The position numbers were made by a program, and so were the translations under genes. The notes under the pieces were generated by a model. It ran no database searches and was not told the DNA's origin. It worked only from the letters and a program-made list of their open reading frames with translations. A stretch of 64,000 bases of DNA from a virus. Lineage: Duplodnaviria > Caudoviricetes. The stretch spans positions 1-64,000 of IMG/VR virus record IMGVR_UViG_3300020577_010124. One strand, 5' to 3'. Positions 1 to 64,000 of the stretch are shown piece after piece (within the stretch, counting starts at the first letter, position 1; each line of letters opens with the position of its first letter).

Positions 1-2773
1 CGACGAAGGCGGAGCAGGAGGCGAAGGCTTTGCTCTACCTGAAGGTAACGAGCCAGCTAGCGTTCCTGTAGCAGCTATGGCACGCATTACTCCTGAGATG
101 ATTAAGAAGGCAACTTCTGACTTCAAGGAGAAGAATGCAACATGGTCCCTCGGAGCTATCTCTCCTTACACTGGCTCAACTGACGTAACGAAGTTAAGCA
201 GCAATAAGTTCCTATGCCTTGATACGGGTAGAACTTATGAAGTTCATGCAGCGGGCGTAAGTAGCAATGGTAAGAAGTCTGTATTTGCTGAATGGCGTTT
301 CGAGGCTATTCCTCTAACCGAAAGTTGCCCAAGCTGCCGTCGTAAGAAGGTTGCATTTGCGGGCGCTCTCAAGGCTCACGGACTAGCAGAAGACGTATTC
401 GATGCAATGCAGCTTGAAGAAAAGGGCAAGACCATTCTAGCTATGAAGGCTAAGGGATTGTTCAATAATGTCAAGACCGCATCGGCTACTCCATCTATAC
501 TTTCTGGTCTTAAGAAGACTGCTGGATTCGGAGATAAGTTCCCAATCGAAACTTGCCGAGCAAAGATTGCTCGTAAGTTCGGAGAGAACGCTCTTGCTAT
601 CAGCGGTCCATGCGAAGGCGAGAATCTAGCAGATTGCGTATGCAAGAAGCTTTCAACCGCTGGTGTTTACTCTAACAGCATTGCAATCAAGGTTGCGTCT
701 GTTTGGGCAAAAGAAGATCAGATGGTTGAATGCGTAGAAGATTTTGTACGTACTGGCCTAGCAATGAAGAAAGCATGCTTTGTTTGCGACCAAATCAAGG
801 CTAAGTATGCTCAGTTTGATGATAACCTAGCTGAAGAACTCGGTTCCCCAGCTAGTGATCCAATGGCTCCAACTCCTCAAGACGGCGGAGCGCCATCTCA
901 TGATCCAATGAGCGGCGGTCCTGAGTCTCATGACATTGATCCATTTGCTCAAGATGGCGGCGACCCAATGGCTGCCGATCCTCATGGCGCTGCTCCTACA
1001 GATCCAGCAGGCGAACCTCCTTCCCCAGCACCATCTCCAATGGGAGGCGGCATGGGTGGCGGAACAATATCAGTAGAACTTCCATTGGATGTTCTACAGC
1101 AGTTTGAAGGAGCTATTGACCAAGCTAAGGGTCAAGCTCCTGGCGCTCAAGCTCCTGGGCAATCTATGCCTGGCGCAGCGCCTTCGGCTCATGGCCTTGA
1201 CGGAGCAGGAATGGGCGGCGAGTCAGTAATAGAAATGCCAGCAGGCGCTTCTCAGCAACTAGATCAAGTAGCAGACCAAGCTCTTAATACAGCAGTTGAT
1301 GTTGTAGACGGAGTAGAGAACGTCGTAGACGACACTCTCGGACAGCCTTCGGGCGGCGAGGGAGAAGACATCGGCGGCGGTTCTAGCGAAGGCGGACTTC
1401 CTGGCGACATAGGTTCTGAAGGCGATTCAGCCCCAGAATCTGGCGAAACAGAAGTTGGTTCCGACTCTGGAAATCCATTTGGTGGCGACGAAGGTAAGGA
1501 CGAATCTTCCGAGGGTGGCGACGAGGGTTCTCATAAGGAACACTCTAACGAAGGACATTCGGAAGAAAATGGAGAAGAAAAGAAGGAATCTAAGCCTGAC
1601 TTCATGAATAAGGAAGGCGACGAGTCTGAAGAGGAACACGCAATGGCGCAAGCACAGTCAGCAACTAGAGCATTCAAGAGAGGAAAGATTTCCTCAACTG
1701 GCGAGATCAATCTTGATCTAAGCGGTGTAATGAGCGTTCTTGCTAAGCAAAACAAGCTTGCTTCTGAAGTAAGTGTTAAGAATGTCCAAGACGACAAAGA
1801 CATAGGCACGATTAGCGACGGTTCAACGATAGGCCATGAACAAAAGTTTGATGCGGCTGATCCTGATGTATTCACAGGCGATGCAACAATGGGCGGAGAG
1901 AAGGATGCTGGCTACGACAACGATAAGCCAAAGGCTTCTTTCAACTCAGGTGGAGCAGAGATGGGTCATGAAAAGGAACAAGGCTATACCGCCGAGAAGC
2001 AACATCAAATAACAGACAATCATCGATCAACGGCTGCTTCTAGCTCAACTAAGAGCCGCACGGCTGCCCTAGCAGATAGACTTGTTGCAAATGCTACAAA
2101 GACTGCTAGCGATAAGAAGCTAGAAAATGTCAAGCCTGTTCAAGAAGATGGCGATATAAAGCCATATGCAGCAAATAAAGATAACCCAAAGAGCGGTAAT
2201 CCTATTACTCCTCAAGAGTCTGCCGACATTGGCAAGATAGAAGCTGGCGACTCTAGCTTCATGGGTCACGAAAAAGAAACACTAACTAGCGTACCAAAAG
2301 AATCTAACTCTGCCCCAAGTATTCCTGCTGGCGGCGGAAAGAATCCTAAGTACGATACTAAGAATGACGCTGAAAAACAAACAGCACATAAGGGAACAGT
2401 AATCGCCCGTGGCGATGCTGAGTCTTCGGCGGCTCGTAAAGAGGCGGCTACAAGAATCGCAGGACGTAAACTCAAGGCTGGAATGATCGAAATAGGAAGC
2501 TTGTCTTCTGAAATCGAAAAACTATCTCGCTACGAGCAATCCGACTTGAAGGATATTGAAAACGCATTATTCGGAGCTTCCAAGAAAGGACTCGACACTG
2601 TTGCGAAGGGTTCGGAAAAGGCCTTGGTTATATCCGAAAAGAGCAATCAACGTAAAAATGCTCTAGAAGAATTGAAGGATTCTATTCAGGGAATGTTTAC
2701 TCTAAATAAGCAAGCAGACTCTGCGGACGATAACCCAATCACCGAAGTTCGTAGAACAAACAATCGTAGATAA
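1..2773 (+). CDS. Large acidic low-complexity head protein, probable scaffold/core protein (5' truncated by window)
   Basis: Frame is open from position 2 (DEGGAGGEG...) into the ORF-track ATG at 77. Pro/Gly/Glu-rich disordered middle, MGHEKE-type repeats, helical C-terminus; directly upstream of decoration and MCP genes. Confidence 0.55.
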   Translation, partial: DEGGAGGEGFALPEGNEPASVPVAAMARITPEMIKKATSDFKEKNATWSLGAISPYTGSTDVTKLSSNKFLCLDTGRTYEVHAAGVSSNGKKSVFAEWRFEAIPLTESCPSCRRKKVAFAGALKAHGLAEDVFDAMQLEEKGKTILAMKAKGLFNNVKTASATPSILSGLKKTAGFGDKFPIETCRAKIARKFGENALAISGPCEGENLADCVCKKLSTAGVYSNSIAIKVASVWAKEDQMVECVEDFVRTGLAMKKACFVCDQIKAKYAQFDDNLAEELGSPASDPMAPTPQDGGAPSHDPMSGGPESHDIDPFAQDGGDPMAADPHGAAPTDPAGEPPSPAPSPMGGGMGGGTISVELPLDVLQQFEGAIDQAKGQAPGAQAPGQSMPGAAPSAHGLDGAGMGGESVIEMPAGASQQLDQVADQALNTAVDVVDGVENVVDDTLGQPSGGEGEDIGGGSSEGGLPGDIGSEGDSAPESGETEVGSDSGNPFGGDEGKDESSEGGDEGSHKEHSNEGHSEENGEEKKESKPDFMNKEGDESEEEHAMAQAQSATRAFKRGKISSTGEINLDLSGVMSVLAKQNKLASEVSVKNVQDDKDIGTISDGSTIGHEQKFDAADPDVFTGDATMGGEKDAGYDNDKPKASFNSGGAEMGHEKEQGYTAEKQHQITDNHRSTAASSSTKSRTAALADRLVANATKTASDKKLENVKPVQEDGDIKPYAANKDNPKSGNPITPQESADIGKIEAGDSSFMGHEKETLTSVPKESNSAPSIPAGGGKNPKYDTKNDAEKQTAHKGTVIARGDAESSAARKEAATRIAGRKLKAGMIEIGSLSSEIEKLSRYEQSDLKDIENALFGASKKGLDTVAKGSEKALVISEKSNQRKNALEELKDSIQGMFTLNKQADSADDNPITEVRRTNNRR

Positions 2774-2806
2774 GAAACACAGATAACAGTTTAGGAGAAT
2801 TTTCAA

Positions 2807-3376
2807 ATGGCTCTAATCCCAAAGTATCATACAGCAGTTGCAATGTTCGCAATTGACCCAGCAGACATTACCTCCCTCAATGCGGGCGGTGCAGAATCTA
2901 CCTATGCCATCTATCAAGGAATGGTTGTAGGCTTGAATAGCTCAGGCTATGTCAAGAAAGCAAGCAACTCTCAGTTGCCACTTGGCCTCGCAGGCGACTC
3001 GCTCGCTGTTGCAGGCGGTCACATGCCTTATCAAGCTGACCTCATTATCAACCCAGCAGGCGGAAAGAAGTCTACTCAGAACCGCGTTTCTGATTACTTC
3101 AACGAAACCCTCGGTTCGGGTCTAATGAGCGTCTATATCGTCGGTGGAGAATTCTACACCGATATGTACGTCTCAGGTGCAGCCTTTGTCGTAGGTACCG
3201 CAGTCAAGGCATCTAACGCAACCCCAGGTAAAGTAGATATGTCTGGTTCTACCAGCATTGGTTACTGCACCACGGTTGTAGCAGGTTATCCAAGCGGCGT
3301 TCCTGGCGCAATCAACGCAGTTGATTACTCCATGCCTCTTGCAACCAGCTTCATGTCTTTCGTTTTGTCCGTCTAA
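2807..3376 (+). CDS. Putative capsid decoration/cement protein
   Basis: 189 aa, beta-rich (GMVVGLNSSGYV..PLGLAGD..GEFYTDMY), strong RBS (AGGAG), located between scaffold and MCP. Confidence 0.6.
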   Translation: MALIPKYHTAVAMFAIDPADITSLNAGGAESTYAIYQGMVVGLNSSGYVKKASNSQLPLGLAGDSLAVAGGHMPYQADLIINPAGGKKSTQNRVSDYFNETLGSGLMSVYIVGGEFYTDMYVSGAAFVVGTAVKASNATPGKVDMSGSTSIGYCTTVVAGYPSGVPGAINAVDYSMPLATSFMSFVLSV

Positions 3377-3481
3377 TACTTAGATGGATTGTCTTAGAAG
3401 ATAGTTTCTTCTAGGAAAAGGGAATTGTGATTCTAGGACTTATCAAGAAAGAGTATCTAGAGAACGATCAAGGAGATTCAA

Positions 3482-4384
3482 ATGGCATTTGTAAAGTCAA
3501 ACAACAACGAGCAGCAAGAGATGGTAATTGCTCAAGCGCTCGAAACTGACGAGGGCCGTACAGCACTCGCTCAGGCAATGGTCGAGCCAATCCGTCGCTC
3601 GCTCGAATATCAGGCTGTCGGTCGTAAGCTTCTAATGGTTGATGAGTTGCCTCAGGGCGCTCTTGCTCGTTACGAGCGCGACGTTGCGGCAATCGCATTC
3701 GTCGTCTCCCGTAGAGGCGCAGTACCTGACCAGATCCAAGAAGGCGATGAGATTCTCGTCCCAACTTGGGAGATCGCTGCTAACCCAACGATCCGTCTTA
3801 GCGAAATCAAGGCTCGTCGTTTCTACATCGTAGACCGCGCCCAGATCAAGGCTAAGGAAGCTATACAGAAGGAAGAGGACGAGCAGATTTTCTCTGCCCT
3901 AATCCAAGCCGCTGTACAGCGCGGTGATCAGAAGGTCACCGTCTCTGGTGGTGCGCTAACCCCAGCAAGTCTTAACACTGCATTCCGCGAAATTGAGCAG
4001 CACGATCTCGTCTGCACCAAGGTCGTAATGCATGCTAACCGCTATGCTGACGTTCGCTTCTTCAACGGCGGTGGTGGTTCTACTAACACTACTCGCTTCT
4101 ACGACGAAGCAACTACGAGAGAGATTCTTACAACTGGTCTTTACGGCCACTTGTGGACGGCTGACCTCCACGTAAGCTCTCGTATGGACCCTCAGTACGT
4201 TCTATGCGTTGCATCTCCTGATACAGTAGGTGCATTCCCAATCCGTCAGGACATCACTGTTCTACCAGCAGATGATCCTAAGAAACTACGTCTCGGTTGG
4301 GTTATCTACGAGGAAGTCGGCGTTGCCGTTATCAACGACTACGCAGTAAGCCTCATCCAAGTCTCTGGCGTTGGTACTACCTAA
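3482..4384 (+). CDS. Major capsid protein, HK97/encapsulin-like fold
   Basis: 300 aa, strong RBS (AAGGAG), biased codon usage, followed by a terminator. Pattern ALAQAMVEPIRRSL..RKLLMVDELPQGA..YERD..KEED..GWVIYEEVG is typical of large-phage MCPs. Confidence 0.85.
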   Translation: MAFVKSNNNEQQEMVIAQALETDEGRTALAQAMVEPIRRSLEYQAVGRKLLMVDELPQGALARYERDVAAIAFVVSRRGAVPDQIQEGDEILVPTWEIAANPTIRLSEIKARRFYIVDRAQIKAKEAIQKEEDEQIFSALIQAAVQRGDQKVTVSGGALTPASLNTAFREIEQHDLVCTKVVMHANRYADVRFFNGGGGSTNTTRFYDEATTREILTTGLYGHLWTADLHVSSRMDPQYVLCVASPDTVGAFPIRQDITVLPADDPKKLRLGWVIYEEVGVAVINDYAVSLIQVSGVGTT

Positions 4385-4428
4385 TCTTCTGATTCTACTA
4401 ATGGTATTTAGTCAGCCACAATGACTAG

Positions 4429-4461
4429 GAAGGGTTGTCCGAAAGGGCAACCCCTTCTTTT
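4429..4461 (+). terminator. Rho-independent terminator after MCP
   Basis: gaagggttgtcc-GAAA-gggcaaccccttc followed by tttt. Confidence 0.8.
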
Positions 4462-4472
4462 GACGATAATAT

Positions 4473-4546
4473 TGCGGAGTAGAGAAGTGGTCATCTCGCT
4501 AGCCTCATAAGCTGGAAATCGTGTGTTCGAATCACACCTCTCGCTA
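4473..4546 (+). tRNA. tRNA with CAT anticodon (Met, initiator-like features)
   Basis: Cloverleaf: D stem GAGA/TCTC, anticodon stem CTAGC/GCTGG with loop CTCATAA, T arm GTGTG-TTCGAAT-CACAC. Acceptor stem has one extra base; no encoded CCA. Confidence 0.9.
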
Positions 4547-4557
4547 CTAATACCCCT

Positions 4558-4609
4558 CCAAGGAGCGATCCTTGGCTCGACGCTCGCAGCAATGCGGGCG
4601 TTTATTTTT
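4558..4609 (+). terminator. Tandem GNRA hairpins / terminator after tRNA
   Basis: ccaagga-GCGA-tccttgg, then cgctcgca-GCAA-tgcgggcg-tttattttt. Confidence 0.7.
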
Positions 4610-4624
4610 GTCGATATTCAATTC

Positions 4625-6025
4625 ATGAAGTTTATCAACAAAACGAAGAACACAGTACAACTTGACGATATCAACCTTTCAATATCATATAACGATGGAT
4701 TGCCTCAAGAAATAGACACGCAATCAGTAAAGAAGAGTTTTGCTTTTCAAAACATGATATCTTTAGGCGGTTTCGAGGTTATTGAAGCCTCTGACGACCG
4801 ACTTGAAAAAAACTTATTCAAAACTAGTAAGAAGTACGAAAAGCCAGAAAAAGTTGAAATTAAAAGATTTGATAGTAGTGCGAACATAGAAACGATTGTT
4901 AGGGGTCATTTTTATGAATCTAGCGGCTATGCTAAGGTCAATCGTAATCTTGTTCTAAATCTTGCAAGACAGGGTATAGGAGTAGAAATAGATCCTATTT
5001 CAATGCGACACAACGATTTGAATGAAGTTGAAGCTCGCATGTTGTCTATGTTCAGAAAACCTATGGGAAAAGACGCTATACTTATTGATAGCGTTATTCC
5101 AACTCATTGCCAAGCAAATAGCCAGCCATACAAGATACTCTATACAACAGCAGAATCGGTTGAAGTTCCTAGACAGTTTATAGACTCAGCTAATCAATAC
5201 GACGAGCTATGGGTAACAAGTAGCTTTTCCAAGCAAGCATATGAAAGAAGCGGTTATGTAGGCAAAATATATTTAATGCCACCCATTATAAATAAATTCT
5301 TGTACAAGGAGCAAGTTGCGCCTTATGAGTTCCGTCCAAAGCTCTCTGGATTTGTCTTTACAAGCGTCATGACATGGGGATACAGAAAAGGCTCAGATGC
5401 CCTAATTAAAGCCTTTTCCAGAGCATTTTCAGACTCTGACGACGTAAGCCTTGTTCTGCTGGTTGCGGAGAGATCCAAAGCCAAGAGAGAGGCTATCAAA
5501 AAAGAAATTAATTACCTAACAAATTATAAATTATCTACACACAAAATTTTATTGTGCCATAAAAACGTTCCTGAATATCAGATGCCGTCCTTCTACAAGG
5601 CTTCCAATGTATTCGTTCTTCCTTCAAGGGGAGAGGGTTTTGGTATCCCGTTCTGCGAAGCTTCTCTTTGCGGTCTTCCAGTTATATCAACTCGGTATGG
5701 CGGGCAGATGGATTTTTTGAATGACGAAAACTCAACCTTGGTTGATATTGACACGATAGAGCGACCTAAAGACGGAGAGACAGGAATTCATTATTGGGAC
5801 AATCAGCCATTTCCTAGTTTGAAATCCGATAAGTTCATAGATAACCTGGCTGAATCCATGATTTTTGCGCGGAAAAACTACGAACTTATAAAGAGCAAAA
5901 ACGTTTTGCTTCAAAATGCTATAACTAGTCGCTTTAGCGGAGAGGTTGTAGGGAAGACGGCTAAGAGCATACTGGACATAGCTTGGAAAGGAATAAAAAA
6001 TGATAGTGTTTCTAAATCCAACTGA
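4625..6025 (+). CDS. GT-B glycosyltransferase (GT4-like) with extra N-terminal domain
   Basis: SGYAKVNR, DELWVTS, RKGSD, FVLPSRGEGFGIPFCEASLCGLPVIST motifs. Start moved to ATG 4625 because the ORF-track start overlaps the tRNA. Confidence 0.85.
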   Translation: MKFINKTKNTVQLDDINLSISYNDGLPQEIDTQSVKKSFAFQNMISLGGFEVIEASDDRLEKNLFKTSKKYEKPEKVEIKRFDSSANIETIVRGHFYESSGYAKVNRNLVLNLARQGIGVEIDPISMRHNDLNEVEARMLSMFRKPMGKDAILIDSVIPTHCQANSQPYKILYTTAESVEVPRQFIDSANQYDELWVTSSFSKQAYERSGYVGKIYLMPPIINKFLYKEQVAPYEFRPKLSGFVFTSVMTWGYRKGSDALIKAFSRAFSDSDDVSLVLLVAERSKAKREAIKKEINYLTNYKLSTHKILLCHKNVPEYQMPSFYKASNVFVLPSRGEGFGIPFCEASLCGLPVISTRYGGQMDFLNDENSTLVDIDTIERPKDGETGIHYWDNQPFPSLKSDKFIDNLAESMIFARKNYELIKSKNVLLQNAITSRFSGEVVGKTAKSILDIAWKGIKNDSVSKSN

Positions 6026-6608
6026 TAGAACAATAACAATTTGCGATAAAATCGTAACAGTATATTCTTGGTCGCAAACGAAAACTCTCAAATCTATTCT
6101 AAGCGGTAACAATGTAATTTATGTTACTGACGCTGTTGAGACTTCAGGAGAAGAGGTTCTGCAAGTCATACAAGAATCAATGACAGAAGACGACCTAGGC
6201 GATCAGACTATAGTAGCAAATGAACAGTTGTATTTTCATACAACTCAAAGCGGAGCAATGATGGTATCATATGCTAATAAGGTATATACCTTCAAGGGAG
6301 CGGGAGATTTAAGAAAGATACAAGACCTTCCAGAAGGCCTACTAGAAAACTGCTCATATGTTGTTGACGGAATGAAGAGCGGTTTGTTTGAGATCGTTGG
6401 AGAAGAAGAAAAGAATCAAATTCTAGAAGAAGTAAACGCAAAGAAGACAGATTTTCATAACAAGAAGAACAACATTCTTGTTGATAGCGGCGTTTCTGCT
6501 TCTGACGCAGCAGAAGGTAAGAAAGGTAAGTTTAGCGCTAAGGGTAGTGTTGACGACCCAATTGAGATTGATCTATCTCCTGGCGCTGGCTTCAAAAAAG
6601 GTTACTAA
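6000..6608 (+). CDS. Hypothetical protein (shares small domain with the 4625 and 50229 proteins)
   Basis: 202-aa ORF with RBS, overlapping the upstream stop. Confidence 0.6.
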   Translation: MIVFLNPTDRTITICDKIVTVYSWSQTKTLKSILSGNNVIYVTDAVETSGEEVLQVIQESMTEDDLGDQTIVANEQLYFHTTQSGAMMVSYANKVYTFKGAGDLRKIQDLPEGLLENCSYVVDGMKSGLFEIVGEEEKNQILEEVNAKKTDFHNKKNNILVDSGVSASDAAEGKKGKFSAKGSVDDPIEIDLSPGAGFKKGY

Positions 6609-7418
6609 ATGAAGATTGCAATACTGAATTTTGAACAACCTTGGCACGTACTTGCTTCTACAAGCCTTATTAGAGGCTTGAAGCATGCTTATCCGTCAGC
6701 CTCGATTTCATTCTTTGTAAGTCAAGAAAGTTTTCCGATTATTCAATTCAACAAGAGCGTTGAAGCCATAAGCGGTTATATATCCCCAAATATTGAAAAG
6801 TTTGATTTAGCCATCAATATGAGTCCCAGTCTTGAGGCTTGTAATTTTATGACAGAGATCCCCTCTGTTGATAAAAAGGGCTTTACTGAAAAACTAGGTT
6901 CTGTAACATCGCTTAATGCTGATGCTGATGAATATTTTTCTATCATGCATAATGGTAACAAAAGCGAGAGGCATGCGCTACAGGTTATTTTTAGACTTTG
7001 TGGCATGACATGGAAGGGCGAAGGGTATGACCTTGCATACTTTCCTAAGAATAAAACAAATAGAAAGAAGACGGGCATCGCCATATCTCACGATCCTCTT
7101 AGAACGTTTGTAAAAAACAACCTAAAGCTAGAAATGACAGATATTTGGCATGTTCCTATGAAGAAGAATCTTTTCAAGAGGATGGACGAGATAAATCGTT
7201 GCATGTATATACTGACGGATGATTTATTTACTCTTCATGCCTCTATCGCATTGAGGAAGAACGTTGAGTTCTTAGATGTTATAGGATTGAACACAAGGCT
7301 TGAGTTTTTTGGAAGAGGAAATTACTATAGGATATCAGATGGAGACTGGCGAGTTCAAATGGAAAAAGACGGAGTTGAAGAAAACCTACGATCGACCGAA
7401 GAAGCGTGTGACGTATGA
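6609..7418 (+). CDS. GT9 (heptosyltransferase-like) glycosyltransferase, divergent
   Basis: MKIAILNFEQPWHVLASTSLIRGLKHAYPSASISFFV and TDDLFTLHASIALRK resemble WaaC/WaaF N- and C-terminal motifs; the canonical GD is replaced by WH. Confidence 0.65.
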   Translation: MKIAILNFEQPWHVLASTSLIRGLKHAYPSASISFFVSQESFPIIQFNKSVEAISGYISPNIEKFDLAINMSPSLEACNFMTEIPSVDKKGFTEKLGSVTSLNADADEYFSIMHNGNKSERHALQVIFRLCGMTWKGEGYDLAYFPKNKTNRKKTGIAISHDPLRTFVKNNLKLEMTDIWHVPMKKNLFKRMDEINRCMYILTDDLFTLHASIALRKNVEFLDVIGLNTRLEFFGRGNYYRISDGDWRVQMEKDGVEENLRSTEEACDV

Positions 7419-8163
7419 GCCTTCAATGATGGGATTTCAGCCAATCTACGGAGATGGGAAATACGTAAGAGTTGCAATATTAGATAGTGGTTGTCCTATT
7501 CATAATGATATTAGTACAGATCCTCATAAGTGCGCAAATTTTACAACAAGCGGAAGTCTTTTTGATGTTTACGGACATTCAACTGCTATTGCAGGATTGA
7601 TAGCTTCCAAAAATCATAGTTTGCAAGGATTTGCCCCACTAACAGATTTATACTTTGGTAAGTGCTTGTTGGACTCAGATGGCAATGGAGAGTTCAACTC
7701 TGTTATACAATCAATCTTTTGGGCAATTGTTCGAGAAGTTGACATAATCGTTATGGCGTTTGGAACGACTAAAGAGAATCCAAACCTTCATGACGCTATA
7801 AAAAAAGCCAATCGGTGCGGTATAGCGATTTTTGCAGCAGCAGGCAACTATGCTACAAGAACAAGAGATGCTGATTTTCCTGCCCGATATGACGAGGTTT
7901 TTTCGGTAGGATATGCTAATAATATAACGAGTAATGAAGTTGTTCGAGTTGACGGTAAAGCTAGAGGTATCGTTCTTCCTCTACAAGAGTTTGAAACAAC
8001 ATTTGTCGATTCTAAATTTGCAACCATGAGCGGTAGTAGTATGCATACAGCAGCAGTTGCAGGAGTCGCAGTATTGGCATTTCAAAAATTAAGAAAGAAT
8101 GGAAGTAATATAAAGAACCCTCAACTATTGTATGACGAGATTGGTCGTCTTTCTCAAAAATAA
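7339..8163 (+). CDS. Subtilisin-like S8 serine protease
   Basis: VAILDSG (Asp), YGHSTAIAG (His), AAAGN (oxyanion Asn), SGSSMH (Ser). Likely start ATG 7339. Confidence 0.9.
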   Translation: METGEFKWKKTELKKTYDRPKKRVTYEPSMMGFQPIYGDGKYVRVAILDSGCPIHNDISTDPHKCANFTTSGSLFDVYGHSTAIAGLIASKNHSLQGFAPLTDLYFGKCLLDSDGNGEFNSVIQSIFWAIVREVDIIVMAFGTTKENPNLHDAIKKANRCGIAIFAAAGNYATRTRDADFPARYDEVFSVGYANNITSNEVVRVDGKARGIVLPLQEFETTFVDSKFATMSGSSMHTAAVAGVAVLAFQKLRKNGSNIKNPQLLYDEIGRLSQK

Positions 8164-8175
8164 CAGGAAGTCTTA

Positions 8176-11100
8176 ATGCCTCATGTTCCTCGTAACAAAT
8201 GCTGTTTCCCTAATGCTAACGAGATCATTTACGATCCGTCAGTTTTGGGCGATTGGAGCAATGTTGATCCAGGAACAGTTGAGCATGCTCTTGATATACT
8301 TGCTGATAGACTTACAGAAGTTGAGTTGCATGGTGGACCCGTTGATGCTTCAGATGTAGCTTATGAGCCAAACTCTCTCGCTTGCTGGGAAGGAAGTAGT
8401 GATCCAGGCAATGTTGATGATGCCCTAGATCAACTTGTTCTTAGAGTTTGCGATCTTGAATCCTTAGCTATAAATCAACTATCTGATGTAAATATAACTA
8501 ACGTTCAAAATCAAGATACGCTTATTTATGATACAGCAACTCATAAATGGGTAAACGTGCCTAGCGCTGTTGGTTCGAGCGGCTATTCTGGTTACGCTGG
8601 CAATTCAGGATATTCAGGTTACTCGTCAACAAGTGGCTTTAGTGGCTATTCTTCTAATTCAGGATACTCAGGCTATTCAGGATCTGGGGTTTCAGGATTT
8701 AGTGGTTATTCGGCAGTTGGTACAAGCGGTTTTTCTGGATACTCTGCAACATCAGGATTTAGCGGTTATAGTAGTCACAGTGGTTTTTCTGGATACTCTG
8801 CAACATCTGGTTTCTCGGGTTACTCTTCTACTTCAGGTTTTAGTGGATATAGTTCACAATCTGGATTTAGTGGCTACATTGGTACTTCAGGCTTCTCTGG
8901 TTATATTGGTCAAAGTGGATTCTCTGGTTATGTAGGAGTATCGGGCTTCTCTGGTTACTCTTCTACTTCTGGCTTTTCTGGATATTCTTCAACGTCTGGT
9001 TTTAGTGGATACTCAGGAAAATCTGGTTTCTCAGGCTATAGTTCTGCGTCAGGATTCTCGGGCTACATCGGACAAAGTGGATATTCAGGTTTCAATGGTC
9101 AATCAGGATATTCTGGATATAGCGGTTTTAGAGGAACACAGTGGTATACAGGCCCTGATTTTGGATCATTTGATCAGAACACAGGAACAGCAGGTGATTT
9201 CTTTTATGATTCCACTACTGGAATTATCTGGCAAAAGATAGATAATGTTCCAACATGGGTTCAACTTGCTAACACTTCAGGCTTCTCTGGTTATAGTTCT
9301 GCTTCAGGGTTTTCAGGGTATTCTGGAAAGTCAGGATTCTCAGGGTATTCAAGTCAAAGTGGTTTCTCTGGTTACATAGGTTCGAGTGGATTCTCTGGTT
9401 ACTCTTCAACATCTGGCTTTTCAGGTTATTCAAGCACTTCTGGCTTTAGTGGATATAGTTCACATTCTGGCTTCTCGGGATACTTAGGCCAAAGTGGTTT
9501 TAGTGGTTACAGTTCGCAATCAGGTTTCTCAGGTTACAGTTCTACTTCAGGATTCTCTGGTTATAGCGCAACAAGTGGTTTTTCTGGATACTCAAGTACA
9601 TCGGGATTCAGTGGATACTCTTCAACGTCTGGCTTTAGCGGATACAGCGGTCGTTCAGGAATAAATGGAGCGACAGGACTATCTGGATTTTCTGGCTACC
9701 AAGGTATTTTTGGTGGTGATAGTTTTGTTTATGAGTATCTTGAAGGTGGAGTATCAGGATCTGGCCCATTCCCAGGCGTTGTAAATTGGGAAACAAGCCC
9801 AGGAAATACAACGCCCTCTGTAAGTCTAGCGCTTTATATAGGCATTAATACTTATGACTATAATGGTGCTGATGTTACTAATTGGATAAATAGCTTAGAT
9901 GATTCAACAAATAGCATTCGTGGATCAATTAGAATATTTGCTATTGATAATTCTGCCAAGTTTGCAGATTTTCAAATAACAGGTAATGTAACTGTTGACG
10001 GAGGAAATACGTGGGGATTGTTTATCCCCGTTGTTCCTGTTGTTTCTAATCCAAGCGATACTCCATTTGTTAATGGAGATATTGTAGTTGTATCGTTTAC
10101 AAGAGCAGGAGATGTTGGATCAACAGGAGCAACGGGGCTGAGTGGTTTCTCTGGATATTCCTCAGTTTCAGGTTTTTCTGGTTATTCAGGTAGATCAGGA
10201 TTCAGCGGTTATTCTTCAACATCAGGTTTCAGTGGCTATTCAAGCGCTTCAGGATTCAGCGGTTATAGTTCAACATCAGGCTTTAGTGGTTATGTTGGCT
10301 TGAGTGGTTTTTCTGGTTACATTGGTACATCAGGATTCTCAGGGTATATTGGATTAAGCGGATTTAGTGGTTACATTGGTACATCAGGATTTTCAGGGTA
10401 TATTGGCTTGAGTGGCTTCAGCGGATATTCAAGCGCCTCAGGGTTCTCTGGTTATAGTTCTGCTTCAGGTTTCTCAGGATATTCAAGCGCATCTGGCTTT
10501 AGTGGATATTCTTCTACGAGCGGTTTCTCTGGTTATTCAAGCGCATCTGGCTTTAGTGGTTACAGTTCAACATCTGGATTTAGCGGATACTCAAGTGCCT
10601 CTGGTTTCTCTGGCTATCTTGGACAGTCAGGTTTTAGTGGCTTCGTTGGTATTAGTGGATTTTCTGGTTATAGTTCAACTTCAGGCTTTTCTGGATATAT
10701 TGGAACGTCAGGATTCTCAGGCTATATAGGGTTGAGTGGTTTCTCTGGTTATTCTTCAACTTCTGGTTTCAGTGGATATTCTGGTAAATCAGGATTCTCA
10801 GGGTATGTTGGTATTTCTGGTTACAGTGGCTATTCAGGAATGTTTGGGGGAGATAGTCAGCCGTATTTCTTTAGCACTACAACTGCCGACACCGATCCAG
10901 GTAACGGGTTTATAAGATTCAATAACTCAACTTATTCTTTAGCGAGCGTTCTTGTTATTGATCCAATTAATGCTGACGGAGTTGATATAAGCACATGGAT
11001 TAGCAGTCTTTGTACTTCTACCAATCCTATAGCTGGAAATCTAAGAATAGTACATCGTAATAATTCTTCTGTTTTTGTTGACTATTTATTAACATATGCT

Positions 11101-14100
11101 GGAATAGATTCTGGGGTTGGATTTTATGATGTACAAATAACATATGCAACTGGCAATGGAACATTTAGTAATAATGATCCAGTCATCATATCGTTTTCAA
11201 GATCTGGAAATTTGGGAGATTCAGGATTCTCTGGTAATAGCGGATTCTCTGGATATGTTGGTCAATCAGGATTTAGCGGCTATTCAGGTAAGAGCGGCTT
11301 CTCTGGTTATGTTGGTCAATCAGGATTCTCTGGATATAGTTCTGCTTCAGGATTTAGTGGTTACTCAAGTGCATCTGGTTTTTCGGGATATATAGGAACA
11401 AGTGGATACTCAGGATTTGTTGGAGTATCAGGCTTCAGCGGTTACATAGGTTTAAGCGGATTCTCTGGGTACATCGGAAGTTCAGGTTTCTCTGGTTACG
11501 TTGGATTAAGTGGATTTAGCGGCTATGTAGGATTGAGCGGATTGAGCGGATTTAGTGGCTACAGTTCAACATCAGGTTTCTCAGGATACTCTTCAACATC
11601 AGGATTTAGTGGTTATTCAGGAACATCTGGATTCTCTGGATATATTGGTCAAAGTGGATATTCAGGTTTTGTTGGACAATCAGGCTTTTCTGGTTATATA
11701 GGCTTGAGTGGTTTTTCAGGTTTTGTTGGACTTAGTGGTTTCTCAGGCTATTTGGGGTTAAGCGGTTTCTCAGGTTACTCTTCAACTTCAGGTTTTAGCG
11801 GTTATTCTTCCGCTTCAGGTTTCTCTGGATACTCTGGTCAATCAGGCTTTTCTGGTTATATTGGAACTAGTGGTTTCTCAGGATACTCGGGAGTTTCAGG
11901 TTTTAGCGGATATAGCGGCAGATCTGGATATTCTGGTTATTCAGGCATGTTTGGCGCAGATAGTATGCCTTATCTGTTTAATACAGCAACAGATAATAGC
12001 GATCCAACCACAGGACATTTGCATTTTGATGGCACTGATTATTCTACAGCAACAGTTTTGTATATTTATGGTACAAATAGAGATGGAATTACTATTTGGA
12101 ATTGGCTTACTGCATGGGGAGCTTCTACTAATACTCCTAAGAGCTATGTGCGAATTGTTAAGCAAGGAGACTCTTCTGTATTTGTTGATTTTGCAGTAAC
12201 TGACGTATTGCAACCAAATGGATATTTCATTGTAGCAATTGACTATGTAACAGGAATAACAACAGGATTTAACGCCGAAGATCCTCTTATTGTTACATGG
12301 ACTAGGGTTGGAGATGTTGGTTTTAGTGGTTTCTCTGGATATTCTGGTTTCAGCGGATACTCAGGTAAATCAGGTTTTAGCGGTTATAGTTCAGCTTCTG
12401 GTTTCTCTGGATATCTAGGACAGTCAGGTTTTTCAGGTTACTCTTCTACTTCAGGCTTTAGTGGTTACTCAAGCACATCAGGTTTCTCTGGCTATTCTTC
12501 AACATCAGGTTTCTCAGGATATTCAAGCACTTCAGGATTTAGTGGTTATAGTTCAACATCAGGGTTCAGCGGATATATAGGTTTGAGTGGGTTTTCTGGC
12601 TATGTTGGGCTGAGCGGGTTCAGTGGTTACATTGGGTTATCAGGCTTTAGCGGTTATAGCGGAAAATCTGGTTTCTCAGGTTACATTGGACTGAGCGGAT
12701 TCTCTGGATATAGCTCAACTTCTGGCTTTAGCGGTTACTCAGGTGCGAGTGGATTTTCAGGTTACTCAGGAATCTCTGGCTTTAGTGGCTATTCAGGAAC
12801 TTCAGGCTTCTCAGGTTACAGTGGTAAGTCAGGTTTCTCAGGATACAGCGGTACGAGCGGCTTCTCAGGATACTCTGGGGCTTCTGGTTTTAGTGGATAT
12901 AGCTCTACATCTGGTTTTAGCGGTTACTCATCTCTTTCAGGTTTCTCTGGCTATAGTTCTACATCTGGTTTCTCAGGCTACTCGTCAACATCTGGATTTA
13001 GTGGATACTCAAGTTTGAGTGGTTTTTCTGGTTACTCCTCAACGTCTGGATTCTCAGGATACTCAGGAACATCAGGTTACTCAGGATATAGTTCAACAAG
13101 CGGCTTTAGTGGATACTCTTCAGCGTCTGGTTTCTCAGGTTACTCAGGAATAAGTGGATTCTCTGGATATAGCGGTAAATCAGGCTTTAGTGGTTATGTA
13201 GGCTTGAGTGGATTTAGCGGTTACTCAGGTTTAAGTGCGTATAGCGGCTATAGTGGTACGAGTGGTTACTCAGGTTATTCAGGATTATTTGGAGGAAACT
13301 CTCAGCTATTCAAATTTAGTACCGCTCCTGCTTCGGGAGACCCTGGCGATGGATATTTTGAAATAAATGACGCGGTAGATGCTGCTAATACAATTTGTAT
13401 AAGCGCTATAGACGCTAATGGACAAAGCGCCTTTGGCTTCCTTCAACTAATGGACGCTTCAACTAATCCTAAGAAGGGATGGTTGAAATTCTATTCTCTT
13501 TCAAATCAGTCAAGATGGTGGCTTACAAGAATAAGCGCACCAACCATAAACGGAACAACATATTATCAACTTACCGTTGATCCTATAGATTGGCCTGGAG
13601 TTTTTACATCTTGGGATGATAATGAGCTTGTAGTTGCGACATTTGTTACAACTGGCGATTCAGGTTTTTCAGGATATAGCGGACGCTCAGGATTTAGCGG
13701 TTACTCTGGTACTGTTGGAGCCTCTGGATATAGTGGTTATATAGGACTGTCAGGCTTTAGTGGTTATATTGGAACAAGCGGATTCAGCGGTTATATAGGA
13801 CTGTCAGGTTTCAGCGGCTATTCAGGCAGAAGTGGTTTCTCTGGATATAGTTCGACTTCAGGATATTCAGGTTACTCAGGTTCAATAGGATTATCTGGTT
13901 TTTCTGGTTATAGCTCGCTGTCTGGGTTTAGCGGATATTCATCAAGATCAGGATTTAGTGGTTATTCTGGTCTTTTTGGAGGAAGCACGGTTGAGTTCTT
14001 TATTAACGTTACAGATCTGTCTAGCCCTGTCGCTGCTGGCTATGTATATACAAGTGGAGATGCAGATTTATCAGATGTAGCAAATCTTTGGGTATCGCCA

Positions 14101-15864
14101 ACAAGCGCTGCTGGTGCAGACGTAACTAATTGGCTATTATCATTCAACACAACTACGCTTTTTAATAGAGGCCAGTTAAGAGTAAGCAAAATAGGTGATT
14201 CTAATAGCTTTGCAATATATAACGTATCTCATGGTATAGATGATTTTGCAGGAGCTTCAGCATCATTTGTTTTGTATTTAGATTATTTATCTGGTAATAA
14301 TGTTTTATCATTTGTAAACGATGAAAAAGTAATACTTTCATTTAGCATGACTGGTTTCTCAGGTTTTTCTGGTTACTCCTCAACATCAGGTTTTTCAGGT
14401 TACAGTGGTAAATCGGGCTTTAGTGGCTATTCTAGTACAAGTGGTTTCTCAGGTTATTCAGGAAATAATGGACTTTCGGGCTTCAGCGGTTATTCTGGAA
14501 TAAGTGGCTTCTCTGGATATTCAGGTGTATCAGGTTTCTCGGGATACTCAGGAGCCAGTGGATTCTCAGGATATAGTGGTAAGTCAGGTTTCTCAGGATA
14601 CAGTGGAACGAGTGGTTTCTCAGGTTACTCTGGACTTTCTGGCTATTCAGGCTATTCCTCAACATCTGGTTTCTCTGGATACTCTTCAACCTCTGGTTTT
14701 AGTGGTTATAGCTCAACTTCAGGTTTCTCAGGATATTCAGGCCAATCAGGTTTCAGTGGTTACTCTTCGTTGTCTGGATTCTCAGGATATTCTGGTCTAA
14801 GTGGATTTAGTGGTTATTCGGGCTTAGTCGGACTTTCAGGTTTCTCAGGCTATTCAGGAGCATCAGGCTTTAGCGGATATTCAGGACAAAGTGGATTCAG
14901 TGGCTATATAGGGCTTTCAGGTTTTAGTGGCTACTCTTCTACTTCAGGCTTCTCGGGTTACAGTTCTACTTCAGGTTTTTCAGGCTATAGTGGTAAGTCT
15001 GGTTATAGCGGATTTATAGGATTAAGTGGGTTCTCGGGTTATAGCGGTATGTTTGGCGGCGATAGCCAGCCTTACTATTTCAATAGTTCGACAACAGATA
15101 ATCCTGGCGCAGGATATGCTTCATATGGAAACTCCGCTACGCCATCTCTTGTTACGCTGCTATGGTTGGATGCAGTTAATAGCGATACCGTAAATATTGT
15201 TAGTTGGATTGTTGCATTGCAAGAAAGCAGTAGTAGTCCAACAGGTATACTACGTCTTGTAAAACGCAATAATAGTAGTGTTTTTGCAGACTACAAGATA
15301 AGTTCTCAACTATATCAAGATCCAAGTGCAGGCGCTGCTATAGGAATAACCGTTAGCCACGTAGTCAGCAATGGAACATTTTCAAACAACGATCCAATTA
15401 TTGTTACTTTTGCTAGAACAGGACTTTCTGGTTATTCAGGTTATAGCGGAACAAGCGGTTTTAGTGGATACTCAGGAACATCAGGATTTTCAGGATATTC
15501 TGGTAAATCAGGTTTCTCAGGCTACAGTGGTGGTTCAGGCTTCTCAGGATACAGCGGAGCAGGACAAAGTGGATTCTCAGGTTATTCTGGACCTGTAGGA
15601 AGTTCAGGTTTCTCAGGTTATTCTGGAACAAGTGGATTCTCAGGCTATATAGGTTTGAGCGGTTTCTCTGGTTATAGCTCCGCTTCAGGTTTTAGTGGAT
15701 ATTCTTCAACATCTGGCTTCAGCGGTTACTCAGGAATTTCGGGCTTCTCAGGATACAGCGGTAAGTCTGGATTCAGTGGATATTCAGCAGTTTCAGGATT
15801 CTCAGGTTATTCAGGCTGGGGAAATCCTTCTGCCGCAGTCTTCGCTTATTCAACATTTACATGA
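8176..15864 (+). CDS. Giant SGFSGY-repeat collagen-like fibre protein with six inserted ~125-aa globular domains
   Basis: 2562 aa. Long tracts of 9-aa SGFSGYxxx units; N-terminal V..ALD.L repeats and an LSDV..LIYD..KW.N motif; knob domains near 9700, 10840, 11945, 13285, 13970 and 15050. Confidence 0.75.
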   Translation: MPHVPRNKCCFPNANEIIYDPSVLGDWSNVDPGTVEHALDILADRLTEVELHGGPVDASDVAYEPNSLACWEGSSDPGNVDDALDQLVLRVCDLESLAINQLSDVNITNVQNQDTLIYDTATHKWVNVPSAVGSSGYSGYAGNSGYSGYSSTSGFSGYSSNSGYSGYSGSGVSGFSGYSAVGTSGFSGYSATSGFSGYSSHSGFSGYSATSGFSGYSSTSGFSGYSSQSGFSGYIGTSGFSGYIGQSGFSGYVGVSGFSGYSSTSGFSGYSSTSGFSGYSGKSGFSGYSSASGFSGYIGQSGYSGFNGQSGYSGYSGFRGTQWYTGPDFGSFDQNTGTAGDFFYDSTTGIIWQKIDNVPTWVQLANTSGFSGYSSASGFSGYSGKSGFSGYSSQSGFSGYIGSSGFSGYSSTSGFSGYSSTSGFSGYSSHSGFSGYLGQSGFSGYSSQSGFSGYSSTSGFSGYSATSGFSGYSSTSGFSGYSSTSGFSGYSGRSGINGATGLSGFSGYQGIFGGDSFVYEYLEGGVSGSGPFPGVVNWETSPGNTTPSVSLALYIGINTYDYNGADVTNWINSLDDSTNSIRGSIRIFAIDNSAKFADFQITGNVTVDGGNTWGLFIPVVPVVSNPSDTPFVNGDIVVVSFTRAGDVGSTGATGLSGFSGYSSVSGFSGYSGRSGFSGYSSTSGFSGYSSASGFSGYSSTSGFSGYVGLSGFSGYIGTSGFSGYIGLSGFSGYIGTSGFSGYIGLSGFSGYSSASGFSGYSSASGFSGYSSASGFSGYSSTSGFSGYSSASGFSGYSSTSGFSGYSSASGFSGYLGQSGFSGFVGISGFSGYSSTSGFSGYIGTSGFSGYIGLSGFSGYSSTSGFSGYSGKSGFSGYVGISGYSGYSGMFGGDSQPYFFSTTTADTDPGNGFIRFNNSTYSLASVLVIDPINADGVDISTWISSLCTSTNPIAGNLRIVHRNNSSVFVDYLLTYAGIDSGVGFYDVQITYATGNGTFSNNDPVIISFSRSGNLGDSGFSGNSGFSGYVGQSGFSGYSGKSGFSGYVGQSGFSGYSSASGFSGYSSASGFSGYIGTSGYSGFVGVSGFSGYIGLSGFSGYIGSSGFSGYVGLSGFSGYVGLSGLSGFSGYSSTSGFSGYSSTSGFSGYSGTSGFSGYIGQSGYSGFVGQSGFSGYIGLSGFSGFVGLSGFSGYLGLSGFSGYSSTSGFSGYSSASGFSGYSGQSGFSGYIGTSGFSGYSGVSGFSGYSGRSGYSGYSGMFGADSMPYLFNTATDNSDPTTGHLHFDGTDYSTATVLYIYGTNRDGITIWNWLTAWGASTNTPKSYVRIVKQGDSSVFVDFAVTDVLQPNGYFIVAIDYVTGITTGFNAEDPLIVTWTRVGDVGFSGFSGYSGFSGYSGKSGFSGYSSASGFSGYLGQSGFSGYSSTSGFSGYSSTSGFSGYSSTSGFSGYSSTSGFSGYSSTSGFSGYIGLSGFSGYVGLSGFSGYIGLSGFSGYSGKSGFSGYIGLSGFSGYSSTSGFSGYSGASGFSGYSGISGFSGYSGTSGFSGYSGKSGFSGYSGTSGFSGYSGASGFSGYSSTSGFSGYSSLSGFSGYSSTSGFSGYSSTSGFSGYSSLSGFSGYSSTSGFSGYSGTSGYSGYSSTSGFSGYSSASGFSGYSGISGFSGYSGKSGFSGYVGLSGFSGYSGLSAYSGYSGTSGYSGYSGLFGGNSQLFKFSTAPASGDPGDGYFEINDAVDAANTICISAIDANGQSAFGFLQLMDASTNPKKGWLKFYSLSNQSRWWLTRISAPTINGTTYYQLTVDPIDWPGVFTSWDDNELVVATFVTTGDSGFSGYSGRSGFSGYSGTVGASGYSGYIGLSGFSGYIGTSGFSGYIGLSGFSGYSGRSGFSGYSSTSGYSGYSGSIGLSGFSGYSSLSGFSGYSSRSGFSGYSGLFGGSTVEFFINVTDLSSPVAAGYVYTSGDADLSDVANLWVSPTSAAGADVTNWLLSFNTTTLFNRGQLRVSKIGDSNSFAIYNVSHGIDDFAGASASFVLYLDYLSGNNVLSFVNDEKVILSFSMTGFSGFSGYSSTSGFSGYSGKSGFSGYSSTSGFSGYSGNNGLSGFSGYSGISGFSGYSGVSGFSGYSGASGFSGYSGKSGFSGYSGTSGFSGYSGLSGYSGYSSTSGFSGYSSTSGFSGYSSTSGFSGYSGQSGFSGYSSLSGFSGYSGLSGFSGYSGLVGLSGFSGYSGASGFSGYSGQSGFSGYIGLSGFSGYSSTSGFSGYSSTSGFSGYSGKSGYSGFIGLSGFSGYSGMFGGDSQPYYFNSSTTDNPGAGYASYGNSATPSLVTLLWLDAVNSDTVNIVSWIVALQESSSSPTGILRLVKRNNSSVFADYKISSQLYQDPSAGAAIGITVSHVVSNGTFSNNDPIIVTFARTGLSGYSGYSGTSGFSGYSGTSGFSGYSGKSGFSGYSGGSGFSGYSGAGQSGFSGYSGPVGSSGFSGYSGTSGFSGYIGLSGFSGYSSASGFSGYSSTSGFSGYSGISGFSGYSGKSGFSGYSAVSGFSGYSGWGNPSAAVFAYSTFT

Positions 15865-15907
15865 TAGGTTTTCCGATAGTTAATAGTATTCTTTTGAGGT
15901 AAAATAA

Positions 15908-16315
15908 ATGCCAGCAAATACCAATCCAATATTTACACTAACACCACAGTTTACTCCTGTTGCTTTGTCTGCCGCTGACACAGGAATGGGAACTTCTGCT
16001 CCTACCAATAAAGCAACTCTAGTAACAGGAGGCGCTAACGGAACAAGAGTTGATGGAGCTTCTTTTATGGCAACAGCGCAAAGCTCAAATGCCATTATTC
16101 GAATTTTTTATGTTGTTTCGACAACTTATTATTTGATTGGAGAAGTTTCAGTAACAGCTACAACTCCAAGTAATACAGTGCAAACAGCCAGCGCTGTATG
16201 GCGACCTAATATAACCCCATTTGTTGTTGGTAACGGCCATACTCTTGTGTTTACTTTTTCAGTTAGAAACAGTGCTGAATCATGGATTGGACAGGCTTTT
16301 GCGGGTGACTACTAA
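15908..16315 (+). CDS. Small beta-rich virion protein, putative fibre-tip adaptor
   Basis: 135 aa, RBS GAGG, MPANTNPIF...GTRVD...GDY, follows the fibre gene. Confidence 0.5.
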   Translation: MPANTNPIFTLTPQFTPVALSAADTGMGTSAPTNKATLVTGGANGTRVDGASFMATAQSSNAIIRIFYVVSTTYYLIGEVSVTATTPSNTVQTASAVWRPNITPFVVGNGHTLVFTFSVRNSAESWIGQAFAGDY

Positions 16316-16327
16316 TCGAGGTGTTTT

Positions 16328-16732
16328 ATGGAACAAAGTTTTTATGGCTTTGCTCAGCCAAATCCTGCAACAAACCTAGAAACATTTGGCATAACCATCG
16401 GTGGTGGCGGCGTTATAACTACAGGTTCTAAGGGATACACTAGATTGCCAGCCGCAGGAATAATTACAAAAGTAACGTTACTTGCAGATCAATCAGGAAC
16501 AATAGCTTTAGATATAAAAAAATGTAATTACAAATCTTTTCCAACAACCACTTCTATTTGTGCTTCTAGCAAGCCAACTCTTTCTTCAGCACAATCTTAT
16601 GAAGATTTTAGCCTAAAAGGATGGAACACACAGGTTAATGCTGGTGATGTTATAGAGTTTGTTGTTGATTCAGGAACGACTCCTGCAAACATTACGCAAG
16701 TATCGCTAATCGTAGAAATGATAAGGAGATAA
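16328..16732 (+). CDS. Jelly-roll-like fibre-associated protein
   Basis: ITTGSKGY..P..G.IT.V.LLADQSG.I..DI.K..KPTLSS pattern, as seen at phage fibre ends. Confidence 0.5.
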   Translation: MEQSFYGFAQPNPATNLETFGITIGGGGVITTGSKGYTRLPAAGIITKVTLLADQSGTIALDIKKCNYKSFPTTTSICASSKPTLSSAQSYEDFSLKGWNTQVNAGDVIEFVVDSGTTPANITQVSLIVEMIRR

Positions 16733-16734
16733 GA

Positions 16735-17058
16735 ATGGCAGACAATACAAATGAAGAAGTAGTGAATTTTGTTTCTCAAAGAATTCATAATAGAGCAGAA
16801 ATCTTGAGAGCGCTTTATGCTTTATTGAAAGATGATGTAATCAAGTGGCAGCAAATTTCTTCGCTTGTTCCTTCTGATAACGAAGTGATTCAAGAAGCAA
16901 GGCCTGGCGTAACAAATATGACCAATAGTGAACTTATTGGTTTTATGACGCTTGCTCAAGGATTGGTTCAAACAGTTGAAGATACTCAAACTCAAGCTTT
17001 GGTTGCTAGAACTTGCGTTAGAAGTTTGGAAGTTACGATTTCTTTGCCAAGAAACTAA
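16735..17058 (+). CDS. Hypothetical helical protein
   Basis: 107 aa, strong RBS (AAGGAG). Confidence 0.6.
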   Translation: MADNTNEEVVNFVSQRIHNRAEILRALYALLKDDVIKWQQISSLVPSDNEVIQEARPGVTNMTNSELIGFMTLAQGLVQTVEDTQTQALVARTCVRSLEVTISLPRN

Positions 17059-17070
17059 TAGGAATTTTAT

Positions 17071-18165
17071 ATGGCTTTTACAGAACGATATGTAACAACA
17101 TCAGGTTCTTCTAGCAATGGAGGAACTAATGATACAACAGATGCTTGGGATTTTCAAACAGGCTGGCAATCTGTCGGTCTAGGTATACGACTTAATGTAA
17201 AAGCAGGAACATATAACTTGAACTTTGGAGGAGTTGGCATAACAAATGGAGGTACCGCTCCAACGGCTGCTTCTCCTGCTTGGATTAGAGGATATACCAC
17301 AACCCCAGGCGATTTGGTTTATTCTAGAGATTCAAATGGAAATCTTGTAACTACAGGCATGCCAACTATTAATCTTTCTGCGCAAGATCGCTTACAAACA
17401 GTTGCATGTGTTATGCTTGAAGGACTTAATATATCAGGAAGCAGATCAAATGAACTTATGTATGTTGGAGGATATGCATGGATGTATAATTGTAAAATCC
17501 TCAACAACTATAATACAGGTTTTTCTGTATCCTCTGCTATTTCGGTTGGGGATTTTGCCCAAACCATAGTTGGATGTGATTCTATAAAAACTGGCACTGA
17601 TGCAGCTTATTCAATTATTGCTAATGCTGGAACTAGTATAGTTGGTTGTAAAATTACAGGAGCAGCGGGAATCGCAATTTGCGTATTTTCTGGATGTTTT
17701 GCTGTTATTGATTGCGTTATTTACGATTCTACTATAGGCGTGCAAATAGCGTCAATTTCCTTTGGTCAAAGCCCTTGTGTTTCAAACAATACGTTTTACA
17801 ACTGTACTACATGCGCAATAGATCTTCCAAACTCGGGCAATATGCCTTATTGTAATATAGCTTTGGTAAATAATCATGTAACTGATTGTAACCGATTCTA
17901 TAATAACAACTATACATCAGTAACTCAATTTACGATGATTAAAAATAGAACAAGAGACAATACAAACGCAGATGTAAATGTTGGAGATTGGCCTGCAAAA
18001 GATGCTCTAACAGTTGATAACGGAAATGCAACTAGTGATTATGTAAATGCTACTAGTAAGAATTTCTTTTTGAAACCAACTGCCGTTGGAAGATCAACAG
18101 GATTGATGAGATATAGAGATGTGGGAGCTATGCAGTCGCCTTCCTCATCAAATAGTGTTTTCTAA
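17071..18165 (+). CDS. Parallel beta-helix (pectin-lyase-like) protein
   Basis: Stacked N/C-rich coils (NCKILNN, GCKITG, DCVIYD, NNTFYNC, NNHVTDC); TERYVTTSG start and DVGAMQ end. Confidence 0.6.
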   Translation: MAFTERYVTTSGSSSNGGTNDTTDAWDFQTGWQSVGLGIRLNVKAGTYNLNFGGVGITNGGTAPTAASPAWIRGYTTTPGDLVYSRDSNGNLVTTGMPTINLSAQDRLQTVACVMLEGLNISGSRSNELMYVGGYAWMYNCKILNNYNTGFSVSSAISVGDFAQTIVGCDSIKTGTDAAYSIIANAGTSIVGCKITGAAGIAICVFSGCFAVIDCVIYDSTIGVQIASISFGQSPCVSNNTFYNCTTCAIDLPNSGNMPYCNIALVNNHVTDCNRFYNNNYTSVTQFTMIKNRTRDNTNADVNVGDWPAKDALTVDNGNATSDYVNATSKNFFLKPTAVGRSTGLMRYRDVGAMQSPSSSNSVF

Positions 18166-18203
18166 GTTGAAGGTTAACTGGTCAAAAATTAGTATAAATT
18201 GAC

Positions 18204-20057
18204 ATGCCATCAGCAGTAAAAATAGTAAGAACTTTGAAAGAGCTTGTAGATGTAGCCGTCTCGTCTCCGAGCAGCGGACAAGCTCTTGTATATAATTCAA
18301 CAACCCAAAAATGGGAGAACGCTAACGTTTCAGGAACAGGAGACGGTAGTAGTGGTTTCTCAGGATATAGCAGTCGTTCGGGTTTTAGTGGTTATTCAAG
18401 TACATCAGGTTTTTCTGGTTATAGTTCTACTTCTGGCTTTAGTGGATATAGCTCAACAAGTGGGTTGTCAGGTTTTAGCGGGTACTCCGCCGCAAGCGGA
18501 TTTTCTGGTTATAGTGGCAGATCAGGAGCAGGCGGCGCTCCAGGTCCGCAAGGGTTTCCAGGCGGAGATAGTTTATATATTTTCTACAATGATAATCACG
18601 CAGGAGTTGATCCAGGTGAAGGATATTTTACTTCTGATGATGGAGATTTTACATCAACAAGTGCTCTTAATTTTAGTTATACAGATGGACTCGGAACAAA
18701 TGTAATTGATTGGGTTAGAGCGCTTGATGATAGTACAAATAGTATAAAAGGTGTTCTTCGATTTTATACTATTGGCGATTATACGCAATATGTTGATTTT
18801 TATATTACTGGGGTTCTGACGGATCATACAACCTATGCGACTCTTCAAGTAGGTTTCTCAAGCGGTACATTAGCATCTGCGCCTCCCGCTGAAACTGAAA
18901 TGATTGTTAGTTTTGTAAGAATAGGAGATTCTGGTCGTAGTGGCTATTCTGGTTATAGTGGTAAATCAGGTTTCTCTGGATATTCAGGTGCAGGAGGATC
19001 AGGTTTCTCTGGTTATAGCGGAGCAGGAACTTCTGGTTTTTCGGGTTATTCTGGTAATGGTAGCTCAGGTTTTAGTGGTTATTCAGGCGCTGGTGGTTCT
19101 GGATTTTCAGGTTATAGCGGAGCAGGTGGATCTGGATTTAGTGGTTACTCTGGAACAGGTATATCAGGTTTTTCTGGTTATTCAGGAGGGGGAATTTCGG
19201 GCTTTAGTGGTTATTCTTCTATAAGCTCAAGCGGTTTTTCGGGATATTCTGGCACTGGTGGATCAGGATTCTCGGGATATTCTGGCGCTGGTGGTTCTGG
19301 CTTTTCAGGTTATAGTGGAGCAGGCGGATCTGGATTTAGTGGTTACTCTGGAAATGGAATAAGCGGTTTTTCAGGTTATTCAAGCGTTGGCGTATCTGGA
19401 TTTTCAGGTTATTCTGGCCAAAGCGGTTTTTCAGGCTATAGTGGTAGGTCTGGCTTTAGTGGTTATAGTTCTATTTCAGGTTTTTCAGGTTATTCAGCAG
19501 CGTCAGGTTTTAGTGGTTATAGCGGAAAGAGTGGATATTCAGGTTATTCTGGGCTTTCTGGTTTTAGTGGTATGTCGTCTTCTACAACTCCTGCTTATGG
19601 AGAAATACTTTATACAGGCGATGGAGTTAGCGGTTGGACTTATGATGGTTCGGGAGATTGGGACGTAATAGATGGTCTTGGAGCGGGATCGTCTTCTTCA
19701 ACAACTTTATCAACATCTTCGATTACTGCAAACTCTAGCGGAGCTTTTTTAGTAACTTGTAGTCTTTCTTTTAGAGCTACTTCAGAGGAAGATTCCTATA
19801 TATTTGCTATATTCAAGAATGGCTCTGTAACAAATATATCTACAAGAAATTGGACAGAATATAACAATGGAGCTACTTCTTATTTTTCTGTATCTCTAAC
19901 AGGTATTCTTGTTCTAGCTGCCGATGACTATATAGAGGTTCGAGCTAAAAATCTAACCGATACAGACAATATTAATCTTTGGAGAGCCAATTTTGCGCTT
20001 TCTGCGATTGGTTCTAGTTCTGATAGTTCTTTGTCAGCACTATGGTTTATGGGGTGA
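18204..20057 (+). CDS. SGFSGY-repeat fibre protein with C-terminal BclA-C/C1q-like domain
   Basis: Same N-terminal anchor motif, one knob domain, repeats; C-terminal AYGEI..SITANSSGAFLVTCSLSF..FAIFKNG..SLTGILVLAADDYIEV pattern. Confidence 0.7.
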   Translation: MPSAVKIVRTLKELVDVAVSSPSSGQALVYNSTTQKWENANVSGTGDGSSGFSGYSSRSGFSGYSSTSGFSGYSSTSGFSGYSSTSGLSGFSGYSAASGFSGYSGRSGAGGAPGPQGFPGGDSLYIFYNDNHAGVDPGEGYFTSDDGDFTSTSALNFSYTDGLGTNVIDWVRALDDSTNSIKGVLRFYTIGDYTQYVDFYITGVLTDHTTYATLQVGFSSGTLASAPPAETEMIVSFVRIGDSGRSGYSGYSGKSGFSGYSGAGGSGFSGYSGAGTSGFSGYSGNGSSGFSGYSGAGGSGFSGYSGAGGSGFSGYSGTGISGFSGYSGGGISGFSGYSSISSSGFSGYSGTGGSGFSGYSGAGGSGFSGYSGAGGSGFSGYSGNGISGFSGYSSVGVSGFSGYSGQSGFSGYSGRSGFSGYSSISGFSGYSAASGFSGYSGKSGYSGYSGLSGFSGMSSSTTPAYGEILYTGDGVSGWTYDGSGDWDVIDGLGAGSSSSTTLSTSSITANSSGAFLVTCSLSFRATSEEDSYIFAIFKNGSVTNISTRNWTEYNNGATSYFSVSLTGILVLAADDYIEVRAKNLTDTDNINLWRANFALSAIGSSSDSSLSALWFMG

Positions 20058-20059
20058 AA

Positions 20060-20875
20060 ATGGGACTAAATAGTGGCTATATTGGTATTGATAAACGAAC
20101 AACGAAAGCTGGCGTTATCAGTTCTCAAAAGCACTACCTTCAAAGAATTGGAGGCTCGTTTAGTTCTGCTCTTTTTACTCCAACCAATCAATCTGGGTTA
20201 TTGCTTTGGATGGATTCATCTAATCTTGGACTTGCTAATAATGATGCAGTAAATGCTTGGAATCCTCGCGGCGGAGATTCTGCTCAATCTGCAAATATTG
20301 TAGGCTCTCCAAGTCCAACTTATAAAACTGCTGTTTTGAATGGACTAGGAGTTGTTGAATTTGTTGCAGGAGAAGGAAGAGTTCGAGGGGTGCTTACTGA
20401 TACAGGAACAACTTATACTATAGTTGCTTTGGCTAGATTAACAACTGGAAGTGCTAATAGAGTGTTTTCTGGTGTTTATATGCCTCGTAACTGGCTTCTT
20501 GGCTGGCATGCTTCTAAAAGTGTTCTAACAGGATATGCAGGTGCATTTCTTGATCCTGGCGGTAGCGCAAATGATACTAATTGGAGAATTATTTCTTTTA
20601 CTCAATCAGGATCTTCAGGAATATTATATGAGTTTGGGGTATCTACTGGATCAAGTTCTGGTCTTACTGATAGACTAGGAGATAAGTTTGCCTTTAGCGG
20701 ATATGATGCCTCTGGAACTTTAGAGACAACTTCTTGTCAAATTGCTGAGTTTATTGTATATAATAGCGCATTAGTTACGCTTGATAGGCAAGTAATTGAG
20801 GGTTATGTTGCTTGGAAGTGGGGCTTAAATTCCAGTCTTTCTGTTAGTCATCCATATTACGGCGGTCCACCATAA
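20060..20875 (+). CDS. ConA/LamG-like lectin-fold protein
   Basis: FTPT..SGLLLWMD..PTYKT..LNGLGVV.F..IAEFIVYN.AL...RQVIEGYVAWKWGL. Confidence 0.65.
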   Translation: MGLNSGYIGIDKRTTKAGVISSQKHYLQRIGGSFSSALFTPTNQSGLLLWMDSSNLGLANNDAVNAWNPRGGDSAQSANIVGSPSPTYKTAVLNGLGVVEFVAGEGRVRGVLTDTGTTYTIVALARLTTGSANRVFSGVYMPRNWLLGWHASKSVLTGYAGAFLDPGGSANDTNWRIISFTQSGSSGILYEFGVSTGSSSGLTDRLGDKFAFSGYDASGTLETTSCQIAEFIVYNSALVTLDRQVIEGYVAWKWGLNSSLSVSHPYYGGPP

Positions 20876-21204
20876 TGCCACAAACATTCAAATCAATATG
20901 TAGTAATCTTTCTTCAACATCTCTTACGAGTTTGTATACTGTAGCTTCGTCAACAACGGCCATAGTAAAGAGTTTGTATATTGGAAATGTTGACGCTTCA
21001 AACTCGTCAACGATTGACGTATGTATTCGAAAAAGTGGCGGCGGAGCCGATGTTTACATTATCAAAACGGCTCTAGTTCCAATACAATCTTCTTTGCAAG
21101 TTATTACCGAACCTATAGTTTTAGAGGATGGAGATGTATTAAAGGTAAAAGCTGCTGATTCTAATAGACTAGACGTATCGCTTTCGTACTTAGAGATAAC
21201 CTAA
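20875..21204 (+). CDS. Small virion beta-protein
   Basis: LYTVASSTTAIVKSLYIGN..IVLEDGDVLKV..SYLEIT, a common fibre-associated small protein pattern. Confidence 0.55.
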   Translation: MPQTFKSICSNLSSTSLTSLYTVASSTTAIVKSLYIGNVDASNSSTIDVCIRKSGGGADVYIIKTALVPIQSSLQVITEPIVLEDGDVLKVKAADSNRLDVSLSYLEIT

Positions 21205-22193
21205 TGCCAACAACGCAAACTATTTCAATCAATCTTGGAACTCCTTTTGCTGGACTTGATCTTGCTGCTCAGCTTATCAAATCAGACGGAACCAATATAA
21301 CTTCTCTTATTACGGATGGCTTTGTTGAAATCGGAGAAGGCTTCTATATTTGGGAGTACACGAACTTTCCTACGAATTTTCGCGGAGGAGTAAAGTTTTA
21401 TGATCAAGCAGATACATCCAAGGTAATCTCGTTCATTGACACAGAAAGCTTGTCAACTGCTTGCGGATGTAACGAAGCCTGCGTTACTGACTTCGATACT
21501 AAGTTTGAAATTACATATGAAGATCAACCATCTTTGACTTTTTATGCCGTTCTCTTTTCTGCCCAAGAACCAAGCAAGGCCTGGAAAGTGTCAACAGGCA
21601 CGTTTGAGACATACACCTTAGCGGCCCAAAGCTCTTTTGTTATACCGCTTGCCGAAGATTCTCAAAGAATTGGATGGTATAGCTATACAATCAATGACTT
21701 GACTAATATCCCTATCGTGGTAGGAAGTGAATATTATTCTATAGAGGTTTGGCGACAAAAAGGCGCGTCTCCAAGTAGAAATATAGATTGTCTTGCAGGA
21801 ACGCTAAAAGTCTGTTGGGGCAAAGCGAATAGCGAGTTTTTGGAGATTGCCAAGAAAGTATGGGAATATGGAACTCGAACTCTTACAAGCTCTGCCATAA
21901 CTCCTCAACAGATTTGGGAGTATACTTCAAGAACGCTTACAGCAGGCGGCGTAGTGGACTGCGATTTTACGCAACTTGAACAGCATATTTTGGCAGCTAT
22001 ACTTGTTTCTACAGGAAAAACTCTTGACGAGCTTACGAGAGTAGATCAAGAATTGGGCGCAAGCATAGATAAGACTTTTGAGCTTTTGAAGACTTGTTGC
22101 GCAGCTAAAACACATAACTTGCCAAACGTACAAACTCCTCGTATTGGTCCAAGAGGATCAAGAGGTGGTAATCCTGGCATAAAGTTTGGATAA
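21204..22193 (+). CDS. Virion-associated protein; N-domain paralogous to 43366..43773
   Basis: Shared LAAQL..DGT..FVEIG.G.Y.W.Y..FP..FRGGVKFY; two (V/I)WEY..RTLT repeats. Confidence 0.55.
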   Translation: MPTTQTISINLGTPFAGLDLAAQLIKSDGTNITSLITDGFVEIGEGFYIWEYTNFPTNFRGGVKFYDQADTSKVISFIDTESLSTACGCNEACVTDFDTKFEITYEDQPSLTFYAVLFSAQEPSKAWKVSTGTFETYTLAAQSSFVIPLAEDSQRIGWYSYTINDLTNIPIVVGSEYYSIEVWRQKGASPSRNIDCLAGTLKVCWGKANSEFLEIAKKVWEYGTRTLTSSAITPQQIWEYTSRTLTAGGVVDCDFTQLEQHILAAILVSTGKTLDELTRVDQELGASIDKTFELLKTCCAAKTHNLPNVQTPRIGPRGSRGGNPGIKFG

Positions 22194-22254
22194 GTAGTGT
22201 AGACATTCTGTGTTGTTGACAGTCTTCCGATATACTTTATACGGAAACTGAAAC

Positions 22255-25200
22255 TTGAATACAGACCCACGAAAAATTAAATATTCGATTGTTATTCCTA
22301 CCTACAATCATCTTGAAGATTGTCTCAAGCCTTGCCTTGAAAGCATAATCAAGTATACTGACTTGTCAAATGTTGAAGTTATCATTGTGGCAAATGGCTG
22401 CAATGATCGTACTTCGCAATACGTAAATAGCTTAGGCGATCCGTTCAAACTTATTTGGATGGATAAGCCTTCAGGTTACATAAAACCAACGAACGAAGGT
22501 ATACGCCAATCAAAAGGCGAGTATATCGTATTGCTCAATAACGATATTGTGCTTTGTAATCAACAAAAAAACGTTTGGCTTCAAATGCTAGAGAAGCCAT
22601 TTGAAAATCCTAAAACTGGCATATCTGGACCATACAAAGATATTAGATTTGCTTGGGATGATAACAAAATAACGTTTCGTCAACACTATATGGTTTTTTA
22701 TTGCGCAATGGTGCGAAAGCAAACGTTCCAAGAGCTAGGTTTGCTGGATGAAGGATTTGGTCTTGGATATGAAGAGGATATTGATTTTTGTATACGCTTG
22801 GAAAACTCAGGTCTATCTTTGGTTCAAGTTCCAGAAGATATGCATTATGATCTAAATATTACAAAAGATTATTTGATTCATAATCCAAATATCAATACCA
22901 AATTCCCTATTTATCACAAAGATAAGATAACTTTTCAGGAAATTACACATGACAGCACTAGAGAGCCAAATCTATTGCTAAGGAAACATCAAATGATCCC
23001 TAAATATTCGATTATCATTCCAACATATAACCATCTCGAAGATTGTTTGAAGCCTTGTCTTGAAAGCATAATCAAGCATACGGATCTTACCAACGTAGAA
23101 GTTATCATTGTGGCAAATGGATGCACAGATGGTACAAGAGACTATGTTCATAGTTTAGGGCATCCTTTTAAGTTGTTGTGGATAGACGAACCTTCGGGAT
23201 ATACTAAATCAACTAACGAAGGCATCAAAGTCGCTATGGGCGAGTATGTCATACTTGTTAATAACGATATGGTGTTCTTGTCTCAAGAAAAGAGTCGTTG
23301 GATTTCGATGCTAGAGGCTCCATTTTTGTCAGATAAATCAGTTGGTATAACAGGCGCAGCAAAGAACTTTCATGAAGAAACTCAATTCAACTTTCTGTTG
23401 TTCTTTTGTGTTATGATTAAGTGGGAGACAATCAAGAAATTCGGATTGCTTGACGAGATATTTAATCCTGGATATGGAGAAGATATTGATTATTGTTGGA
23501 AGCTTCATAATGCAGGTTTGAAGGTTGTTCAAGTTCCAAATGATGCTTCATTCTCCAAGGTTCGAGACGCAGAAGATCATGTTATTTATTTTCCGATATG
23601 GCATAAATCAAGCCAGACAGTTCATAGCGTACCAGGATGGTCGGAAATAGTTGCGAGAAACGAAAGAATACTTATGGATAGATACGGAAAATACCCTAAT
23701 AGAAGAATACTCCCTGAATGGGAAAAAGCTCTCGATGCAGGGCAAAAAATAGAAGCTGAACTCAATGAAAGAACCAAACTAACTGTTGTTAGCAAAGAGT
23801 CTTTGGACGGTATTTTCCGTGATGAATCTGTTGTTGCCAATTCTGTCAAGAAAGATAGACCAATCATTTCTTCTTATAATGACATCTATTCTTATGTTTT
23901 AGATGTTGGTTCTAAGCATGCAGGCTTTTTTGGAGCTAAATATACAGGAGGATATTGTCTACAACAAAACCCAGAAGAGATAAGTCGTTTTCTTTTTGAT
24001 TTCAAAGATCTTGATATAAAGAACTATTTGGAGATTGGATGTGCAGACGGAGGTGTTACGAGACTTCTTTGCGACGTTCTGAAAATAGAGAATGTTTACA
24101 CTATTGACCTTGGATGGAAAGACGGCGACAATCCCAATTCTTATAGAGATGGAATAGACAATCTAAAGAATTCGGGCAAGATAAACATTTTTAGAGGCAA
24201 TAGTCACTCTAAAGAAGCAGAACAATTCCTAGAGGAATCAGGTAAGCAGTTTGATGTTATTTTTATTGACGCTGACCATACTTTTGAAGCTGTAATGAGA
24301 GATACCGCTCTTGCCGTAAAATATGCAAAGCCAAATACTATTTTTGTTTATCATGATCATGCATTTGTTGAGGGAGTTTATCGCTTCTTCCAACACCTAC
24401 TTAAGCCAAATGAGTTCAACTTGACGTTTATAAACGATTATGTACACTCAGATCCTCAAGTCCGAAAGGGACTGGCTGTTTTTCGTTTTGAAGGTAAGCC
24501 TCAAACTCAAAAGCCAAAGGTCTACGATTGCTTTACGTTCTATAATGAGTTTGATTTGCTTGAAATACGTTTGAACGAACTAGATAGCGTTGTTGATAAG
24601 TTTGTTCTTGTAGAAGCCAAGCATAGTTTTCAAGGCAAACCAAAGCCTCTCTATTTCAGAGACAACAAAGAGCGATTCAAAAAATTCTTACACAAGATAG
24701 AGCATGTTATTGTTGATGAGTTTCCTCCAACAGATAATCACTGGCACCGAGAACATTTTCAGCGAAACGCTATTGTTCGAGGATTGAATGGTTGTAAAGA
24801 CAATGACATTATCATTATCTCAGATGTTGACGAGATACCTAGAAGCAATGTTATTGAAAGATACAATCCTGCTCATGGTATTGTAAATCTTGCTCAAGAT
24901 GTTTTTTACTATTATTTCAATTGCAAATGTCATAATAATTGGGTTCAACCTAAGATATTGACATATGCTATTCTAAAAACAACAAGTCCAGAAGAAGTTC
25001 GACATCTTCATGGTAAGGCTCATCTTCCATTGATGGAAAACGCAGGATGGCATTTTTCTTACTTAGGTAATGTTGATTGGATTATCAATAAGATAGAGTC
25101 TTTTAGTCATACAGAATACAATACAGACGAGTTCAAAAACAAAGAGCATGTTCTTCGTTGTATCGCTAACGGTAAAGATTTGTTCAATCGCTTCGATCCT

Positions 25201-28200
25201 ACATTTGTAGAAGTTGATGATAGTTTTCCTGAATACCTCAAAGATAATCTTTTGAGATTTGCCTCTAAAGGACTAGTTAAGTCTCTTGGTTCTAATCAAC
25301 TACCTGAAGGATGGTTTGGGGATAAGGATATTGAAGTTTATAGAAAGATAGTATCTTTCTTGCCCGAAGGAAGCTCAATGGCAGAAGTCGGTGTATGGAA
25401 GGGTAGATCTTTGTGTTCTTTGGAAGATATTATAAAGAACAGATCTCTTAGCGTTACTGCTGTTGATAATTTTGCAGGATCTATTGCCGAATCTGTTATT
25501 GCTGAAATGGCGCAAAAAGAAAACATCAAGCTAACATTCCAAAAGAATATAATCAACTATGGTTTACAAAACAACATTGTAGTTATTGATAAGCCGTCTG
25601 AAGAAGCAGCCAAACTGGTTGCTGACGATTCTTTGGCTTTGATTTTTATTGATGCAGATCATACTTATGATAGCGTATCTCAGGATATTTCTTTCTGGCT
25701 TCCAAAGCTAAAAGCAGGCGGAATAATAGCAGGCCACGATTTTATGTATTCGCCTGGCGTTCGTCAAGCTGTTATTGAATGGTTTGAGGGTAAGTTCACT
25801 GTTGATGGTAACATATGGTATGCAGGTAAAGAGTCTGTAAAAATTCCATCTCCTAAGAAAACTCCTAAATATTCGATTGTTATTCCTACCTATAACCATC
25901 TTGAAGATTGCTTGAAACCTTGTCTTGAGAGTTTGAAAAAGTATACAGAACTATCAACAGTTGAGGTTATTGTTGTAGCTAATGGATGTACAGATGGTAC
26001 AAAAGCTTATGTTGAAAGCCTAGGCGATCCATTTAAGCTTATCTGGATGGACAAGCCTTCGGGATACATAAAGCCAACGAATCTTGGCATCAAATCTGCC
26101 AAAGGCGAGTATGTAATTCTGCTTAATAATGATACCGAACTAAATCCTCAGCATAAAAATTTCTGGATTGACATACTTGAGAAGCCATTTATTGACAACC
26201 CTTCGGTTGGTATTTCTGGCCCAAGAAAAGCTTGGAATGAATGCGTTGAGCATGAATATTTAATTTTCTTCTGCGTTATGATGAGAAGATCATTGTTTGA
26301 AGAAATAGGATTACTTGACGAGTCATTTGGAATTGGATATCATGAGGATATTGATTTTTGTATCAATGCTCAAAAGGCTGGGTATAAACTCGCCGAAGTC
26401 CCTTATGATGTAACATATACCAAAGAAAACATGGGCAATGAGGGTAGAGACTGTCCATTCCCTATGAGACATGCGGGAGGTTCTACCTTCTGGGAAATCT
26501 ATCATAATCGCCAAGAAGAAAGACTAAAAGCAAATACTCAGCGACTACTTGAAAAATATAAACCCCATCCAAGAGTTTATGATTGTTTTTCATTCTTCAA
26601 TGAGCTAGACGTACTTGAGATACGACTGAATGAACTAGATAGCGTTGTTGATAGATTTGTTTTGGTAGAAGCAAGGTATACCCATCAAGGGCAGCCTAAG
26701 CCTTTATATTTTGAGCAAAACAAAGAACGATTCAAAAAATTCTTACACAAGATAGAGCATGTTATTGTTGATGATTTTCCTGAAACAGATGATACATGGG
26801 TACGAGAACCATATCAGAGAAATTGCGCCTATAGAGGTCTTAAGAATTGCAAAGATAATGATATAATCATTCTCTCTGATATTGACGAGATTCCTAGAGC
26901 TAGCGCTGTTAAACAGTATAAACCAGAAATGGGGTTGACATGCATACAGACAAATCTGTATTCATATAAATTAAACTACCTTTGTCCAATAAAGTGGTAC
27001 AAGCTTCGTATTTTTACCTTTGCTGAAATCAAAGGAGGCGATCTTCAGCAGTTTAGAGGAAGTCGAGATTACGATTACAAAACAACGATTGAGAATGGCG
27101 GATGGCATTTTAGTTTTATTGGTAATAAAGAGCATATTATTCAGAAAATTGAAAGCTATGCTCACGTAGAATTCAATAATGATGAAGTAAAGAACGATCA
27201 AAACGTTGCTAATGCTATCAATAAAGGACAAGATGTATTTGGTAGGGGTATTCAGTTTACCGCTGTAGAGATTGACGATTCGTTCCCTCAATTTGTACGC
27301 GATAATTTAGAGTATTACAAGAGTAAAGATCTTATAGCAGAAACTAAAACTAAATTGCAGAAGTTCCATGACATTCTATTAGCTTCTAACTGGGGAGTTT
27401 TTAACGAGATATACAATCTAGATGTATATAAAATGGAAGAAAAAGATGTTAGAAACAAAACAGTTATAGACGTAGGTGCTTTTCATGGGCATTTTGCTTT
27501 TAGAGCTTTAGAGATGGGAGCTAATAGCGTTTATTGTTTTGAGCCTCAACCAGATAATTATGTTCGCTTTATTCGCAACTGTGAAGCATATGTTTCTATT
27601 TATGGAGATAAGCCCAAGGTTGATGCAAATAATCTTGCCGTATGGGATGGTTCTTGTCCGCAAATGAATATTTCCGCAAGCGAGGATGGAAGTTGTTTTT
27701 GGGGAAATAGAGATACAAAAACGGTATCATGCGTTTCTTTGAATGAAGTTATGAAAAACATAGGCTTCTCTGGCGATATGGTTTTGAAACTAGATTGCGA
27801 AGGAGCAGAGTTTGAAATACTATACAATTCAAGCGCAAATATGATAAAGAGATTCTCTATCATATATCTAGAGATACATGATAATCTTAATCCTAAATAC
27901 ATAAACAAGAGCAAAGAGCTTTTGGGTTATATGGCAAACCTAGGCTTTGTTGTTGAAAGCATTGGACCTCAAGCTGGATGGTTTGGCGCAGACGGCTCAT
28001 TTACTCCTGCCCCTGTTATATGCGTCAAGTTGCGAAATACGTATCCATCTAAAGATGAAATAACTATTGGATATATAGATCATGACCAAGAGGTTTTTAG
28101 TAAATATCTAAAGCCAAGCCTTAGCAAGTCAGGTGTTTCTAGTATTTCAGTTTCTTCACAATCTTCGGGAGCAAAAAGTTACAACAAGATTTTGGATGAA

Positions 28201-31200
28201 GCTAAGACGAAGTACGTTTTGTTTTTGCATCAAGACGTTGGATTTGGTCCTGGATTGATTGAGGCGATAGAAAAATCAATAGAAGCGCATCCTAATTTTG
28301 GCGCAATGGGAATAGTTGGATTTGATTTTGCTAACAATACAATATGGTCAAGTCCAGATGTTTGTAAAGAAGTTGAAAGATTTGACGCATGTTGCTTGCT
28401 TGTAAATAAAGAGCATGGAATCAGATTTGATGAAAAGACTTTTGATGATTTGCATTTCTATGTTGAAGATTATTGTATGCAGACAATAGCTAGGGGTCTT
28501 AAAAACTACACGATGGCCTATCCGTCTTGGCAGTTTGACGAAGACGAAAGCTTCGATGTAAACAAGAAGTACATGAAGCATATTGGTAGTACCTACAAAA
28601 AGGCTGGTAATAAGATGTGGGGGAAATATGGAGAACATAGCCATAAATTCGCGGAAAAATGGAATAATCGACCAAAATACTCCATTATCATTCCTACCTA
28701 CAACCATCTTGAAGACGCTCTAAAGCCCTGTATCGAAAGTCTTTCTAGACATACAGACCTTTCCAACGTAGAGGTTATAGTTGTTGCAAATGGATGTGTA
28801 GACGGCACAAGAGACTATGTAAATTCTCTTGGAAATCCATTCAAGCTTCTTTGGATAGAAGAGCAAGCAGGATATACTCGCGCAACCAATGAGGGTATCA
28901 AAATCGCTAGAGGCGAATACATCATTCTACTCAATAATGATGTATATTTGCTAGATTATCAACAGAAGAACGAATGGATAGATTTGCTTGTTGAACCATT
29001 TCTGAAAGATTCCAAAGTTGGAATAACTGGACCTCTCAAGGGGCAATGTCCTTATAGAGATGCAGATAAGATCCCAGGCGACGATTTTATGATTTTCTTT
29101 TGCGTAATGATGCGAAAGAGTTTGTTCGATCAGATTGGCTTATTGGATGAGGATTTTAGTCCAGGGGCGGGCGAGGATACCGAGTTTAGTTGGAGAGCAA
29201 TTGACGCTGGATATAGCCTTGTTCAAGTTCCTCATAATGATAGTAATTTGCATGGAGCTACCAAGTATGCTAAAGGTATGTATCCAATGTTTCATCATTC
29301 AGGAAAAACAAGAGGCGATGACTTTGAGAGAGTCAAAATCAACAATGTTAAGTTACTTCAAAAGCTAAAAACAAAGAATCTGCGTATTCAATTTACTAAA
29401 GGCCATAAGCTAGATGGATTCTTTACAGCAGACATGGACAACCCTTTAGCGAATCTTATGCTTGACGCAAGAAAAATCAATCTTGCTAATGATAGCGTTA
29501 TTGAAATCATTTGCGACAAGTTCTTGGAGCGTTATTCTGAAAACGAGTTGTTTTCTGCCCTTTCAGAATGTCATAGAGTTTTGGTTTGTAAGGGCAAGGT
29601 TTCTTTGTCAACAAATGACGGAGGTAAGGATGTTTTTGTAAGTAATCTTTTGCGAGTTGGTTTTGTTGATGTAAAAGCAAACTACTCTAACGGAGTTACT
29701 TGGGTAAGCGCTACCAAGAAGGCGATTGATAAGCCAAAGGTTTATGATTGTTTTTCATTTTTCAATGAACTAGATTTGCTTGAGATACGATTGAATGAAC
29801 TAGGTCCATATGTTGATCATTTTGTTCTTTCAGAAATGACAGTAACTCATTCTGGCAAACCAAAGCCATTGTATTTTAACGAGAACAAAGAACGTTTCAA
29901 AAAATTCTGGCACAAGATAATCCATGTCATTGTTGATGACTGTCCAGACGCTAGCGACCCTTGGATAAGAGAGCATTTTCAAAGAGACGCAGTTGCTAAT
30001 GGTCTAGTCAAATGCAAAGACAACGATATCATAATCGTTTCAGATCTTGACGAAATCCCTAGAGGCTCGAAGATATCTCAGTATAAAGATCAAAAAGCTT
30101 GGATGTTCTTTGAGCAACATCAATACAACTACTATCTAAATATGAGCGTTGGCGTAAGTCCAATTACGCCAGGCACGTTCAGTCGTATAACAACATATAA
30201 GGCGTTAAAAGATATAGGTCTAAAGCCTACTGCTTTGAGATATGCTGAATGTATGGAGTCTGATAGAATTCCAGACGGTGGATGGCATTTTAGCTGGATG
30301 GGTGGGGCTGCAAACATAGTTACCAAACTAGAGTCTTGGGCGCATCAAGAACTAAATCGTCCTGAGTTTAAAGACGTACAAAAGATAGAAGATAACATAG
30401 AAAATGAAATTGAAGCTTTAGGCAGACCTGACGCTCCCCATAAACCCAGGTTCGTTGAAGTAGATTCAACGTTTCCTAAGTTCATTATTGATAACAAGCA
30501 ATCGTTTATAGACAAAAAACTAATAAAGGTTTGTAACGCAAAGCCAAAGGTCGCTATTGTAATGCCTTACTATAATGACTCTGAGCTTTTGGTCCGCTCG
30601 GTTATGGGAATAGTTGGACAGTCTTTTAGAGATTGGACATTGTTCTTGGTTGATGATGGATCTCAAGAGGATAAGAAGGCTAGAAAGGTTCTTGGTCAGC
30701 ATGTTGACAAAAGAATCGTAATAATAGATAAGCAAAACGGAGGCGTAAGTTCTGCAAGAAATGTTGCGCTAGAAAGGATACGATCTGACGGATCGTTTAC
30801 TCATGTTGCTTATTGTGATTCTGACGACATATGGACTGAAGGATATTTGCAATCTCAAGTCAATCATACGCAATTTTGCGATTTTAGCTATTCTGAAGTA
30901 GAACATGAGTACGATAACGGCTCGAAGGCATATCCAATAGGTATATTAAATCCTGACGAGTATCCTGGACTTGAGTACATGAAAAGTGCTGCGTTCATTT
31001 TTATATCAAGTGTTGTTCATAAGGTAAAGTGTTTGTCGGTTGGAGATTTTGATAGCTCAATCAACTCTATTGAAGATTGGGATATGTGGGTTCGTATGGC
31101 TAAGGAAGGCTATTCTTTCAAAAAGAATAAGTCTGCCAAAATCATTTATATTGTGAAAACTCAAAGCAATATGGCTTCCAAACGAACTCCTGAAATCTTT

Positions 31201-31227
31201 GAAAGATTCAAAAAAAAACACTTGTAA
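22255..31227 (+). CDS. Multidomain glycosyltransferase/methyltransferase polyprotein
   Basis: Four KYSI.IPTYNHLED GT2 domains, a terminal GT2, a GT2-like domain (ITIGYIDHD..LHQD), three VYDCF.F.NE.D.LEIRLNEL..SD.DEIP..GWHFS GT17-like domains, two LEIG/EVG..FIDADH MTases, an FkbM-like MTase (IDVGA..KLDCEGAE) and a degenerate MTase. Start codon (TTG) uncertain. Confidence 0.9.
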   Translation: MNTDPRKIKYSIVIPTYNHLEDCLKPCLESIIKYTDLSNVEVIIVANGCNDRTSQYVNSLGDPFKLIWMDKPSGYIKPTNEGIRQSKGEYIVLLNNDIVLCNQQKNVWLQMLEKPFENPKTGISGPYKDIRFAWDDNKITFRQHYMVFYCAMVRKQTFQELGLLDEGFGLGYEEDIDFCIRLENSGLSLVQVPEDMHYDLNITKDYLIHNPNINTKFPIYHKDKITFQEITHDSTREPNLLLRKHQMIPKYSIIIPTYNHLEDCLKPCLESIIKHTDLTNVEVIIVANGCTDGTRDYVHSLGHPFKLLWIDEPSGYTKSTNEGIKVAMGEYVILVNNDMVFLSQEKSRWISMLEAPFLSDKSVGITGAAKNFHEETQFNFLLFFCVMIKWETIKKFGLLDEIFNPGYGEDIDYCWKLHNAGLKVVQVPNDASFSKVRDAEDHVIYFPIWHKSSQTVHSVPGWSEIVARNERILMDRYGKYPNRRILPEWEKALDAGQKIEAELNERTKLTVVSKESLDGIFRDESVVANSVKKDRPIISSYNDIYSYVLDVGSKHAGFFGAKYTGGYCLQQNPEEISRFLFDFKDLDIKNYLEIGCADGGVTRLLCDVLKIENVYTIDLGWKDGDNPNSYRDGIDNLKNSGKINIFRGNSHSKEAEQFLEESGKQFDVIFIDADHTFEAVMRDTALAVKYAKPNTIFVYHDHAFVEGVYRFFQHLLKPNEFNLTFINDYVHSDPQVRKGLAVFRFEGKPQTQKPKVYDCFTFYNEFDLLEIRLNELDSVVDKFVLVEAKHSFQGKPKPLYFRDNKERFKKFLHKIEHVIVDEFPPTDNHWHREHFQRNAIVRGLNGCKDNDIIIISDVDEIPRSNVIERYNPAHGIVNLAQDVFYYYFNCKCHNNWVQPKILTYAILKTTSPEEVRHLHGKAHLPLMENAGWHFSYLGNVDWIINKIESFSHTEYNTDEFKNKEHVLRCIANGKDLFNRFDPTFVEVDDSFPEYLKDNLLRFASKGLVKSLGSNQLPEGWFGDKDIEVYRKIVSFLPEGSSMAEVGVWKGRSLCSLEDIIKNRSLSVTAVDNFAGSIAESVIAEMAQKENIKLTFQKNIINYGLQNNIVVIDKPSEEAAKLVADDSLALIFIDADHTYDSVSQDISFWLPKLKAGGIIAGHDFMYSPGVRQAVIEWFEGKFTVDGNIWYAGKESVKIPSPKKTPKYSIVIPTYNHLEDCLKPCLESLKKYTELSTVEVIVVANGCTDGTKAYVESLGDPFKLIWMDKPSGYIKPTNLGIKSAKGEYVILLNNDTELNPQHKNFWIDILEKPFIDNPSVGISGPRKAWNECVEHEYLIFFCVMMRRSLFEEIGLLDESFGIGYHEDIDFCINAQKAGYKLAEVPYDVTYTKENMGNEGRDCPFPMRHAGGSTFWEIYHNRQEERLKANTQRLLEKYKPHPRVYDCFSFFNELDVLEIRLNELDSVVDRFVLVEARYTHQGQPKPLYFEQNKERFKKFLHKIEHVIVDDFPETDDTWVREPYQRNCAYRGLKNCKDNDIIILSDIDEIPRASAVKQYKPEMGLTCIQTNLYSYKLNYLCPIKWYKLRIFTFAEIKGGDLQQFRGSRDYDYKTTIENGGWHFSFIGNKEHIIQKIESYAHVEFNNDEVKNDQNVANAINKGQDVFGRGIQFTAVEIDDSFPQFVRDNLEYYKSKDLIAETKTKLQKFHDILLASNWGVFNEIYNLDVYKMEEKDVRNKTVIDVGAFHGHFAFRALEMGANSVYCFEPQPDNYVRFIRNCEAYVSIYGDKPKVDANNLAVWDGSCPQMNISASEDGSCFWGNRDTKTVSCVSLNEVMKNIGFSGDMVLKLDCEGAEFEILYNSSANMIKRFSIIYLEIHDNLNPKYINKSKELLGYMANLGFVVESIGPQAGWFGADGSFTPAPVICVKLRNTYPSKDEITIGYIDHDQEVFSKYLKPSLSKSGVSSISVSSQSSGAKSYNKILDEAKTKYVLFLHQDVGFGPGLIEAIEKSIEAHPNFGAMGIVGFDFANNTIWSSPDVCKEVERFDACCLLVNKEHGIRFDEKTFDDLHFYVEDYCMQTIARGLKNYTMAYPSWQFDEDESFDVNKKYMKHIGSTYKKAGNKMWGKYGEHSHKFAEKWNNRPKYSIIIPTYNHLEDALKPCIESLSRHTDLSNVEVIVVANGCVDGTRDYVNSLGNPFKLLWIEEQAGYTRATNEGIKIARGEYIILLNNDVYLLDYQQKNEWIDLLVEPFLKDSKVGITGPLKGQCPYRDADKIPGDDFMIFFCVMMRKSLFDQIGLLDEDFSPGAGEDTEFSWRAIDAGYSLVQVPHNDSNLHGATKYAKGMYPMFHHSGKTRGDDFERVKINNVKLLQKLKTKNLRIQFTKGHKLDGFFTADMDNPLANLMLDARKINLANDSVIEIICDKFLERYSENELFSALSECHRVLVCKGKVSLSTNDGGKDVFVSNLLRVGFVDVKANYSNGVTWVSATKKAIDKPKVYDCFSFFNELDLLEIRLNELGPYVDHFVLSEMTVTHSGKPKPLYFNENKERFKKFWHKIIHVIVDDCPDASDPWIREHFQRDAVANGLVKCKDNDIIIVSDLDEIPRGSKISQYKDQKAWMFFEQHQYNYYLNMSVGVSPITPGTFSRITTYKALKDIGLKPTALRYAECMESDRIPDGGWHFSWMGGAANIVTKLESWAHQELNRPEFKDVQKIEDNIENEIEALGRPDAPHKPRFVEVDSTFPKFIIDNKQSFIDKKLIKVCNAKPKVAIVMPYYNDSELLVRSVMGIVGQSFRDWTLFLVDDGSQEDKKARKVLGQHVDKRIVIIDKQNGGVSSARNVALERIRSDGSFTHVAYCDSDDIWTEGYLQSQVNHTQFCDFSYSEVEHEYDNGSKAYPIGILNPDEYPGLEYMKSAAFIFISSVVHKVKCLSVGDFDSSINSIEDWDMWVRMAKEGYSFKKNKSAKIIYIVKTQSNMASKRTPEIFERFKKKHL

Positions 31228-32009
31228 TCGGTCGCAATTGGAAGTTCTTGGATTACTTGGTTCCATGCGTTGATAGCATTCTTAGTTACAACGACAATGT
31301 TGATCTAATAGTAGTTGACAGCAAATCTTCAAGATCAGAAACAATCAAGGCCTATTGCAATCGCCTATTGAAGCATGGCGATATTCGAGGCTTCATTCAG
31401 TCAGATAAAAACTATCTTGGTAATCTATGGAAAGTCAATAGCTATCTAAGTCATATTTTTGAGCAATATGACTATATTTGTATGACAGATTTAGATTTGA
31501 AGATTGTTTCGCCTACGAAAAACTGGCTAGAAAAACTGACCAATATACTAGATAGACGACAAGATATAGGGGCGGTATCAATTGATTTTGAACCGATGCC
31601 ACCTATATCTGATCATTTTGTCTTTGCTAAAGATCATCCAGAGCTAAAGATTGAAGGGGAAGATTTTTGGAACATGCTTACGGACGGATGGTTTTATACA
31701 GTTCGTAAATCTGATTTTATGGAATATCTACGTAATAGTAATGGACAGATGGGGCCAGGCATGCATGGCTATAACGAGTTTTGCTATTCAAGAGGTAAGA
31801 TGATAGGAAGAACCAATATCATTGCCACTCATTATGGATGGTTGAGATACGATAAGGAATGGAAGTCCGCATACGACGAATGCGGAATTGATTTCAGACT
31901 AGAAACTTCAGATCGTAACAATCATTCATATCTTGAGTTACAAGGCAACTGGAATGGTCGAACAGCTATGCCTACAAAAGATTCGTTTACAATGAATGGA
32001 GACTTATGA
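31203..32009 (+). CDS. GT2-like domain, probably joined to the polyprotein by a -1 shift at an A9 run
   Basis: The -1 frame is open from 31203 and reads KTLVIGRNWKFLDYLVPCVDSIL..LIVVDS..MTDLD; there is no ATG or RBS before it. Confidence 0.7.
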   Translation, partial: KIQKKTLVIGRNWKFLDYLVPCVDSILSYNDNVDLIVVDSKSSRSETIKAYCNRLLKHGDIRGFIQSDKNYLGNLWKVNSYLSHIFEQYDYICMTDLDLKIVSPTKNWLEKLTNILDRRQDIGAVSIDFEPMPPISDHFVFAKDHPELKIEGEDFWNMLTDGWFYTVRKSDFMEYLRNSNGQMGPGMHGYNEFCYSRGKMIGRTNIIATHYGWLRYDKEWKSAYDECGIDFRLETSDRNNHSYLELQGNWNGRTAMPTKDSFTMNGDL

Positions 32010-32974
32010 AAATAGTTGTAACTGGCGGAGCGGGGTTTATTGGTTCAAATTTTATTCGATTACTTCTTCGCGCTGATAAATCAGTAAGAGTTGTTAATGT
32101 TGATAAGCTTACTTATGCAGGAAGCCTTGCTTCGGTTTCTGATTTAGACCCCAATAGACACTCCTTAATACTTGCAGATATTTGCGATAAATCAGGAATG
32201 TCTTCTATAATAGAACAAGGCGATGTTGTTGTTAATTTTGCGGCAGAAAGTCATGTAGATAATTCTATTGCAAATGCTAACGTGTTTTTAGAAACAAACA
32301 TAACAGGAGTTCAAAATCTTCTTACAGTAAGTCGAGAAAAAGAAGCCGCTTTGTTTTTGCAAGTTTCTACAGACGAAGTGTATGGTTCCTTGGATTATCA
32401 CCAATGCTCTTCTAAAGAAACCGATGTTCTTATTCCTTCTTCTCCTTATAGCGCTTCTAAAGCAGCAGGCGAGATGATGTGCTTTGCTGCCATGAAAACA
32501 TATGGGCAACCTGTAATCATAACAAGATCCTCAAATAACTATGGACCTTATCAATATCCTGAAAAAATGATTCCTCGGTTCATAACTAATCTCATGCGAG
32601 GAGAAAAAGTTCCCTTGTATGGAAACGGAAAGAACGTGCGAGATTGGATTTTTGTTGAAGATAATTGCGAAGCAATTCTGTCCGTTATCTATGATGGCGT
32701 TGTTGGAGAAATTTATAACATTGGTGGCGGCAATGAGTTAATGAATTTTGAACTAACCCAAATGATTCTTGAGCATATGGGAAAGGATAGCTCGTCCATA
32801 GAATATGTAAAAGACCGCCTTGGACATGATTTGCGATACTCTGTGGATTCTTCTAAGATAAAGCAGCTTGGATGGAAGCCTAAAACAGATTTTCATGAAG
32901 GTTTGGCAAAAACAATACAGTGGTATAAGACAAATACAGAATGGTTGCGTCTTCTTTCTGAAAGAAACATATGA
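32006..32974 (+). CDS. rfbB: dTDP-glucose 4,6-dehydratase
   Basis: GGAGFIG, DKLTYAG, AAESHVD, STDEVYG, YSASK, RDWIFVED, DRLGHDLRY. Confidence 0.97.
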   Translation: MKIVVTGGAGFIGSNFIRLLLRADKSVRVVNVDKLTYAGSLASVSDLDPNRHSLILADICDKSGMSSIIEQGDVVVNFAAESHVDNSIANANVFLETNITGVQNLLTVSREKEAALFLQVSTDEVYGSLDYHQCSSKETDVLIPSSPYSASKAAGEMMCFAAMKTYGQPVIITRSSNNYGPYQYPEKMIPRFITNLMRGEKVPLYGNGKNVRDWIFVEDNCEAILSVIYDGVVGEIYNIGGGNELMNFELTQMILEHMGKDSSSIEYVKDRLGHDLRYSVDSSKIKQLGWKPKTDFHEGLAKTIQWYKTNTEWLRLLSERNI

Positions 32975-33795
32975 AATACCTAATCGTTGGCAATGGATAC
33001 CTTGGAAATCAGATAGCAAAAGCTCTTGACGGAGTTGTATGTACTGAAAAAGTTACAACTCAAAGTTCAATCAGCAGCTATATTTGGAGCCATCAACCAG
33101 TTTGCGTAATCAATTGCGTTGGTAAAACTGGTAAACCAAATGTTGATTGGTGCGAAAGCAATCAAGAAGAAACGTTCTTTTCGAATGTTGTTGTTCCTAG
33201 TTACATATGGAACGCTTGTAATCAATTTAAAGTAAAGATGGTTCATATTGGTAGTGGCTGTATCTATAGTGGCGATAATGAAGGTAAAGGATATTCAGAA
33301 GAAGATGTTCCAAATTTTGACGGAAGCTATTATAGTTGGACTAAGATTGTTTCAGAGAGATTTTTGAAATCCCATGACGTACTTCAGCTTCGTATTCGTA
33401 TGCCAATGAGCGATGAATATAACCCAAGAAATCTAGTAACCAAACTGCTTGGTTACAAAAAAGTTTTGAGCGAACCAAACTCAATAACATATGTTCCTGA
33501 TATGATTGAGGTACTGCGTCAGCTTTTGGATAAAGACGCTACAGGCATTTATAACGTTGTAAATAAGGGACCAATGCTGCATCCTTCGATAATTGATACG
33601 TATAAAGCGTTGACAGGAAATACTGATTTGCTTTATGAAATCATTGGACTTCAAGAGCTTGATAGTTTGATTGTCGCAAAGAGATCAAACTGCGTGTTGT
33701 CTATAGATAAATTGGAAAAACTTGGGATATCTATGCCAGAAGCTAAAGATGCCGTTTATCGTTGTATTTCTAAATACGTAGAAAGCGAGAAGTAA
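32971..33795 (+). CDS. NDP-4-keto-6-deoxyglucose 3,5-epimerase/4-reductase (NRS/ER / RmlD-like)
   Basis: GNGYLG, GKTGKPNVDWCE, GCIY, EED.PNF.GSYYS.TK, LRIRMP, NPRNLVTKL, PNSIT. Confidence 0.85.
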   Translation: MKYLIVGNGYLGNQIAKALDGVVCTEKVTTQSSISSYIWSHQPVCVINCVGKTGKPNVDWCESNQEETFFSNVVVPSYIWNACNQFKVKMVHIGSGCIYSGDNEGKGYSEEDVPNFDGSYYSWTKIVSERFLKSHDVLQLRIRMPMSDEYNPRNLVTKLLGYKKVLSEPNSITYVPDMIEVLRQLLDKDATGIYNVVNKGPMLHPSIIDTYKALTGNTDLLYEIIGLQELDSLIVAKRSNCVLSIDKLEKLGISMPEAKDAVYRCISKYVESEK

Positions 33796-33796
33796 T

Positions 33797-34534
33797 ATGA
33801 AGGGAGTATTGTTGGCGGGCGGCTCAGGTACTCGATTGTTGCCTCTTACAAAGGTTACAAATAAGCATCTGTTACCAGTTTATAACAAACCAATGATTTA
33901 TTATCCACTCAATACATTGAAAAGCATGGGTATTGAGGAGGTTTTGATTGTCTCGGGACGAGATCATTGCGGACATATTCTTCAGCTTCTAGGAAGCGGT
34001 AAAGAGTTTGGCATGAGCATTTCTTATGAAATCCAAGAAGAGGCAGGAGGTATTGCTCAGGCTCTAAGTCTTGCCGAAGGATTTGCAAAAGGAGATAATA
34101 TCGCAGTTATACTTGGAGATAATATCTTTGAGGATAAGTTTGATATAAGCGATTTTCAACTGCGATCAAAACAAGAAGGCGCTCGTCTTTTTTTGAAAGA
34201 GACAACTAATCCAGAGCGATTTGGAGTTGCTCAAATCGTTAAAGACGAAATTATTTGCGTTGTTGAGAAGCCTAAAACCTATGTTTCAAATCTTGCGGTT
34301 ACGGGATTGTATATTTACGATCAAAGCGTGTTTCATTTTATTAAAGAACTTCGTCCTTCTAAGAGAGGCGAGCTTGAAATAACAGATGTGAACAACCGCT
34401 ATATACAACAGGGTACGGTAAGTTTTCGCATGGTTCATGGAGAGTGGACCGACGCAGGCACGTTTGAAAGCCTTCATCGAGCTAATATTTTAGCCAAAAA
34501 CATTTCGGAACAATCTAATGAATTTGTCTCATAA
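33797..34534 (+). CDS. rfbA: Glucose-1-phosphate thymidylyltransferase (short form)
   Basis: LAGGSGTRLLPLT..NKHLLPVYNKPMIYYPL, GDN, EKP, RGELEITD, WTDAGT. Confidence 0.97.
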   Translation: MKGVLLAGGSGTRLLPLTKVTNKHLLPVYNKPMIYYPLNTLKSMGIEEVLIVSGRDHCGHILQLLGSGKEFGMSISYEIQEEAGGIAQALSLAEGFAKGDNIAVILGDNIFEDKFDISDFQLRSKQEGARLFLKETTNPERFGVAQIVKDEIICVVEKPKTYVSNLAVTGLYIYDQSVFHFIKELRPSKRGELEITDVNNRYIQQGTVSFRMVHGEWTDAGTFESLHRANILAKNISEQSNEFVS

Positions 34535-35945
34535 GAGAATGGCATTGTGTCTATCAGGGCAAGCAAGGGCAGTCAAGGCTTGTCTTTCGTCTATTCAGGA
34601 TTGCATAATAAAACCATTTGGTCACGTTGATGTTTTTATACACACATGGTTTGTTGATAAATACTCTACTGATAAATTCAACGTTAGCGGTCTAGAGACT
34701 TCAAATGTTTTTGATTGCTCTTTGCAAGAATATCTTGATTGCTATAATCCAGCTTCAGTAGCAATAGAAGATTTTGCTCGTTCTAAATATTTTCATTGTA
34801 ATAATCTATCAGATAGAGTTAGAATTGCTTTTTATGTTATTCATAAAAGTAATCAAGTAAAAAGAGAATATGAAATAGAGAATAATCTTAATTATGATTA
34901 CGTAATTCGATGTCGAACTGATTTGAAGTTTGAAAGAAGACTTACAGAACAAGATCTTGAGTGCGTAAATGATGGTTCTATTTTGATTCCGTCTATGCTA
35001 GATTTTGGAGGAGTTAACGATCAGTTTGCTATTGGAACGCCTACAAGCATGAATAAATATGCGTCTTTGCATAATCGTTTAGACAAGTATCTATTTGTAG
35101 ACGGATTACCTTATGATCCAGAACGGCTAATGAAACATCATATTAATTCTATGAATCTTGAGCTTCATAGATTTCGTTTTGATTATAGTATAGTCAAGAA
35201 AAGTATGAAGTATCCGCCAGGAAAAGGATACATAGTAACTGACACGCCAGAAGTCAAAAAGTATTTGACAATGCAGAAAGATTCTTATGACAGTCAAGGT
35301 TCTCATTGGACAGTAAATGCTAAAGATTATGTAGTTGGTAGTTATGAAGCTCATAATCGTTGGGCAGACTATGACTTGTTATTATTCAAAGGTTTTGATA
35401 CAAAAGGCTTGGTTGCTTTGGAGTATGGATGTGGACCAGGTCGAAATCTGATTCGTTTCAAAGATCGCTTTAGTCGCATAGACGGCGTTGATATTTCTTC
35501 AGTTGTTTTGGACAAAGCAAGAGAAAACTTAGAACACGAGCATTTGCCTATACCAAATCTTGTTCTTTCAGACGGCAAAAGTATTGACAGAGATGATCAT
35601 TCTTATGACGTTGTGTTTTCTGTGATATGTATGCAGCATATATGTGTTCATGAGATTCGATACAATATTTTCAAAGAGATATATAGAGTTCTGAAGCCAG
35701 GTGGATATATGTGTATCCAGATGGGTTTTGGCGGAAAATATGTCGAAATAACATGGGCCAAGTATAAAGAAAACTGCTATGACGCAACAGCAACAAACGG
35801 TTTTTATGATGTCTCGATTGAGAATGAAGACGAGCTAAAACGAGATCTTTACGAGATAGGTTTCAAGAATTATAAGTCCGATATTGCTCAGACAGGGCCA
35901 GGCGATAATCATAGAAACTGGATTTGGTTTCAAGTACAAAAGTAA
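34518..35945 (+). CDS. Putative glycosyltransferase-like domain fused to class I SAM methyltransferase
   Basis: N-terminal ALCLSGQAR..DVFIHTW..YDYVIRCRTD..NDQFAIG; C-terminal LEYGCGPGR..GVDIS..RVLKPGG. Confidence 0.75.
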   Translation: MNLSHKRMALCLSGQARAVKACLSSIQDCIIKPFGHVDVFIHTWFVDKYSTDKFNVSGLETSNVFDCSLQEYLDCYNPASVAIEDFARSKYFHCNNLSDRVRIAFYVIHKSNQVKREYEIENNLNYDYVIRCRTDLKFERRLTEQDLECVNDGSILIPSMLDFGGVNDQFAIGTPTSMNKYASLHNRLDKYLFVDGLPYDPERLMKHHINSMNLELHRFRFDYSIVKKSMKYPPGKGYIVTDTPEVKKYLTMQKDSYDSQGSHWTVNAKDYVVGSYEAHNRWADYDLLLFKGFDTKGLVALEYGCGPGRNLIRFKDRFSRIDGVDISSVVLDKARENLEHEHLPIPNLVLSDGKSIDRDDHSYDVVFSVICMQHICVHEIRYNIFKEIYRVLKPGGYMCIQMGFGGKYVEITWAKYKENCYDATATNGFYDVSIENEDELKRDLYEIGFKNYKSDIAQTGPGDNHRNWIWFQVQK

Positions 35946-35953
35946 GGAAATGC

Positions 35954-36988
35954 ATGACTTCTCAAGTAGACGTAACAGTTGAAATATCAACAAAAGACAG
36001 ATATTACACGACCTTGCCAATCGCTCTTGTTTCAGTAGCGAATCAAACATACAAGCCTAAAAAGGTTCTTGTTTTTGACGACGGAGAGGGAAAAGATCTT
36101 AGAGAAGATCCGCTTTATTCTAGTATCTTTGCCCTATATGCTTCTAAGAATATAGATCTAGTTGTTATGTTTGGGCAAAAGAAAGGCCAAGTTCATAATC
36201 ATCAGGGCGCTATTTCTTTAGCAACAACTGAATGGATTTGGCGAATAGACGACGACGATGCGCCTGAAGCAAATGTTCTAGAAAAAATGGTTCGTCATAT
36301 TCGAGACGACGTTGGAGCTATTAGCGGTTTAGTTCTTGTTCCAGGCGAGTTTAGCGAAGATATGGGAGAAGGGTCTGGTAAGATAGAAGATATTTTTACA
36401 AAGCCTCATATCCAATGGTTCAAGTTTTCAGGGGTCAAAGAAGTTGATCATCTAAATAATACCTTTCTATTTCGCAAATCAGCAGTTAAGCATGGTTATT
36501 GCATGGAGTTATCACCCGTAGGTCATAGAGAAGAGACTATGTTTACCTATGAGATAAAACTAGCAGGATACAAGCTTCTTGTTGATTCTGAGGCGGTCAT
36601 TTGGCATCTTCGTTCTCCGAAGGGTGGTATTCGATCTTATGAGCATGCATTCTTTTGGGACCATGACGAAAGAATATTCCAAAGAAAGCTTGAGGAGTAT
36701 GGGGTCAAATCGAAGCTAGAAAAACTTATTGTTTTAGATTGCGGACTTGGAGATCATTATGCTTTCAAAATGATGCTACCAGAAGTCAAAGAAAAATACA
36801 AAGACCAAAACCTTGTTCTAGCAGTATGTTATCCAGAAGTCTTTACTGACGAGAATGTAAGACTTATCTCAATTGCTGAAGCAAAGACTCTTGAGAAGAA
36901 TATGGATAAGCATAATGTCTATAAATTTATGATGGATAGAAATTGGACAGGTCGCCTTGTAGACGCATACAGAAAGATGATACTATGA
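35954..36988 (+). CDS. GT2 glycosyltransferase fused to GT9-like N-terminal half
   Basis: VTVEISTKDR..VFDDG..RIDDD..HREET; C-terminal LDCGLGDH..CYPEVF. Start ATG 35954 with RBS. Confidence 0.8.
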   Translation: MTSQVDVTVEISTKDRYYTTLPIALVSVANQTYKPKKVLVFDDGEGKDLREDPLYSSIFALYASKNIDLVVMFGQKKGQVHNHQGAISLATTEWIWRIDDDDAPEANVLEKMVRHIRDDVGAISGLVLVPGEFSEDMGEGSGKIEDIFTKPHIQWFKFSGVKEVDHLNNTFLFRKSAVKHGYCMELSPVGHREETMFTYEIKLAGYKLLVDSEAVIWHLRSPKGGIRSYEHAFFWDHDERIFQRKLEEYGVKSKLEKLIVLDCGLGDHYAFKMMLPEVKEKYKDQNLVLAVCYPEVFTDENVRLISIAEAKTLEKNMDKHNVYKFMMDRNWTGRLVDAYRKMIL

Positions 36989-37470
36989 AAAGAATAATAA
37001 TTAGCCCTTATTCAAAGAAGCTTAGAAAACTCAAGGCTTCAGATCCAGATAAAACAAATCCTAAGAACTATCCGTTTTGGAAGCTTGTTGTAGCTAAACT
37101 AAAAACCAAAGGATATCATGTTATTCAAGTTGGAGTTGCTGGCGAAGAATCAATAGGTGCAACAGAGGTTAAGCTAAATCTAAGTCTAAAAGAATTAACA
37201 GAACTTCTTATGACTTGTGATACTTGGGCTTCTGTGGATAACTTTTTTAACCATTTTGCTACTTATAATGGCAAACGAGGGGTTGTTGTTTTTGGTCGTT
37301 CAGATCCTGAAATTTACGGATATGCTGAAAACATAAATTTGCTAAAAGATAGAAGCTGTCTTCGTATGGATCAATTTGGTTTGTGGGAATCTGACGAATT
37401 CAGAAGAGATGTTTTTGTAGACTCAGATGTTGTCGTAGAGGCTATAGAAAAACTCTCAGAGCAAAAATAG
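36985..37470 (+). CDS. GT9-like C-terminal half
   Basis: KNYPFW..VIQVG..LSLKEL..SVDNFFNHFA..GVVVFG; ATGA overlap with the upstream gene. Confidence 0.75.
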   Translation: MKRIIISPYSKKLRKLKASDPDKTNPKNYPFWKLVVAKLKTKGYHVIQVGVAGEESIGATEVKLNLSLKELTELLMTCDTWASVDNFFNHFATYNGKRGVVVFGRSDPEIYGYAENINLLKDRSCLRMDQFGLWESDEFRRDVFVDSDVVVEAIEKLSEQK

Positions 37471-37536
37471 AAGGAAAACGGATAGTTCTAGGTAAATATT
37501 AGTATCGTTTATAGGTACTTTACCTAGGAAGAATAC

Positions 37537-39381
37537 ATGCCCTTTTCAGTACGAGTCCCCGACTCTCTTACGGAACAATCAGACGTAAGTATTTTGTCCC
37601 CAACAGAGGGGCAAGGTTTGATATTTAATCAAACAACTGGCAAATGGGAAAATAGAATTGTAGCAGGAACGTCAGGCTATAGCGGCTACTCTGGATCAAG
37701 TGGTTTTTCTGGTTACAGCGGCAATTCAGGATATTCAGGTTACATTGGCATATCTGGTTATTCTGGTTATTCTGGTAGATCTGGTTTCTCTGGCTACAGT
37801 TCAGTTTCAGGTTTTTCTGGTTATAGTTCAGCTTCAGGCTTTTCAGGATATATTGGTCAAAGTGGTTTTTCTGGCTATAGCGGTAGATCAGGTTTTAGCG
37901 GCTATTCTGGTATAGGAACCTCTGGGTTCAGTGGTTATAGCTCATTATCAGGATTTAGCGGTTATTCAAGTACAAGTGGATTTAGCGGTTATAGTTCAAC
38001 CTCTGGCTTCTCTGGTTATATAGGTCTATCAGGTTTCTCAGGTTACATAGGCCTATCAGGGTTCAGTGGTTATTCTTCTACAAGTGGTTTCTCTGGATAT
38101 TCTGGTCAGTCTGGATTTTCTGGCTATATTGGAATATCAGGATTTTCAGGCTATAGTTCCATAAGTGGTTTTAGCGGCTATTCAGGACAATCAGGATTTA
38201 GTGGTTACATTGGTGTTTCAGGATTTTCTGGCTATATTGGGACAAGCGGTTTCTCAGGCTACTCTTCGGTTTCTGGTTTTTCAGGATATAGTTCTCAATC
38301 AGGATTCTCGGGATACTCAGGTAAATCAGGTTTTTCTGGTTATTCAGGATTAACTGGTCTTTCTGGTTTTAGTGGTTATAGTTCTTTGTCAGGATTTAGT
38401 GGTTATTTAGGACAGTCAGGTTTCTCTGGATATTCAGGCGCAGGTTTCTCAGGTTTTTCTGGATACTCTTCAACATCTGGATTTAGTGGTTATAGTTCGA
38501 TTTCAGGATTTTCAGGATACTCTGGAATAATAGGTAGTTCAGGATTTTCTGGATATGTTGGAACTTCAGGGTTCTCGGGATACTCAGGTTTTAGTGGATT
38601 AGATGGTAATGATGGAGCATCAATAGTTTGGAAAGGCGACTATAATAATGGTTATGCTTATTACCATATTAATGATGCTGTTTACTATCAAGGTAATGCA
38701 TATATATGTATAGGAGGAAGCGGTCTTCAAGGCATTAATCCAACAGATACTAATTTTTGGGGCTTAATGGCGTTGGGTGGAGCGTCAGGTTTTAGTGGAT
38801 ATTCTGGAAGTACGGGAACAGATGGAGGTTCAGGATTCTCTGGATACTCTTCAACATCAGGTTTTAGTGGATATTCTGGTAAGTCAGGATTCTCTGGTTA
38901 TTCTGCATCATCAGGATTTTCAGGTTACTCAGGCGCTGGATTGAGTGGCTTTTCTGGATATTCCTCAGTAGGGTTGTCGGGTTTCTCAGGATATTCAGCA
39001 ACAGGATTAAGTGGATTTAGTGGCTATTCGGCAACAGGTCAATCAGGCTTCAGTGGATATTCAGGAGCAGGTTTGAGTGGATTCTCGGGTTATAGCTCAA
39101 CTTCTGGTTTTAGTGGTTATTCAAGCGTTGGATTGAGTGGTTTTTCTGGATATTCAGGCGGTACAGGTACTGATGGAAATTCGGGATTTAGCGGATATAT
39201 TGGATTTTCAGGTTTTAGTGGATATTCTGCGATAGGAAATTCAGGATTTTCAGGGTATAGCGGTATAGGAAACTCTGGTTTCTCAGGTTTCAGTTCTATA
39301 TCAGGTTTCAGTGGTTATTCGGGCGGAGGCGGCGGTGGAGTTAGTATGGCTTTTGTAATAGCTATGGCTACAGCTTTGTGA
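37537..39381 (+). CDS. Third SGFSGY-repeat fibre protein with carbohydrate-binding-like insert
   Basis: Anchor motif, repeats, WKGDYNNG..Y..NDAVYYQGNAYIC..W insert, C-terminal AFVIAMATAL. Confidence 0.7.
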   Translation: MPFSVRVPDSLTEQSDVSILSPTEGQGLIFNQTTGKWENRIVAGTSGYSGYSGSSGFSGYSGNSGYSGYIGISGYSGYSGRSGFSGYSSVSGFSGYSSASGFSGYIGQSGFSGYSGRSGFSGYSGIGTSGFSGYSSLSGFSGYSSTSGFSGYSSTSGFSGYIGLSGFSGYIGLSGFSGYSSTSGFSGYSGQSGFSGYIGISGFSGYSSISGFSGYSGQSGFSGYIGVSGFSGYIGTSGFSGYSSVSGFSGYSSQSGFSGYSGKSGFSGYSGLTGLSGFSGYSSLSGFSGYLGQSGFSGYSGAGFSGFSGYSSTSGFSGYSSISGFSGYSGIIGSSGFSGYVGTSGFSGYSGFSGLDGNDGASIVWKGDYNNGYAYYHINDAVYYQGNAYICIGGSGLQGINPTDTNFWGLMALGGASGFSGYSGSTGTDGGSGFSGYSSTSGFSGYSGKSGFSGYSASSGFSGYSGAGLSGFSGYSSVGLSGFSGYSATGLSGFSGYSATGQSGFSGYSGAGLSGFSGYSSTSGFSGYSSVGLSGFSGYSGGTGTDGNSGFSGYIGFSGFSGYSAIGNSGFSGYSGIGNSGFSGFSSISGFSGYSGGGGGGVSMAFVIAMATAL

Positions 39382-39388
39382 GGATTAT

Positions 39389-39982
39389 ATGAAGAGATTA
39401 TTAGGAACAGATGTTAGCGGCAGTTACGCTTTTAGTGCAGCAGGTAAGACCGTGACATTTTCTGGTTTATCTTACACTATAACTTTAGCTAATATTTTAC
39501 TCATAACAAATGTTACCGCTAATACTATCATTTATAATTTTGCAGATCCAACAAACGGGGCTGCTAGTTTCAATAATAACATATTGACATTGGATTATGA
39601 TACGACTTCAATGGCTGATGGAAATGTATTACAGATATATCTTGATCTTGAAAGCAATGAAGAGAGCTTGCATGCTTTGTTAAGAAGAATGAACAAGTTG
39701 CTTGAAAGCAATGCAGTAGTCGATAGCTCTTTAAGACAAAGAGTTGTTGTTGAAGCGGCTCCAACAACTGCTGTAACTTTAGCTTCGGCTCCAACAACTG
39801 CTGTTACAAATACTACTGGTTTTGGTACAGCATATACAATAAACACCCCAACAAGCCCTTATGGACAAGTTTCATCTAACGTATTGGCTGTTTACGAAGC
39901 CCCAGTAGATCAGCGTTGGAGAATTGTTGATGCGGCAAGAACGGCCTATGCAGTTGGAATTAGACAGAATTTGACGTTTTGA
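39389..39982 (+). CDS. Fibre-associated protein
   Basis: ILLITNVTANTIIYNFADP..LTLDYDTTSM...LQIY pattern; APTTAVT repeated twice. Confidence 0.55.
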   Translation: MKRLLGTDVSGSYAFSAAGKTVTFSGLSYTITLANILLITNVTANTIIYNFADPTNGAASFNNNILTLDYDTTSMADGNVLQIYLDLESNEESLHALLRRMNKLLESNAVVDSSLRQRVVVEAAPTTAVTLASAPTTAVTNTTGFGTAYTINTPTSPYGQVSSNVLAVYEAPVDQRWRIVDAARTAYAVGIRQNLTF

Positions 39983-40000
39983 TTTTGGAGAATACATTAG

Positions 40001-42847
40001 ATGGCACTTACAAATAAGCTACAAAAAATCGTTGACCTTCCAGTATTTGAATGGTTGAGGTTTGCTCCTACGGCAACAGCAGCCCCGTCTGGTCTTTGTG
40101 CAACAGACGATCTTGGCGGAAGGTTTATGTATTACTTAGTAGCCTCAACTTTTTATAGATATGATCTTTACTCAGATTCATGGCAAGTTTTGGCTCCACC
40201 GAATACGGCTCCTGCTACTTTGATGACAATGAAATATAGCAAGTATTCTGGATATAGAGGACAAGCCATTGCAGGTGGCGCTTCTACGATAACATTAGCA
40301 GGTCTACGGAATAACTTACTTGTTGGACGGACTATTAAGATACTTACTGGAACTGGTGCTGGACAATCAAGAACAATATCATCAATTGCTGAAGCTGTTA
40401 TTGCTGATTTTGGCGTTGTTACTTCAGCCGCAGTCGCAAGCATTGGTGATTCAACAAAGAGATGGAGAATTAATCAATGGGAAGGCTATCAAGTTAGACT
40501 TGTTTATAGTACAGGCCAAACTCAGATAAGAAAAATTCTCTATAATGACACGACTACTTTGTACTTTAATGATACAAACTATCAAGCAATAGATTCATTT
40601 AATAATACTGGTTTCTCGGTAGTCGCTCCTTATGCTGCTCCTATTACAACCGCTGGTTCTCAGACTCACTATGTTATTGAATCTTCTGTTGCAACTGTAA
40701 ACTCTGCTTGGGATACTCAACCTGACAATACTTCTAAGTACCTCATTCAGAGCGGCGGCATTTTTATGTTTTCTTCCGCCGCAGGCGCTCCATTTTCTTC
40801 TTTCCAATGGTACGACATTTTAGCTGATACATGGTATTCAAGAACCGCCATCGGCGGACTTCTTTTGGCTGCCTTTGGTACAGATGCAGCGTTGGATAGA
40901 ACTGGTGAAGTTGGCGGAGCTTTCTTGTCAGGAACATCTTCTGATACTGGTACTGCAAGAACTCTTATTGATTCAACGCAAACAATGACATATGATAGAT
41001 ATGCAAACTACCAAATAAGAATTACAGGCGGAACTGGAATAGGTCAAAAGAGAAGAATAGTTGCAAATAATGATACAACATTTTGGATAGAACGAACTTG
41101 GGATGTAACTCCTGATAACACTTCAACATATTCAGTATATGGAGATACTGATAAGATATGGCTTATGGGAAATGGTAGCTCATGCATGTTTCAGTATTCT
41201 GTTGATTTAGATTCTTGGGCAAGTGGTCCAATTTCTGATGGTGGTGTATGTAGAAATATGTGCGCAACTCTAGTCGGGGGAAGTTCGATTCCTCCTGAAG
41301 AGGGCATAGCTATAACTTCGATTGTTAGAACAACAAGCGGTATAGCAAGCGGCGCAGTTAACGCTGCTGGAACAAACTATATTGTAGGAGATTTGGTTAC
41401 CTGTTCAACTACTGGTACCCTTGGCAGATTTTATGTTACTGCTGTAACAACAGGTGGAGCAGTAAGTTCATTGCAACTTGCGGCATCTGGATCTGGATAT
41501 TCTAACGGTTCTTCTGCAACCACAGGCGGTACTGGATCTGGTTTAACAATAACTTTGACTGTTGGAACTACAGGCCTTGTAACAACGGCTATTAACCATA
41601 ATTTCCAGATAGGACAAACAGTTACTATATCAGGATGCGCTACAGATGTTACATGGAACGGAAACTTTACTATTACAGGAAGCGATGCTCTTACAACTTT
41701 CTCCGTTTCTGGATCGGGAACATCCGCCAGCCCTACAGCGGCAAACTCTCAATCAACTACTGTGATTGTTGATGCTTGTCAAAACTGGATAACAAATGAG
41801 CATGTAGGTAAAGTTGTAAACCTAAATACCGCAGGTGTTTCTCCTACTACTCAGTCAAGAAGAATTACTGCTAATACGGCAACAACGCTAACAGTGGCAA
41901 CTATCGTTGCAGGCGTTAACGGTACTTCAAGATATAACATACAGTCTATTCATGGATTTGGAGCCTATCAGACTAATAAGATTCCAGCAAGAGGCAACTC
42001 TGGCTGGGCAACCGCTGGTACGGGCACAACTCTTACAGATTCAACTAAGGCTTGGACTATTAACCAATGGCTTAACTGTAGAGTTAGAGTTATTTCTGGA
42101 ACTGGCGTTGGAAATGAAGCTGCAATTACGGCTAATAGTCCAACTGTTCTTACTGTTGCCTCATGGCCTAATGCAACTCCTGATACTACCTCTAAGTACG
42201 TAATTTTGGATTCATTTGGTATAGCGACTTCAGGTGCTTTGAATACAATCAATGATACTGCTAAGAACTGGACTACGAATATCCTAGCAGGTAAGAGAGT
42301 TAGAATTATTGCTGGAACAATAGCTGGCTCTGAAGCCGCTATTACGAGCAATACTGCTACAGCTATTACTACTACTATTGGTACTCCTGACGCTACATCT
42401 GCGTATGTCATATATGATCCTCCTGCTCGATCTACAGGAACTAGTTTGAACTGGTTATTTGGATTAAGTAATACTACCAACAAAGGTAAATGGATTATTT
42501 CCTCAAGAGGCGGCGGTTCAAATGCGTTTGATATTTATGATATAACAACAAACCGTTGGGATATCACGCCGTTCTTTGATACGCAGACTGAAACGCAATC
42601 AACAGGAAGCATGTATACATATGACGGCGCAGATACTTTGTATTTTACGAGAGACAATACAGGTCGTATATTTGCTTTGAGCTTGGAGAACTTTACGATA
42701 GTTCCATGCGCTACAACTCCATATGCTCAAGGTACGGCTATTATTGGAAATAGAATGGAAGTTATAGAAACCGAGGACGGTTTGCAGTATATTTATGTTA
42801 TGAGACATTCGGGACAGGAATTCTGGCGAACTCTCAAATTTTGGTAA
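40001..42847 (+). CDS. Large Thr-rich virion protein: kelch-like propeller blades interrupted by repeated beta-domains (putative adhesin)
   Basis: FYRYD..DSW, QWYD..DTW, DIYDI..NRW blades; about six DS(T).W..N...V.I..GTG.G...I..N....PD.TS.Y repeats. Confidence 0.55.
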   Translation: MALTNKLQKIVDLPVFEWLRFAPTATAAPSGLCATDDLGGRFMYYLVASTFYRYDLYSDSWQVLAPPNTAPATLMTMKYSKYSGYRGQAIAGGASTITLAGLRNNLLVGRTIKILTGTGAGQSRTISSIAEAVIADFGVVTSAAVASIGDSTKRWRINQWEGYQVRLVYSTGQTQIRKILYNDTTTLYFNDTNYQAIDSFNNTGFSVVAPYAAPITTAGSQTHYVIESSVATVNSAWDTQPDNTSKYLIQSGGIFMFSSAAGAPFSSFQWYDILADTWYSRTAIGGLLLAAFGTDAALDRTGEVGGAFLSGTSSDTGTARTLIDSTQTMTYDRYANYQIRITGGTGIGQKRRIVANNDTTFWIERTWDVTPDNTSTYSVYGDTDKIWLMGNGSSCMFQYSVDLDSWASGPISDGGVCRNMCATLVGGSSIPPEEGIAITSIVRTTSGIASGAVNAAGTNYIVGDLVTCSTTGTLGRFYVTAVTTGGAVSSLQLAASGSGYSNGSSATTGGTGSGLTITLTVGTTGLVTTAINHNFQIGQTVTISGCATDVTWNGNFTITGSDALTTFSVSGSGTSASPTAANSQSTTVIVDACQNWITNEHVGKVVNLNTAGVSPTTQSRRITANTATTLTVATIVAGVNGTSRYNIQSIHGFGAYQTNKIPARGNSGWATAGTGTTLTDSTKAWTINQWLNCRVRVISGTGVGNEAAITANSPTVLTVASWPNATPDTTSKYVILDSFGIATSGALNTINDTAKNWTTNILAGKRVRIIAGTIAGSEAAITSNTATAITTTIGTPDATSAYVIYDPPARSTGTSLNWLFGLSNTTNKGKWIISSRGGGSNAFDIYDITTNRWDITPFFDTQTETQSTGSMYTYDGADTLYFTRDNTGRIFALSLENFTIVPCATTPYAQGTAIIGNRMEVIETEDGLQYIYVMRHSGQEFWRTLKFW

Positions 42848-42859
42848 TGAGGATTAAAG

Positions 42860-43330
42860 ATGATTGTAGCAATTTATGCATATAATGAAAATGGGAAAGT
42901 ATATATATCAACAACACTTCCTCCAAATCTATCTGCGTTACCGACATTTGATTTGTATGTATCTATTCCTTGTCCTTATGTTTTTGTGGATGAGTTGATG
43001 TTCTCTTTACAGAACAATCCAAATCAGGACTATGTTTACCGACTATTGATAGACGTTCCGCTAGAAGTTATAGGTTCTTTTCCTATTGAAAATGGTAAAG
43101 TTGTTGCAAGTGTATGGCTATATCCTGAAGAATCGGGCAGTTTGAGTTTTTCTTTTACCCCAGTTGAAAGCAACAGCGTAAATACTGTTGTTGCAATTGA
43201 TCCTCCGCAACCTATTGATGTAAAAAAGCTGAAAGACTTTTCTGATATTTACTCAAACTCTGTCAAAAAACTTGGAACAGTTAACAAGATTTTGGCAATC
43301 AAAGTAATAATCAGAATAGCGGTTGGATAA
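42860..43330 (+). CDS. Hypothetical protein
   Basis: 156-aa ORF with RBS GAGG. Confidence 0.55.
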   Translation: MIVAIYAYNENGKVYISTTLPPNLSALPTFDLYVSIPCPYVFVDELMFSLQNNPNQDYVYRLLIDVPLEVIGSFPIENGKVVASVWLYPEESGSLSFSFTPVESNSVNTVVAIDPPQPIDVKKLKDFSDIYSNSVKKLGTVNKILAIKVIIRIAVG

Positions 43331-43365
43331 GAGGATTTATTGTCTATTTTCATAACAGGTGTACT

Positions 43366-43773
43366 ATGTCTTATTATACCCTTTCAACTTCTATCGCGCT
43401 AGGCACTAGTAAAACTGGATTGGTTTTAGCTGCTCAATTATTTGATACAAATGGAACTGATGTAGGAACACTTCTTACAGAAAAGTTTGTAGAAATTGGA
43501 CAAGGTAACTATCTTTGGACATATAGCTATTTCCCAGCAGGATTTAGAGGTGGTGTAAAGTTTTATAATCAAGCGGACCTTACAAAAGTTCTTGCTGCTA
43601 GCGCTATAAATCCTGAAGAAGCAGAGACTGTTAAGAATCTTGAAACAACAGTTAACTCTCCTAGACAAATATCCGTAACTGCTCCAACCATTTCTTCTGG
43701 AAACCTTACTATTACTCAAGCAAATTCTTCAGGGACATATAGTGGTATGAACTTGAAAACAGGTGTAAGATAA
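43366..43773 (+). CDS. Paralog of the N-domain of 21204..22193
   Basis: Clear visible sequence similarity over ~75 aa. Confidence 0.65.
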   Translation: MSYYTLSTSIALGTSKTGLVLAAQLFDTNGTDVGTLLTEKFVEIGQGNYLWTYSYFPAGFRGGVKFYNQADLTKVLAASAINPEEAETVKNLETTVNSPRQISVTAPTISSGNLTITQANSSGTYSGMNLKTGVR

Positions 43774-45056
43774 TGCAAAGAATCTATATTGAATATCAAA
43801 TATCTGGCGTTTATACCAATGCTTTCTCAGTAAAACTGGCTTCGGTTGACGGAACCTACGGTATCAAAAAGCAAGACGGTACAGTTATTGTAGCTAGTGG
43901 TACATCTGTATTAAATCCATCAACGGGTATTTATGAATACAGTTTTGAAGAAGATGAAAATATAACTTACACAGCTTCCTGGGAAATTGTTCCTATAGAG
44001 GGAGATCTTCCTGTATACTCAACTCAAACAGTTGGTCCATTTTCGCTAACAACTTCCGTAAAAGCTGTTGCGGATATGCGAGGAGAGTTTGTTCAAGGAA
44101 CAACAGGAACTTTATTTCTAAGCCTTGCAGACATACATAGCAATCCTATTACTGCTAGCTCAATTACAGTATCTATATCAAATGCTTCAGATGTTGTTGT
44201 TACCGAGGTATCTCCTGATTTTATCAAGTCTGGTTTTTATGCTTTTGATTGGGATGTTCCGACAACAATCGACCCAGGAGCTTATACTGTTACGTGGAGT
44301 TATACGGCAGATGGAATAAATAGCGTAGAGCTTCAAAGCATTATTGTATCTGCTCCAGGAGATTCAACATATGCTATGTCTCAAATGTATGGGGCAAGAA
44401 TAAGCGATCTTAGAACAGCTTTGACTCAGATGATTTGTTGTGCGCAAAAGATCCCTGTTTATCATGAAGAGGGAATTCCTGATGCTGATAATGTAAAGTT
44501 CAAATTTACATTCCCTCAGTGGAATCAAGCTTATGGAACTCGAATATATAGAAATAACAAACTTGTTGAGAATGGAATTTCTATTAACTACTTTCGAGGA
44601 TATGTTGTATTTGATGAAGCGGTTTCTGATTTTGATGTTATTCATGCAGATTACAATTTCCGTTGGTTCTCTGACGAAGACCTAGACAGATTTTTGTCTA
44701 ACGCATTGCATGTTATCAATTCGTATCCTGCTCAAACGCATTTCGATCTGTTCTATCTTCCAGATAACTATATTGCTGCGTTGCTTTATGGAGCAGCAAA
44801 AGACGCAATCAGAGAGTTGCTTATGTGCTTGCAGTTTCAGCAGCCTCAGCAAGTATTTGGTGGTTCAGAAGCTGCGCAAAAAGCCTTCTCAAACATGGAA
44901 ACTCTTAAGAAGAACTACGAAGAAGAATTCGTTAGACTCCTTGAAATCAAGAAGTTTGGAAAGTATCCTCGAATCAAGACCGTTACAGTGCCTGAGTTCA
45001 CTTTGCCAGGCGGACGTTCAAGATGGTTCAGATATATGTTTGGCGGCGGCTCATAA
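43773..45056 (+). CDS. Putative neck/head-completion protein with Ig-like N-terminal domains
   Basis: Two Ig-like segments (TGIYEYSF..YTASW; SGFYAFDW..GAYTVTW), then helical FSDEDLDRFL..ALHVIN..LLYGA connector-like region. Confidence 0.45.
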   Translation: MQRIYIEYQISGVYTNAFSVKLASVDGTYGIKKQDGTVIVASGTSVLNPSTGIYEYSFEEDENITYTASWEIVPIEGDLPVYSTQTVGPFSLTTSVKAVADMRGEFVQGTTGTLFLSLADIHSNPITASSITVSISNASDVVVTEVSPDFIKSGFYAFDWDVPTTIDPGAYTVTWSYTADGINSVELQSIIVSAPGDSTYAMSQMYGARISDLRTALTQMICCAQKIPVYHEEGIPDADNVKFKFTFPQWNQAYGTRIYRNNKLVENGISINYFRGYVVFDEAVSDFDVIHADYNFRWFSDEDLDRFLSNALHVINSYPAQTHFDLFYLPDNYIAALLYGAAKDAIRELLMCLQFQQPQQVFGGSEAAQKAFSNMETLKKNYEEEFVRLLEIKKFGKYPRIKTVTVPEFTLPGGRSRWFRYMFGGGS

Positions 45057-45073
45057 TAGCCGACAATATTGGT

Positions 45074-45451
45074 ATGGAAAACAAAAGCAAACCTACATCA
45101 AAAGAAATGCTCGAAAAGATGCGTAAGCTTGGCATAGACAAAGAGGTTGAATTCTACTTTGTTCCTTCTCAAGAATTGAGAAATAGAATTGCAAGAGGCG
45201 GAGATCCTATTCTTGATCAGCTTCCAGAATCTGCCAAGAAGATTATACTTACTTGCCCGCCAGGCAAAGGCATATCTCAATATAACCAAATGGTCTTGAA
45301 ATACATTGAGGGAACTCTTGATAAAAGAAACTCATACGTATTCGATCTTGGCGAGATTCGTGTGCAAAATGCTAACGAACTTATGATAAAATGTCTTAAC
45401 AGATCTGTCAATAACGAAATCAAAGGACTTACTTATAAACCGACCGAATAA
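45074..45451 (+). CDS. Hypothetical protein
   Basis: Likely start ATG 45074, after the upstream stop. Confidence 0.55.
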   Translation: MENKSKPTSKEMLEKMRKLGIDKEVEFYFVPSQELRNRIARGGDPILDQLPESAKKIILTCPPGKGISQYNQMVLKYIEGTLDKRNSYVFDLGEIRVQNANELMIKCLNRSVNNEIKGLTYKPTE

Positions 45452-45504
45452 GAAGTGCTAGGCGTACTAGTTTTATTGAGTAATTCCGAGATACATGCGG
45501 TGAG

Positions 45505-45568
45505 AAACCTTCCTGATTGCGAGTCCAATGATAGACCCGCACCCTTATAAAAAGGGTTAGGAAGGTTT
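45505..45568 (+). ncRNA. Candidate structured cis-RNA (three-way junction) in the phoH leader
   Basis: P1 45505-16/45557-68 (12 bp), P2 45518-25/45534-41, P3 45542-46/45552-56. Confidence 0.5.
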
Positions 45569-45610
45569 TACACTTTAAGCATCCTCTATTTTTGTTTCAA
45601 AGGAGCGATA

Positions 45611-46426
45611 ATGGCAAGAAAATCAAAGCACAAGAAGGTCAACGATAGTTTTGTTATGGCCGAAAATAGCACTTCTAAATTGTTAGTTGCTGTCAGTGCA
45701 AGAAATGCTGGGCAGAAAAAAGCTCTTAAAGCTATTGCAGACAATCAAGTAACATTTCTATATGGAGCGCCAGGTACTGGCAAGACCCATTGTGCCGTAG
45801 GTTATGGTATTCAAGAAATGCTCAAGGGAACTTATGAGCGAGTCATTTTTACTAGACCCTATGTTGAAGCTGGTGAAAAGCTTGGATTTTTGCCAGGCGG
45901 ATTTGATAGTAAGTTTGCCCCTTTCGTTATGCCTCTATATGAAGTTGTTTCTGATTATCTTAGTCAAGATGAAATCAAAGCCATGATCGAAGATAAGCGA
46001 ATCATTGTCTATCCTCTTGCATATATGAGAGGAGCTACATTCAAAAAATCATTTATTGTTGCTGACGAAGTTCAGAACTCTACAATGCAACAGATGCGAA
46101 TGATGCTTACTCGTATCGGAGAAGGTACGAAGATTGTTTGCACGGGCGACGTAGAGCAGTCCGACCTTGGTTCAAGAGTAAATGGTTTGGCAGACGCTAT
46201 TGAGCGACTTCCTGGCGTTGAAAATCTAGAGTTTGTTGAGCTTGGTTATGATTCTTGCGTAAGAGAGAAGATTGTTTCTGATATTGACCGTAGATACAAG
46301 TCTAAGCCATTCCTTAGCGCTGACGATTTGGCTAAGATACAAGAAGAAAATCTTAAGAATAATGGTAAATATAGGTCTAATGCAGAAGAAGCTCTCGGAG
46401 ATAATGAGGGAGACGACTCAAACTGA
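45611..46426 (+). CDS. phoH: PhoH-family ATPase
   Basis: GAPGTGKT, RPYVEAGEKLGFLPG, LAYMRGATF, DEVQN, GDVEQSDL. Confidence 0.97.
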   Translation: MARKSKHKKVNDSFVMAENSTSKLLVAVSARNAGQKKALKAIADNQVTFLYGAPGTGKTHCAVGYGIQEMLKGTYERVIFTRPYVEAGEKLGFLPGGFDSKFAPFVMPLYEVVSDYLSQDEIKAMIEDKRIIVYPLAYMRGATFKKSFIVADEVQNSTMQQMRMMLTRIGEGTKIVCTGDVEQSDLGSRVNGLADAIERLPGVENLEFVELGYDSCVREKIVSDIDRRYKSKPFLSADDLAKIQEENLKNNGKYRSNAEEALGDNEGDDSN

Positions 46427-46521
46427 CGATTTAAGAAAAGGCGCATTAGCCTCTCATTCCTGCAAGTCTTGAAGGAGTGAGAGCTTTTGCGTTGGAAGAG
46501 GTAGATAAGGAGAACAAGGGA

Positions 46522-49500
46522 ATGAAGGTTACTGACTTTTTCAAGCGAATCAAGGCCAGCCTATTTACGGAGGCTCAACTTCGTCGTTTTATCAACGACG
46601 ATATTCCTCTTAATCCAAAAGAGCCTTTTCCTGCAAAAACGCCGCCTGTTGTAAAAAAGCCAGCCCCTAAAGCTGTTGTTCCTTTTGCTCCAACTCCATA
46701 TGAGCCTATGCCTGCTCCTGCTAATAAACCAGCAGTCATGCCAAGTCCTCAAGTTGCTCCAATTTCGCAACCTCAACAAAGCCAACCAACAGAACAAGAG
46801 CTAACTCCTCGCCAACAACAGTTTGCGACTCTGTTGCAACGACTTTATGATAAAGAACTAAATAACGAACTCAATGGCCTTGATCCTATTGAAAAGGCTG
46901 AGTTTGATTATGACAACTTTAATCGCTCTTTCAAATCTAATGTTCTTCGAAAACTTCCGCCAGAAAACAGAGAAGACATGGTTGTTGCGATGGATGTCTT
47001 TTTGCAAAAACTCAACAAAGACCAAGGCGGTTTTAGTAAAAATGAAATCATGAGTCTTTTGAGAGACGGATATACAAATATTCTAAACTCTACAAAGCCA
47101 ACAAAAGACGGATCGCCTGATATCAAAAGCGTTCACAATAAGTTCTTGCGAGAGTTTGGAACGCAACCAACTTTCAAGCCGTATATACGAGAGTTTCTAG
47201 AGAATATTGCTAAAGAACAGATGCCAGGAGAATCTTCTCCTATTATGCGTCAAGTTGCTGTTCCTAATAAGTTCCCAGATCTAAGCGAACAAGTTGTTCG
47301 TGGTCTTATTTATTTTGAAGGCGCAGAGAAACTTCGAACATGGCCGCATTTCTTGCAAAATGAAAACAACGAGAAAATGCTCGACCGTATTGTTGAAGAT
47401 ATTGTCAAATCCGCCAACATCAATCGAGAGCAGCTTTCTACCAACTTCCTTCAATCGTATCTTGGCTTGGGCGGCGGTCAGTCTAATAACTCTCAGGCTA
47501 ACCTTCGACGCTTCTATCAGCTATTTATTGACAATAATCTGAAGGACAAGAATATTGATCCAGTAGAGATTCAGAGACGGCTCAACACCGTTGACCCTAA
47601 CTCTCCAAATCAGAGACTGGCTGTACATGATATTATCAAGTTTGTTAATAGCACTCTATTCATGCCCGACAAGTATGGCAAAGAATATATTGTCAAGTAT
47701 ATGCTTTCCAGAAAACCTGGCGAGCTACGAAAAATCCTTAAGCAAAATGGCGCAACTCCAGAAGATATCGCTTCTATTATGACGGTACAAGGGGAAGAAG
47801 GTCAAGAGCAGGTCCAGATACGCAAAGACCAAGGTATCAATACAAGCAGAAATCAACAAGTTGTTCGTCCATATTTGAAGCCAATCTCAGAATATATTGA
47901 TACTCTCATAACTTCTCAAGATGAAGACTTCTTTGATTGGTGTGCAACAGAAGCCTATCGAGATTATGGTAGAGGTATGCAATCTATAACCAGAAACGCT
48001 CCAAGAACTAAGGGAGAAAATGGCGAGGATATTGCCTACGACTTTGCAGACGAAGATCAGCATGGTTTTGGAGATGATTCTGATGATGTTGACAATGATA
48101 GAGACGAGTTTGCAGAACAAAACAGTCTTGGCGAAGACGAGGGCGAAGAAGACGTTAAGAGAGTTATGTCTAATGAAGGTCTTCCTGCCGAGGAAGTTGT
48201 TCCAGACGAAAATGCAACAGTTAAGCCAGAACAACTAACAAGTTTCTTTGACAACTACAAGAAGATTAGAGCTTTGTATGGCGATATAGCAACTGCTATG
48301 GACCGACAGTATTTGTCTTCTTTATCTAAGATGTCTGCTGCTCCTCAAGCAAAAACTGACGAGGAAGGCGGAGAGGAAGAGGGCGGCGGTAGTGTTTCTA
48401 GAGAATCATTGTTGACCATTCTGCAAAAGCAGGCACTATACAAAATGCTTTTCAGTCTTTCGGACAAGCGCATGGCTGATTTTTTCGGAACGTCACACAA
48501 TGGTATTCCTGTTACGGATACTCGTCTTCTTTCTATTATCAATCAAGATTGGAATGAACTAGTTAGACCATATGACTTGGCAAAAGAATTAGATCTAACC
48601 ATGAACAATCCGATCATCGCTCAAACTGTACAGAGAGCTTTGAATGACGGTTTAGGATTGGCTGGCGGCAAGACGCAAAGCAATACTCCCGAAGGAATGT
48701 ATCGAGCGATATTTGGAGATCCAGGCAAGCAAGACGCTGCTAATCTAACAGTCAGAATGTGGATTCGTTTGAATAACTTTGAAAACTTGTTATTGAGTCC
48801 TGAGATTGCGGGTAAACATGGAAAAGAAGCTTTGGTTTCTTTCCTTGATATGGTTGGTATGGACAAGAGAGTTATTCGCTTGGGTTCTTTGCTTTCTAAG
48901 AGTAATGCTGCTGGTATAAATGACAAGATTGAATACTTGACCGAACTTGTTAGAAGAGGTTCTATAACCGATTTTACCGAGGACCAAATAGAGAACATGA
49001 GCATAGACGAGCTTTCGTCTGTGTTTGGTCGTGTACGTAGAGAACTAGAAGGTTTCTATGGAAACTCGGCGATGAAGCGTCAGGCTATTATGGATAGTCC
49101 TACGATTACAGATCAAGATATTGCAGAAGTCGGAGCTTCGCTAGGAATACGATCTAAGAAAGATTTCCAGAATGCTCCAACTGCTAAAGCAAATGCTGTT
49201 ATCAAAGGCATATATACTTCTGACCGATACGAAAAAATCAAGATGCAAACAGAAGAAGACGAAAGCCTTCGTACATATTTGAAAAACGGAATTAAGAAGA
49301 GAAGTGAAACGGACGAGGCTATTCTTCCTAAGCTTGGACTAGATACTTACTTGGATATTGATAATCTACCAGGACGTAGAGTTCAGCAGATAGCTCAAGT
49401 CTACTATCCTGACGTTTATCAAGCTTTTAGAGCAGGGAAGCTCAAGTCCGTTGGAGAGAGCGCAAAGCCTCTAGAGAATACGTTTAAGAAGACACTTTCA

Positions 49501-50034
49501 AGCTATGTATCTGCTAATCCAAAACTACTTCAAGTATTGGGCTATCCTTCTATGGACGAGTTCAATGATTTCTTGAAGAAGTCAACGGGAGACGATCTAT
49601 CAAAGCCAATGGAGAAGATTTTGTCTCGTAGCGGCGAGCTTGAACAAATGAAGCCAGGCCCATTGCGAGAGGTTATGAATACTTACAACAGATACTTGTC
49701 TGTTAGAGACTTCTCGCAGAATCCTGACCAAGCAAGACTTGGCGTTGCTTTGAAGCATCATATCCACAACAACTTGATAAAGCCTGACGAAACAAAGGGT
49801 TCGGTTCCTACAGGAATGTTGAATCAAGCTCTTGTCTTTGCTAAGATTCTTGATCTTCCAAAGAAGCAAGTTGCGGCCAAACTCAGAATGCTTAGTTTGA
49901 AAAAGATTGCATCACAAAAGCGCTATAATGCTCTCGTTCAATTGAGGTACCGATTTGCTCAGCGTAGTGTCGATACAACTATGCTAGACCAACTGATAGC
50001 GAAAGTGCTTGAAGATGCCAGAAGATTCGACTAA
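46522..50034 (+). CDS. Large helical hypothetical protein, possible internal head protein
   Basis: About 1170 aa from ATG 46522 (RBS AAGGAG); Pro-rich N-region, acidic tracts, KxA motifs near both ends. Confidence 0.5.
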   Translation: MKVTDFFKRIKASLFTEAQLRRFINDDIPLNPKEPFPAKTPPVVKKPAPKAVVPFAPTPYEPMPAPANKPAVMPSPQVAPISQPQQSQPTEQELTPRQQQFATLLQRLYDKELNNELNGLDPIEKAEFDYDNFNRSFKSNVLRKLPPENREDMVVAMDVFLQKLNKDQGGFSKNEIMSLLRDGYTNILNSTKPTKDGSPDIKSVHNKFLREFGTQPTFKPYIREFLENIAKEQMPGESSPIMRQVAVPNKFPDLSEQVVRGLIYFEGAEKLRTWPHFLQNENNEKMLDRIVEDIVKSANINREQLSTNFLQSYLGLGGGQSNNSQANLRRFYQLFIDNNLKDKNIDPVEIQRRLNTVDPNSPNQRLAVHDIIKFVNSTLFMPDKYGKEYIVKYMLSRKPGELRKILKQNGATPEDIASIMTVQGEEGQEQVQIRKDQGINTSRNQQVVRPYLKPISEYIDTLITSQDEDFFDWCATEAYRDYGRGMQSITRNAPRTKGENGEDIAYDFADEDQHGFGDDSDDVDNDRDEFAEQNSLGEDEGEEDVKRVMSNEGLPAEEVVPDENATVKPEQLTSFFDNYKKIRALYGDIATAMDRQYLSSLSKMSAAPQAKTDEEGGEEEGGGSVSRESLLTILQKQALYKMLFSLSDKRMADFFGTSHNGIPVTDTRLLSIINQDWNELVRPYDLAKELDLTMNNPIIAQTVQRALNDGLGLAGGKTQSNTPEGMYRAIFGDPGKQDAANLTVRMWIRLNNFENLLLSPEIAGKHGKEALVSFLDMVGMDKRVIRLGSLLSKSNAAGINDKIEYLTELVRRGSITDFTEDQIENMSIDELSSVFGRVRRELEGFYGNSAMKRQAIMDSPTITDQDIAEVGASLGIRSKKDFQNAPTAKANAVIKGIYTSDRYEKIKMQTEEDESLRTYLKNGIKKRSETDEAILPKLGLDTYLDIDNLPGRRVQQIAQVYYPDVYQAFRAGKLKSVGESAKPLENTFKKTLSSYVSANPKLLQVLGYPSMDEFNDFLKKSTGDDLSKPMEKILSRSGELEQMKPGPLREVMNTYNRYLSVRDFSQNPDQARLGVALKHHIHNNLIKPDETKGSVPTGMLNQALVFAKILDLPKKQVAAKLRMLSLKKIASQKRYNALVQLRYRFAQRSVDTTMLDQLIAKVLEDARRFD

Positions 50035-50227
50035 GACAGAAGAGGCTCCGATACCTAGATTTGTGTTTGTCTGCGCCTTTTGCAGATCCCATGATAGCTC
50101 TCCGTCTATTGAGTTCAACTTTGGCGATGCCAAGGTTTATAGCTATTGCAAATCATGCAAGAAGATGAATGAGATGGACTTCTCAAAGACGATGCCTTCT
50201 TCATATCCAAAACCAAGGCGAATATGA
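50015..50227 (+). CDS. Small zinc-ribbon protein
   Basis: CAFC...CKSC. Confidence 0.6.
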   Translation: MPEDSTKTEEAPIPRFVFVCAFCRSHDSSPSIEFNFGDAKVYSYCKSCKKMNEMDFSKTMPSSYPKPRRI

Positions 50228-50228
50228 G

Positions 50229-50822
50229 ATGTACATAATCAAAAATATATCAGCAAGCGAAGTAACACTAAATGATCTTCATATTATGCTTGGCAAGGGC
50301 GAGCAGGTAGATGTTGATATGGTTTGCTCTCGTTATATAGCTGAGCAATCCGCCATTCTCAAACAAAACATAAGATCAGGCGCTTTGAGAGTTATAATGA
50401 AGGACGACCATAGAGGTACGGTCCAGATCAAAACCGCAGAATACGCTCCTCCGCCTCCTCCAATGGTTCATAAGCAAGATAACAGCGATGTTATTGACGC
50501 GGTAAAGCAGCTTGAAGCAAAGCTTGAAAAACGATTGGAAGAGAAAGTTACGGCTGCTCAACAGCAACAGCCTCAAATAGACCCAGCTTTACTTTCTCAA
50601 GCGCTTGCAGCTATTCAAGGCCTTGTCAATCAAGCAGGAAAGGCTGTTCCTTCTAAGGAAGAAAACCCCTCGGAAGAGGTTAGCGAGAGAGTTGTAGACA
50701 TACATAAAAGAACCTTGGACAGATTGGCAGGAAATGCTCAAAGTAATGTAAAACATACAGAGCAAATATCCGATAATAGTAGTGTACAAAAGAATATTGA
50801 CGAACTCGAAGGACTGCTGTGA
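50229..50822 (+). CDS. Coiled-coil protein, candidate actin partner
   Basis: N-terminal shared small domain, polyPro linker, coiled coil, amphipathic C-terminal helix (NIDELEGLL). Confidence 0.55.
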   Translation: MYIIKNISASEVTLNDLHIMLGKGEQVDVDMVCSRYIAEQSAILKQNIRSGALRVIMKDDHRGTVQIKTAEYAPPPPPMVHKQDNSDVIDAVKQLEAKLEKRLEEKVTAAQQQQPQIDPALLSQALAAIQGLVNQAGKAVPSKEENPSEEVSERVVDIHKRTLDRLAGNAQSNVKHTEQISDNSSVQKNIDELEGLL

Positions 50823-51643
50823 AAGACGAAGAAATTTACAAACAATTAGAAGAACTATGCAAAGATCGAATAACCATAATATCTCATTGTGGATACGATA
50901 AGGAAGGCCAATTTATTAGTTGGTCTGATCTATTTAATCATTCGGTTTTTGACGGCATGATGCTTTCTGATGGATATATAGAAAAAAGATCCGAATCTAG
51001 TTCTGCAAGATTTAGATTATCTTGTAAATATGAAGAATTTGCTCGATGCTTTGCGAATTATACAGGAATAGGTAAGAATATAAATTTAGCATCACATAGT
51101 TACTCTGATAAGAGAACAAATAAAACATATACTGGATATCGTTTAGATTCTAAATCAAATTATGAATTTGTTTTGCAACATACTCGATGGTACCCGAATG
51201 GAAAGAAAATTGTGCCGAGAGACATAATTTTGGATAGAACTACGTTATTATGGTGGTATCTTGGCGACGGTCATTTGAATAAAAAGAAGGCTAGACCAAA
51301 TTATAGACGAGTTGTATTATCTACTCAAGGATTTGTTAATGAAGATATTGATTTTCTAAAATCTAAAGTTGTCGAAAAATTTGGCGAAGATTCTGTCTAC
51401 ATAGAAAACCGAAATATAATCATTGGAAGAAAAGCTCTTTGTAAATTCGCAAAAGAAATGGGCAACAAAAGTCCAGTAAATTGCTACCAGTACAAGTTTG
51501 ATTTTGGGCCATATGTTGATGAAAACTATTGGGAAAAGAGTTTTGAGGATAGACCGCTGAAGTACATAAATGAATACAGACGAAAGAATAAAGTTAGAGA
51601 GTTAAAGTATACAGAGAAAAGGGAGATTAGTCATGATAAGTAG
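50819..51643 (+). mobile_element. Free-standing LAGLIDADG homing endonuclease
   Basis: Two motifs FDGMMLSDGYI and LLWWYLGDGHL, WYPNGKKIVP, LSTQGF; more AT-rich than its neighbours; overlaps both flanking genes. Confidence 0.85.
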
Positions 51644-52706
51644 AGTGGTAGGAGCCGACATCGGCACGATGTTTTTTCAGGTTGCCGAGATGGAGAATGG
51701 TAACTTAAAAGTAAAGAACACAAGAAATGCTTTTGTCGAGCTTCCAAAGACAGACGACGTTGAAGATACCCTTCAGCGAAACAACTGGCAATATATCAAA
51801 GACGGAGATAGCTATTTCGTAGTCGGAGAGGACTGCGTAAAGGTTGCCAATATTTTTCCAGGCAAAGTTGAAATTCGTCGGCCAATGGCTGACGGAGTTT
51901 TGAACAAGAATGAAGATAAGAAGCTTATTGTTCTTGCTGAACTTGTAAAAGCTTCTATTGGGCAAGCTCCCGACGACAACTCATGGGTATGTACATGCGT
52001 TAGCTCTGATTCGGTAGACGGATCGGCTGATTCTACATTCCATAGAAATCGAGTTATGGCGTTGTTCACTCGTCTTGGCTGGAAGGTCAAGGTTATTGAA
52101 GAGGCTCATGCTGTTATTCTAAGCGAAAGGCCAACGATTGTTGAGGAAGACGGAACGATTGTTCCTTACTCTGGCATCGGTGTAAGTTTTGGCGCTGGAC
52201 GAGCCAACTGCTTGCTGGCCTATAAGGGCTTGCCTGTTATTGGAATGAGCGTTGCTCGAAGCGGCGATTGGATTGATAAGCAAGTCTTTGAGCAGACAGG
52301 AGTTGCTATATCGCAAATCATCTCTGCCAAGGAAAGAAAGCTTGATTTTGACGCTCTAGACGATAGCGACGACGTAGTTTTTGCTCTTAATGCATACTAT
52401 GACGCAATGATTGAATATGTCTTCAAACATTTCGGTAAAAAGTTCCAAGAAGTAAAGAGTCAGTTTAACCAACCCCTTGATATTGTAGTCGCTGGCGGAA
52501 CCTCGATGCCTAAAGGTTTTTGTCAGAAACTAGAGAAAATAGTAATGGGTCTTAATCTGCCTTTCAAAGTCAAGGAAGTCAGACACGCAAAAAGTCCAAG
52601 GAATGCCGTAGTTGAAGGTTTGCTAGCTCAAGCAATGATAACTCAAAAGAAAGAGTCGCAGAACCTTCCGCAAGCTCAAGACCCAATTGATAAACTCTTG
52701 ACTTGA
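51633..52706 (+). CDS. Actin-like ATPase (volactin-like clade)
   Basis: GADIGT (phosphate 1), IEEAHAV (connect 1), SFGAG (phosphate 2), GDWID, AGGTS (adenosine), RRPMADGVL. Confidence 0.85.
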   Translation: MISRVVGADIGTMFFQVAEMENGNLKVKNTRNAFVELPKTDDVEDTLQRNNWQYIKDGDSYFVVGEDCVKVANIFPGKVEIRRPMADGVLNKNEDKKLIVLAELVKASIGQAPDDNSWVCTCVSSDSVDGSADSTFHRNRVMALFTRLGWKVKVIEEAHAVILSERPTIVEEDGTIVPYSGIGVSFGAGRANCLLAYKGLPVIGMSVARSGDWIDKQVFEQTGVAISQIISAKERKLDFDALDDSDDVVFALNAYYDAMIEYVFKHFGKKFQEVKSQFNQPLDIVVAGGTSMPKGFCQKLEKIVMGLNLPFKVKEVRHAKSPRNAVVEGLLAQAMITQKKESQNLPQAQDPIDKLLT

Positions 52707-52718
52707 CGAGAAAGCTAA

Positions 52719-53447
52719 ATGGGATATGCAACTCCACAACAAGTATACGACATCATAGCTCAGTCTCTTACCAGTGCAACTAATAGAGTCGTAAACGGGC
52801 AGCCTGTCCCCCTTGTAAATTTCGGTAGAGCCAAAGATAGCAACACTATCCCTGATAGCGTTGTCTATCAGGCTATAAGCTGGGCAAGCGACCAAATCGA
52901 CGCTGGCATAAGCGAGCTATACGTTACTCCGTTGTGCGAAAAGACAGATCTTGAAATAAGACTTCTTGCTGACATCGATCCTTATAATGACGCAATCAAT
53001 GTTACTAAGGCTACAGTCCTAAATCCTGGCGATACTTTGGTATTTATTGATTCCTTGGGAGAAGAGCGTCATATTGTCAGCGCTGTTACCGACGCAAATA
53101 CCATTGAGCTAGCCGAACCAATCTTGGGTATCTACCATAAAGAAACAACGAGGATCTTGCGAGTAAAGTTTCCTCCAAGTGTAAATCTGATGTGCGCTAG
53201 ACTTGCCGCGGCAAATCTCTACGATAAGTATTTTTCTGCGCAAGCAAATCCAGATAAGACTGAATACGGCAAGACTCTTAGAGGTTGGGCTTTGTCAGAT
53301 CTCAATTCTGTTATCAATGGTATCATTATTCTCAACGGTCAGAAGAGAATAGGGCGTAGATTCTACAATCCAAATCTTAGCGATCGTTATGGCCTACCTC
53401 CATTGGATAAGGACTTCAACATCAAGATGGACGGAGGAGATAGATGA
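52719..53447 (+). CDS. Head-tail adaptor (Mu gp36/DUF1320-like) with inserted domain
   Basis: MGYAT..AISWASDQIDA..Y.TPL..PPSVNLMCARLAAANLY..ALSDL. Confidence 0.7.
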   Translation: MGYATPQQVYDIIAQSLTSATNRVVNGQPVPLVNFGRAKDSNTIPDSVVYQAISWASDQIDAGISELYVTPLCEKTDLEIRLLADIDPYNDAINVTKATVLNPGDTLVFIDSLGEERHIVSAVTDANTIELAEPILGIYHKETTRILRVKFPPSVNLMCARLAAANLYDKYFSAQANPDKTEYGKTLRGWALSDLNSVINGIIILNGQKRIGRRFYNPNLSDRYGLPPLDKDFNIKMDGGDR

Positions 53448-53683
53448 AAAACGATCTCTCTAAGTTTATTGGAGCTATAGACCAAGTGGCTCGGTTGAAC
53501 GGCAAGGAAATACGAGACAATATTTTTTCGCAAAAGACTGTGATTAGCAAAACTCCCGAAGAGGCCATGAAGAGAGCAGCCTACGAGGACTATCTTAAGA
53601 CAGGAAAGGCTCATTCGGTTGAGCATGCAAGAGAGATATGCGACGAGTTTATTAGAGACGTTTTGAAGAAGGCAACTGAATGA
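53444..53683 (+). CDS. Hypothetical protein
   Basis: 79 aa, RBS GGAGG, ATGA overlaps at both ends. Confidence 0.6.
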   Translation: MKNDLSKFIGAIDQVARLNGKEIRDNIFSQKTVISKTPEEAMKRAAYEDYLKTGKAHSVEHAREICDEFIRDVLKKATE

Positions 53684-54585
53684 TTGACATACTTGAAAGC
53701 GTAAGAAGAACGGTTTACCGTTGGGTCAATACGACTGTCCCTCTAACGACAGACGCAGCCTTTGGCGGTACTACGCTCAAAGTAACTTCTTCTAATCGCT
53801 TTCGAGTTGGCGACGAGGTTGCTTTGCATGACGGAGTAAATGGAGAGCCAGGCCTTCGTATCGCAGAGATTCCAGATCGTAATACAATCATACTAGAAAG
53901 TCCTATCAAGACGATTGCGGGTTGGAGATCTACCGCAAACGGAATGCTTACCAAGACCTATGACGGTCAGTTTATTCAAGCTATCTACATTGGCGAGCCA
54001 GACGTTATTCCAGCCTATCCAGCTATTACTATCATGGGGCAGAAGAGAACGTCCGAATGGTTTACTCTTGAAACTACCAAAGAGAGATACAGCCTACAGA
54101 TTGTTATTTATGCGCACAACGATAATCATGAAGCTGCCTACAGAATGGTTTCGCAAATCGCTAATATCATTCAGCTTGGCTTGAAAAAGAACGTTTTCCC
54201 TCTTGTTGGTCCATATGAAACGGTAAACGTTATTGCCGACGTAAACGGCGGAGACGAGTTTATCAAGGTGGCTGACTCTTCTAAGTTCCAATGCGAGAAC
54301 AAGATTCTTCTTGAGAACCGCTATCGAGCAGAAGAGCTTCGAGTAGCAGAAATTGTTGATCCAACGACTATTCGAGTTTGGCCTAATCCATACAATGACT
54401 TTCTTGTAAGCGAGCAGACTAAGGCGATTATCCTAAGTCGCTTTATCTACAATTCTTGGCCTAGCGATATTGATTACGGATTCAAGTACAAAGGTACATT
54501 GCTTCATGCAGCAAGCATTTCTTGGTTCGCGGAAGAACAGGAAATACAGACTCGTCATGGATGGTCGGACCCTCAACTCTCATAA
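53680..54585 (+). CDS. Putative tail terminator/completion protein with two inserted domains
   Basis: IYIGEPDVIPAYPAITI..YSLQIVIY..IDYG..LHAASISW; position between adaptor and tube. Confidence 0.6.
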   Translation: MIDILESVRRTVYRWVNTTVPLTTDAAFGGTTLKVTSSNRFRVGDEVALHDGVNGEPGLRIAEIPDRNTIILESPIKTIAGWRSTANGMLTKTYDGQFIQAIYIGEPDVIPAYPAITIMGQKRTSEWFTLETTKERYSLQIVIYAHNDNHEAAYRMVSQIANIIQLGLKKNVFPLVGPYETVNVIADVNGGDEFIKVADSSKFQCENKILLENRYRAEELRVAEIVDPTTIRVWPNPYNDFLVSEQTKAIILSRFIYNSWPSDIDYGFKYKGTLLHAASISWFAEEQEIQTRHGWSDPQLS

Positions 54586-54588
54586 ACT

Positions 54589-54891
54589 ATGTGGTACAAG
54601 CAAGCAAATCATCCTTACTTTGATATAGGGCATAAACCGTCCAAGGGTAGTCCTACTTTCTTGTGGTGGTGGAATAACGGTCTTCAAGTTCAACAAACAG
54701 AAGATCCTAACTATGGTCATTCTCAAGCAGTAGATCATGCTATTGCAAGCGCTCCTGGTTTTTGTAAAGGTCGTTACGATCCTGTAACTAATATGATTAG
54801 CATAATGGCAATACAAGGAATACCAGAAGGCTGTGCTGATGCTCTTAAGGCTAAATGGCCTGGCGCTCATATCCGAGTATTTCGTAGGTAA
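54589..54891 (+). CDS. Hypothetical protein starting MWYKQA
   Basis: 100-aa ORF in operon context. Confidence 0.6.
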   Translation: MWYKQANHPYFDIGHKPSKGSPTFLWWWNNGLQVQQTEDPNYGHSQAVDHAIASAPGFCKGRYDPVTNMISIMAIQGIPEGCADALKAKWPGAHIRVFRR

Positions 54892-54937
54892 TGTCGATAT
54901 CCTGTTAGCCCCGTAAGGCTATAAAGGAGACGTTCCT

Positions 54938-55387
54938 ATGCAACTATGCGAAAAATTCAATTTTGCCGCCAAGCTTCTTGTTGAAGCTAATCTCGAAAGA
55001 CAAGAAAATATTATGAGAGAGAATCCGACGCTTGGACCTAAAGCGTTGGCAAAAGAATTTTGTACAGTTAAATTATCTTCAGGTCGAAGAAGCGGAACTT
55101 CATATACAGCAATTGATTTAGCGGTTTCGTTCTTTAAGAAACCACTTATACTTTGCGCAAATGAAGCAATGGCTAAGCTTTTGAAGAAACAAATAGCTGC
55201 CAAAGATTCAAATAATTCTTATGTTGTTTGTTCTGTATTTAATAATCTTACAATGCAAGGTCTATCTCCTGATGCTGTTATCATAGATGGCGCAGGGATG
55301 GTTCCTTCATCTAGGATAGAAGATATATACGATATGTTCAAAATATCAGTTGTCAATGCTCAGGGTTGTTTTATATTTTTGGGGTAA
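54938..55387 (+). CDS. Small degenerate P-loop-like protein
   Basis: GRRSGTS (Walker A lacking Lys), AVIIDG (Walker B-like); RBS AAGGAG. Confidence 0.5.
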   Translation: MQLCEKFNFAAKLLVEANLERQENIMRENPTLGPKALAKEFCTVKLSSGRRSGTSYTAIDLAVSFFKKPLILCANEAMAKLLKKQIAAKDSNNSYVVCSVFNNLTMQGLSPDAVIIDGAGMVPSSRIEDIYDMFKISVVNAQGCFIFLG

Positions 55388-56559
55388 TGATGAAAATACT
55401 TACAATTGGCGCTTCGCCTTATTTGTTTGTCCGTAATGGACGCATGCATGCAGATATTATTGAATCGCTTATAGCTGACGGTCATGAAGTATCGTCGGCT
55501 GTTTGGCATCATGACGAAAGCTATTTTATGCCTTCTGAAGAGGGCATCCATTCCTATGAAAAATACGGAAAGGCTATTTGTCAACTCTATCCGTTTACTC
55601 CTAAAACAGAAGAAGCCTCTCCTTTTGTTTACGAGCTAATGAAAGTAGTCCATCCAGAGATTGTTATAACCGTTGGCGACTATAAGGATACGAATTTCAT
55701 TTTTGCTATCAAGGCAATGTATCCAACGCTGTTCAAGTGGGTAGCTATTTATACTTTTGATTGTCCTGGTATTACTCAGAGCGCTAAAGAAGCTTTTGAG
55801 TATACGGACTATTGTATTTCTACGTCTCCGTTTGGCTTGAAAGAGCTTATGTCTTTTGCGAATGTAGAAGGCGAGTATTTCCCTTATGGGCCTGACCATA
55901 GCAAGTTTTTTGCTACTAAGCCCATATCCGAAAGAGATTCGGTTCTTTGTAGCTCAAGGAACGCTCAATCGAGCAATATCCCAGCCTTTGTAAATGCTAT
56001 AGCTAAACAAGACGTAAAAGCGGTTATTCATACAAATATGTACGATGTTGGCGATTACAACCTTGAAGCGGTCAAAGCTCGCTATGGGGCAAATAAAGTC
56101 GTATTGCCAGAATACTATTGTTCTATAAAGGAAGGCTTGACCGAAAATGGCATGACCGATCTATATAACAACAGTAAAATTATAGTAGATTGTTCTATTA
56201 AATCAGCTACAGGACTTTCCTTGCTGGAAGGCATGGCATGCGGTTGTATTCCAGTCGGTCCTGCATATGGTATGATTGGGGAAATAATATCTCATATGCC
56301 AGAGGAATTTAAGTGCGCTATACCGTATAATATCTTTGTAGGACAAAACGAAGAGGAATTTGCAATAATTTCTCCCACAAACTTGTATTCAGTTTTGTCT
56401 TTTATACTACGATATGATCCACAAACCATGATTAGGGCAAGTAACGCCGCCATAGATGTATCGAAGAAATTCTCGAATACAGCTTTTATTGACAACCTAA
56501 AAAGAGTTCTTGAAAGAGTTCGTTCTGCCAAGCAAACATTGGTTCTAGATTCCCTGTAA
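55387..56559 (+). CDS. GT-B (GT4-like) glycosyltransferase
   Basis: PYGPDHSKF, SSRNAQSSN, LYNNSKI..SATGLSLLEGMACGCIPV. Confidence 0.8.
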   Translation: MMKILTIGASPYLFVRNGRMHADIIESLIADGHEVSSAVWHHDESYFMPSEEGIHSYEKYGKAICQLYPFTPKTEEASPFVYELMKVVHPEIVITVGDYKDTNFIFAIKAMYPTLFKWVAIYTFDCPGITQSAKEAFEYTDYCISTSPFGLKELMSFANVEGEYFPYGPDHSKFFATKPISERDSVLCSSRNAQSSNIPAFVNAIAKQDVKAVIHTNMYDVGDYNLEAVKARYGANKVVLPEYYCSIKEGLTENGMTDLYNNSKIIVDCSIKSATGLSLLEGMACGCIPVGPAYGMIGEIISHMPEEFKCAIPYNIFVGQNEEEFAIISPTNLYSVLSFILRYDPQTMIRASNAAIDVSKKFSNTAFIDNLKRVLERVRSAKQTLVLDSL

Positions 56560-56685
56560 AATATACCGCCCGTAGAAGGAGTTTAGAAAGCCCTATTGAA
56601 CAAAGAGGGAGACTTCGCATTGTTATTGAAGTTAATCTTTAAGAACAAGGCATTGGACACAGTTTAGAACGAGGAGTCAACAACA

Positions 56686-57117
56686 ATGGCGCTTTCTAGC
56701 AACGTAATTAGCGGACAAGATTATTTGAGTATTGCGACATATTACGCCAATGCGCGCGCAAGCAACCTTGGCTCTGTCGAGTACATCTATGACGCTGTGT
56801 ATAAGATTGTTCTTTCGACGCAATTCTATCCAACTATTGACTTGATCAATGAGTTTTGGACGAGCTACCAGATTAATGCAGACATTTACCGTTCCCCGTC
56901 TACATATCTAAGCGCCGTAAGAGCTATCAACAACCACGTAGTAAATCGAGCAGGATCGACTGTAGAAGATTTGAATGACTATCTAGCAGACGAATCTCTA
57001 CAAGTACCTCTTGGTTGGGCAGAACTATGCAAATCTACAGGCGTTCTCGTATGTAGAGCATATATTCAGGGACATCCTACGGCATATGGCGACGGTACGG
57101 CTACGCCAGTTTGCTAA
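56686..57117 (+). CDS. Hypothetical tail-region protein
   Basis: 143 aa, strong RBS (GAGGAG), precedes the tube gene. Confidence 0.6.
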   Translation: MALSSNVISGQDYLSIATYYANARASNLGSVEYIYDAVYKIVLSTQFYPTIDLINEFWTSYQINADIYRSPSTYLSAVRAINNHVVNRAGSTVEDLNDYLADESLQVPLGWAELCKSTGVLVCRAYIQGHPTAYGDGTATPVC

Positions 57118-57157
57118 TGTCTATTTCGCTTACTGTTTATAGGAGTTTAAGGTAATA

Positions 57158-58221
57158 TGCCTATTCCAACCGCATCAATGGGCTTTATGGGTTCCGTCCG
57201 TTTTAACGGCGGTACTATAGGCCAGGAAATTCTCGTAAGAGCCTTATCTTGCGATATTAGAGCAAAGCAAGATATTGATTATCCAGACGTTGTTGATAGT
57301 CGTATTGACAATACTCTATATCAAATTAAGCCAAGAATCGTTGAAGGCAACTGCGAACTCCCCCTCGTTCATGAAGGCATCGCCACTGGAACAAGCAAGG
57401 CTTGCAACCCAGCAAATAATCTAGCTAAGAGACTTTGGGAAATTGCGGCAAAGAGAGATCAAACAGGTAGACTTGTAAATCAATTCAACGTTGACGTTCG
57501 TTATACAGACAATACAGCGTACAGATATCCAAATTGCATCATAAACTCAATGAAGGTCAGCATTACCCAATCTGACTTCGTTAAGATCAACTTCAATGTT
57601 ATGGGTGGAGCTAACGTCACCGACAGCGTTCGAGAGGCCTTGACAACTGACCGCGACCCAACTTTCCTAGCACCTGCTCGTATCGTTACATGGAATGACT
57701 TTAGAATAAACGTTTTCATTCAAGAAGCGGGAATTACCCTTCCAGGTTCATATATACGTTCCTTTGATGTTGAACTTAACAACAATGCAGATCGTTTCTA
57801 TACCTTGAACGGCAAACTAGTTCCACAGGATATTACTGCTCGTAAGAGAACCATATCGGGCAACCTTGCTCTTATGGGTTTCTCTGCTAAGCAGTTCCAC
57901 GATTTCATTTATAACAATCAGTCCCGCTATACTTCTCAATCTAAGATTGCATTTGGTTATACGCTTGGAAGCGCTACCATCCCATATTGGGCTACGGCGC
58001 TTTGGGGCGTTATCTTCCAAATCGAGGAAGTCCAAATTGGTAACGATATAATCGAAACCAGAATACCATTTAGAGCGCTTGGAGACTGCGAGAACGATTA
58101 CGAAGCAATCTCACTCGGAGCGGACAACCAGAGCGTAGATACTGCCCCAACCAACGGTTCGTTTGGCGGTCCTACTGCTCCAACTTACTTCCGCCCACTT
58201 ACATCTTTCAATCCGCTATAA
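57158..58221 (+). CDS. Tail tube protein (two-domain type)
   Basis: Two similar halves (SCDIRAKQ..RIVEGN / SFDVELNNN..RKRTISGN); upstream of chaperones and tape measure; followed by a hairpin. Confidence 0.75.
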
Positions 58222-58265
58222 TCTAAGCGGACAATAATCAAAAAGACGATATGTACATAGAGCAT

Positions 58266-58301
58266 AGCCATCGCCAGCGCGGTGGCTTATGTTCTTGTTT
58301 T
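58266..58301 (+). terminator. Hairpin/terminator after tube gene
   Basis: agccatcgc-cagc-gcggtggct then a T-rich tract. Confidence 0.55.
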
Positions 58302-58318
58302 CCTCAAAGGAGAAGTTA

Positions 58319-58774
58319 ATGGCAAAATCATTGCTAGTAAAGGGCGACGAACTAGTAACTATTACCGTATTCTATCAGTCCAAACAGAATAAGTTTGGCA
58401 TACGGCAATTCAAAATTCTAGAAGAGCAAGCAGCCAAGGATTTGCTCGCAAAAGGATCGACCGACATAGACTCTATTACTACAAAATGGACTGTTCCAAC
58501 TTGGCATACCAACAACTATTTAGTTCGCTCTTCAACGTTTTATAGCCCCAGCGAAGGCTTAAATAAGCTTGATTTCTCTAAATATCAAGACAACCTATTC
58601 AAGACTTGTTTGAAGGAATGGGATATTGAAGACGATGAAGGCAAGATAGTTTCTCTCAATCCAGATACCATAGGATCATTGCCAACCGTAATAGCTAATG
58701 CTCTATTGGATAAGTATGATAACTGCCTCAGACTTGAGGATGATGATAAAAAAAAATCATTGACGATGCCGTAA
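58319..58774 (+). CDS. Tail assembly chaperone (gpG-like)
   Basis: RBS AAGGAG, LKEWDIED.EG..V.L..I..LP motif, ends just after an A9 run. Confidence 0.8.
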   Translation: MAKSLLVKGDELVTITVFYQSKQNKFGIRQFKILEEQAAKDLLAKGSTDIDSITTKWTVPTWHTNNYLVRSSTFYSPSEGLNKLDFSKYQDNLFKTCLKEWDIEDDEGKIVSLNPDTIGSLPTVIANALLDKYDNCLRLEDDDKKKSLTMP

Positions 58775-58992
58775 AATATTTTACTGGCAAATATGAATCA
58801 ACAGAAGGTTTTCATGAGTCAATATACGAGCATATCTTAATGTCAGAATACAAATGCTCAGTTGAATATGTAAAGCAACTCCCTATCAAAAAGTTTACTG
58901 AACATATTTTGATATGCATGACTAAGAATAAGATAAATATGAAACAAATGGAAGTATTTGCGGGCGCAGGAATGATTAGGAGCATGGTATGA
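58750..58992 (+). CDS. -1 frameshift extension of the chaperone (gpGT-like), absent from the ORF track
   Basis: -1 frame reads KKIIDDAVKYF..EYKCSVEYVKQLPIKKF..MV-stop and its stop overlaps the next ATG. Confidence 0.8.
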   Translation, partial: KKIIDDAVKYFTGKYESTEGFHESIYEHILMSEYKCSVEYVKQLPIKKFTEHILICMTKNKINMKQMEVFAGAGMIRSMV

Positions 58993-59399
58993 ATGTTTTT
59001 GTAAATAAGAATGCAGAAATAGTTGTCACGATATTTACCTACCAAGACCCTAGCGGAAAGATCTCTGCTTGGACAAAGAACCTGCCAGAAATGCAACCAA
59101 AAGAAGTCGATTCTACGCTGGTTTCAAAAAATGAGGTAGTGTTCAAAGTGCCTGGCTACAAAGAAAACTCTGAACTTTTGGATTCTGCGGTAGAGTTTGA
59201 TCAGTCAGGTAAAATGCGAATCGTTTCAAGTGCTTTGACTTTCAACAGGTTTACCAAATTGTTGAAGAGATGGGATTTCAAAGACCAGGACGGAGCTATC
59301 GTGCCTGCCAATTCTGAAAATGTGGCTTTGCTGGAAACGGTTGTAGCTCAGATTATCGCCCGAGATCTGGAAGCACAGCTTGTATCTCAAAGCGCATAA
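58989..59399 (+). CDS. Second chaperone paralog
   Basis: FKVP..LLKRWDFKDQDG.IVP..ENV..L aligns with the 58319 protein. Confidence 0.7.
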   Translation: MNVFVNKNAEIVVTIFTYQDPSGKISAWTKNLPEMQPKEVDSTLVSKNEVVFKVPGYKENSELLDSAVEFDQSGKMRIVSSALTFNRFTKLLKRWDFKDQDGAIVPANSENVALLETVVAQIIARDLEAQLVSQSA

Positions 59400-59532
59400 C
59401 GACTGGATTTGCCGTCCGTTAGGGTTTTCCGAGCGGAGCGAGACTAGTCTTTGGGTTTGATTCCGTGGGATGTAGGACTTGGCCGTTTTTTGAGCTAGAC
59501 TTTGCCAAGCCTTCCATCAAAGGAGTCAACCA

Positions 59533-60006
59533 ATGCTTGCCGAATCCATTATGCGAAGCTCGTCCATGCCAATGCCTGTCCGAAAGGCGGCTTCTACCTA
59601 CGTTTTCGCTGACATCATGCTCGACATGGCTTTCTGGGGTATGTCGCTGATTACGGCTGGAATAGCTCTTATTTACGGAAGCGCCGTAATGGGATTTGTT
59701 GAGGGGTTGTTCTGTTTCGGCTTCTATTCTCTTGGTCTTGGCATTATCTGGTTTGCCATCAATGTTCTTTCGTTGATTGGCCTCCCCAGAGTGTTTGTCA
59801 AGGGATTTGGATGTTTTATCGTTTTCTTGCTGATGACTTCGGTTTTCTCAACCGTCAAAAGCGTTGATGCATGGCACCATGCTCCTGGTAGCGTCTACTT
59901 CAAGACCGAACAGCAGAAAATTGACGATTATGATAATTGGTGTCGTTCTCAAGGTATGCATGTTTACACAATCGAAGAGATGAGAGGCGGACCCATCAAG
60001 AAGTAA
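59533..60006 (+). CDS. Multi-pass membrane protein (moron-like)
   Basis: About three hydrophobic segments, own RBS (AAGGAG), spacer upstream, terminator downstream. Confidence 0.7.
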   Translation: MLAESIMRSSSMPMPVRKAASTYVFADIMLDMAFWGMSLITAGIALIYGSAVMGFVEGLFCFGFYSLGLGIIWFAINVLSLIGLPRVFVKGFGCFIVFLLMTSVFSTVKSVDAWHHAPGSVYFKTEQQKIDDYDNWCRSQGMHVYTIEEMRGGPIKK

Positions 60007-60030
60007 GCTGACATTTCAGGTAAATCTGAA

Positions 60031-60066
60031 AAGGCCGCCCTCTGATAAAGGGTGGCCTTATTTTTT
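60031..60066 (+). terminator. Rho-independent terminator
   Basis: aaggccgccct-ctgataa-agggtggcctt-atttttt. Confidence 0.8.
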
Positions 60067-60103
60067 GGCGTAATTTAGAAAGGAACCCCTATAAGGTAAA
60101 TAC

Positions 60104-63100
60104 ATGGCTGAAGGCGTATCAAAAGACCAATTCAAGTACGTACTCGATCTTCTCGTCCAAGTCGGCGTTATCAATGCAGATCAAGCAAAAACGGCGATAA
60201 AGAACGTTGGAGATTCTGTAAAAGACACTGACCAGAAAATGGGCAAGTGGCAGGCGACCATTACAACGGTCAACTCTGCTCTTGGACAGATGGGACAGGT
60301 TGTAGGTAAGGTAGGAGCGGTCTTCGGCGCAGAAGGTTTGAGTATTGGAAATGCTGTTTCCATTCATTACAAATACAACCAGGCTATTACCACAACTTAT
60401 AACCAGATGCAGAAGTTTGGTTATACTGTTCAAAACTATGAAGGCCTCATAACAAAACTTCGTTCAAGTTATAAGGGAACATACGAACAGACTATTCAGC
60501 TAGCTGCTGCTTTTGAGAAAGGCTTTTCTTTTACTGGCCCCCAAAAGATGGCTGGTATATTGAGTTCAGTTAGAGATGTAACAGGCAACAATGTTGAGGC
60601 TATGGCTTCCTTTGTTGGAGAGTTGCAAGGTATTGCTTCGGCAAACCCTCTCTTTGAAAAACTACTCAATAACTTTGATACAGACGTTATTGCAGAGCGT
60701 AATAAGGATATCAAGTCCTTTGCTCTTGATATGGCTCTTGCTGGCAAGCTAAGCGATCAGCAGATCAAAGCCCTTCAAGTCTTTGTCAATGGACGACCAA
60801 AAGATAAAGAGTCCTCAGATCGTTTGGACGCGATGAACTCGGAAAATCTTGCTGTTCGTAAAATCCGTAACGAATGGGAAAACATAAATATGGAAGTTGG
60901 CAATAAGCTAGCTCCATATCTAGTTCAAATAGGTGATTATCTAGAAAAGCATAGCGCTCTTGTTACTGCCATTGGCGCAGGATTCATGGTAGTATCAGCA
61001 GGAGTAGGCCTTATATCAGGCGGCTTGTCTACGGCTCTTGCGATGGGTACTCGTCTTGCTGAACTTAAGAAACTTTGGCAAACTCAATCAGCGGTAGGTC
61101 AAGCTGTTTCGGCTGGCGGAAAATACGCTGGTTTTGGTCAAATGGCAGGCACTGGCCTTCGAGCAGGCGCGGGCGGGTTGGCTGCTTGGGGTGCAGGCTC
61201 TTTATATGATAACTTTGCTGGCGCAAGACATGAAGGTTATTCTGATGATAGTTATTTTGGCGGAGTTGCTAATGAGCTAGGAAGAACTGGAACACAAATA
61301 GGAGCGGGCGCTGCTGTTGGCGGTGTGCCTGGCGCAATTGCTGGCGGAGCTTTGAACTTAGCTTCTAGTATTCCTGAAGTATTCAAGAGAGAATGGGATA
61401 TTGGTAAGAATGTTGGCGGAAACTTGATGGAAGAAAGCCGCCAGCGTAGCGCCGTTAATAGAGTAGACGGAAATGGTATTAAATTTGAACTCGCCAAACA
61501 GTCTCAAAAAGTAGCAGACGCTGACCATTGGTGGGTAAGTTCCAAAACTCTTGAAACCGAGAAGCAAAAGCTTGTTGTTCTTACTGAGCAATATCATCAA
61601 AGCTCAGAGTTTGGCGAGACTCTGAAAAGAAACAAAGCTTATGAAGATCAAGTAACAACTGCTATAACTGAACAAGTAAAAAAGCAAGAGCAAGAAACAA
61701 AGACTACAAAAGATATGGCCGATTTCTTGATCCGAGTAAATCAAGAAATGAAGAGCTATAATCAACAGTTGGAAATAGCTTCGACTCTTACTAGAACATC
61801 TAACGAACTGCTTAAGGCAAGAGCTAATCTTATTGGTGCGTCTGGCGGTAGCGCTATCGGCGTTCAAGACGAAGCTTCTAAGGCAAAGGCTAGACTAGAA
61901 TCTGAAATGTCTATAAATGCTCAGATCATTCAGAGAACAAGAGCATTACAAGAAGAGGGCGAAAGCAAGTTTGGTTCTGGAAAGAATATCTCAGCAGGCG
62001 AAAGAGCAGCCGCGGAAAAAGTAAGAGAGGACGCTTTGGCTTCTCTTAGTCCAGACGACACTTCTGCTGGTGAGAAGTATAGTAAGATCATGAATGACTA
62101 CTTTAGTAAGGTTGGCTATAGCGCTGATTATACGGCTGCAAAGATCGACCAGCTTACGACGAGTCAAACCGAAAAGTATAAGAAGCTTGCTGATATAAAT
62201 ATCGAAGTCGCCGAAACGAATAAGCCTCAGATTGAAACGCAAGAGAAGATAAACTCGGCTCTTGAAGCTCAGATATCTTTGGTTGATAGCGCAGGTATGG
62301 GTTTGAAGGCTCAAGTTGGCGCTCGCAAGCAGCTAATGGATCAGATTGGTCAAGAGATAGGTTTGCTCAATGAGCAAGCTTCTTTGTTCCAGCAGGCTCT
62401 TAGAGACGCGCAGCAAAAAGAGAAGTTTGCCAAGAGCGAAGAAGAGGCCCGACAAGCAAGAGCGGAAGAAAGACAGTACGGAAACAAGCTTCTAGATTTG
62501 GACGTAAAGAGAACTCAGCTAATGCAGAAGCAAGCCGAAATCAGCAAGTCTATGAGAGAAGGATGGATTAGCGCTATCTCTGCTATGACGACGGGCGCTG
62601 GCGTATTTACAAGAATCGTTATAGACCAAAATAAGAGACTTGGTAATCTTCAGTTTGCGGCTCCTGATAGACTAGCAACTCTTCGAGGCGGCGGTATTCT
62701 AGGCGGTCGAAGCGAGTCGGCTCAATGGTCGCCTGGCGGTTTTAGAGAAGGCGCAGCAGGCGGATATGAGAAGAACGTACTAAGCAAGTATGGAATGGCT
62801 CCTGGCAATACTATACAGGATATGGCTAAGGGTGTAATGAACTATCAAACAACGGTTGGTTCTCAAATGTCACCAGCCGCTGCTACTATCAATGTTGGAC
62901 CTCAAGGAACGGCAGAAATAACAACTGCCATTACTGAAGGCTTTGCTAAGGCTGGCGAAAAGCAAAAGGAAGCTAGCCGCAGTTCGACTCAGAGTTTTAT
63001 GTTTGATAAGTCTCAAATAGACGAGATAAAGAAGTCCCTTACCGACGCTCTTGTTGCAGCAGCAAAAGAAGCAAAGGCCGCAGCTATCAAAGAAATAAAC

Positions 63101-63112
63101 TCAGGACGATAA
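60104..63112 (+). CDS. Tape measure protein
   Basis: 1002 aa, Ala/Gly/Gln-rich helical protein with a hydrophobic mid-segment and coiled coils, downstream of the chaperones. Confidence 0.8.
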   Translation: MAEGVSKDQFKYVLDLLVQVGVINADQAKTAIKNVGDSVKDTDQKMGKWQATITTVNSALGQMGQVVGKVGAVFGAEGLSIGNAVSIHYKYNQAITTTYNQMQKFGYTVQNYEGLITKLRSSYKGTYEQTIQLAAAFEKGFSFTGPQKMAGILSSVRDVTGNNVEAMASFVGELQGIASANPLFEKLLNNFDTDVIAERNKDIKSFALDMALAGKLSDQQIKALQVFVNGRPKDKESSDRLDAMNSENLAVRKIRNEWENINMEVGNKLAPYLVQIGDYLEKHSALVTAIGAGFMVVSAGVGLISGGLSTALAMGTRLAELKKLWQTQSAVGQAVSAGGKYAGFGQMAGTGLRAGAGGLAAWGAGSLYDNFAGARHEGYSDDSYFGGVANELGRTGTQIGAGAAVGGVPGAIAGGALNLASSIPEVFKREWDIGKNVGGNLMEESRQRSAVNRVDGNGIKFELAKQSQKVADADHWWVSSKTLETEKQKLVVLTEQYHQSSEFGETLKRNKAYEDQVTTAITEQVKKQEQETKTTKDMADFLIRVNQEMKSYNQQLEIASTLTRTSNELLKARANLIGASGGSAIGVQDEASKAKARLESEMSINAQIIQRTRALQEEGESKFGSGKNISAGERAAAEKVREDALASLSPDDTSAGEKYSKIMNDYFSKVGYSADYTAAKIDQLTTSQTEKYKKLADINIEVAETNKPQIETQEKINSALEAQISLVDSAGMGLKAQVGARKQLMDQIGQEIGLLNEQASLFQQALRDAQQKEKFAKSEEEARQARAEERQYGNKLLDLDVKRTQLMQKQAEISKSMREGWISAISAMTTGAGVFTRIVIDQNKRLGNLQFAAPDRLATLRGGGILGGRSESAQWSPGGFREGAAGGYEKNVLSKYGMAPGNTIQDMAKGVMNYQTTVGSQMSPAAATINVGPQGTAEITTAITEGFAKAGEKQKEASRSSTQSFMFDKSQIDEIKKSLTDALVAAAKEAKAAAIKEINSGR

Positions 63113-63113
63113 A

Positions 63114-64000
63114 ATGGCTAATATATGCTTAGGTAATTTACTTCCAAGCAGCGTTCTTGCCTACGACAATATAGATCTAATACCCAATGGATTTATACCC
63201 GAAGTCGGCGTTACGGCAAGACATGCGCCCGCCTCTCAGACAGGCCAAATTACTGAGCGCGAAAAGATAAAGCTTCTTCCCGCAGATCGTTTGTATGCTG
63301 AGTTTTGGTTTGGAGTAAGAACTAGAATAACAGGCACGAACTTGGGAGACGCAGGGCAAGGAGCTTTTGCTGCCCTTGGCTTTCTTGGAGGAGGAGCAGG
63401 CGCTGTTATTGGAAGCGCTTTGGCTTGTTCTCTTACGGGAGACGCAGAGCGAACAATATCAAAGTTTGTTTTCCATGTCTGCGATTCCGAGTCTCGTCTT
63501 AATAGAGAAATCGTTCTTACCGCAGATAATATAAAGACAAAGACAATAACTCTTCCAGATTATGTTATAGCTGTTTTGGGAGTCACGAAGGCTCCAATTG
63601 AGTTTGTTACGCCTACTACCCCTCTTTCTCAAGCGCAGATAGACCAAGCCAAGGCTATACCGCCAGACGAAATAGAGCAGAGGTTGGGTCGAAGAGTTGA
63701 TCCAGATAAACTTACAGATAGCGATATGCGGGTATTGCTCAATATACAAGAGTTGAATGAGTTGGAAAACCTAGGCAACTCGCATAGAGCCATTCGAGGA
63801 TGGGCGCATAGCGCAGACGGACAGATTCAAGCGACATTCAAAAACTTTAGCTACTCTGACGCTGGTAATCTTTTTGAGAAGATCGTAAGAGATCCTCGTA
63901 AGAATAAGTATCGAGCAGATAACGAGTTTGATAGAGATAAGGGAAACTGTTTTTGGAACGGCAGCACCGACGATCTAACAGACAAAACCATAAGCTTTGT
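63114..64000 (+). CDS. Hypothetical tail-tip region protein (3' truncated; absent from ORF track)
   Basis: ATG 63114 with AGGA RBS; frame MANICLGNLLPSS... is open to the window end. Confidence 0.7.
   Translation, partial: MANICLGNLLPSSVLAYDNIDLIPNGFIPEVGVTARHAPASQTGQITEREKIKLLPADRLYAEFWFGVRTRITGTNLGDAGQGAFAALGFLGGGAGAVIGSALACSLTGDAERTISKFVFHVCDSESRLNREIVLTADNIKTKTITLPDYVIAVLGVTKAPIEFVTPTTPLSQAQIDQAKAIPPDEIEQRLGRRVDPDKLTDSDMRVLLNIQELNELENLGNSHRAIRGWAHSADGQIQATFKNFSYSDAGNLFEKIVRDPRKNKYRADNEFDRDKGNCFWNGSTDDLTDKTISF

Follow-up and report, generated by a model that had tools for sequence, protein, structure and literature searches.

The glycosylation of collagen-like proteins has a bacterial precedent in BclA with its rml genes. 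Among viruses, precedents are the fibril glycocalyx of Mimivirus and its enzyme L780, which corresponds to PDB entry 7JID (PMC9614988), and the glycosylation of mycobacteriophage virions, cited in PMC12619734. In the literature, no paper was found that interprets phage glycosyltransferases (GTs) like those described below as fibre-glycosylating.

The window analysed here (64 kb) is the start of a 170-kb fragment, equal to 34% of the genome, of a phage-G-like huge phage, that is, an uncultured very large phage and kin of Bacillus phage G. All genes named in the initial annotation are present as uninterrupted + strand ORFs. In the 170-kb record, 101 of the 107 ORFs of at least 150 aa are on the + strand. 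The sugar and fibre island begins directly downstream of the capsid gene.

3482..4384, + strand, major head protein (MCP; phrog_2522 3.1e-65; 52% identity to Bacillus phage G gp27)
4523..6025, + strand, GT4 (Pfam Glycos_transf_1 63.2 bits, cut-off 26.4)
6000..6608, + strand, conserved protein between the GT4 and GT9-like genes (syntenic homologues in 14 loci)
6609..7418, + strand, GT9-like (GT-B) protein, a lead only (Atlas features 0.95 to GT9 clusters; structural TM 0.83)
7300..8163, + strand, subtilisin-type (S8) protease, immediately before the giant fibre gene (Pfam Peptidase_S8 83.5 bits; phrog_3677)
8176..15864, + strand, giant fibre, 2562 aa (Pfam Collagen 509.7 bits)
15908..18165, + strand, four small or medium ORFs between the 8176 and 18204 fibres
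18204..20057, + strand, fibre, 617 aa (Pfam Collagen 27.8 bits, barely above the 27.2 cut-off)
20042..22193, + strand, three ORFs: a virion-structural-like protein, a protein with no assignment and a conserved 329-aa protein (phrog_10356 1.4e-17)
22255..31227, + strand, soluble polyprotein, 2990 aa (six GT2, three GT17 and three methyltransferase domains)
31248..32009, + strand, 253-aa ORF, GT-A-like domain without its first strand (homologue in relative G018 is a separate ORF)
32006..32974, + strand, RmlB, dTDP-glucose 4,6-dehydratase (TIGR01181 426.1 bits, cut-off 365.1)
32971..33795, + strand, 3,5-epimerase/4-reductase, bifunctional, resembling plant NRS/ER and Mimivirus L780
33797..34534, + strand, RmlA-like glucose-1-phosphate thymidylyltransferase (Pfam NTP_transferase 186 bits)
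34518..35945, + strand, fusion of DUF7796 and a SAM-dependent methyltransferase (domain matches)
35924..36988, + strand, GT2 of a phage-wide family (Pfam GT2 50 bits)
36943..37470, + strand, GT9-like C-terminal (nucleotide-sugar-binding) half, directly upstream of the 37537 fibre
37537..39381, + strand, fibre, 614 aa (Pfam Collagen 146.6 bits)
39389..42847, + strand, two companions of 197 aa and 948 aa, the latter Thr/Gly-rich (phrog_5838 "virion structural protein" 1.8e-10)
55366..56559, + strand, GT4-like, sub-threshold, flanked by connector-like genes and the tail tube gene

Fibre genes and sugar enzymes

The three SGFSGY-repeat genes reported to flank the sugar island are confirmed at 8176, 18204 and 37537, and contain 172, 26 and 50 copies of SG[FY]SG[FY], respectively. 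They are composed of (Gly-Tyr/Phe-Ser)n triplets, with approximately 600 Y-position serines across 3,793 aa. In register, the first position is Gly in 81-89% and Ser in 10-14% of triplets, the second is Tyr or Phe in ~67% and the third is Ser in 87-100%, while the longest unbroken register extends over 321 aa. The claim that at least one residue in three is Ser holds within the repeat tracts (32-34%) but not over the whole proteins (23-28%). In animal collagen the Y position is taken by hydroxyproline, whereas in the phage fibres it is taken by Ser and the tracts are proline-free (Pro 0-0.1%). Since 11-19% of the "Gly" positions are occupied by Ser or Ala, a true triple helix is only putative.

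The 8176 fibre has ten in-register tracts with six copies of a ~125-aa beta-domain between them, and its N-terminal domain (~100 aa) is shared with non-collagen proteins found at the same position in relatives. The 18204 fibre consists of a conserved N-terminal motif, repeats, one ~125-aa interspersed domain, repeats and a TNF/C1q-like knob. In the 37537 fibre, the repeat tract makes up 82% of the protein, accompanied by an aromatic insert of ~50 aa and a C-terminus that is short and hydrophobic.

The domains of the polyprotein follow the order GT2, GT2, MT24, GT17, MT24, GT2, GT17, FkbM-MT, GT2_5, GT2, GT17, GT2; a search for transmembrane segments in it found none. Its orthologue in the 494-kb relative (G003) has 2494 aa and is 60% identical over 851 aa. 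The 31248 ORF gave no family match in profile searches; the DNA shortly before it, in frame and following an A9 run, encodes the missing first strand. The epimerase-reductase had been correctly identified, as its matches are 4qqr (2.9e-44) and the UDP-L-rhamnose synthase 7jid (1.8e-37), against 5e-7 or weaker for bacterial RmlD structures. It would finish L-rhamnose synthesis without RmlC; together with RmlB and RmlA (TIGR01207 242 bits, under the equivalog cut-off of 360) it makes up a three-enzyme route to nucleotide-L-rhamnose.

The 35924 GT2 carries a conserved C-terminal extension of ~85 aa with a GLGDH motif. The following gene, which probably starts at the ATG at 36985, had been annotated as GT9; the family assignment stands as GT9-like, but only the C-terminal half is present and the Pfam GT9 score is sub-threshold (20 bits against 22). 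This GT9-half family is strongly conserved (19 invariant alignment columns), and its profile matches the heptosyltransferase WaaC at 1.2e-4 and not significantly the protein heptosyltransferase TibC (E 0.68).

Near the capsid gene, the GT4 probably starts at the ATG at 4625, as initially annotated; its homologues align from residue 35 and adjoin MCP downstream in 28 of 76 related loci. The 6000 protein had no match in family searches. The GT proposed at 6609 is GT9-like by Atlas features and structure but has no Pfam or NCBIfam match, and it is conserved after MCP in 26 loci. The S8 protease, syntenic in 25 loci, is a candidate fibre-processing enzyme. The tail-side GT, previously placed at 55387, is present as the 55366-56559 ORF, but its GT4 match is sub-threshold (Pfam Glyco_trans_1_4 25.3 bits against 27, E 2e-5; phrog_2170 5.4e-4); an orthologue with 59% identity holds the same place in G003. 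The earlier count of about 15 GT domains is fair: 11 are firm, of which the polyprotein supplies nine and the 4523 GT4 and the 35924 GT2 one each; with both GT9-like genes the total is 13, and 2-3 weaker leads lie beyond (13 to 16). There are four methyltransferase domains, three of them fused with the nine GT domains in the 2990-aa chain.

Among the smaller genes, the ORF at 16328-16732 matches phrog_10330 "virion structural protein" (4.6e-20), and the ORFs of 15908..18165 have copies in another locus (L086) with 87-89% identity. A homologue of the 329-aa protein (21204) lies directly before the poly-GT gene in G003 and G018, and the companions at 39389..42847 likewise come after the fibre in G017 and G018.

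Distribution of fibres and enzymes

The fibre, GT and rhamnose genes form a conserved, co-inherited unit and are syntenic in the 494-kb relative. There, the order is MCP, GT4, an unassigned ORF, GT9-like, S8 protease, fibres, the 21204-homologue, the poly-GT, RmlB, NRS/ER, RmlA, GT2 and GT9-half, followed by a 218-aa gene with a fibre-type N-terminus and no repeats. G018 has the same order plus ~20 kb of SGFSGY genes. The link of fibre and enzymes survives rearrangement in G017, where the enzyme block (GT4, GT9-like, S8, a 1627-aa poly-GT and GT9-half) is ~85 kb from the fibre, which stays next to MCP.

Within the phage-G-like clade, strong matches of the GT9-half occur in G000, G001, G003, G005, G017 and G018, exactly the six long SGFSGY records, and in 0 of the 13 others, including G009, which has an ordinary Gly-X-Y collagen. 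GT17 and the poly-GT are found in 5/6 SGFSGY carriers and 0/13 others. The carriers of the GT9-half mostly belong to one subclade of the MCP tree and, because its branches force only two changes, the contingency table does not amount to six independent events. A single-domain GT2 exists in 18/19 clade members, with fibres or without; therefore, GT content as such is not diagnostic.

Across IMG/VR, the co-occurrence test of SGFSGY repeats and GT genes proposed at the outset was also positive. Outside the clade, 22-23 of 40 non-redundant SGFSGY loci have a same-strand cassette beside the fibre, consisting of a poly-GT-like GT2, a 35924-like GT2 and the GT9-half. The initial annotation would have been contradicted by SGFSGY fibres commonly occurring without GTs, and this check does not speak against it: GT2-type genes, in most cases multi-domain and often in ORFs of 1,000-2,060 aa, are present in 7-8 of the 9 SGFSGY-bearing records with a completeness of at least 77%. 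Conversely, of 63 non-redundant GT9-half loci, 61 have a GT2 partner and 33 a collagen-like ORF, in 26 cases an SGFSGY one; the fibre start is often <130 bp downstream. These fibres show at least seven unrelated N-termini; what the link follows is therefore the repeat rather than a single lineage.

The GT9-half is phage-specific, with >549 stretches in IMG/VR against five in 185,579 prokaryote species genomes, all on short MAG contigs, and the pair of GT2 and GT9-half is virtually absent from prokaryote genomes. Within the DNA fetched, no partner was seen in ~40% of the SGFSGY loci or in around half of the GT9-half loci. Many of these are short fragments; the link is nevertheless not obligatory, because some have full 10-kb flanks (L087, L090, L156; L185, L220).

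Proposed acceptors of the glycosyltransferases

Taken together, the genes suggest a phage-encoded cytoplasmic system of protein O-glycosylation, the main acceptors of which would be the phage's own collagen-like fibres (probability roughly 0.6). The phage probably sugar-coats its fibres, given that an enzyme pair confined to phages accompanies fibres of this kind in many phages that are not related. Fibre glycosylation is the best reading since the GT9-half and the pair track SGFSGY fibres and are nearly absent in prokaryote genomes, and since neither membrane export machinery nor DNA-hydroxymethylation genes were found. The sugar enzymes of the 170-kb record are all soluble. Late in infection, fibres would be produced in the cytoplasm alongside the enzymes. 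The GT2 and GT9-half beside the fibre gene are the best candidates for attaching the initial sugar to Ser. Elongation and O-methylation of a rhamnose-containing oligosaccharide might next be the work of the polyprotein, the GT4s and the methyltransferases. Such a glycan could stabilise a proline-free triple helix, shield it from proteases or add an adhesive surface. The fibres would act as virion-attached adhesins, on the head, neck or tail.

It is unlikely that the acceptors are other proteins of the virion (capsid, decoration, connector or tail tube, or the non-collagen proteins rich in Ser, Thr and Gly that relatives have), with the fibre genes merely lying in a common late structural operon. 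Of 76 related loci, 25-28 have GT4, GT9-like and S8 genes right behind MCP; complete genomes of 488 and 498 kb that lack collagen repeats and GT17 are among them, so these three enzymes may serve other acceptors. The GT4-like gene adjoins the tail tube gene, and capsid and tail-tube glycosylation in mycobacteriophages is the known phage precedent (PMC12619734). Against this reading, neither MCP nor the tail tube ends in an extended Ser/Thr-rich tail, the poly-GT, GT17 and the pair of GT2 and GT9-half track the SGFSGY repeat and not the capsid type, and elsewhere the pair directly adjoins fibres in tail-fibre modules. Remodelling of the host envelope (LPS O-chain, teichoic acid or capsule) during infection, which would block superinfection or keep progeny from re-adsorbing to debris, seems similarly unlikely. 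GTs in tail-fibre hypervariable regions of pelagimyophages and actinophages have been interpreted in this way (PMC7029224; PMC10202952), rhamnose, GT2, GT4 and GT9 are characteristic of pathways that make envelope glycans, and GT2 genes are ubiquitous in the clade. However, the 170 kb contain no priming transferase, flippase, polymerase, ligase, ABC exporter or multi-TM ORF, the enzymes are fused in a soluble chain inside a late morphogenesis block, and the scarcity of the GT9-half in bacterial genomes and prophages misfits lysogenic conversion or a host-derived module. Since the steps that are missing could be provided by the host itself, this reading is weakened only.

Hypermodification of phage DNA, in which glycosylated hydroxymethylated bases evade restriction, is very improbable. 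DNA glycosylation is common among phage GT roles (10.1101/2023.12.21.572611), and the last GT2 domain weakly matches a TET-associated glycosyltransferase below threshold (21.3 bits against 27.5). Yet the 170-kb record and the near-complete G003, G017 and G018 have no thymidylate-synthase-like hydroxymethylase and no TET/JBP dioxygenase (the TET search had no positive control), the genes lie in a structural operon rather than a replication module, and at least nine GT domains, a rhamnose route and O-methyltransferases go far beyond known DNA glycans. Thus, action on DNA or on the host envelope, named at the outset as what would speak against fibre glycosylation, is in both cases without its required parts.

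The knob and the location of the fibres

The C-terminus of the 18204 fibre (aa 468-617) has a TNF/C1q-like fold by Foldseek. Its top structural matches are cyanophage tail fibres (cyanophage A4 tail, 2.3e-6), along with TNF ligands and BclA (2r6q, TMq 0.64). The end described as BclA-C-like is thus TNF-like in general and superposes on BclA, but by sequence it falls outside Pfam BclA_C. As a homotrimer, the knob model scored 0.79 against 0.00 for the best control, with at least 64% of contacts shared between runs and partner pLDDT of at least 66; the mark applied is attained by 20 of the 30 solved homo-pairs and by 1 of the 23 single chains, and the pass may reflect resemblance to solved TNF-like trimers. 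On these models, the 18204 fibre looks like a receptor-binding fibre with a trimeric knob, and the fibres seem to be built like known glycosylated adhesins.

A hairy layer or capsid glycocalyx coating the virion, as first envisaged, finds no specific support and is a guess as to where the fibres are; a knob of this kind is typical of receptor-binding fibres. In the cultured carrier, Methylophilaceae phage P19250A, the fibre sits instead in the tail module, after a J-like tail-tip gene.

Collagen-like fibers and the knob of one of them

The genes named in the initial annotation are all genuine open frames of the character it gave them. The genes on which the present analysis centers are:

3482-4384, major head protein (the capsid gene)
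4523-6025, GT4 glycosyltransferase
6609-7418, GT9-like gene
7300-8163, S8 protease
8176-15864, giant fiber (2562 aa)
18204-20057, fiber with a C-terminal knob (617 aa)
22255-31227, polyprotein (2990 aa)
32006-32974, RmlB
32971-33795, epimerase-reductase (SDR)
33797-34534, RmlA-like protein
35924-36988, GT2 glycosyltransferase
36943-37470, GT9-half
37537-39381, third fiber (614 aa)

The three fiber genes are collagen-like, with Pfam Collagen (PF01391) scores of 509.7 (8176), 146.6 (37537) and 27.8 bits (18204) against a cutoff of 27.2, and with 172, 50 and 26 SG[FY]SG[FY] motifs, respectively. Ser had been reported at about one residue in three, which holds within the tracts (32-34%) but not over the whole proteins (23-28%). 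The first position of the triplets is Gly in 81-89%, Ser in 10-14% and Ala in 1-5% of the cases. Among 154 nine-residue units in the giant fiber, 88 have Gly, 61 Ser and 5 Ala at the head of their third triplet. The longest tract in unbroken triplet register is 321 aa. The Pro/Hyp-rich X and Y positions looked for in the repeat tracts were not found. Since Pro accounts for 0-0.1% of the tracts, with Tyr/Phe at ~67% of X positions and Ser at 87-100% of Y positions, the fibers are termed collagen-like and not collagen.

In the giant fiber, ten repeat tracts alternate with a beta domain of ~125 aa that is present six times, and a seventh copy sits in the 18204 fiber (copies span 9712-15402 and 18534-18923). 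The model of this domain is confident (pLDDT 82). Among PDB folds there is no Foldseek match at E <=0.001, and the best VIA rows (a tailspike C-terminal domain and tube/Hcp-like entries; best Z 5.8) all fall in the chance range.

Two further elements are seen in the 37537 fiber. A ~50-aa aromatic insert (38614-38769; W.G.Y...Y..D.VYY.G..Y) recalls small carbohydrate-binding modules, and the protein ends (39340-39378) in a hydrophobic tail of 13 residues preceded by a run of Gly.

In 18204, the only fiber of the three with a knob, the C-terminal 150 residues are modeled as a TNF/C1q-type jelly roll (pLDDT 77.5). Best fold matches are a tail protein of cyanophage A4, TNF-family ligands (7e-6, Foldseek), the short tail fiber of cyanophage A-1(L) in its carbohydrate-binding domain, a TNF-like lectin, ExsFA/BxpB and BclA. 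The model aligns to BclA (2r6q) with TMq 0.64 and TMt 0.69 in Foldseek, and to BclA_C clusters with an Atlas TM of 0.77. In Pfam, 18204 matches Collagen only at E <=0.01, with no BclA_C or C1q membership, and a profile of 20 knob homologs finds nothing significant among PDB sequences, the knob being identified by fold comparison only. The proposed BclA-C-like ending is therefore correct at the level of the fold but not as membership of the BclA_C sequence family, and the TNF/C1q fold is a standard receptor-binding head of phage fibers as well. Homologs of the knob were retrieved by exhaustive search (55 matches), whereas a word-index search returned the query itself. Three copies modeled as a trimer gave 0.79 against 0.00 for the best control, with at least 64% of contacts agreeing between runs and a partner pLDDT of at least 66. 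Of 30 solved homo-pairs, 20 attain this mark, as does 1 of 23 single chains; the success of the model may stem from its resemblance to TNF-like trimers already solved.

Enzymes of the sugar island

The domain order of the polyprotein is GT2, GT2, MT24, GT17, MT24, GT2, GT17, FkbM-MT, GT2_5, GT2, GT17, GT2. Located 3′ of it are RmlB, the SDR, RmlA, a DUF7796-methyltransferase fusion, the GT2 and the GT9-half, a 175-aa GT9-like C-terminal half.

RmlB exceeds the cutoff of the NCBIfam equivalog for NDP-glucose 4,6-dehydratase (TIGR01181, 426.1 bits vs. 365.1). The RmlA-like protein matches Pfam NTP_transferase with 186 bits, and it is described as a glucose-1-phosphate nucleotidylyltransferase of provisional nucleotide specificity because its 242 bits for TIGR01207 lie below the equivalog cutoff of 360. 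The epimerase-reductase had been called correctly. Its closest structures are the Arabidopsis NRS/ER 3,5-epimerase/4-reductase (4qqr, 2.9e-44) and the Mimivirus UDP-L-rhamnose synthase L780 (7jid, 1.8e-37), whereas the similarity to bacterial RmlD structures is much weaker, and the rmlD model TIGR01214 scores 53.8 bits vs. 224. No dTDP-sugar isomerase match, that is, no separate RmlC, was found among the window ORFs of at least 100 aa. Together with the NRS/ER-type SDR, this indicates a rhamnose route of three enzymes, the last of them of the plant and giant-virus type.

The glycosyltransferases reported outside the island are of unequal standing. By the capsid gene, 4523 is a solid GT4 but the GT9 likeness of 6609 comes from Atlas features and structure only; the gene by the tail tube gene is GT4-like, though its GT4 match is subthreshold. 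The GT9-half itself scores 20 bits for Pfam GT9 against a cutoff of 22, and its profile matches WaaC at 1.2e-4 and TibC at E 0.68. The 35924 GT2 carries a C-terminal extension with a conserved GLGDH motif in the family alignment, the profile of which retrieves SpsA only from the PDB, through the GT2 part. PDB sequence searches with this GT2 and with one GT17 domain gave no matches. BLASTP of the GT9-half and of the GT2's C-terminal portion against the full-length GT9-like 6609, with a possible split GT-B enzyme in mind whose N-half would sit on the GT2 and whose C-half would be the following gene, gave none either.

The end of the polyprotein (...FKKKHL*, window 31203-31262) crosses a run of nine A (31211-31219). 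In the -1 frame past this run, KTLVIGRNWKF leads straight into the 31248 ORF. Taken alone, that ORF begins at a TTG and is short of the initial beta-strand of the GT-A fold. One more GT domain would be gained, for a protein of ~3,250 aa, whether the cause is a programmed -1 frameshift or an assembly error in the homopolymer. The homolog of 31248 is a separate ORF starting 14 aa further upstream in G018, a 187-kb relative, and is absent from G003, a relative of 494 kb.

Distribution of the fibers and enzymes

The source record, whose first 64 kb form the window, is a single linear virus sequence of 170,562 bp with no terminal repeats, ~34% complete according to CheckV, and its + strand holds 101 of the 107 ORFs of at least 150 aa. 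The major head protein matches phrog_2522 (3.1e-65) and shares 52% identity with gp27 of Bacillus phage G, a phage of 497 kb. In IMG/VR, 76 loci encode a head protein of 63-87% identity, several on contigs of 460-548 kb, and the record thus belongs to a well-populated clade of huge phages, uncultured and phage-G-like. In phage G itself, the capsid gene is not followed by any collagen or GT island.

The co-occurrence test suggested in the initial annotation was run in both directions, and the link between fibers and enzymes proved frequent though not obligatory, some loci with full flanks lacking the partner. Within the clade, 19 long records were searched. Single-domain GT2 genes are present in 18 of the 19 and are uninformative as a marker; they were consequently replaced by GT17/poly-GT and the GT9-half. 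GT17 occurs in five records, always within multi-GT frames of 1,630-2,990 aa (fragmented in G018), and all five have collagen matches. The 14 records in which GT17 is absent include only two with such matches, namely G001, a fragment of 34% bearing SGFSGY repeats, and G009, whose collagen is of the ordinary Gly-X-Y kind. Strong GT9-half matches coincide precisely with the six SGFSGY carriers and are found in none of the other 13 records.

The arrangement of these genes varies. In G003, the island is syntenic gene for gene, and in G018, these enzymes come after ~20 kb of SGFSGY genes. The enzyme block of G017 is displaced by ~85 kb while the fiber remains by the capsid gene, which shows that the co-occurrence is independent of adjacency. 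The six carriers were not accepted as independent cases, because the MCP tree places five of them within one seven-member subclade; at best two to four events are represented.

In G018 (loci L081-L083, 60001-120000), nearly all long genes are split into two to four frames, including MCP, GT4, S8, poly-GT, RmlB and RmlA. This looks like an indel-rich assembly rather than biology.

Outside the clade, a search of IMG/VR with the 37537 fiber yielded 74 loci in 40 nonredundant groups, on contigs of 5-258 kb. A same-strand cassette of polyprotein-like GT2, 35924-like GT2 and 36943-like GT9-half lies directly beside the fiber in 22-23 of the 40 groups. The number of GT-positive cases rose when whole records were searched. 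Among the nine fiber-bearing records of at least 77% completeness, seven to eight are GT-positive, several with multi-GT frames of 1,000-2,060 aa. All but one of the clear GT-negatives are fragments below 45% completeness.

In the reverse direction, the GT9-half profile matches more than 549 stretches in IMG/VR. For the best 63 nonredundant loci, the GT2 partner is present in 61 and a collagen-like gene in 33 (26 of the SGFSGY type). The fiber gene often starts 18-130 bp 3′ of the GT9-half, and the fibers found there have at least seven unrelated N-terminal domains. In a set of 185,579 prokaryote species with a single genome per species, the profile gave only five stretches, all on short MAG contigs. 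The variety of N-termini and the near-absence from prokaryotes indicate that GT2 and GT9-half form a phage-specific module tied to the repeat and not to one virion architecture.

A cultured carrier is the Methylophilaceae phage P19250A (KX815270.1; 38.7 kb). Its tail module includes, 3′ of a J-like tail-tip gene, a 1201-aa protein (locus tag P19250A_0023; 4750-8355) with 38 SG[FY]SG[FY] motifs, 25% Gly and 21% Ser. This collagen-like fiber carries the annotation "tail length tape-measure protein", and the three "hypothetical" genes after it are methyltransferase-like, GT2 and GT9-half.

A second group of genes (4523-8163; also noted at ~11000-15700 of loci L004, L005, L006, L008, L011 and L068), namely the GT4, an ORF of unknown character, the GT9-like gene and S8, is kept directly 3′ of the capsid gene in about one-third of the clade, also in complete genomes that have no collagen repeats. 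In these relatives, Ser/Thr/Gly-rich proteins of 600-1,100 aa take the place of the fibers after the block, and several share the ~100-aa N-terminal domain of the giant fiber. The block may be an older and more general module for modification of virion proteins.

Candidate acceptors and neighboring genes

Glycosylation of virions by virus enzymes is established in chloroviruses, mimiviruses and some mycobacteriophages, and the GT genes of most phages are annotated by default as DNA- or LPS-modifying. The reading preferred here, with a probability of about 0.6, is that the phage enzymes O-glycosylate the phage's own fibers. It builds on the observed gene content, repeat chemistry, enzyme solubility, TNF-like knob and comparative linkage. 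In detail, the Y-position Ser residues would be glycosylated in the cytoplasm, the GT2 and GT9-half pair initiating the glycan and the polyprotein, GT4s and methyltransferases extending and methylating it as a rhamnose-containing chain. The S8 protease would process a fiber, and the glycan might stabilize or shield the proline-free helix.

A more specific version is tentative and rather doubtful. According to it, the fibers would be a true proline-free collagen whose helix needs Y-Ser O-glycans in the role of hydroxyproline, the phage-only pair of GT2 (with its C-terminal extension) and GT9-half would initiate, and the 12-domain polyprotein would build a defined O-methylated rhamnose oligosaccharide at ~600 sites. 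If so, bacterial viruses would have their own counterpart to the fibril glycocalyx of Mimivirus, and it would be widespread in aquatic phages. In the cuticle collagen of Riftia pachyptila, glycosylated Thr in Y replaces hydroxyproline as the stabilizer of the triple helix. By analogy, the Y-position Ser glycans may have a stabilizing role here, although the Riftia protein, an extracellular collagen of an animal, keeps Gly strictly and contains Pro.

The TibC/Aah autotransporter heptosyltransferases (GT9; PDB 4RAP) act in the cytoplasm and O-glycosylate a repetitive adhesin at many Ser residues. The GT9-like genes are proposed to work likewise, although sequence similarity is weak and the phage GT9-half corresponds to a C-terminal half of ~130 aa. 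In BclA of the Bacillus anthracis exosporium, the glycan is O-linked to the collagen-like repeat and an rml operon is nearby. The glycan contains rhamnose and anthrose (PMC6947953). Shared with BclA are the collagen-like stalk, whose Y position holds a hydroxy amino acid, the C-terminal TNF/C1q-like knob, trimeric in BclA and predicted so here, and the rhamnose synthesis genes adjoining the structural gene. On the contrary, the repeat is Gly-Tyr/Phe-Ser without proline instead of Gly-Pro-Thr, the knob is on one fiber of three, the genes belong to a phage and not a spore former, and NRS/ER finishes rhamnose instead of RmlC and RmlD.

In mycobacteriophages (Freeman et al. 2023, cited in PMC12619734), virion glycosylation involves one to a few GTs, and the capsid and tail-tube subunits accept the glycans on their C-terminal tails. 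Their soluble GTs, encoded beside structural genes, modify own virion proteins in the cytoplasm, as is proposed here; unlike in that system, the likely acceptors are collagen-like fibers, and there are far more enzymes, those of sugar synthesis included. Mimivirus has a fibril glycocalyx, collagen-like proteins with L230, and a UDP-L-rhamnose route of R141 and L780, the latter being 7JID (PMC9614988). Common to both viruses are a virus-encoded rhamnose route with the same bifunctional type of epimerase-reductase and collagen-like proteins low in proline, and the glycosylated, methylated fibrils of Mimivirus serve adhesion. However, Mimivirus is a eukaryotic giant virus without the GT2 and GT9-half pair, its collagen is glycosylated on hydroxylysine, and its fibril carriers are not its collagens.

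For pelagimyophages, cyanomyophages and freshwater actinophages, GTs among tail-fiber or collagen-like genes in variable islands have been read as modifying host LPS or phage DNA, with no fiber-glycosylation reading, GT9-half family or poly-GT in these papers (PMC7029224, PMC10202952). Remodeling of the host envelope by the GT/rhamnose island would agree with this published reading of fiber-adjacent GTs, but it is improbable here. A hydropathy scan of all ORFs of at least 60 aa in the 170-kb record gave no integral-membrane priming transferase, flippase/exporter, polymerase or ligase as used by envelope pathways of the Wzx/Wzy, ABC or synthase type; it found a single clearly multi-TM protein, of 157 aa with three TM segments (59533-60006) near the tape measure, and a 65-aa + strand ORF with two hydrophobic segments (72787-72984), and the scan also flagged alternative-frame artifacts inside the fiber genes. 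The near-absence of the key enzymes from bacterial genomes, with five GT9-half stretches across the 185,579 prokaryote species, also speaks against an envelope role. The host could itself provide the missing priming and export steps. Hypermodification of phage DNA by the GTs is very improbable, as PF00303 (hydroxymethylase) and PF12851 (TET/JBP) are absent from G000 (this record) and from the three near-complete carriers G003, G017 and G018, the PF12851 search having been run without a positive control. Glycosylation of capsid or tube in the manner of mycobacteriophages by the GT4/GT9-like/S8 block is possible: the block follows the capsid gene even in relatives without collagen, but the C-termini of MCP and tail tube, read directly, have no Ser/Thr-rich acceptor tail.

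As for the place of the fibers on the virion, their genes lie between the capsid gene and the connector-like gene 52719 (a weak PHROG match), a hint of head or neck fibers, whereas the knob and P19250A point to adhesive tail-type fibers. With the evidence split in this way, the "glycocalyx" coat of the initial annotation is an attractive image rather than a supported claim.

Virus-encoded virion glycosylation and glycosylated collagen-like surface proteins such as BclA are already known. The literature searched gave no combination of Ser-in-Y collagen-like phage fibers, GT2 and GT9-half, giant poly-GTs and an NRS/ER-type rhamnose route, and nothing relevant on collagen, GTs or rhamnose in jumbo phages or on GT17 in phages. 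Should the fibers be the acceptors, a very common accessory module of aquatic phages would gain a function (the GT9-half alone exceeds 549 IMG/VR stretches), glycans on host-recognition fibers would affect adsorption, protease resistance, particle stickiness and antigenicity, and a new proline-free, glycan-dependent collagen design would be offered for biomaterials. With its nine GT and three methyltransferase domains, the 2990-aa fusion would be an assembly line for glycans of a kind rare in nature, and the sequence of the glycan might be encoded in its domain order. As P19250A is in culture, fiber glycosylation is open to direct testing.

Several other genes of the morphogenesis block were recorded. 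A PhoH-like ATPase (45611-46426) lies among the structural genes, and its homologous domain in G003 is the C-terminal part of a 627-aa protein. A LAGLIDADG homing endonuclease gene (50819-51643), probably a recent mobile insertion, separates two genes (50169 and 51633) whose G003 homologs adjoin each other; related endonuclease genes were found in 14 MCP loci. The second of these genes (51633-52706) encodes an actin-fold protein in the middle of the block, with 212 bits for Pfam Volactin against a cutoff of 35 (E 1.9e-62) and 81% identity to its G003 counterpart. The 157-aa protein with three hydrophobic segments is placed between tail chaperone-like genes and a tape-measure-like gene.

What the first reader, a model, noticed from the sequence alone, without database searches (positions are those of the whole stretch)
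8570..15820. Non-canonical collagen-like 9-mer repeat (G-F-S/G-Y-S/[GS]-x-S), nearly proline-free, with systematic Gly-to-Ser substitution
Seen: the triplet register is kept over long tracts, but every third triplet often has Ser where Gly is required (SGF-SGY-SST, SSA, SSL) alternating with IGL, SGK, VGQ. Phe and Tyr alternate strictly. The embedded globular domains are the kind I recall from ordinary GXY collagen phage fibres, so the repeat seems to replace collagen. Known: Gly-to-Ser changes and aromatic X residues destabilise triple helices, and SYSGYS-like motifs in FUS form kinked beta (LARKS) fibrils. Inference: this could be a new fibrous fold (loosened triple helix stabilised by glycosylation, polyglycine-II bundle, or aromatic-laddered triple beta structure).
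Basis: partly seen in the sequence, partly recalled or inferred. Interest (0 to 1): 0.8.

Follow-up and report, generated by a model that had tools for sequence, protein, structure and literature searches.

The report
Serine-substituted collagen-like giant phage fibre
A huge phage encodes a 2,562-residue beaded fibre whose collagen-type three-residue repeat keeps perfect register but regularly puts serine where collagen needs glycine, and has no proline or charge pairs, so it either stretches the known rules for collagen triple helices or is a fold not yet described.

Summary
Window 8176-15864 (+) is one 2,562-aa ORF with eight repeat tracts (1,572 residues), six ~130-aa knob domains and one ~50-aa insert. 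There are 172 nine-residue units G[FY]S-G[FY]x-[GSA]xS. The third 'Gly' is G in 104, S in 63 and A in 5. The tracts hold one Pro and no Asp or Glu.

The repeat is selected at protein level: all 172 DNA units differ. Between conserved knob junctions the frame never slips: 388 triplets start only with G, S or A. That frame matches relatives that have the same knob but strict Gly-X-Y tracts.

Ser/Ala replacement recurs in relatives. One sister phage uses Ala with a 12-residue period, and 31 of 159 related proteins are substituted at 5% or more of triplets. Two sister fibres in the window and 22 relatives favour 11-residue units that break the collagen register.

My best reading (about 0.6) is a homotrimeric, periodically loosened collagen-like triple helix clamped by trimeric knobs. 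It is probably O-glycosylated, since glycosyltransferase genes adjoin. A different fibrous fold remains possible (about 0.2).

I found no paper describing the motif. Other first-stage notes of this scan report similar in-register Gly replacements in other phages.

I class it as a new variant of a known kind.

The parts
8176..15864 (+). Fibre gene, 2,562 aa (P0001): N-terminal domain, eight repeat tracts, six knobs, one small insert, and a short C-terminal tail with no globular end domain
   Evidence: ORF and translation. Pfam Collagen E=7.5e-157 in 27 stretches. PHROG tail-fibre families.
8176..8577 (+). N-terminal non-repeat domain (aa 1-134). Its last ~40 residues resemble the N-termini of the two sister fibres, so it is a presumed virion attachment part.
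   Evidence: Translations. Only weak PHROG hits of unknown function.
8578..9129 (+). Repeat tract 1 (aa 135-318). It contains two 11-residue units near its start.
9130..9276 (+). Small ~50-aa non-repeat insert (aa 319-367)
   Evidence: No family hit.
9277..9699 (+). Repeat tract 2 (aa 368-508), in frame up to the first knob junction
9700..10140 (+). Knob 1
   Evidence: Alignment A1. Profile search found 6,530 relatives.
10141..10833 (+). Repeat tract 3. Knob exit to next knob entry is 243 aa, 0 mod 3.
10834..11220 (+). Knob 2, a beta-rich domain modelled at pLDDT 72-95
   Evidence: No clear PDB fold match. Many viral 'Collagen triple helix repeat' proteins share the fold.
11221..11940 (+). Repeat tract 4 (246 aa between junction glycines, 0 mod 3)
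11941..12324 (+). Knob 3
12325..13278 (+). Repeat tract 5, the longest (324 aa, 109 triplets, 0 mod 3)
13279..13659 (+). Knob 4
13660..13965 (+). Repeat tract 6 (105 aa, 0 mod 3)
13966..14358 (+). Knob 5
14359..15042 (+). Repeat tract 7 (231 aa, 0 mod 3)
15043..15426 (+). Knob 6
15427..15810 (+). Repeat tract 8, C-terminal. It contains one 11-residue and one 12-residue unit.
18204..20057 (+). Sister fibre P0002 (617 aa): same core motif, one knob, a C-terminal globular domain. 13 of 24 core spacings are 11 residues.
   Evidence: Pfam Collagen only 27.8 bits. The C-terminal domain hits phrog_38624 and phrog_737, minor tail protein.
37537..39381 (+). Sister fibre P0003 (614 aa): 51 cores, 10 of 49 spacings are 11 residues, hydrophobic C-terminus
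22255..36988 (+). Sugar island between the fibre genes: a 2,990-aa polyprotein with 5 GT2 and 3 GT17 stretches plus methyltransferases; RmlB-, RmlD- and RmlA-like genes; a methyltransferase; a GT2. Candidate source of fibre glycosylation (context, not shown to act on the fibre).
   Evidence: Pfam.
4523..6025 (+). GT4-type glycosyltransferase upstream of the fibre gene (context)
7300..8163 (+). Subtilase (peptidase S8) gene ending 13 nt before the fibre gene (context; role unknown)

Best explanation
P0001 is a virion fibre of a huge phage. Three identical chains form a beads-on-a-string rod in which trimeric knob domains alternate with collagen-type triple-helical segments, giving about 450 nm of helix if the rise per residue is collagen-like.

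The helical segments are a derived form of the proline-free Gly-X-Ser collagen tracts common in this fibre family. Two canonical triplets with an aromatic X residue (Gly-Phe-Ser, Gly-Tyr-Ser) alternate with a third, 'soft' triplet whose axial Gly is often Ser, or Ala in a sister phage. Because the chains are staggered by only one residue, each soft triplet gives a ring of three small non-Gly residues at the helix axis every ~2.6 nm. That is a periodic local loosening (a 'G5G' interruption), made tolerable by small neighbours.

Folding would be nucleated at the strict-Gly triplets next to each knob, and the helix is held at both ends by the knobs. With no Pro/Hyp and no Lys-Asp/Glu pairs, stability most likely comes from the knob clamps, from aromatic collars, and from O-glycosylation of the Ser at every Y position by the phage's own glycosyltransferases.

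Shown: the sequence pattern, the register, the homology, the selection and the gene context. Inferred: trimer state, triple-helical conformation, glycosylation, and the role as an adhesion or reach fibre.
For: 1. Pfam Collagen E=7.5e-157, 27 stretches each over the cut-off.
2. The knob is the domain that sits between strict Gly-X-Y tracts in relatives: P0004, P0029, L011-L048 and the 735-kb phage LR756501, which has 621 triplets and no substitution. BFVD fold matches are mostly named 'Collagen triple helix repeat'.
3. At both conserved junctions (G-x-F-G-G-D/V entering the knob, R-x-G-D-x-G leaving it) the P0001 frame equals the Gly frame of strict relatives. The five knob-to-knob tracts are all 0 mod 3, and their 388 triplets start only with G, S or A.
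4. Spacings are multiples of three in 160 of 163 short-range (<=18-residue) spacings other than the 3-residue overlaps in P0001 and in 74% of cases family-wide. The 1 mod 3 class is only 4%.
5. Replacing residues across relatives are A (135) and S (134), with few others. From memory of collagen model-peptide work, these are the least destabilising Gly replacements.
6. Compensation: Ser or Ala at position 7 occurs only after Ser (68 versus 0; p=1.7e-12) and prefers a small following residue (odds ratio 11.6; p=1.6e-12).
7. Substituted units are depleted in the last three units before a knob (4/24 versus 64/148; p=0.014). This fits C-to-N folding from a nucleus (PMC11923368).
8. Single Gly-to-Ser changes in a bacterial collagen still give a trypsin-resistant triple helix (PMC5009287), and short interruptions can be accommodated (PMC10765305).
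9. Strong purifying selection on the peptide pattern with scrambled DNA argues for a regular structure.
10. Glycosyltransferase genes adjoin the fibre genes here and in 2 of 2 relatives checked. BclA is a precedent for a glycosylated collagen-like fibre (PMC8968730).
Against: No structural test was possible.

The density of non-Gly triplets is beyond any characterised triple helix: 13-15% overall, with runs of up to 7 consecutive units leaving only two Gly triplets between substitutions, and every substitution present in all three chains.

The tracts contain no Pro, Asp or Glu. They therefore lack the Pro/Hyp and KGE/KGD clamps that PMC11923368 reports as enriched around interruptions, most of all in viruses.

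The strict difference between Phe (triplet 1) and Tyr (triplet 2) is not expected for two equivalent X positions.

The same core motif occurs with an 11-residue period in P0002 (13 of 24), in P0003 (10 of 49) and as the dominant period in 22 of 94 relatives, including arrays of 26 or more units. That would mean a G-x-G break every 11 residues, which is hard to reconcile with a continuous triple helix.

Glycosylation is inferred from gene neighbourhood only.
Confidence: 0.6

Rival explanations
1. The tracts adopt a regular fibrous fold that is not a collagen triple helix. The invariant six-residue core S-G-[FY]-S-G-[FY] is the structural element, for example a short PPII or polyglycine-II-type segment, or one side of a trimeric beta-helix. 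The variable 3-, 5- or 6-residue linker forms a turn or corner. Phe and Tyr then occupy non-equivalent (buried versus exposed) positions.
For: The core is far more conserved than the linker. Linker lengths of 3, 5, 6 and 9 all occur. The 11-residue period is dominant in 22 of 94 relatives and forms long pure arrays that the precomputed Pfam scan does not call Collagen. P0002 scores only 27.8 bits against Collagen. The Phe/Tyr distinction is strict in 152 of 172 units. All known triple-helix stabilisers are absent. A phage adhesin with a polyglycine-II sandwich is a precedent from memory (Salmonella phage S16 gp38).
Against: In P0001 the frame is held over 388 triplets between junctions that are in phase with strict-GXY relatives. 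A turn-linked fold would not demand this. Spacings of 1 mod 3 are nearly absent. Runs of three or more G-aromatic-S triplets (spacing 3, 283 cases) do not fit a core-plus-turn unit. AF2 monomer models gave no confident repeat fold, so a single-chain solenoid or serpentine is not supported. A three-residue period argues against beta strands.
Confidence: 0.2
2. The tracts are flexible, intrinsically disordered, heavily O-glycosylated spacers (mucin-like bottle-brushes) that merely separate the knob domains.
For: The tracts are 34% Ser and 29% Gly. A large glycosylation island is adjacent. AF2 gives low confidence for them.
Against: Disordered linkers do not keep four invariant positions in 172 units and a never-slipping three-residue frame while the DNA diverges to 59% identity. 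Aromatic residues make up 22% of the tracts, which is unlike mucins. Low monomer pLDDT is expected for any obligate trimer.
Confidence: 0.08
3. The [GS]-Y/F-[GS] motifs act as in FUS low-complexity domains, forming reversible kinked-beta (LARKS) or amyloid-like contacts between fibres.
For: No tool result supports it.
Against: Homology and a shared frame with strict collagen tracts. Three-residue rather than two-residue periodicity. The tracts sit between folded knobs in a virion fibre.
Confidence: 0.03

Closest known systems
Phage and bacterial collagen-like proteins (Pfam PF01391; for example Streptococcus Scl2 and collagen-like phage tail fibres)
   Same: Gly-X-Y frame and the HMM match. 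No hydroxyproline. Globular trimerisation-type domains flank the helical tracts. Annotated as tail fibre in PHROGs.
   Different: Characterised members keep Gly at every third residue and rely on Pro, charge pairs or Thr. Here 13-15% of triplets lack Gly in a periodic pattern, with no Pro, Asp or Glu.
Knob-plus-collagen fibres of other phages: the 735-kb phage LR756501 giant fibre, IMG/VR relatives L011-L048, and the Pelagibacter phage HTVC010P tail protein
   Same: Same knob domain, same junction motifs, proline-free tracts, often Ser or Thr at Y, and aromatic X residues in some.
   Different: Their tracts have strict Gly: 621 triplets without one substitution in LR756501. HTVC010P has two knobs and no tract.
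Sister protein in L009 (IMGVR_UViG_3300033066_000693, 258 kb)
   Same: Same core motif, same knob, giant size, and periodic in-register replacement of Gly.
   Different: It uses Ala, not Ser (G 55, A 49, S 1), in a 12-residue unit whose substituted triplet carries an aromatic residue.
Non-fibrillar animal collagens and collectins with natural interruptions (type IV collagen; the G-Q-G kink of mannan-binding lectin, PMC9898670)
   Same: G5G-type (Gly replaced) and G1G-type (one residue missing) breaks within a triple helix. They are thought to give flexibility (PMC10765305, PMC11923368).
   Different: Those breaks are sporadic (about 23 in type IV, per PMC11923368) and flanked by salt-bridge clamps. 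Here they are periodic, 69 in one chain, homotrimeric and without any charge pairs.
BclA of the Bacillus exosporium nap (glycosylated collagen-like filament)
   Same: Collagen-like filament with Ser/Thr-type Y residues, and sugar genes (including rhamnose-type ones) available for O-glycosylation (PMC8968730).
   Different: BclA has strict Gly-X-Thr triplets with Pro and one C-terminal TNF-like head. The knob here has no clear structural match to known heads (best Z 5.3). Glycosylation here is not shown.
Polyglycine-II / PPII bundles (snow-flea antifreeze protein; phage S16 gp38 adhesin; both from memory)
   Same: Gly at every third residue, with small residues at packing positions.
   Different: Those are compact monomeric domains of short antiparallel helices. 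Here tracts of up to 109 triplets run between trimer-type knobs in the collagen frame.

Membership tests
Collagen triple helix repeat (Pfam PF01391) | Profile match above the curated gathering score | tested here: met
   E=7.5e-157, 509.7 bits, 27 stretches. Individual stretches score 27-38 bits against a cut-off of 27.2. P0002 is borderline at 27.8 bits.
Collagen triple helix repeat (Pfam PF01391) | Three-residue register maintained over long tracts | tested here: met
   Five knob-to-knob tracts are all 0 mod 3, 388 triplets in total. 160 of 163 such spacings in P0001 are multiples of 3.
Collagen triple helix repeat (Pfam PF01391) | Gly at every third residue without interruption | tested here: not met
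   69 in-register non-Gly triplets (S 64, A 5), which is 14.7%. Position 7 of the unit is G 104, S 63, A 5.
Collagen triple helix repeat (Pfam PF01391) | A known stabiliser present (Pro/Hyp, Lys-Gly-Asp/Glu pairs, or Thr at Y) | tested here: not met
   One Pro, no Asp and no Glu in 1,572 tract residues. The Y position is Ser.
Collagen triple helix repeat (Pfam PF01391) | Three chains wound in a triple helix | not testable with these tools
Monomer models are uninformative for the tracts.
Knob-plus-collagen phage fibre family (knob not in Pfam) | Knob domain homologous to the family profile | tested here: met
   The profile of 7 window knobs finds 6,530 representatives at E<=1e-3 and 3,670 at E<=1e-10. 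The fold is shared with viral 'Collagen triple helix repeat' proteins.
Knob-plus-collagen phage fibre family (knob not in Pfam) | Conserved tract-to-knob and knob-to-tract junctions in phase with the Gly frame | tested here: met
   Nearly invariant G columns on both sides. The junction alignment is shown.
BclA-type glycosylated collagen-like filaments | O-glycosylation of Ser/Thr in the collagen-like region | not testable with these tools
   Only gene context is available: GT4, a GT2/GT17 polyprotein, Rml-like genes and GT2 in the window, and GT2, GT9 and GT8 next to relatives.
BclA-type glycosylated collagen-like filaments | TNF/C1q-like trimeric head domain | tested here: inconclusive
   The knob model (pLDDT 72-95) has no match at E<=1e-3 in the PDB by Foldseek. 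The best VIA Z is 5.3, to generic beta domains of phage tails.
Polyglycine-II / PPII bundle domains | Compact bundle of short PPII helices joined by turns | tested here: inconclusive
   Monomer AF2 models give pLDDT below 35 for the tracts and no bundle. The 11-residue units would fit a core-plus-turn unit, but the strict frame in P0001 would not be required by one.

The most novel reading that the evidence does not exclude
Repeats built on the S-G-[FY]-S-G-[FY] core, as 9-, 11- and 12-residue units in a set of mostly huge-phage proteins, form a previously undescribed trimeric fibrous fold. It would be either a triple helix with its own helical parameters that tolerates a small non-Gly residue or a one-residue deletion at fixed intervals, or a PPII- or beta-based fibre derived from collagen. 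Aromatic collars and glycans would replace proline and salt bridges as stabilisers.
Probability: 0.22. Interest if true: 0.85.

Novelty: new variant of a known kind. Interest (0 to 1): 0.6.

Why it matters
Collagen's defining rule is Gly at every third residue. Single Gly-to-Ser changes cause brittle-bone disease, and recent work argues that interruptions must be clamped by Lys-Asp/Glu salt bridges, most of all in viral collagens (PMC11923368).

Here a natural fibre under strong selection breaks that rule periodically. It has about 70 in-register replacements in one chain, no proline and no acidic residue, yet it keeps the collagen frame perfectly. Relatives do the same with Ala, or with a one-residue deletion every 11 residues.

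If these tracts are triple-helical, they define a new way to stabilise and tune the flexibility of collagen-like rods, through aromatic collars, knob clamps and probably glycans. That would be useful for designed collagen materials. If they are not, they are a new fibrous fold.

Either way a short recombinant knob-tract-knob construct makes the question directly testable. For phage biology, it points to half-micrometre, probably sugar-coated appendages on huge phages.

Tried and rejected
The central structural question is therefore untested.
- AF2 monomer, single sequence (aa 806-1096): pLDDT 32.7, useless.
- AF2 monomer with the 22-row alignment A2: the knob is confident but the tracts have pLDDT below 35. 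This says nothing about an obligate trimer.
- Knob fold against the PDB: Foldseek found nothing at E<=1e-3. VIA wide gave a best Z of 5.3 with generic matches. The sequence profile found nothing in the PDB. A C1q/TNF-type head is therefore not shown and not excluded.
- The search for related loci with the knob alignment failed because no stretch was conserved enough. A single segment worked.
- Megablast of the upstream 8 kb against deposited phages: no match.
- Literature string search for the core motif and variants: no paper. A search for collagen-like fibres in jumbo or huge phages returned nothing on this repeat.
- Cluster look-up of six NCBI-sourced relatives: no names.
- Thiagarajan et al. 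2008 on common collagen interruptions is not held. Statements on the relative frequency of G1G and G4G breaks, and on the Ala/Ser ranking of Gly replacements, rest on memory.
- Recent slippage or assembly artefact is rejected: all 172 DNA units are distinct.
- Single-chain beta-solenoid is rejected as unlikely: the period is three residues and there is no confident monomer fold.
- I considered whether the 9-residue period plus the one-residue stagger would give straight aromatic stripes on a 10/3 helix. By my own reasoning (not computed with a tool) it gives rings of like residues instead, so I make no such claim.
Full report
**1. What is there**

The finding lies inside a single ORF, window 8176-15864 (+), of 2,562 aa (P0001). 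The window is the first 64 kb of a 170,562-bp IMG/VR viral record that CheckV rates at 34% complete, so it is a fragment of a very large phage. The protein is 25% Ser, 22% Gly, 8.7% Tyr and 8.7% Phe.

Its parts are:
- an N-terminal domain (aa 1-134);
- eight repeat tracts totalling 1,572 residues;
- one ~50-aa insert;
- six ~130-aa globular 'knob' domains that are 24-33% identical to each other.

It ends a few residues after the last tract.

**2.

172 units fit G[FY]S-G[FY]x-xxx. Positions 1, 3 and 4 are invariant. Position 2 is F in 156 units and position 5 is Y in 164, with F-then-Y order in 152 of 172. Position 9 is S in 156. Position 7, the third register Gly, is G in 104, S in 63 and A in 5. 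There is one Pro and no Asp or Glu in the tracts.

A stricter scan counted a non-Gly residue only if it had two in-frame Gly triplets on each side. It gives 69 replaced triplets, 14.7%.

Core spacings are 9 (152 cases), 12 (6), 18 (2), 3 (3) and 11 (3). The three 11-residue units lie in the first and last tracts only.

From each knob-exit Gly to the next knob-entry junction the distances are 243, 246, 324, 105 and 231 residues, all 0 mod 3. The 388 triplets in these stretches begin with G (342), S (45) or A (1) and nothing else.

**3. It is selected, not a slippage product**

All 172 27-nt units differ, with mean identity 59%. The 34 identical peptide units (Gly-Phe-Ser, Gly-Tyr-Ser, Ser-Thr-Ser) are encoded by 34 different DNAs, with 44% identity at third codon positions. 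Ser at position 7 is TCN in 49 cases and AGY in 14, so it is not a one-step change from a Gly codon. Tandem Repeats Finder sees only short, weak arrays.

**4. Internal rules of the substitution**

- Ser or Ala at position 7 occurs only when position 6 is Ser (68 versus 0; when position 6 is Ile, Val or Leu, position 7 is always Gly; Fisher p=1.7e-12).
- It prefers a small residue at position 8 (odds ratio 11.6, p=1.6e-12; still p=1.3e-8 when position 6 is Ser).
- Substituted units are clustered (64 runs against 83 +/- 5.6 in shuffles, p=4e-4).
- They are depleted in the last three units before a knob (4/24 against 64/148, p=0.014).

**5. Relatives**

A profile of the window's knobs finds 6,530 cluster representatives at E<=1e-3. 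The domain is not in Pfam and has no solved relative by sequence.

Among the best 150, about half carry ordinary (Gly-X-Y)n tracts between knobs, some with Pro and many without. Examples:
- P0004 and P0029 have plain tracts.
- P0072 and P0120 have a G-Y-T-G-S-x type.
- L011 has Phe and Trp at X.
- P0074 and L010 have G-[FY]-S triplets with strict Gly.

The 735-kb phage LR756501 has a giant fibre with this knob and 621 Gly-Thr/Ser-Ser triplets without one substitution. The cultured Pelagibacter phage HTVC010P has two knobs in its annotated tail protein and no tract. BFVD matches to the knob model are mostly named 'Collagen triple helix repeat' and include cyanophage and giant-virus proteins.

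So proline-free tracts, Ser/Thr at Y and aromatic X residues are family traits. Strict Gly is the family norm.

**6. The substitution is a group trait, not a one-off**

L009, from a 258-kb viral contig, has a sister protein with 112 cores in which a 12-residue unit carries Ala at the register position (G 55, A 49, S 1).

A search with P0003 gave 472 proteins at E<=1e-10. Of the 159 retrieved proteins with at least 30 triplets, 31 have 5% or more substituted triplets. The replacing residues are A (135), S (134), L (15), N (14) and few others. Many of these proteins sit on contigs of 150-346 kb.

**7. The complication: 11-residue units**

In P0002, 13 of 24 core spacings are 11 residues. In P0003 it is 10 of 49.

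Over 94 proteins with at least 8 cores, spacings are 0 mod 3 in 1,364 cases, 2 mod 3 in 394 and 1 mod 3 in 74. The 11-residue period is dominant in 22 proteins. Its linker has the Gly pattern x-G-x-G-x in 253 of 301 cases. In collagen terms this is a G1G interruption, a triplet shortened by one residue (nomenclature as in PMC11923368).

Some relatives, such as P0165, are arrays of 26 or more such units and are not called Collagen by the precomputed Pfam scan. P0002 reaches only 27.8 bits.

**8. Structure prediction**

A single-sequence monomer model was useless. A model from a 22-row alignment (A2) gave a confident beta-rich knob (pLDDT 72-95) and unstructured tracts, which is expected for an obligate oligomer. 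The knob has no clear match in the PDB.

**9. Context**

- A GT4 gene (4523-6025) and a subtilase gene (7300-8163) precede the fibre gene.
- Between the three fibre genes lies a sugar island: a 2,990-aa polyprotein with five GT2 and three GT17 stretches plus methyltransferases, RmlB-, RmlD- and RmlA-like genes, a methyltransferase and a GT2.
- Two relatives checked also have glycosyltransferase genes beside the fibre gene: GT2 in L058, and GT9 and GT8/GT9 in L059.

This sample is small and shows neighbourhood only.

**10. Reading**

The frame identity with strict relatives at both junctions, the never-slipping three-residue frame, the restriction to Ser and Ala, the compensating small neighbours and the strict triplets next to the knobs all point to a collagen-type triple helix with periodic soft rings. 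It would be nucleated and clamped by trimeric knobs. At 0.286 nm per residue (established collagen geometry) the tracts would add up to about 450 nm.

Published work shows that single Gly-to-Ser changes in a bacterial collagen leave a trypsin-resistant helix (PMC5009287) and that interruptions of 1-4 residues can be accommodated (PMC10765305).

Against a plain triple helix stand four points:
- the unprecedented density of replacements in all three chains;
- the lack of Pro and of the salt-bridge clamps reported as enriched around interruptions, especially in viruses (PMC11923368);
- the unexplained Phe/Tyr distinction;
- the 11-residue arrays.

I therefore give 0.6 to a loosened, probably glycan-assisted triple helix, 0.2 to a different regular fold built on the six-residue core, and less than 0.1 each to a disordered spacer and to LARKS-type contacts.

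**11. Novelty**

No paper in the library holds the motif. Reviews of prokaryotic and viral collagen-like proteins mention interruptions only in general terms (PMC8968730).

Other first-stage notes of this scan describe the same motif in P0003 and in-register Gly replacements in fibres of other phages. I treated those as leads. My own counts show independently that the trait is recurrent.

I class it as a new variant of a known kind, with a real chance of being more.

Noticed in passing
window 18204-20057 and 37537-39381: Two more fibres (P0002, P0003) carry the same six-residue core but often in 11-residue units. P0002 ends in a ~150-aa globular domain that hits phrog_38624 and phrog_737 (minor tail protein). 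P0003 ends in a Gly run followed by a short hydrophobic tail, and has a ~70-aa Trp/Tyr-rich insert between its tracts.
   Followed up: partly
P0165 and 21 other retrieved proteins: Long pure arrays of an 11-residue unit (the six-residue core plus S-G-x-G-x, 26 or more copies in P0165) occur in proteins that the precomputed Pfam scan does not call Collagen. P0165 also has a discoidin (F5/8 type C) domain. The fold of this 11-residue repeat is unexplained.
   Followed up: partly
L009:1-6693 and 8698-11949 (IMGVR_UViG_3300033066_000693, 258 kb): Sister fibres in which Ala, not Ser, takes the register Gly in a 12-residue unit. The two fibre genes are arranged as in the window, a large one followed ~2 kb later by a smaller one with the same N-terminal motif.
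   Followed up: partly
window 7300-8163: A subtilase (peptidase S8) gene ends 13 nt before the fibre gene, and its longest ORF overlaps the preceding ORF (6609-7418) by ~120 nt. Whether it processes the fibre is unknown.
   Followed up: no
window 22255-36988: Sugar island between the fibre genes: a 2,990-aa multi-glycosyltransferase and methyltransferase polyprotein, Rml-like nucleotide-sugar genes, and GT2. Confirmed by Pfam, but its target was not tested.
   Followed up: partly
L056:2098-3444 (Pelagibacter phage HTVC010P gp22): The annotated tail protein of this cultured podophage contains two tandem copies of the knob domain and ends with a few Gly-X-Y triplets. It is a tractable system for solving the knob structure.
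   Followed up: partly
L057:4873-12291 (LR756501, 735-kb phage): A fibre of more than 2,473 aa with this knob and 621 strict Gly-Thr/Ser-Ser triplets. It would serve as a natural strict-Gly control for the substituted fibres.
   Followed up: partly
L059 (NCBI GCA_034680565.1 contig, 160 kb): A fibre with the same core motif lies among giant Kelch-, RCC1- and WD40-repeat proteins of 1,261-2,286 aa and three glycosyltransferase genes.
   Followed up: no
window 15908-18165: Three small ORFs (135, 134 and 107 aa) and a 364-aa ORF between P0001 and P0002. The three that were searched (135, 134 and 364 aa) have no Pfam match and the 364-aa one no PHROG match; the 107-aa ORF was not searched.
   Followed up: no

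Follow-up and report, generated by a model that had tools for sequence, protein, structure and literature searches.

Soluble, virus-encoded proteins that fuse several transferase domains and carry no signal peptide are known from chlorovirus PBCV-1, namely A064R (638 aa) and A111/114R (860 aa). In A064R, two rhamnosyltransferase domains and a SAM-dependent 2-O-methyltransferase build and cap the end of the capsid glycan, and the two rhamnosyl linkages and the 2-O-methyl cap have been proven biochemically. The soluble trifunctional WsaE of Geobacillus stearothermophilus, which takes part in S-layer glycan synthesis and is encoded in an rml cluster, likewise joins two rhamnosyltransferase domains to an O-methyltransferase domain, but acts on a lipid-linked chain, which Wzm/Wzt exports and WsaB transfers. 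Collagen-like spore proteins are also glycosylated: Bacillus BclA is linked with rhamnose, for which there is a rhamnose operon. C. difficile SgtA is encoded beside the collagen-like surface protein BclA3 that it O-glycosylates (PMC7157674). Streptococcal Ser-rich-repeat adhesins are O-glycosylated stepwise in the cytoplasm and independently of lipid carriers (GtfA/B, Gtf3, dGT1), with a GT4 enzyme starting the glycan and GT-A enzymes, including a two-domain fusion, extending it (PMC5207161). Mycobacteriophage glycosyltransferases decorate the phages' own structural proteins, at the C-termini of capsid and tail-tube proteins (Freeman et al. 2023, as cited in PMC12619734); one or two small genes and no multi-domain fusions figure in that secondary account. 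The eukaryotic founding member of CAZy family GT17 is GnT-III (MGAT3), which resides in the Golgi as a type II membrane protein and attaches the bisecting GlcNAc to N-glycans.

Here we describe a gene for a far larger fusion, located in a window of 64,000 nucleotides (Table 1). Its carrier is a giant uncultured phage (megaphage). The open reading frame is intact and runs without interruption, and its TTG start, together with the motif 5' of it, is also present in the closest relative. The 2990-aa product, with an estimated mass of about 340 kDa, consists of 13 back-to-back domains: nine glycosyltransferases, three intact methyltransferases and one decayed methyltransferase-like domain. Family HMMs span each domain nearly end to end, leaving a single unassigned stretch, and the junctions are essentially free of linkers (247/248, 1014/1016, 2138/2139 and 2375/2376). 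This parse agrees with the domain order in the preliminary description, in which every domain start lay within about 20 nt of the boundaries found here. The absence of a transmembrane segment was likewise borne out, as the Kyte-Doolittle mean over 19 residues peaks at 1.45, below the usual membrane-helix threshold of 1.6; the further suggestion that the protein is independent of a lipid carrier does not follow from this alone, since WsaE also lacks such segments.

Table 1. Features of the giant gene, its domains and its neighbourhood; positions are those of the window.
Feature	Coordinates	Strand	Protein span	Pfam piece (aa)	Remarks
GT4 glycosyltransferase	4523..6025	+			block also in a relative
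S8 subtilase	7300..8163				
Collagen-like fibre protein, Gly/Ser/Phe/Tyr-rich	8176..15864	+	2562 aa		SGFSGY repeats; candidate acceptor
Collagen-like fibre protein	18204..20057	+	617 aa		candidate acceptor
Giant gene	22255..31227	+	2990 aa		TTG start, TAA stop; in-frame TGA at 22249, directly 5' of TTG
Domain 1, GT2 (GT2a copy 1)	22273..22995	+	aa 7-247	1-247	PF00535, E 4e-19
Domain 2, GT2a copy 2	22996..23694	+	aa 248-480	248-500	Pfam GT2, E 1e-18; followed by about 80 residues (481-562) without assignment
Domain 3, SAM methyltransferase (Methyltransf_24, TylF-like)	23941..24462	+	aa 563-736	501-745	Pfam E 4e-14
Domain 4, GT17-like copy 1	24496..25296	+	aa 748-1014	746-1015	PF04724, E 4e-38
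Domain 5, Methyltransf_24 copy 2	25300..25845	+	aa 1016-1197	1016-1199	Pfam E 6e-21
Domain 6, GT2a copy 3	25861..26568	+	aa 1203-1438	1200-1437	Pfam GT2, E 3e-21
Domain 7, GT17-like copy 2	26569..27354	+	aa about 1439-1700	1438-1705	Pfam E 4e-34
Domain 8, FkbM-type methyltransferase (Methyltransf_21)	27376..28017	+	aa 1708-1921	1706-1925	Pfam E 3e-14
Domain 9, Glyco_tranf_2_5-type GT-A	28036..28668	+	aa 1928-2138	1926-2138	PF13712, E 1e-12
Domain 10, GT2a copy 4	28669..29379	+	aa 2139-2375	2139-2375	Pfam GT2, E 3e-20
Domain 11 ('X'), compact class I methyltransferase-like	29380..29712	+	aa 2376-2486	2376-2486	degenerate SAM loop; no Pfam match
Domain 12, GT17-like copy 3	29716..30543	+	aa 2488-2763	2487-2768	Pfam E 3e-31
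Domain 13, GT2 of different subtype (GT2c)	30559..31224	+	aa 2769-2990	2769-2990	PF00535, E 3e-15
GT2-like ORF adjoining giant gene	31203..32009	+	268 aa if read from 31203		-1 frame
RmlB (dTDP-glucose 4,6-dehydratase), RmlD-like reductase, RmlA-like thymidylyltransferase	32006..34534	+			
DUF7796 + SAM-methyltransferase protein, then further GT2 gene	34518..36988	+			
Collagen-like fibre protein	37537..39381	+	614 aa		28% Ser, 28% Gly; candidate acceptor

When Pfam was run on the 13 pieces, all but one of the domains passed the cut-offs, and the same 12 retain every residue that is at least 90% conserved in their own family, including NxD/DxD-type and ED motifs (conservation was scored over 102 GT2a, 66 GT17, 30 MT24, 38 FkbM, 15 GT2c and eight GT2_5 domain instances). 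Thus domain 1 carries the GT2a motifs IPT, VANG, llNnD, G.lDE..g..eD.d and fP..H, and domain 4 the GT17 motifs YDCF.F.NE, SDVDEIP, GWHFS and H.E. Both Methyltransf_24 domains have FIDADH and HD, preceded by EIGCADGG in domain 3 and by EVGVWKGR in domain 5, while DVGAFHGHF, EP and LKLDCEGAE are found in domain 8, HQDV and YVEDYC in domain 9, and DDGS, CDSDDIW and IEDWDMW in domain 13. VANG occupies the position of a nucleotide-binding Asp in many GT2 enzymes; since VANG is conserved across the whole GT2a family, it is probably functional. The nine glycosyltransferases are GT-A-fold enzymes, comprising four GT2a, one GT2_5, one GT2c and three GT17 domains. The three GT17 domains match PF04724 over profile positions of about 70-300 (E about 1e-31 to 1e-38); no solved structure related to them in sequence was found, and domain 4 was modelled by AF2 as a GT-A fold with a pLDDT of 93. 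The solved structures nearest to domain 13 are those of GalT1 (5hea) and the chondroitin polymerase K4CP. Two TylF-like domains and one FkbM domain are predicted to be active SAM-dependent methyltransferases. In trees, each of the four GT2a and three GT17 copies falls into a separate clade common with other proteins; domain 1 groups with the N-terminal GT2 of relatives and domain 12 with their last GT17 (99% local support). Since these clades are shared with other proteins, the copies are old specialised paralogues rather than recent duplicates.

Domain 11, already regarded as a degenerate methyltransferase in the preliminary description, is indeed best read that way. Among its nine remote homologues, all eight that were scanned contain Methyltransf_11, and alignment places LRIQFTKG where an LNLGxG loop is expected, so that the glycine-rich SAM loop is lost. 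The AF2 model (pLDDT 84.5) gave a list of Foldseek matches made up almost entirely of proteins with the SAM-methyltransferase fold. We therefore class domain 11 as methyltransferase-like (class I) but degenerate, and as having probably lost SAM binding.

The number of transferase domains is about three times that of any characterised enzyme of this kind. The comparison with A064R, which the preliminary description had drawn, holds for a soluble viral fusion of transferases and a methyltransferase, but A064R and A111/114R have three domains rather than 13, and the domains of A064R are of neither the GT2a nor the GT17 type. Moreover, the PBCV-1 system makes N-linked glycans on a capsid protein in a eukaryotic host. 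WsaE, too, has three domains and no GT17, and no counterparts of its export and transfer machinery were found here. SgtA and the BclA systems use small enzymes, with neither GT17 nor a chain of nine glycosyltransferases, and modify Thr in the GXT repeats of bacterial spore proteins. The streptococcal enzymes are separate and small, work without methyltransferases and serve an acceptor exported by accessory Sec. The phage GT17 domains share PF04724 with GnT-III but are soluble and fused.

Although the scale of the protein is unprecedented among described enzymes, the earlier statement that none of this size was known in a phage does not extend to metagenomes. A literature search found no published description of its relatives, yet the same domain types recur, in 28 distinct orders, in metagenomic proteins of 1650-2997 aa, of which there are at least 36: one 2997-aa near-twin and about 35 others of 1650-2950 aa. 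Relatives are located on phage contigs with a terminase and a T4-type portal. Viral GT17 domains range from stand-alone genes (62 of 79 IMG/VR viral loci) through three-domain fusions to giants, with multi-domain fusions making up the other 17. Genes for Gly/Ser/Tyr-rich collagen-like fibres and for dTDP-sugars often neighbour the fusions. The 2990-aa protein is not a one-off but lies at the upper end of a protein family that recurs among huge phages. Comparison of the 28 architectures, in which the same domain types are reshuffled, revealed frequent GT2-GT2 and GT17-GT17 tandems and domain-to-domain transitions near random expectation; alternation of glycosyltransferases and methyltransferases is thus not a rule. 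The proposed resemblance to NRPS/PKS logic was overstated and is a loose analogy only, because none of the 13 domains is a carrier or tethering domain and alternation is not fixed.

Three genes for collagen-like proteins flank the giant gene; their products have a Ser content of 23-28% and match phage tail-fibre PHROGs. In the diverged relatives L001, L003, L004 and L005, too, collagen-like proteins, with 17-30% Ser, are encoded within 10 kb of the giant glycosyltransferase; within the same distance, the close relative L002 has no collagen-like ORF. Across the IMG/VR loci, a Ser-rich collagen-like neighbour accompanies 11 of 17 multi-domain fusions versus five of 62 stand-alone GT17 genes (Fisher p = 4e-6, a value that overstates independence because the loci compared are phylogenetically related). 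Directly downstream of the giant gene region are dTDP-sugar genes, of which RmlB passes its NCBIfam equivalog cut-off, and they probably supply donors to the giant enzyme. RmlC was not found in 170 kb of phage genome, and the deoxysugar therefore need not be rhamnose. The adjoining GT2-like ORF may be a further, separate enzyme of the system, and a downstream GT2 of about 340-350 aa is kept 3' of the giant gene in all of L001-L005. Upstream, the GT4 gene, two unknown genes and the S8 peptidase gene form a block that is also found upstream of the giant glycosyltransferase in a relative; since the block recurs there, the GT4, which recalls the initiating enzyme of the streptococcal adhesins, is a possible priming transferase.

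Our preferred reading, which we hold at roughly even odds, is that the protein is a soluble, cytoplasmic multi-enzyme that O-glycosylates the phage's own Ser-rich collagen-like fibres; its activity, donor, acceptor and product are inferred. The gene lies among Ser-rich collagen-like fibre genes and beside dTDP-sugar genes, recurrently in relatives; 12 domains keep their family motifs, there is no hydrophobic segment, and searches of the 170 kb found neither a priming phosphoglycosyl transferase nor a Wzy_C ligase/polymerase or an ABC-2 exporter. Precedents are provided by A064R, as a soluble viral fusion, and by SgtA/BclA3. The reading is weakened by the existence of soluble glycosyltransferases such as WsaE that act on lipid-linked acceptors, also without transmembrane segments. 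WsaE, which extends a lipid-linked rhamnan, caps it by 2-O-methylation and has rml genes in its cluster, is in turn an argument for a target in the host: the enzyme could be a peripheral-membrane polymerase/terminator, like WsaE or WbdA/WbdD, working on undecaprenyl-linked O-antigen, capsule or S-layer glycans, so that the surface of the infected cell rather than the virion is altered, for example to block superinfection. The missing transmembrane segment is compatible with this, and in jumbo cyanophages, Iyer et al. interpret clusters of glycosyltransferases as modifiers of outer polysaccharides. We nevertheless consider it unlikely. The gene sits amid fibre and virion genes, Ser-rich collagen-like proteins co-occur in relatives, and nine different glycosyltransferase domains are more in keeping with the synthesis of a defined, complex oligosaccharide than with repeat-unit polymerisation; that no priming, export or ligase genes were found in the 170 kb adds weak evidence, because the record covers only about 34% of the genome.

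Cleavage of the product, as a polyprotein, into separate enzymes by a protease such as the S8 subtilase, which would reduce the fusion to a means of joint expression and could be combined with either target, appears less probable still. An S8 peptidase gene accompanies the giant glycosyltransferase in both the window and L005, and the same domain types occur as stand-alone genes in most viral loci, but abutting domains with hardly any linker leave little room for cleavage sites, the fusion is maintained across all 28 architectures, and no cleavage motif was identified. Hypermodification of phage DNA, by the addition of glycans to hydroxymethylated bases, is very improbable. Phage glycosyltransferases of this kind are known (Pyle et al. 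2024, cited in PMC12619734), and domain 13 weakly matches the TET-associated glycosyltransferase family PF20691 (E 3e-4; 21.3 bits, below the 27.5 cut-off). No TET/JBP or thymidylate-synthase-like hydroxymethylase was found in the 170 kb, although the TET/JBP result says little because the control search matched nothing in any genome. The genomic setting is structural rather than replicative, and the methyltransferases present are of the TylF-like and FkbM types that are typical of sugar O-methylation. Lastly, four GT2a and three GT17 repeats within one gene might suggest an assembly artefact, for which we see next to no likelihood: the repeats are only 63-78% identical at the DNA level, upholding the earlier argument from their divergence, and an independent assembly from another sample (L001; Logan SRR10761721) has the identical 13-domain order, 78% protein identity and the same flanking genes.

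Under the preferred reading of fibre glycosylation, each glycosyltransferase domain would form one specific linkage and each methyltransferase would O-methylate one specific sugar. Together with neighbouring single-domain glycosyltransferases, and with donors that would include dTDP-sugars from the adjacent RmlA/RmlB/RmlD-like genes, they would produce a methylated hetero-oligosaccharide with a 6-deoxyhexose. The glycan would be assembled directly on Ser hydroxyls of SGFSGY-type collagen-like fibre proteins, candidate acceptors by virtue of gene neighbourhood, in the host cytoplasm before or during virion assembly. Fusion would fix enzyme stoichiometry and ensure proximity on a long, repetitive acceptor, and the shuffling of the same domain types among related phages would generate glycan diversity.

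The giant glycosyltransferase (giant GT) is encoded by a single, uninterrupted reading frame of 2990 codons; its position and those of the other features discussed here are collected in the table. The gene starts with TTG directly behind an in-frame TGA. The nearest relative has the identical TTG start and upstream motif; in more distant relatives the start is an ATG lying a few codons downstream, at a conserved KYSIIIPTY strand. Scanned whole against Pfam, the protein matched GT2 in six stretches, GT17 (PF04724) in three, Methyltransf_24 (MT24) in two and FkbM (Methyltransf_21). Domain boundaries were taken from self-BLAST of the protein in chunks (unchunked, it returned the identity match only), and every piece was then scanned with Pfam. 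Twelve domains scored above the curated cut-offs and one 111-residue piece, X, had no match, which gives the order GT2-GT2-MT24-GT17-MT24-GT2-GT17-FkbM-GT2_5-GT2-X-GT17-GT2. The preliminary description had read the same 13 domains in exactly this order, with each start within about 20 nt of that found by the piecewise scan. HMMs built from the family span each domain nearly completely and leave no linkers between domains; the sole stretch that they leave unassigned is aa 481-562, and glycosyltransferase or methyltransferase domains make up about 97% of the chain. Since the highest Kyte-Doolittle mean over any 19 residues is 1.45, no membrane helix is predicted, as had been proposed beforehand.

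Features of the window discussed in the text
Feature	Coordinates	Strand	Remarks
GT4, two unknown genes, S8 peptidase (subtilase)	4523-8163	+	block of genes
Collagen-like protein	8176-15864	+	2562 aa; collagen-like tail-fibre PHROG
Collagen-like protein	18204-20057	+	617 aa; collagen-like tail-fibre PHROG
329-aa ORF	21204-22193	+	
Giant GT	22255-31227	+	2990 aa
GT2-like ORF	31203-32009	+	-1 frame relative to giant GT gene
A9 run	31210-31218		at the GT2-like ORF
RmlB, RmlD-like and RmlA-like genes	32006-34534	+	
Collagen-like protein	37537-39381	+	614 aa; collagen-like tail-fibre PHROG
LAGLIDADG endonuclease gene	50819-51643		beside the Volactin-type gene
Actin-fold protein (Volactin)	51633-52706	+	

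The Pfam-assigned domains appear intact. Six matched PF00535 (23.6-76.6 bits against a cut-off of 23.3), the GT2_5 domain matched PF13712 (48.2 bits, cut-off 27), and the three GT17 copies scored 131.8, 118.7 and 109.1 bits (cut-off 26). The SAM methyltransferases, two of MT24 and one of FkbM type, scored 53.9, 75.7 and 53.9 bits, each above its cut-off, and all three have an intact SAM-binding motif I (E-x-G-x-x-x-G or D-x-G-A-x-x-G). Acidic motifs are present in all four copies of the main GT2 type, termed GT2a (NND and E/G-ED-x-D/E), in the terminal GT2, termed GT2c (CDSDD and EDWD), and in GT2_5 (HQD and EDY); these DxD-type and ED motifs are 70-90% or more conserved in family alignments. 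For comparison, 36 relatives supplied 102 GT2a, 66 GT17, 30 MT24, 38 FkbM, 15 GT2c and 8 GT2_5 instances. The motifs kept are IPT, VANG, llNnD, G.lDE..g..eD.d and fP..H in GT2a; yDcF.F.nE, sD.DEIp, GWHFs and H.E in GT17; E.G...G, FiD.dH and HD in MT24; and D.Ga..G and LK.DcEG.E in FkbM. The preliminary description had allowed for most domains being catalytically dead; instead, every copy retains the positions that are at least 90% conserved in the family, and by this measure none of the 12 looks dead.

GT17 is generally known as the family of eukaryotic GnT-III. Its D-x-D-E-I-P motif was invariant in 16 of 16 sequences, and neither a single GT17 sequence nor a profile of these 16 found a match in the PDB. 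The AF2 model (pLDDT 93) shows a GT-A fold whose structural neighbours are distant: the Foldseek matches were mostly GT-A glycosyltransferases at probability 1.0, with a TMq of only about 0.45. GnT-III activity, the addition of beta-1,4-GlcNAc to the core mannose of N-glycans, is unlikely for these domains in a bacterial host.

X (aa 2376-2486), the piece lacking a Pfam match, had been described beforehand as a degenerate methyltransferase, a reading borne out by both its modelled fold and its homologues. An exhaustive search returned nine weak homologues, and all eight that were scanned carry Methyltransf_11 (PF08241). Its AlphaFold model (pLDDT 84.5) is predicted to have the methyltransferase fold; among the Foldseek matches listed, almost all were SAM-methyltransferase folds at probability 1.0 (TMq 0.55-0.72; SAMTOR, Trm11, METTL6 and others). 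In the alignment, the LNLGxG SAM loop of the homologues is replaced by LRIQFTKG, and the loops of two close relatives (LRLHLTKN and LKINFINA) are equally glycine-poor. Because this glycine-rich loop has been replaced, X is probably non-catalytic and probably does not bind SAM.

It is scarcely conceivable that so long a reading frame is an assembly artefact. At 63-78% DNA identity, the repeated domains differ too much to be confused in assembly, an argument already made in the preliminary description. In contig L001, assembled independently from another sample, the same neighbours flank a gene for a 2997-aa protein that is 78% identical and has all 13 domains. The IMG/VR record is 170,562 bp long and 34% complete by CheckV, which puts the phage at roughly half a megabase. 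Identification as a phage rests on the IMG/VR record, tail-fibre PHROG matches, and a relative's contig on which a terminase and a T4-type portal adjoin the giant GT; no terminase was found in the 170 kb of this record (about 34% complete). The genes of the window all lie on one strand and also include PhoH and a homing endonuclease. Megablast of the 20 kb around the gene against a phage collection gave no match. Further along the window, a LAGLIDADG endonuclease gene lies beside the gene for an actin-fold protein (Pfam Volactin, E 1.9e-62, 212 bits against a cut-off of 35).

A length-matched search recovered 36 proteins of 1644-2997 aa that share this domain mix. Annotated with the domain types of the giant GT, they fall into 28 architectures of 4-13 domains, counts that are lower bounds because the annotation covered the methyltransferase types of the giant GT alone; the window's protein and its 2997-aa near-twin have the highest number. 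By its sequence, the giant GT is a real, extreme and apparently fully functional member of a recurrent family. GT2a comes first in 24 of the 28 architectures, X is preceded by GT2a in every case, chains often end with GT17 followed by GT2c, and the triad GT2a-MT24-GT17 occurs repeatedly. The remaining transitions are near random expectation. The alternation of glycosyltransferases and methyltransferases seen in the preliminary description is not a general feature of the family, and strict alternation as a family rule was discarded. We infer that the giant GT may correspond to three such triads with additional domains: [GT2a] GT2a-MT24-GT17, then MT24-GT2a-GT17, then [FkbM-GT2_5] GT2a-X(MT-like)-GT17, followed by the terminal GT2c.

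In domain trees, no two of the three GT17 copies or of the four GT2a copies share a clade (that of the last GT17 has 99% local support), and the clade-mates of each copy are domains of other proteins, not its sibling copies. Recent internal duplication was thereby rejected as the source of the repeats, and the giant GT is therefore made up of old, specialised types of enzyme joined end to end. A GT17 profile scan of IMG/VR confirmed at least 313 viral loci, making GT17 common in phages. Among the best 79 of these loci, GT17 stands alone in 62, as a gene of about 250-300 aa; 7 encode three-domain GT2a-MT24-GT17 proteins and 10 encode proteins of 5-12 domains, and they therefore form a continuous series from single genes to the 13-domain chain. 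One stand-alone GT17-like gene comes from a giant-virus MAG. Giant multi-glycosyltransferase proteins of a separate class are bacterial (1700-4327 aa, P0037-P0048) and combine TPR repeats and radical-SAM domains with several GT2/GT4 domains; one of them, from a Thermodesulfobacteriota MAG, is annotated only as 'glycosyltransferase'.

The genes immediately 3' of the giant GT are the GT2-like ORF, RmlB, an RmlD-like reductase, an RmlA-like thymidylyltransferase, a DUF7796 plus methyltransferase gene and a further GT2. RmlB scored above its NCBIfam equivalog cut-off, and RmlC (dTDP-sugar 3,5-epimerase) was found nowhere in the 170 kb; the deoxysugar may be rhamnose, with the host contributing to its synthesis, or a different 6-deoxyhexose. 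In the relative L002, the RmlD-like and RmlA-like genes are separated by an inserted LAGLIDADG endonuclease gene. The GT2-like ORF encodes a conserved N-terminal strand, TLVIGRNWKF, upstream of its first canonical start (TTG at 31248), and the A9 run is conserved in the window and L001. The only copy in a relative (L001:12578-13384, 74% identity) has its own ATG, which overlaps the stop of the giant gene (ATGA), and fusion of the two was seen in none of 84 loci. The ORF may be read from an ATT at 31206, may yield a truncated product, or may be joined to the giant protein by slippage.

The three collagen-like proteins contain 21-28% Gly and 23-28% Ser, with regular SGFSGY-type triplets, almost no Pro, and globular inserts; such a proline-free triplet repeat is unusual. 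Those of relatives have SGYSGY repeats, 15% Tyr and a Phe content near 0. Of five relatives' contigs, four also encode a collagen-like protein (17-30% Ser) no more than 10 kb away from the giant GT. Across the IMG/VR loci such a neighbour accompanies 11 of 17 multi-domain but 5 of 62 stand-alone GT17 genes (Fisher p = 4e-6, a value that covers mutually related multi-domain loci and does not measure independent events). The GT4-S8 block recurs upstream of the giant GT in another relative (L005:5791-9413), for which the best local alignment takes in only 8% of the query, at 64% identity; the block is probably part of the same fibre-decoration system. The 329-aa ORF had no match in Pfam, PHROG or NCBIfam and has a 330-aa counterpart directly 5' of the giant GT in L001 and L002; its product could be a partner (adaptor, chaperone or further transferase).

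These features are consistent with a soluble, cytoplasmic multi-enzyme which, together with the neighbouring single glycosyltransferases, would build a methylated, deoxyhexose-containing oligosaccharide directly on serines of the phage's collagen-like fibres, with GT4 as a plausible priming enzyme and no lipid carrier; we hold the chances of this reading to be about even. The fibre target and independence of a lipid carrier go together, because virion parts are assembled in the cytoplasm and are therefore out of reach of the lipid-linked periplasmic route. The main rival, a WsaE/WbdA-like role on lipid-linked host glycans, gains from the fact that WsaE of Geobacillus stearothermophilus is itself soluble, with two glycosyltransferase domains and a methyltransferase fused. 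We consider it unlikely. Neither a priming phosphoglycosyl transferase or WecA-type enzyme, nor Wzy_C, an ABC-2 or Wzm/Wzt exporter, or a ligase/oligosaccharyltransferase was found in the 170 kb, which is weak evidence at about 34% completeness, and host genes could serve. Cleavage of the giant GT into separate enzymes, which would be compatible with either target, seems improbable. DNA glycosylation is more improbable by far; no TET/JBP or thymidylate-synthase homologue was found in the 170 kb, again weak evidence at 34% completeness, and the TET/JBP control search was itself blank in every genome, so that this part of the result says little.

A broader version of the fibre-decoration reading, possible but rather doubtful, is that giant GTs are soluble, lipid-independent assembly lines in which the number and kind of domains specify a defined, methylated oligosaccharide on the Ser-rich fibres. 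A small domain alphabet (four GT2a, three GT17, GT2c, GT2_5, MT24 and FkbM) would then be recombined between phages, rewriting the virion glycocalyx. The likeness to NRPS/PKS logic drawn in the preliminary description breaks down at its defining feature, the carrier that tethers the growing product: the 15 Pfam families matched in the giant GT include no PP-binding (thiolation/ACP) or other carrier. As to module grammar, the 28 architectures show no fixed alternation and follow weak order rules. As a virus-encoded, soluble protein with at least two glycosyltransferase domains and a methyltransferase, the giant GT falls within the A064R-type definition, and the closest described enzymes are A064R and the three-domain A111/114R of chlorovirus PBCV-1, and WsaE. 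The structure of A064R domain 1 was absent from the PDB sequence matches of GT2a and GT2c. The acceptor logic is closest to that of Clostridioides difficile SgtA/BclA3 (PMC7157674) and of the streptococcal serine-rich-repeat adhesins glycosylated in the cytoplasm (PMC5207161).

The family is recurrent but apparently undescribed, and kin to viral and bacterial multi-domain glycosyltransferase/methyltransferase fusions. Literature on jumbo and huge phages, GT17, virion glycosylation and collagen-like proteins, covered incompletely, did not describe such fusions, which may be published elsewhere. The multi-domain glycosyltransferases characterised so far, which are already called unusual, carry two or three catalytic domains; nine apparently intact glycosyltransferase and three methyltransferase domains on one membrane-free chain, in a family of 28 shuffled architectures, extend this three- to four-fold. 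A review counts at most four predicted glycosyltransferase domains in any single giant-virus protein. The family is a natural experiment from which to learn why enzymes of glycan synthesis become fused, and it supplies many soluble GT2 and GT17 enzymes without a solved structural relative (for GT17, none by PDB sequence). If the domain set predicts glycan structure, the family would serve cytoplasmic glycoengineering as a ready-made set of tools. Variation of the virion glycocalyx by domain recombination, if true, would be a protein-level counterpart of O-antigen locus variation. The family also provides a testable case of huge phages coating their own fibres with complex methylated glycans; if the fibres are so coated, host recognition, particle stability, and recognition by immune systems or grazers would be affected.
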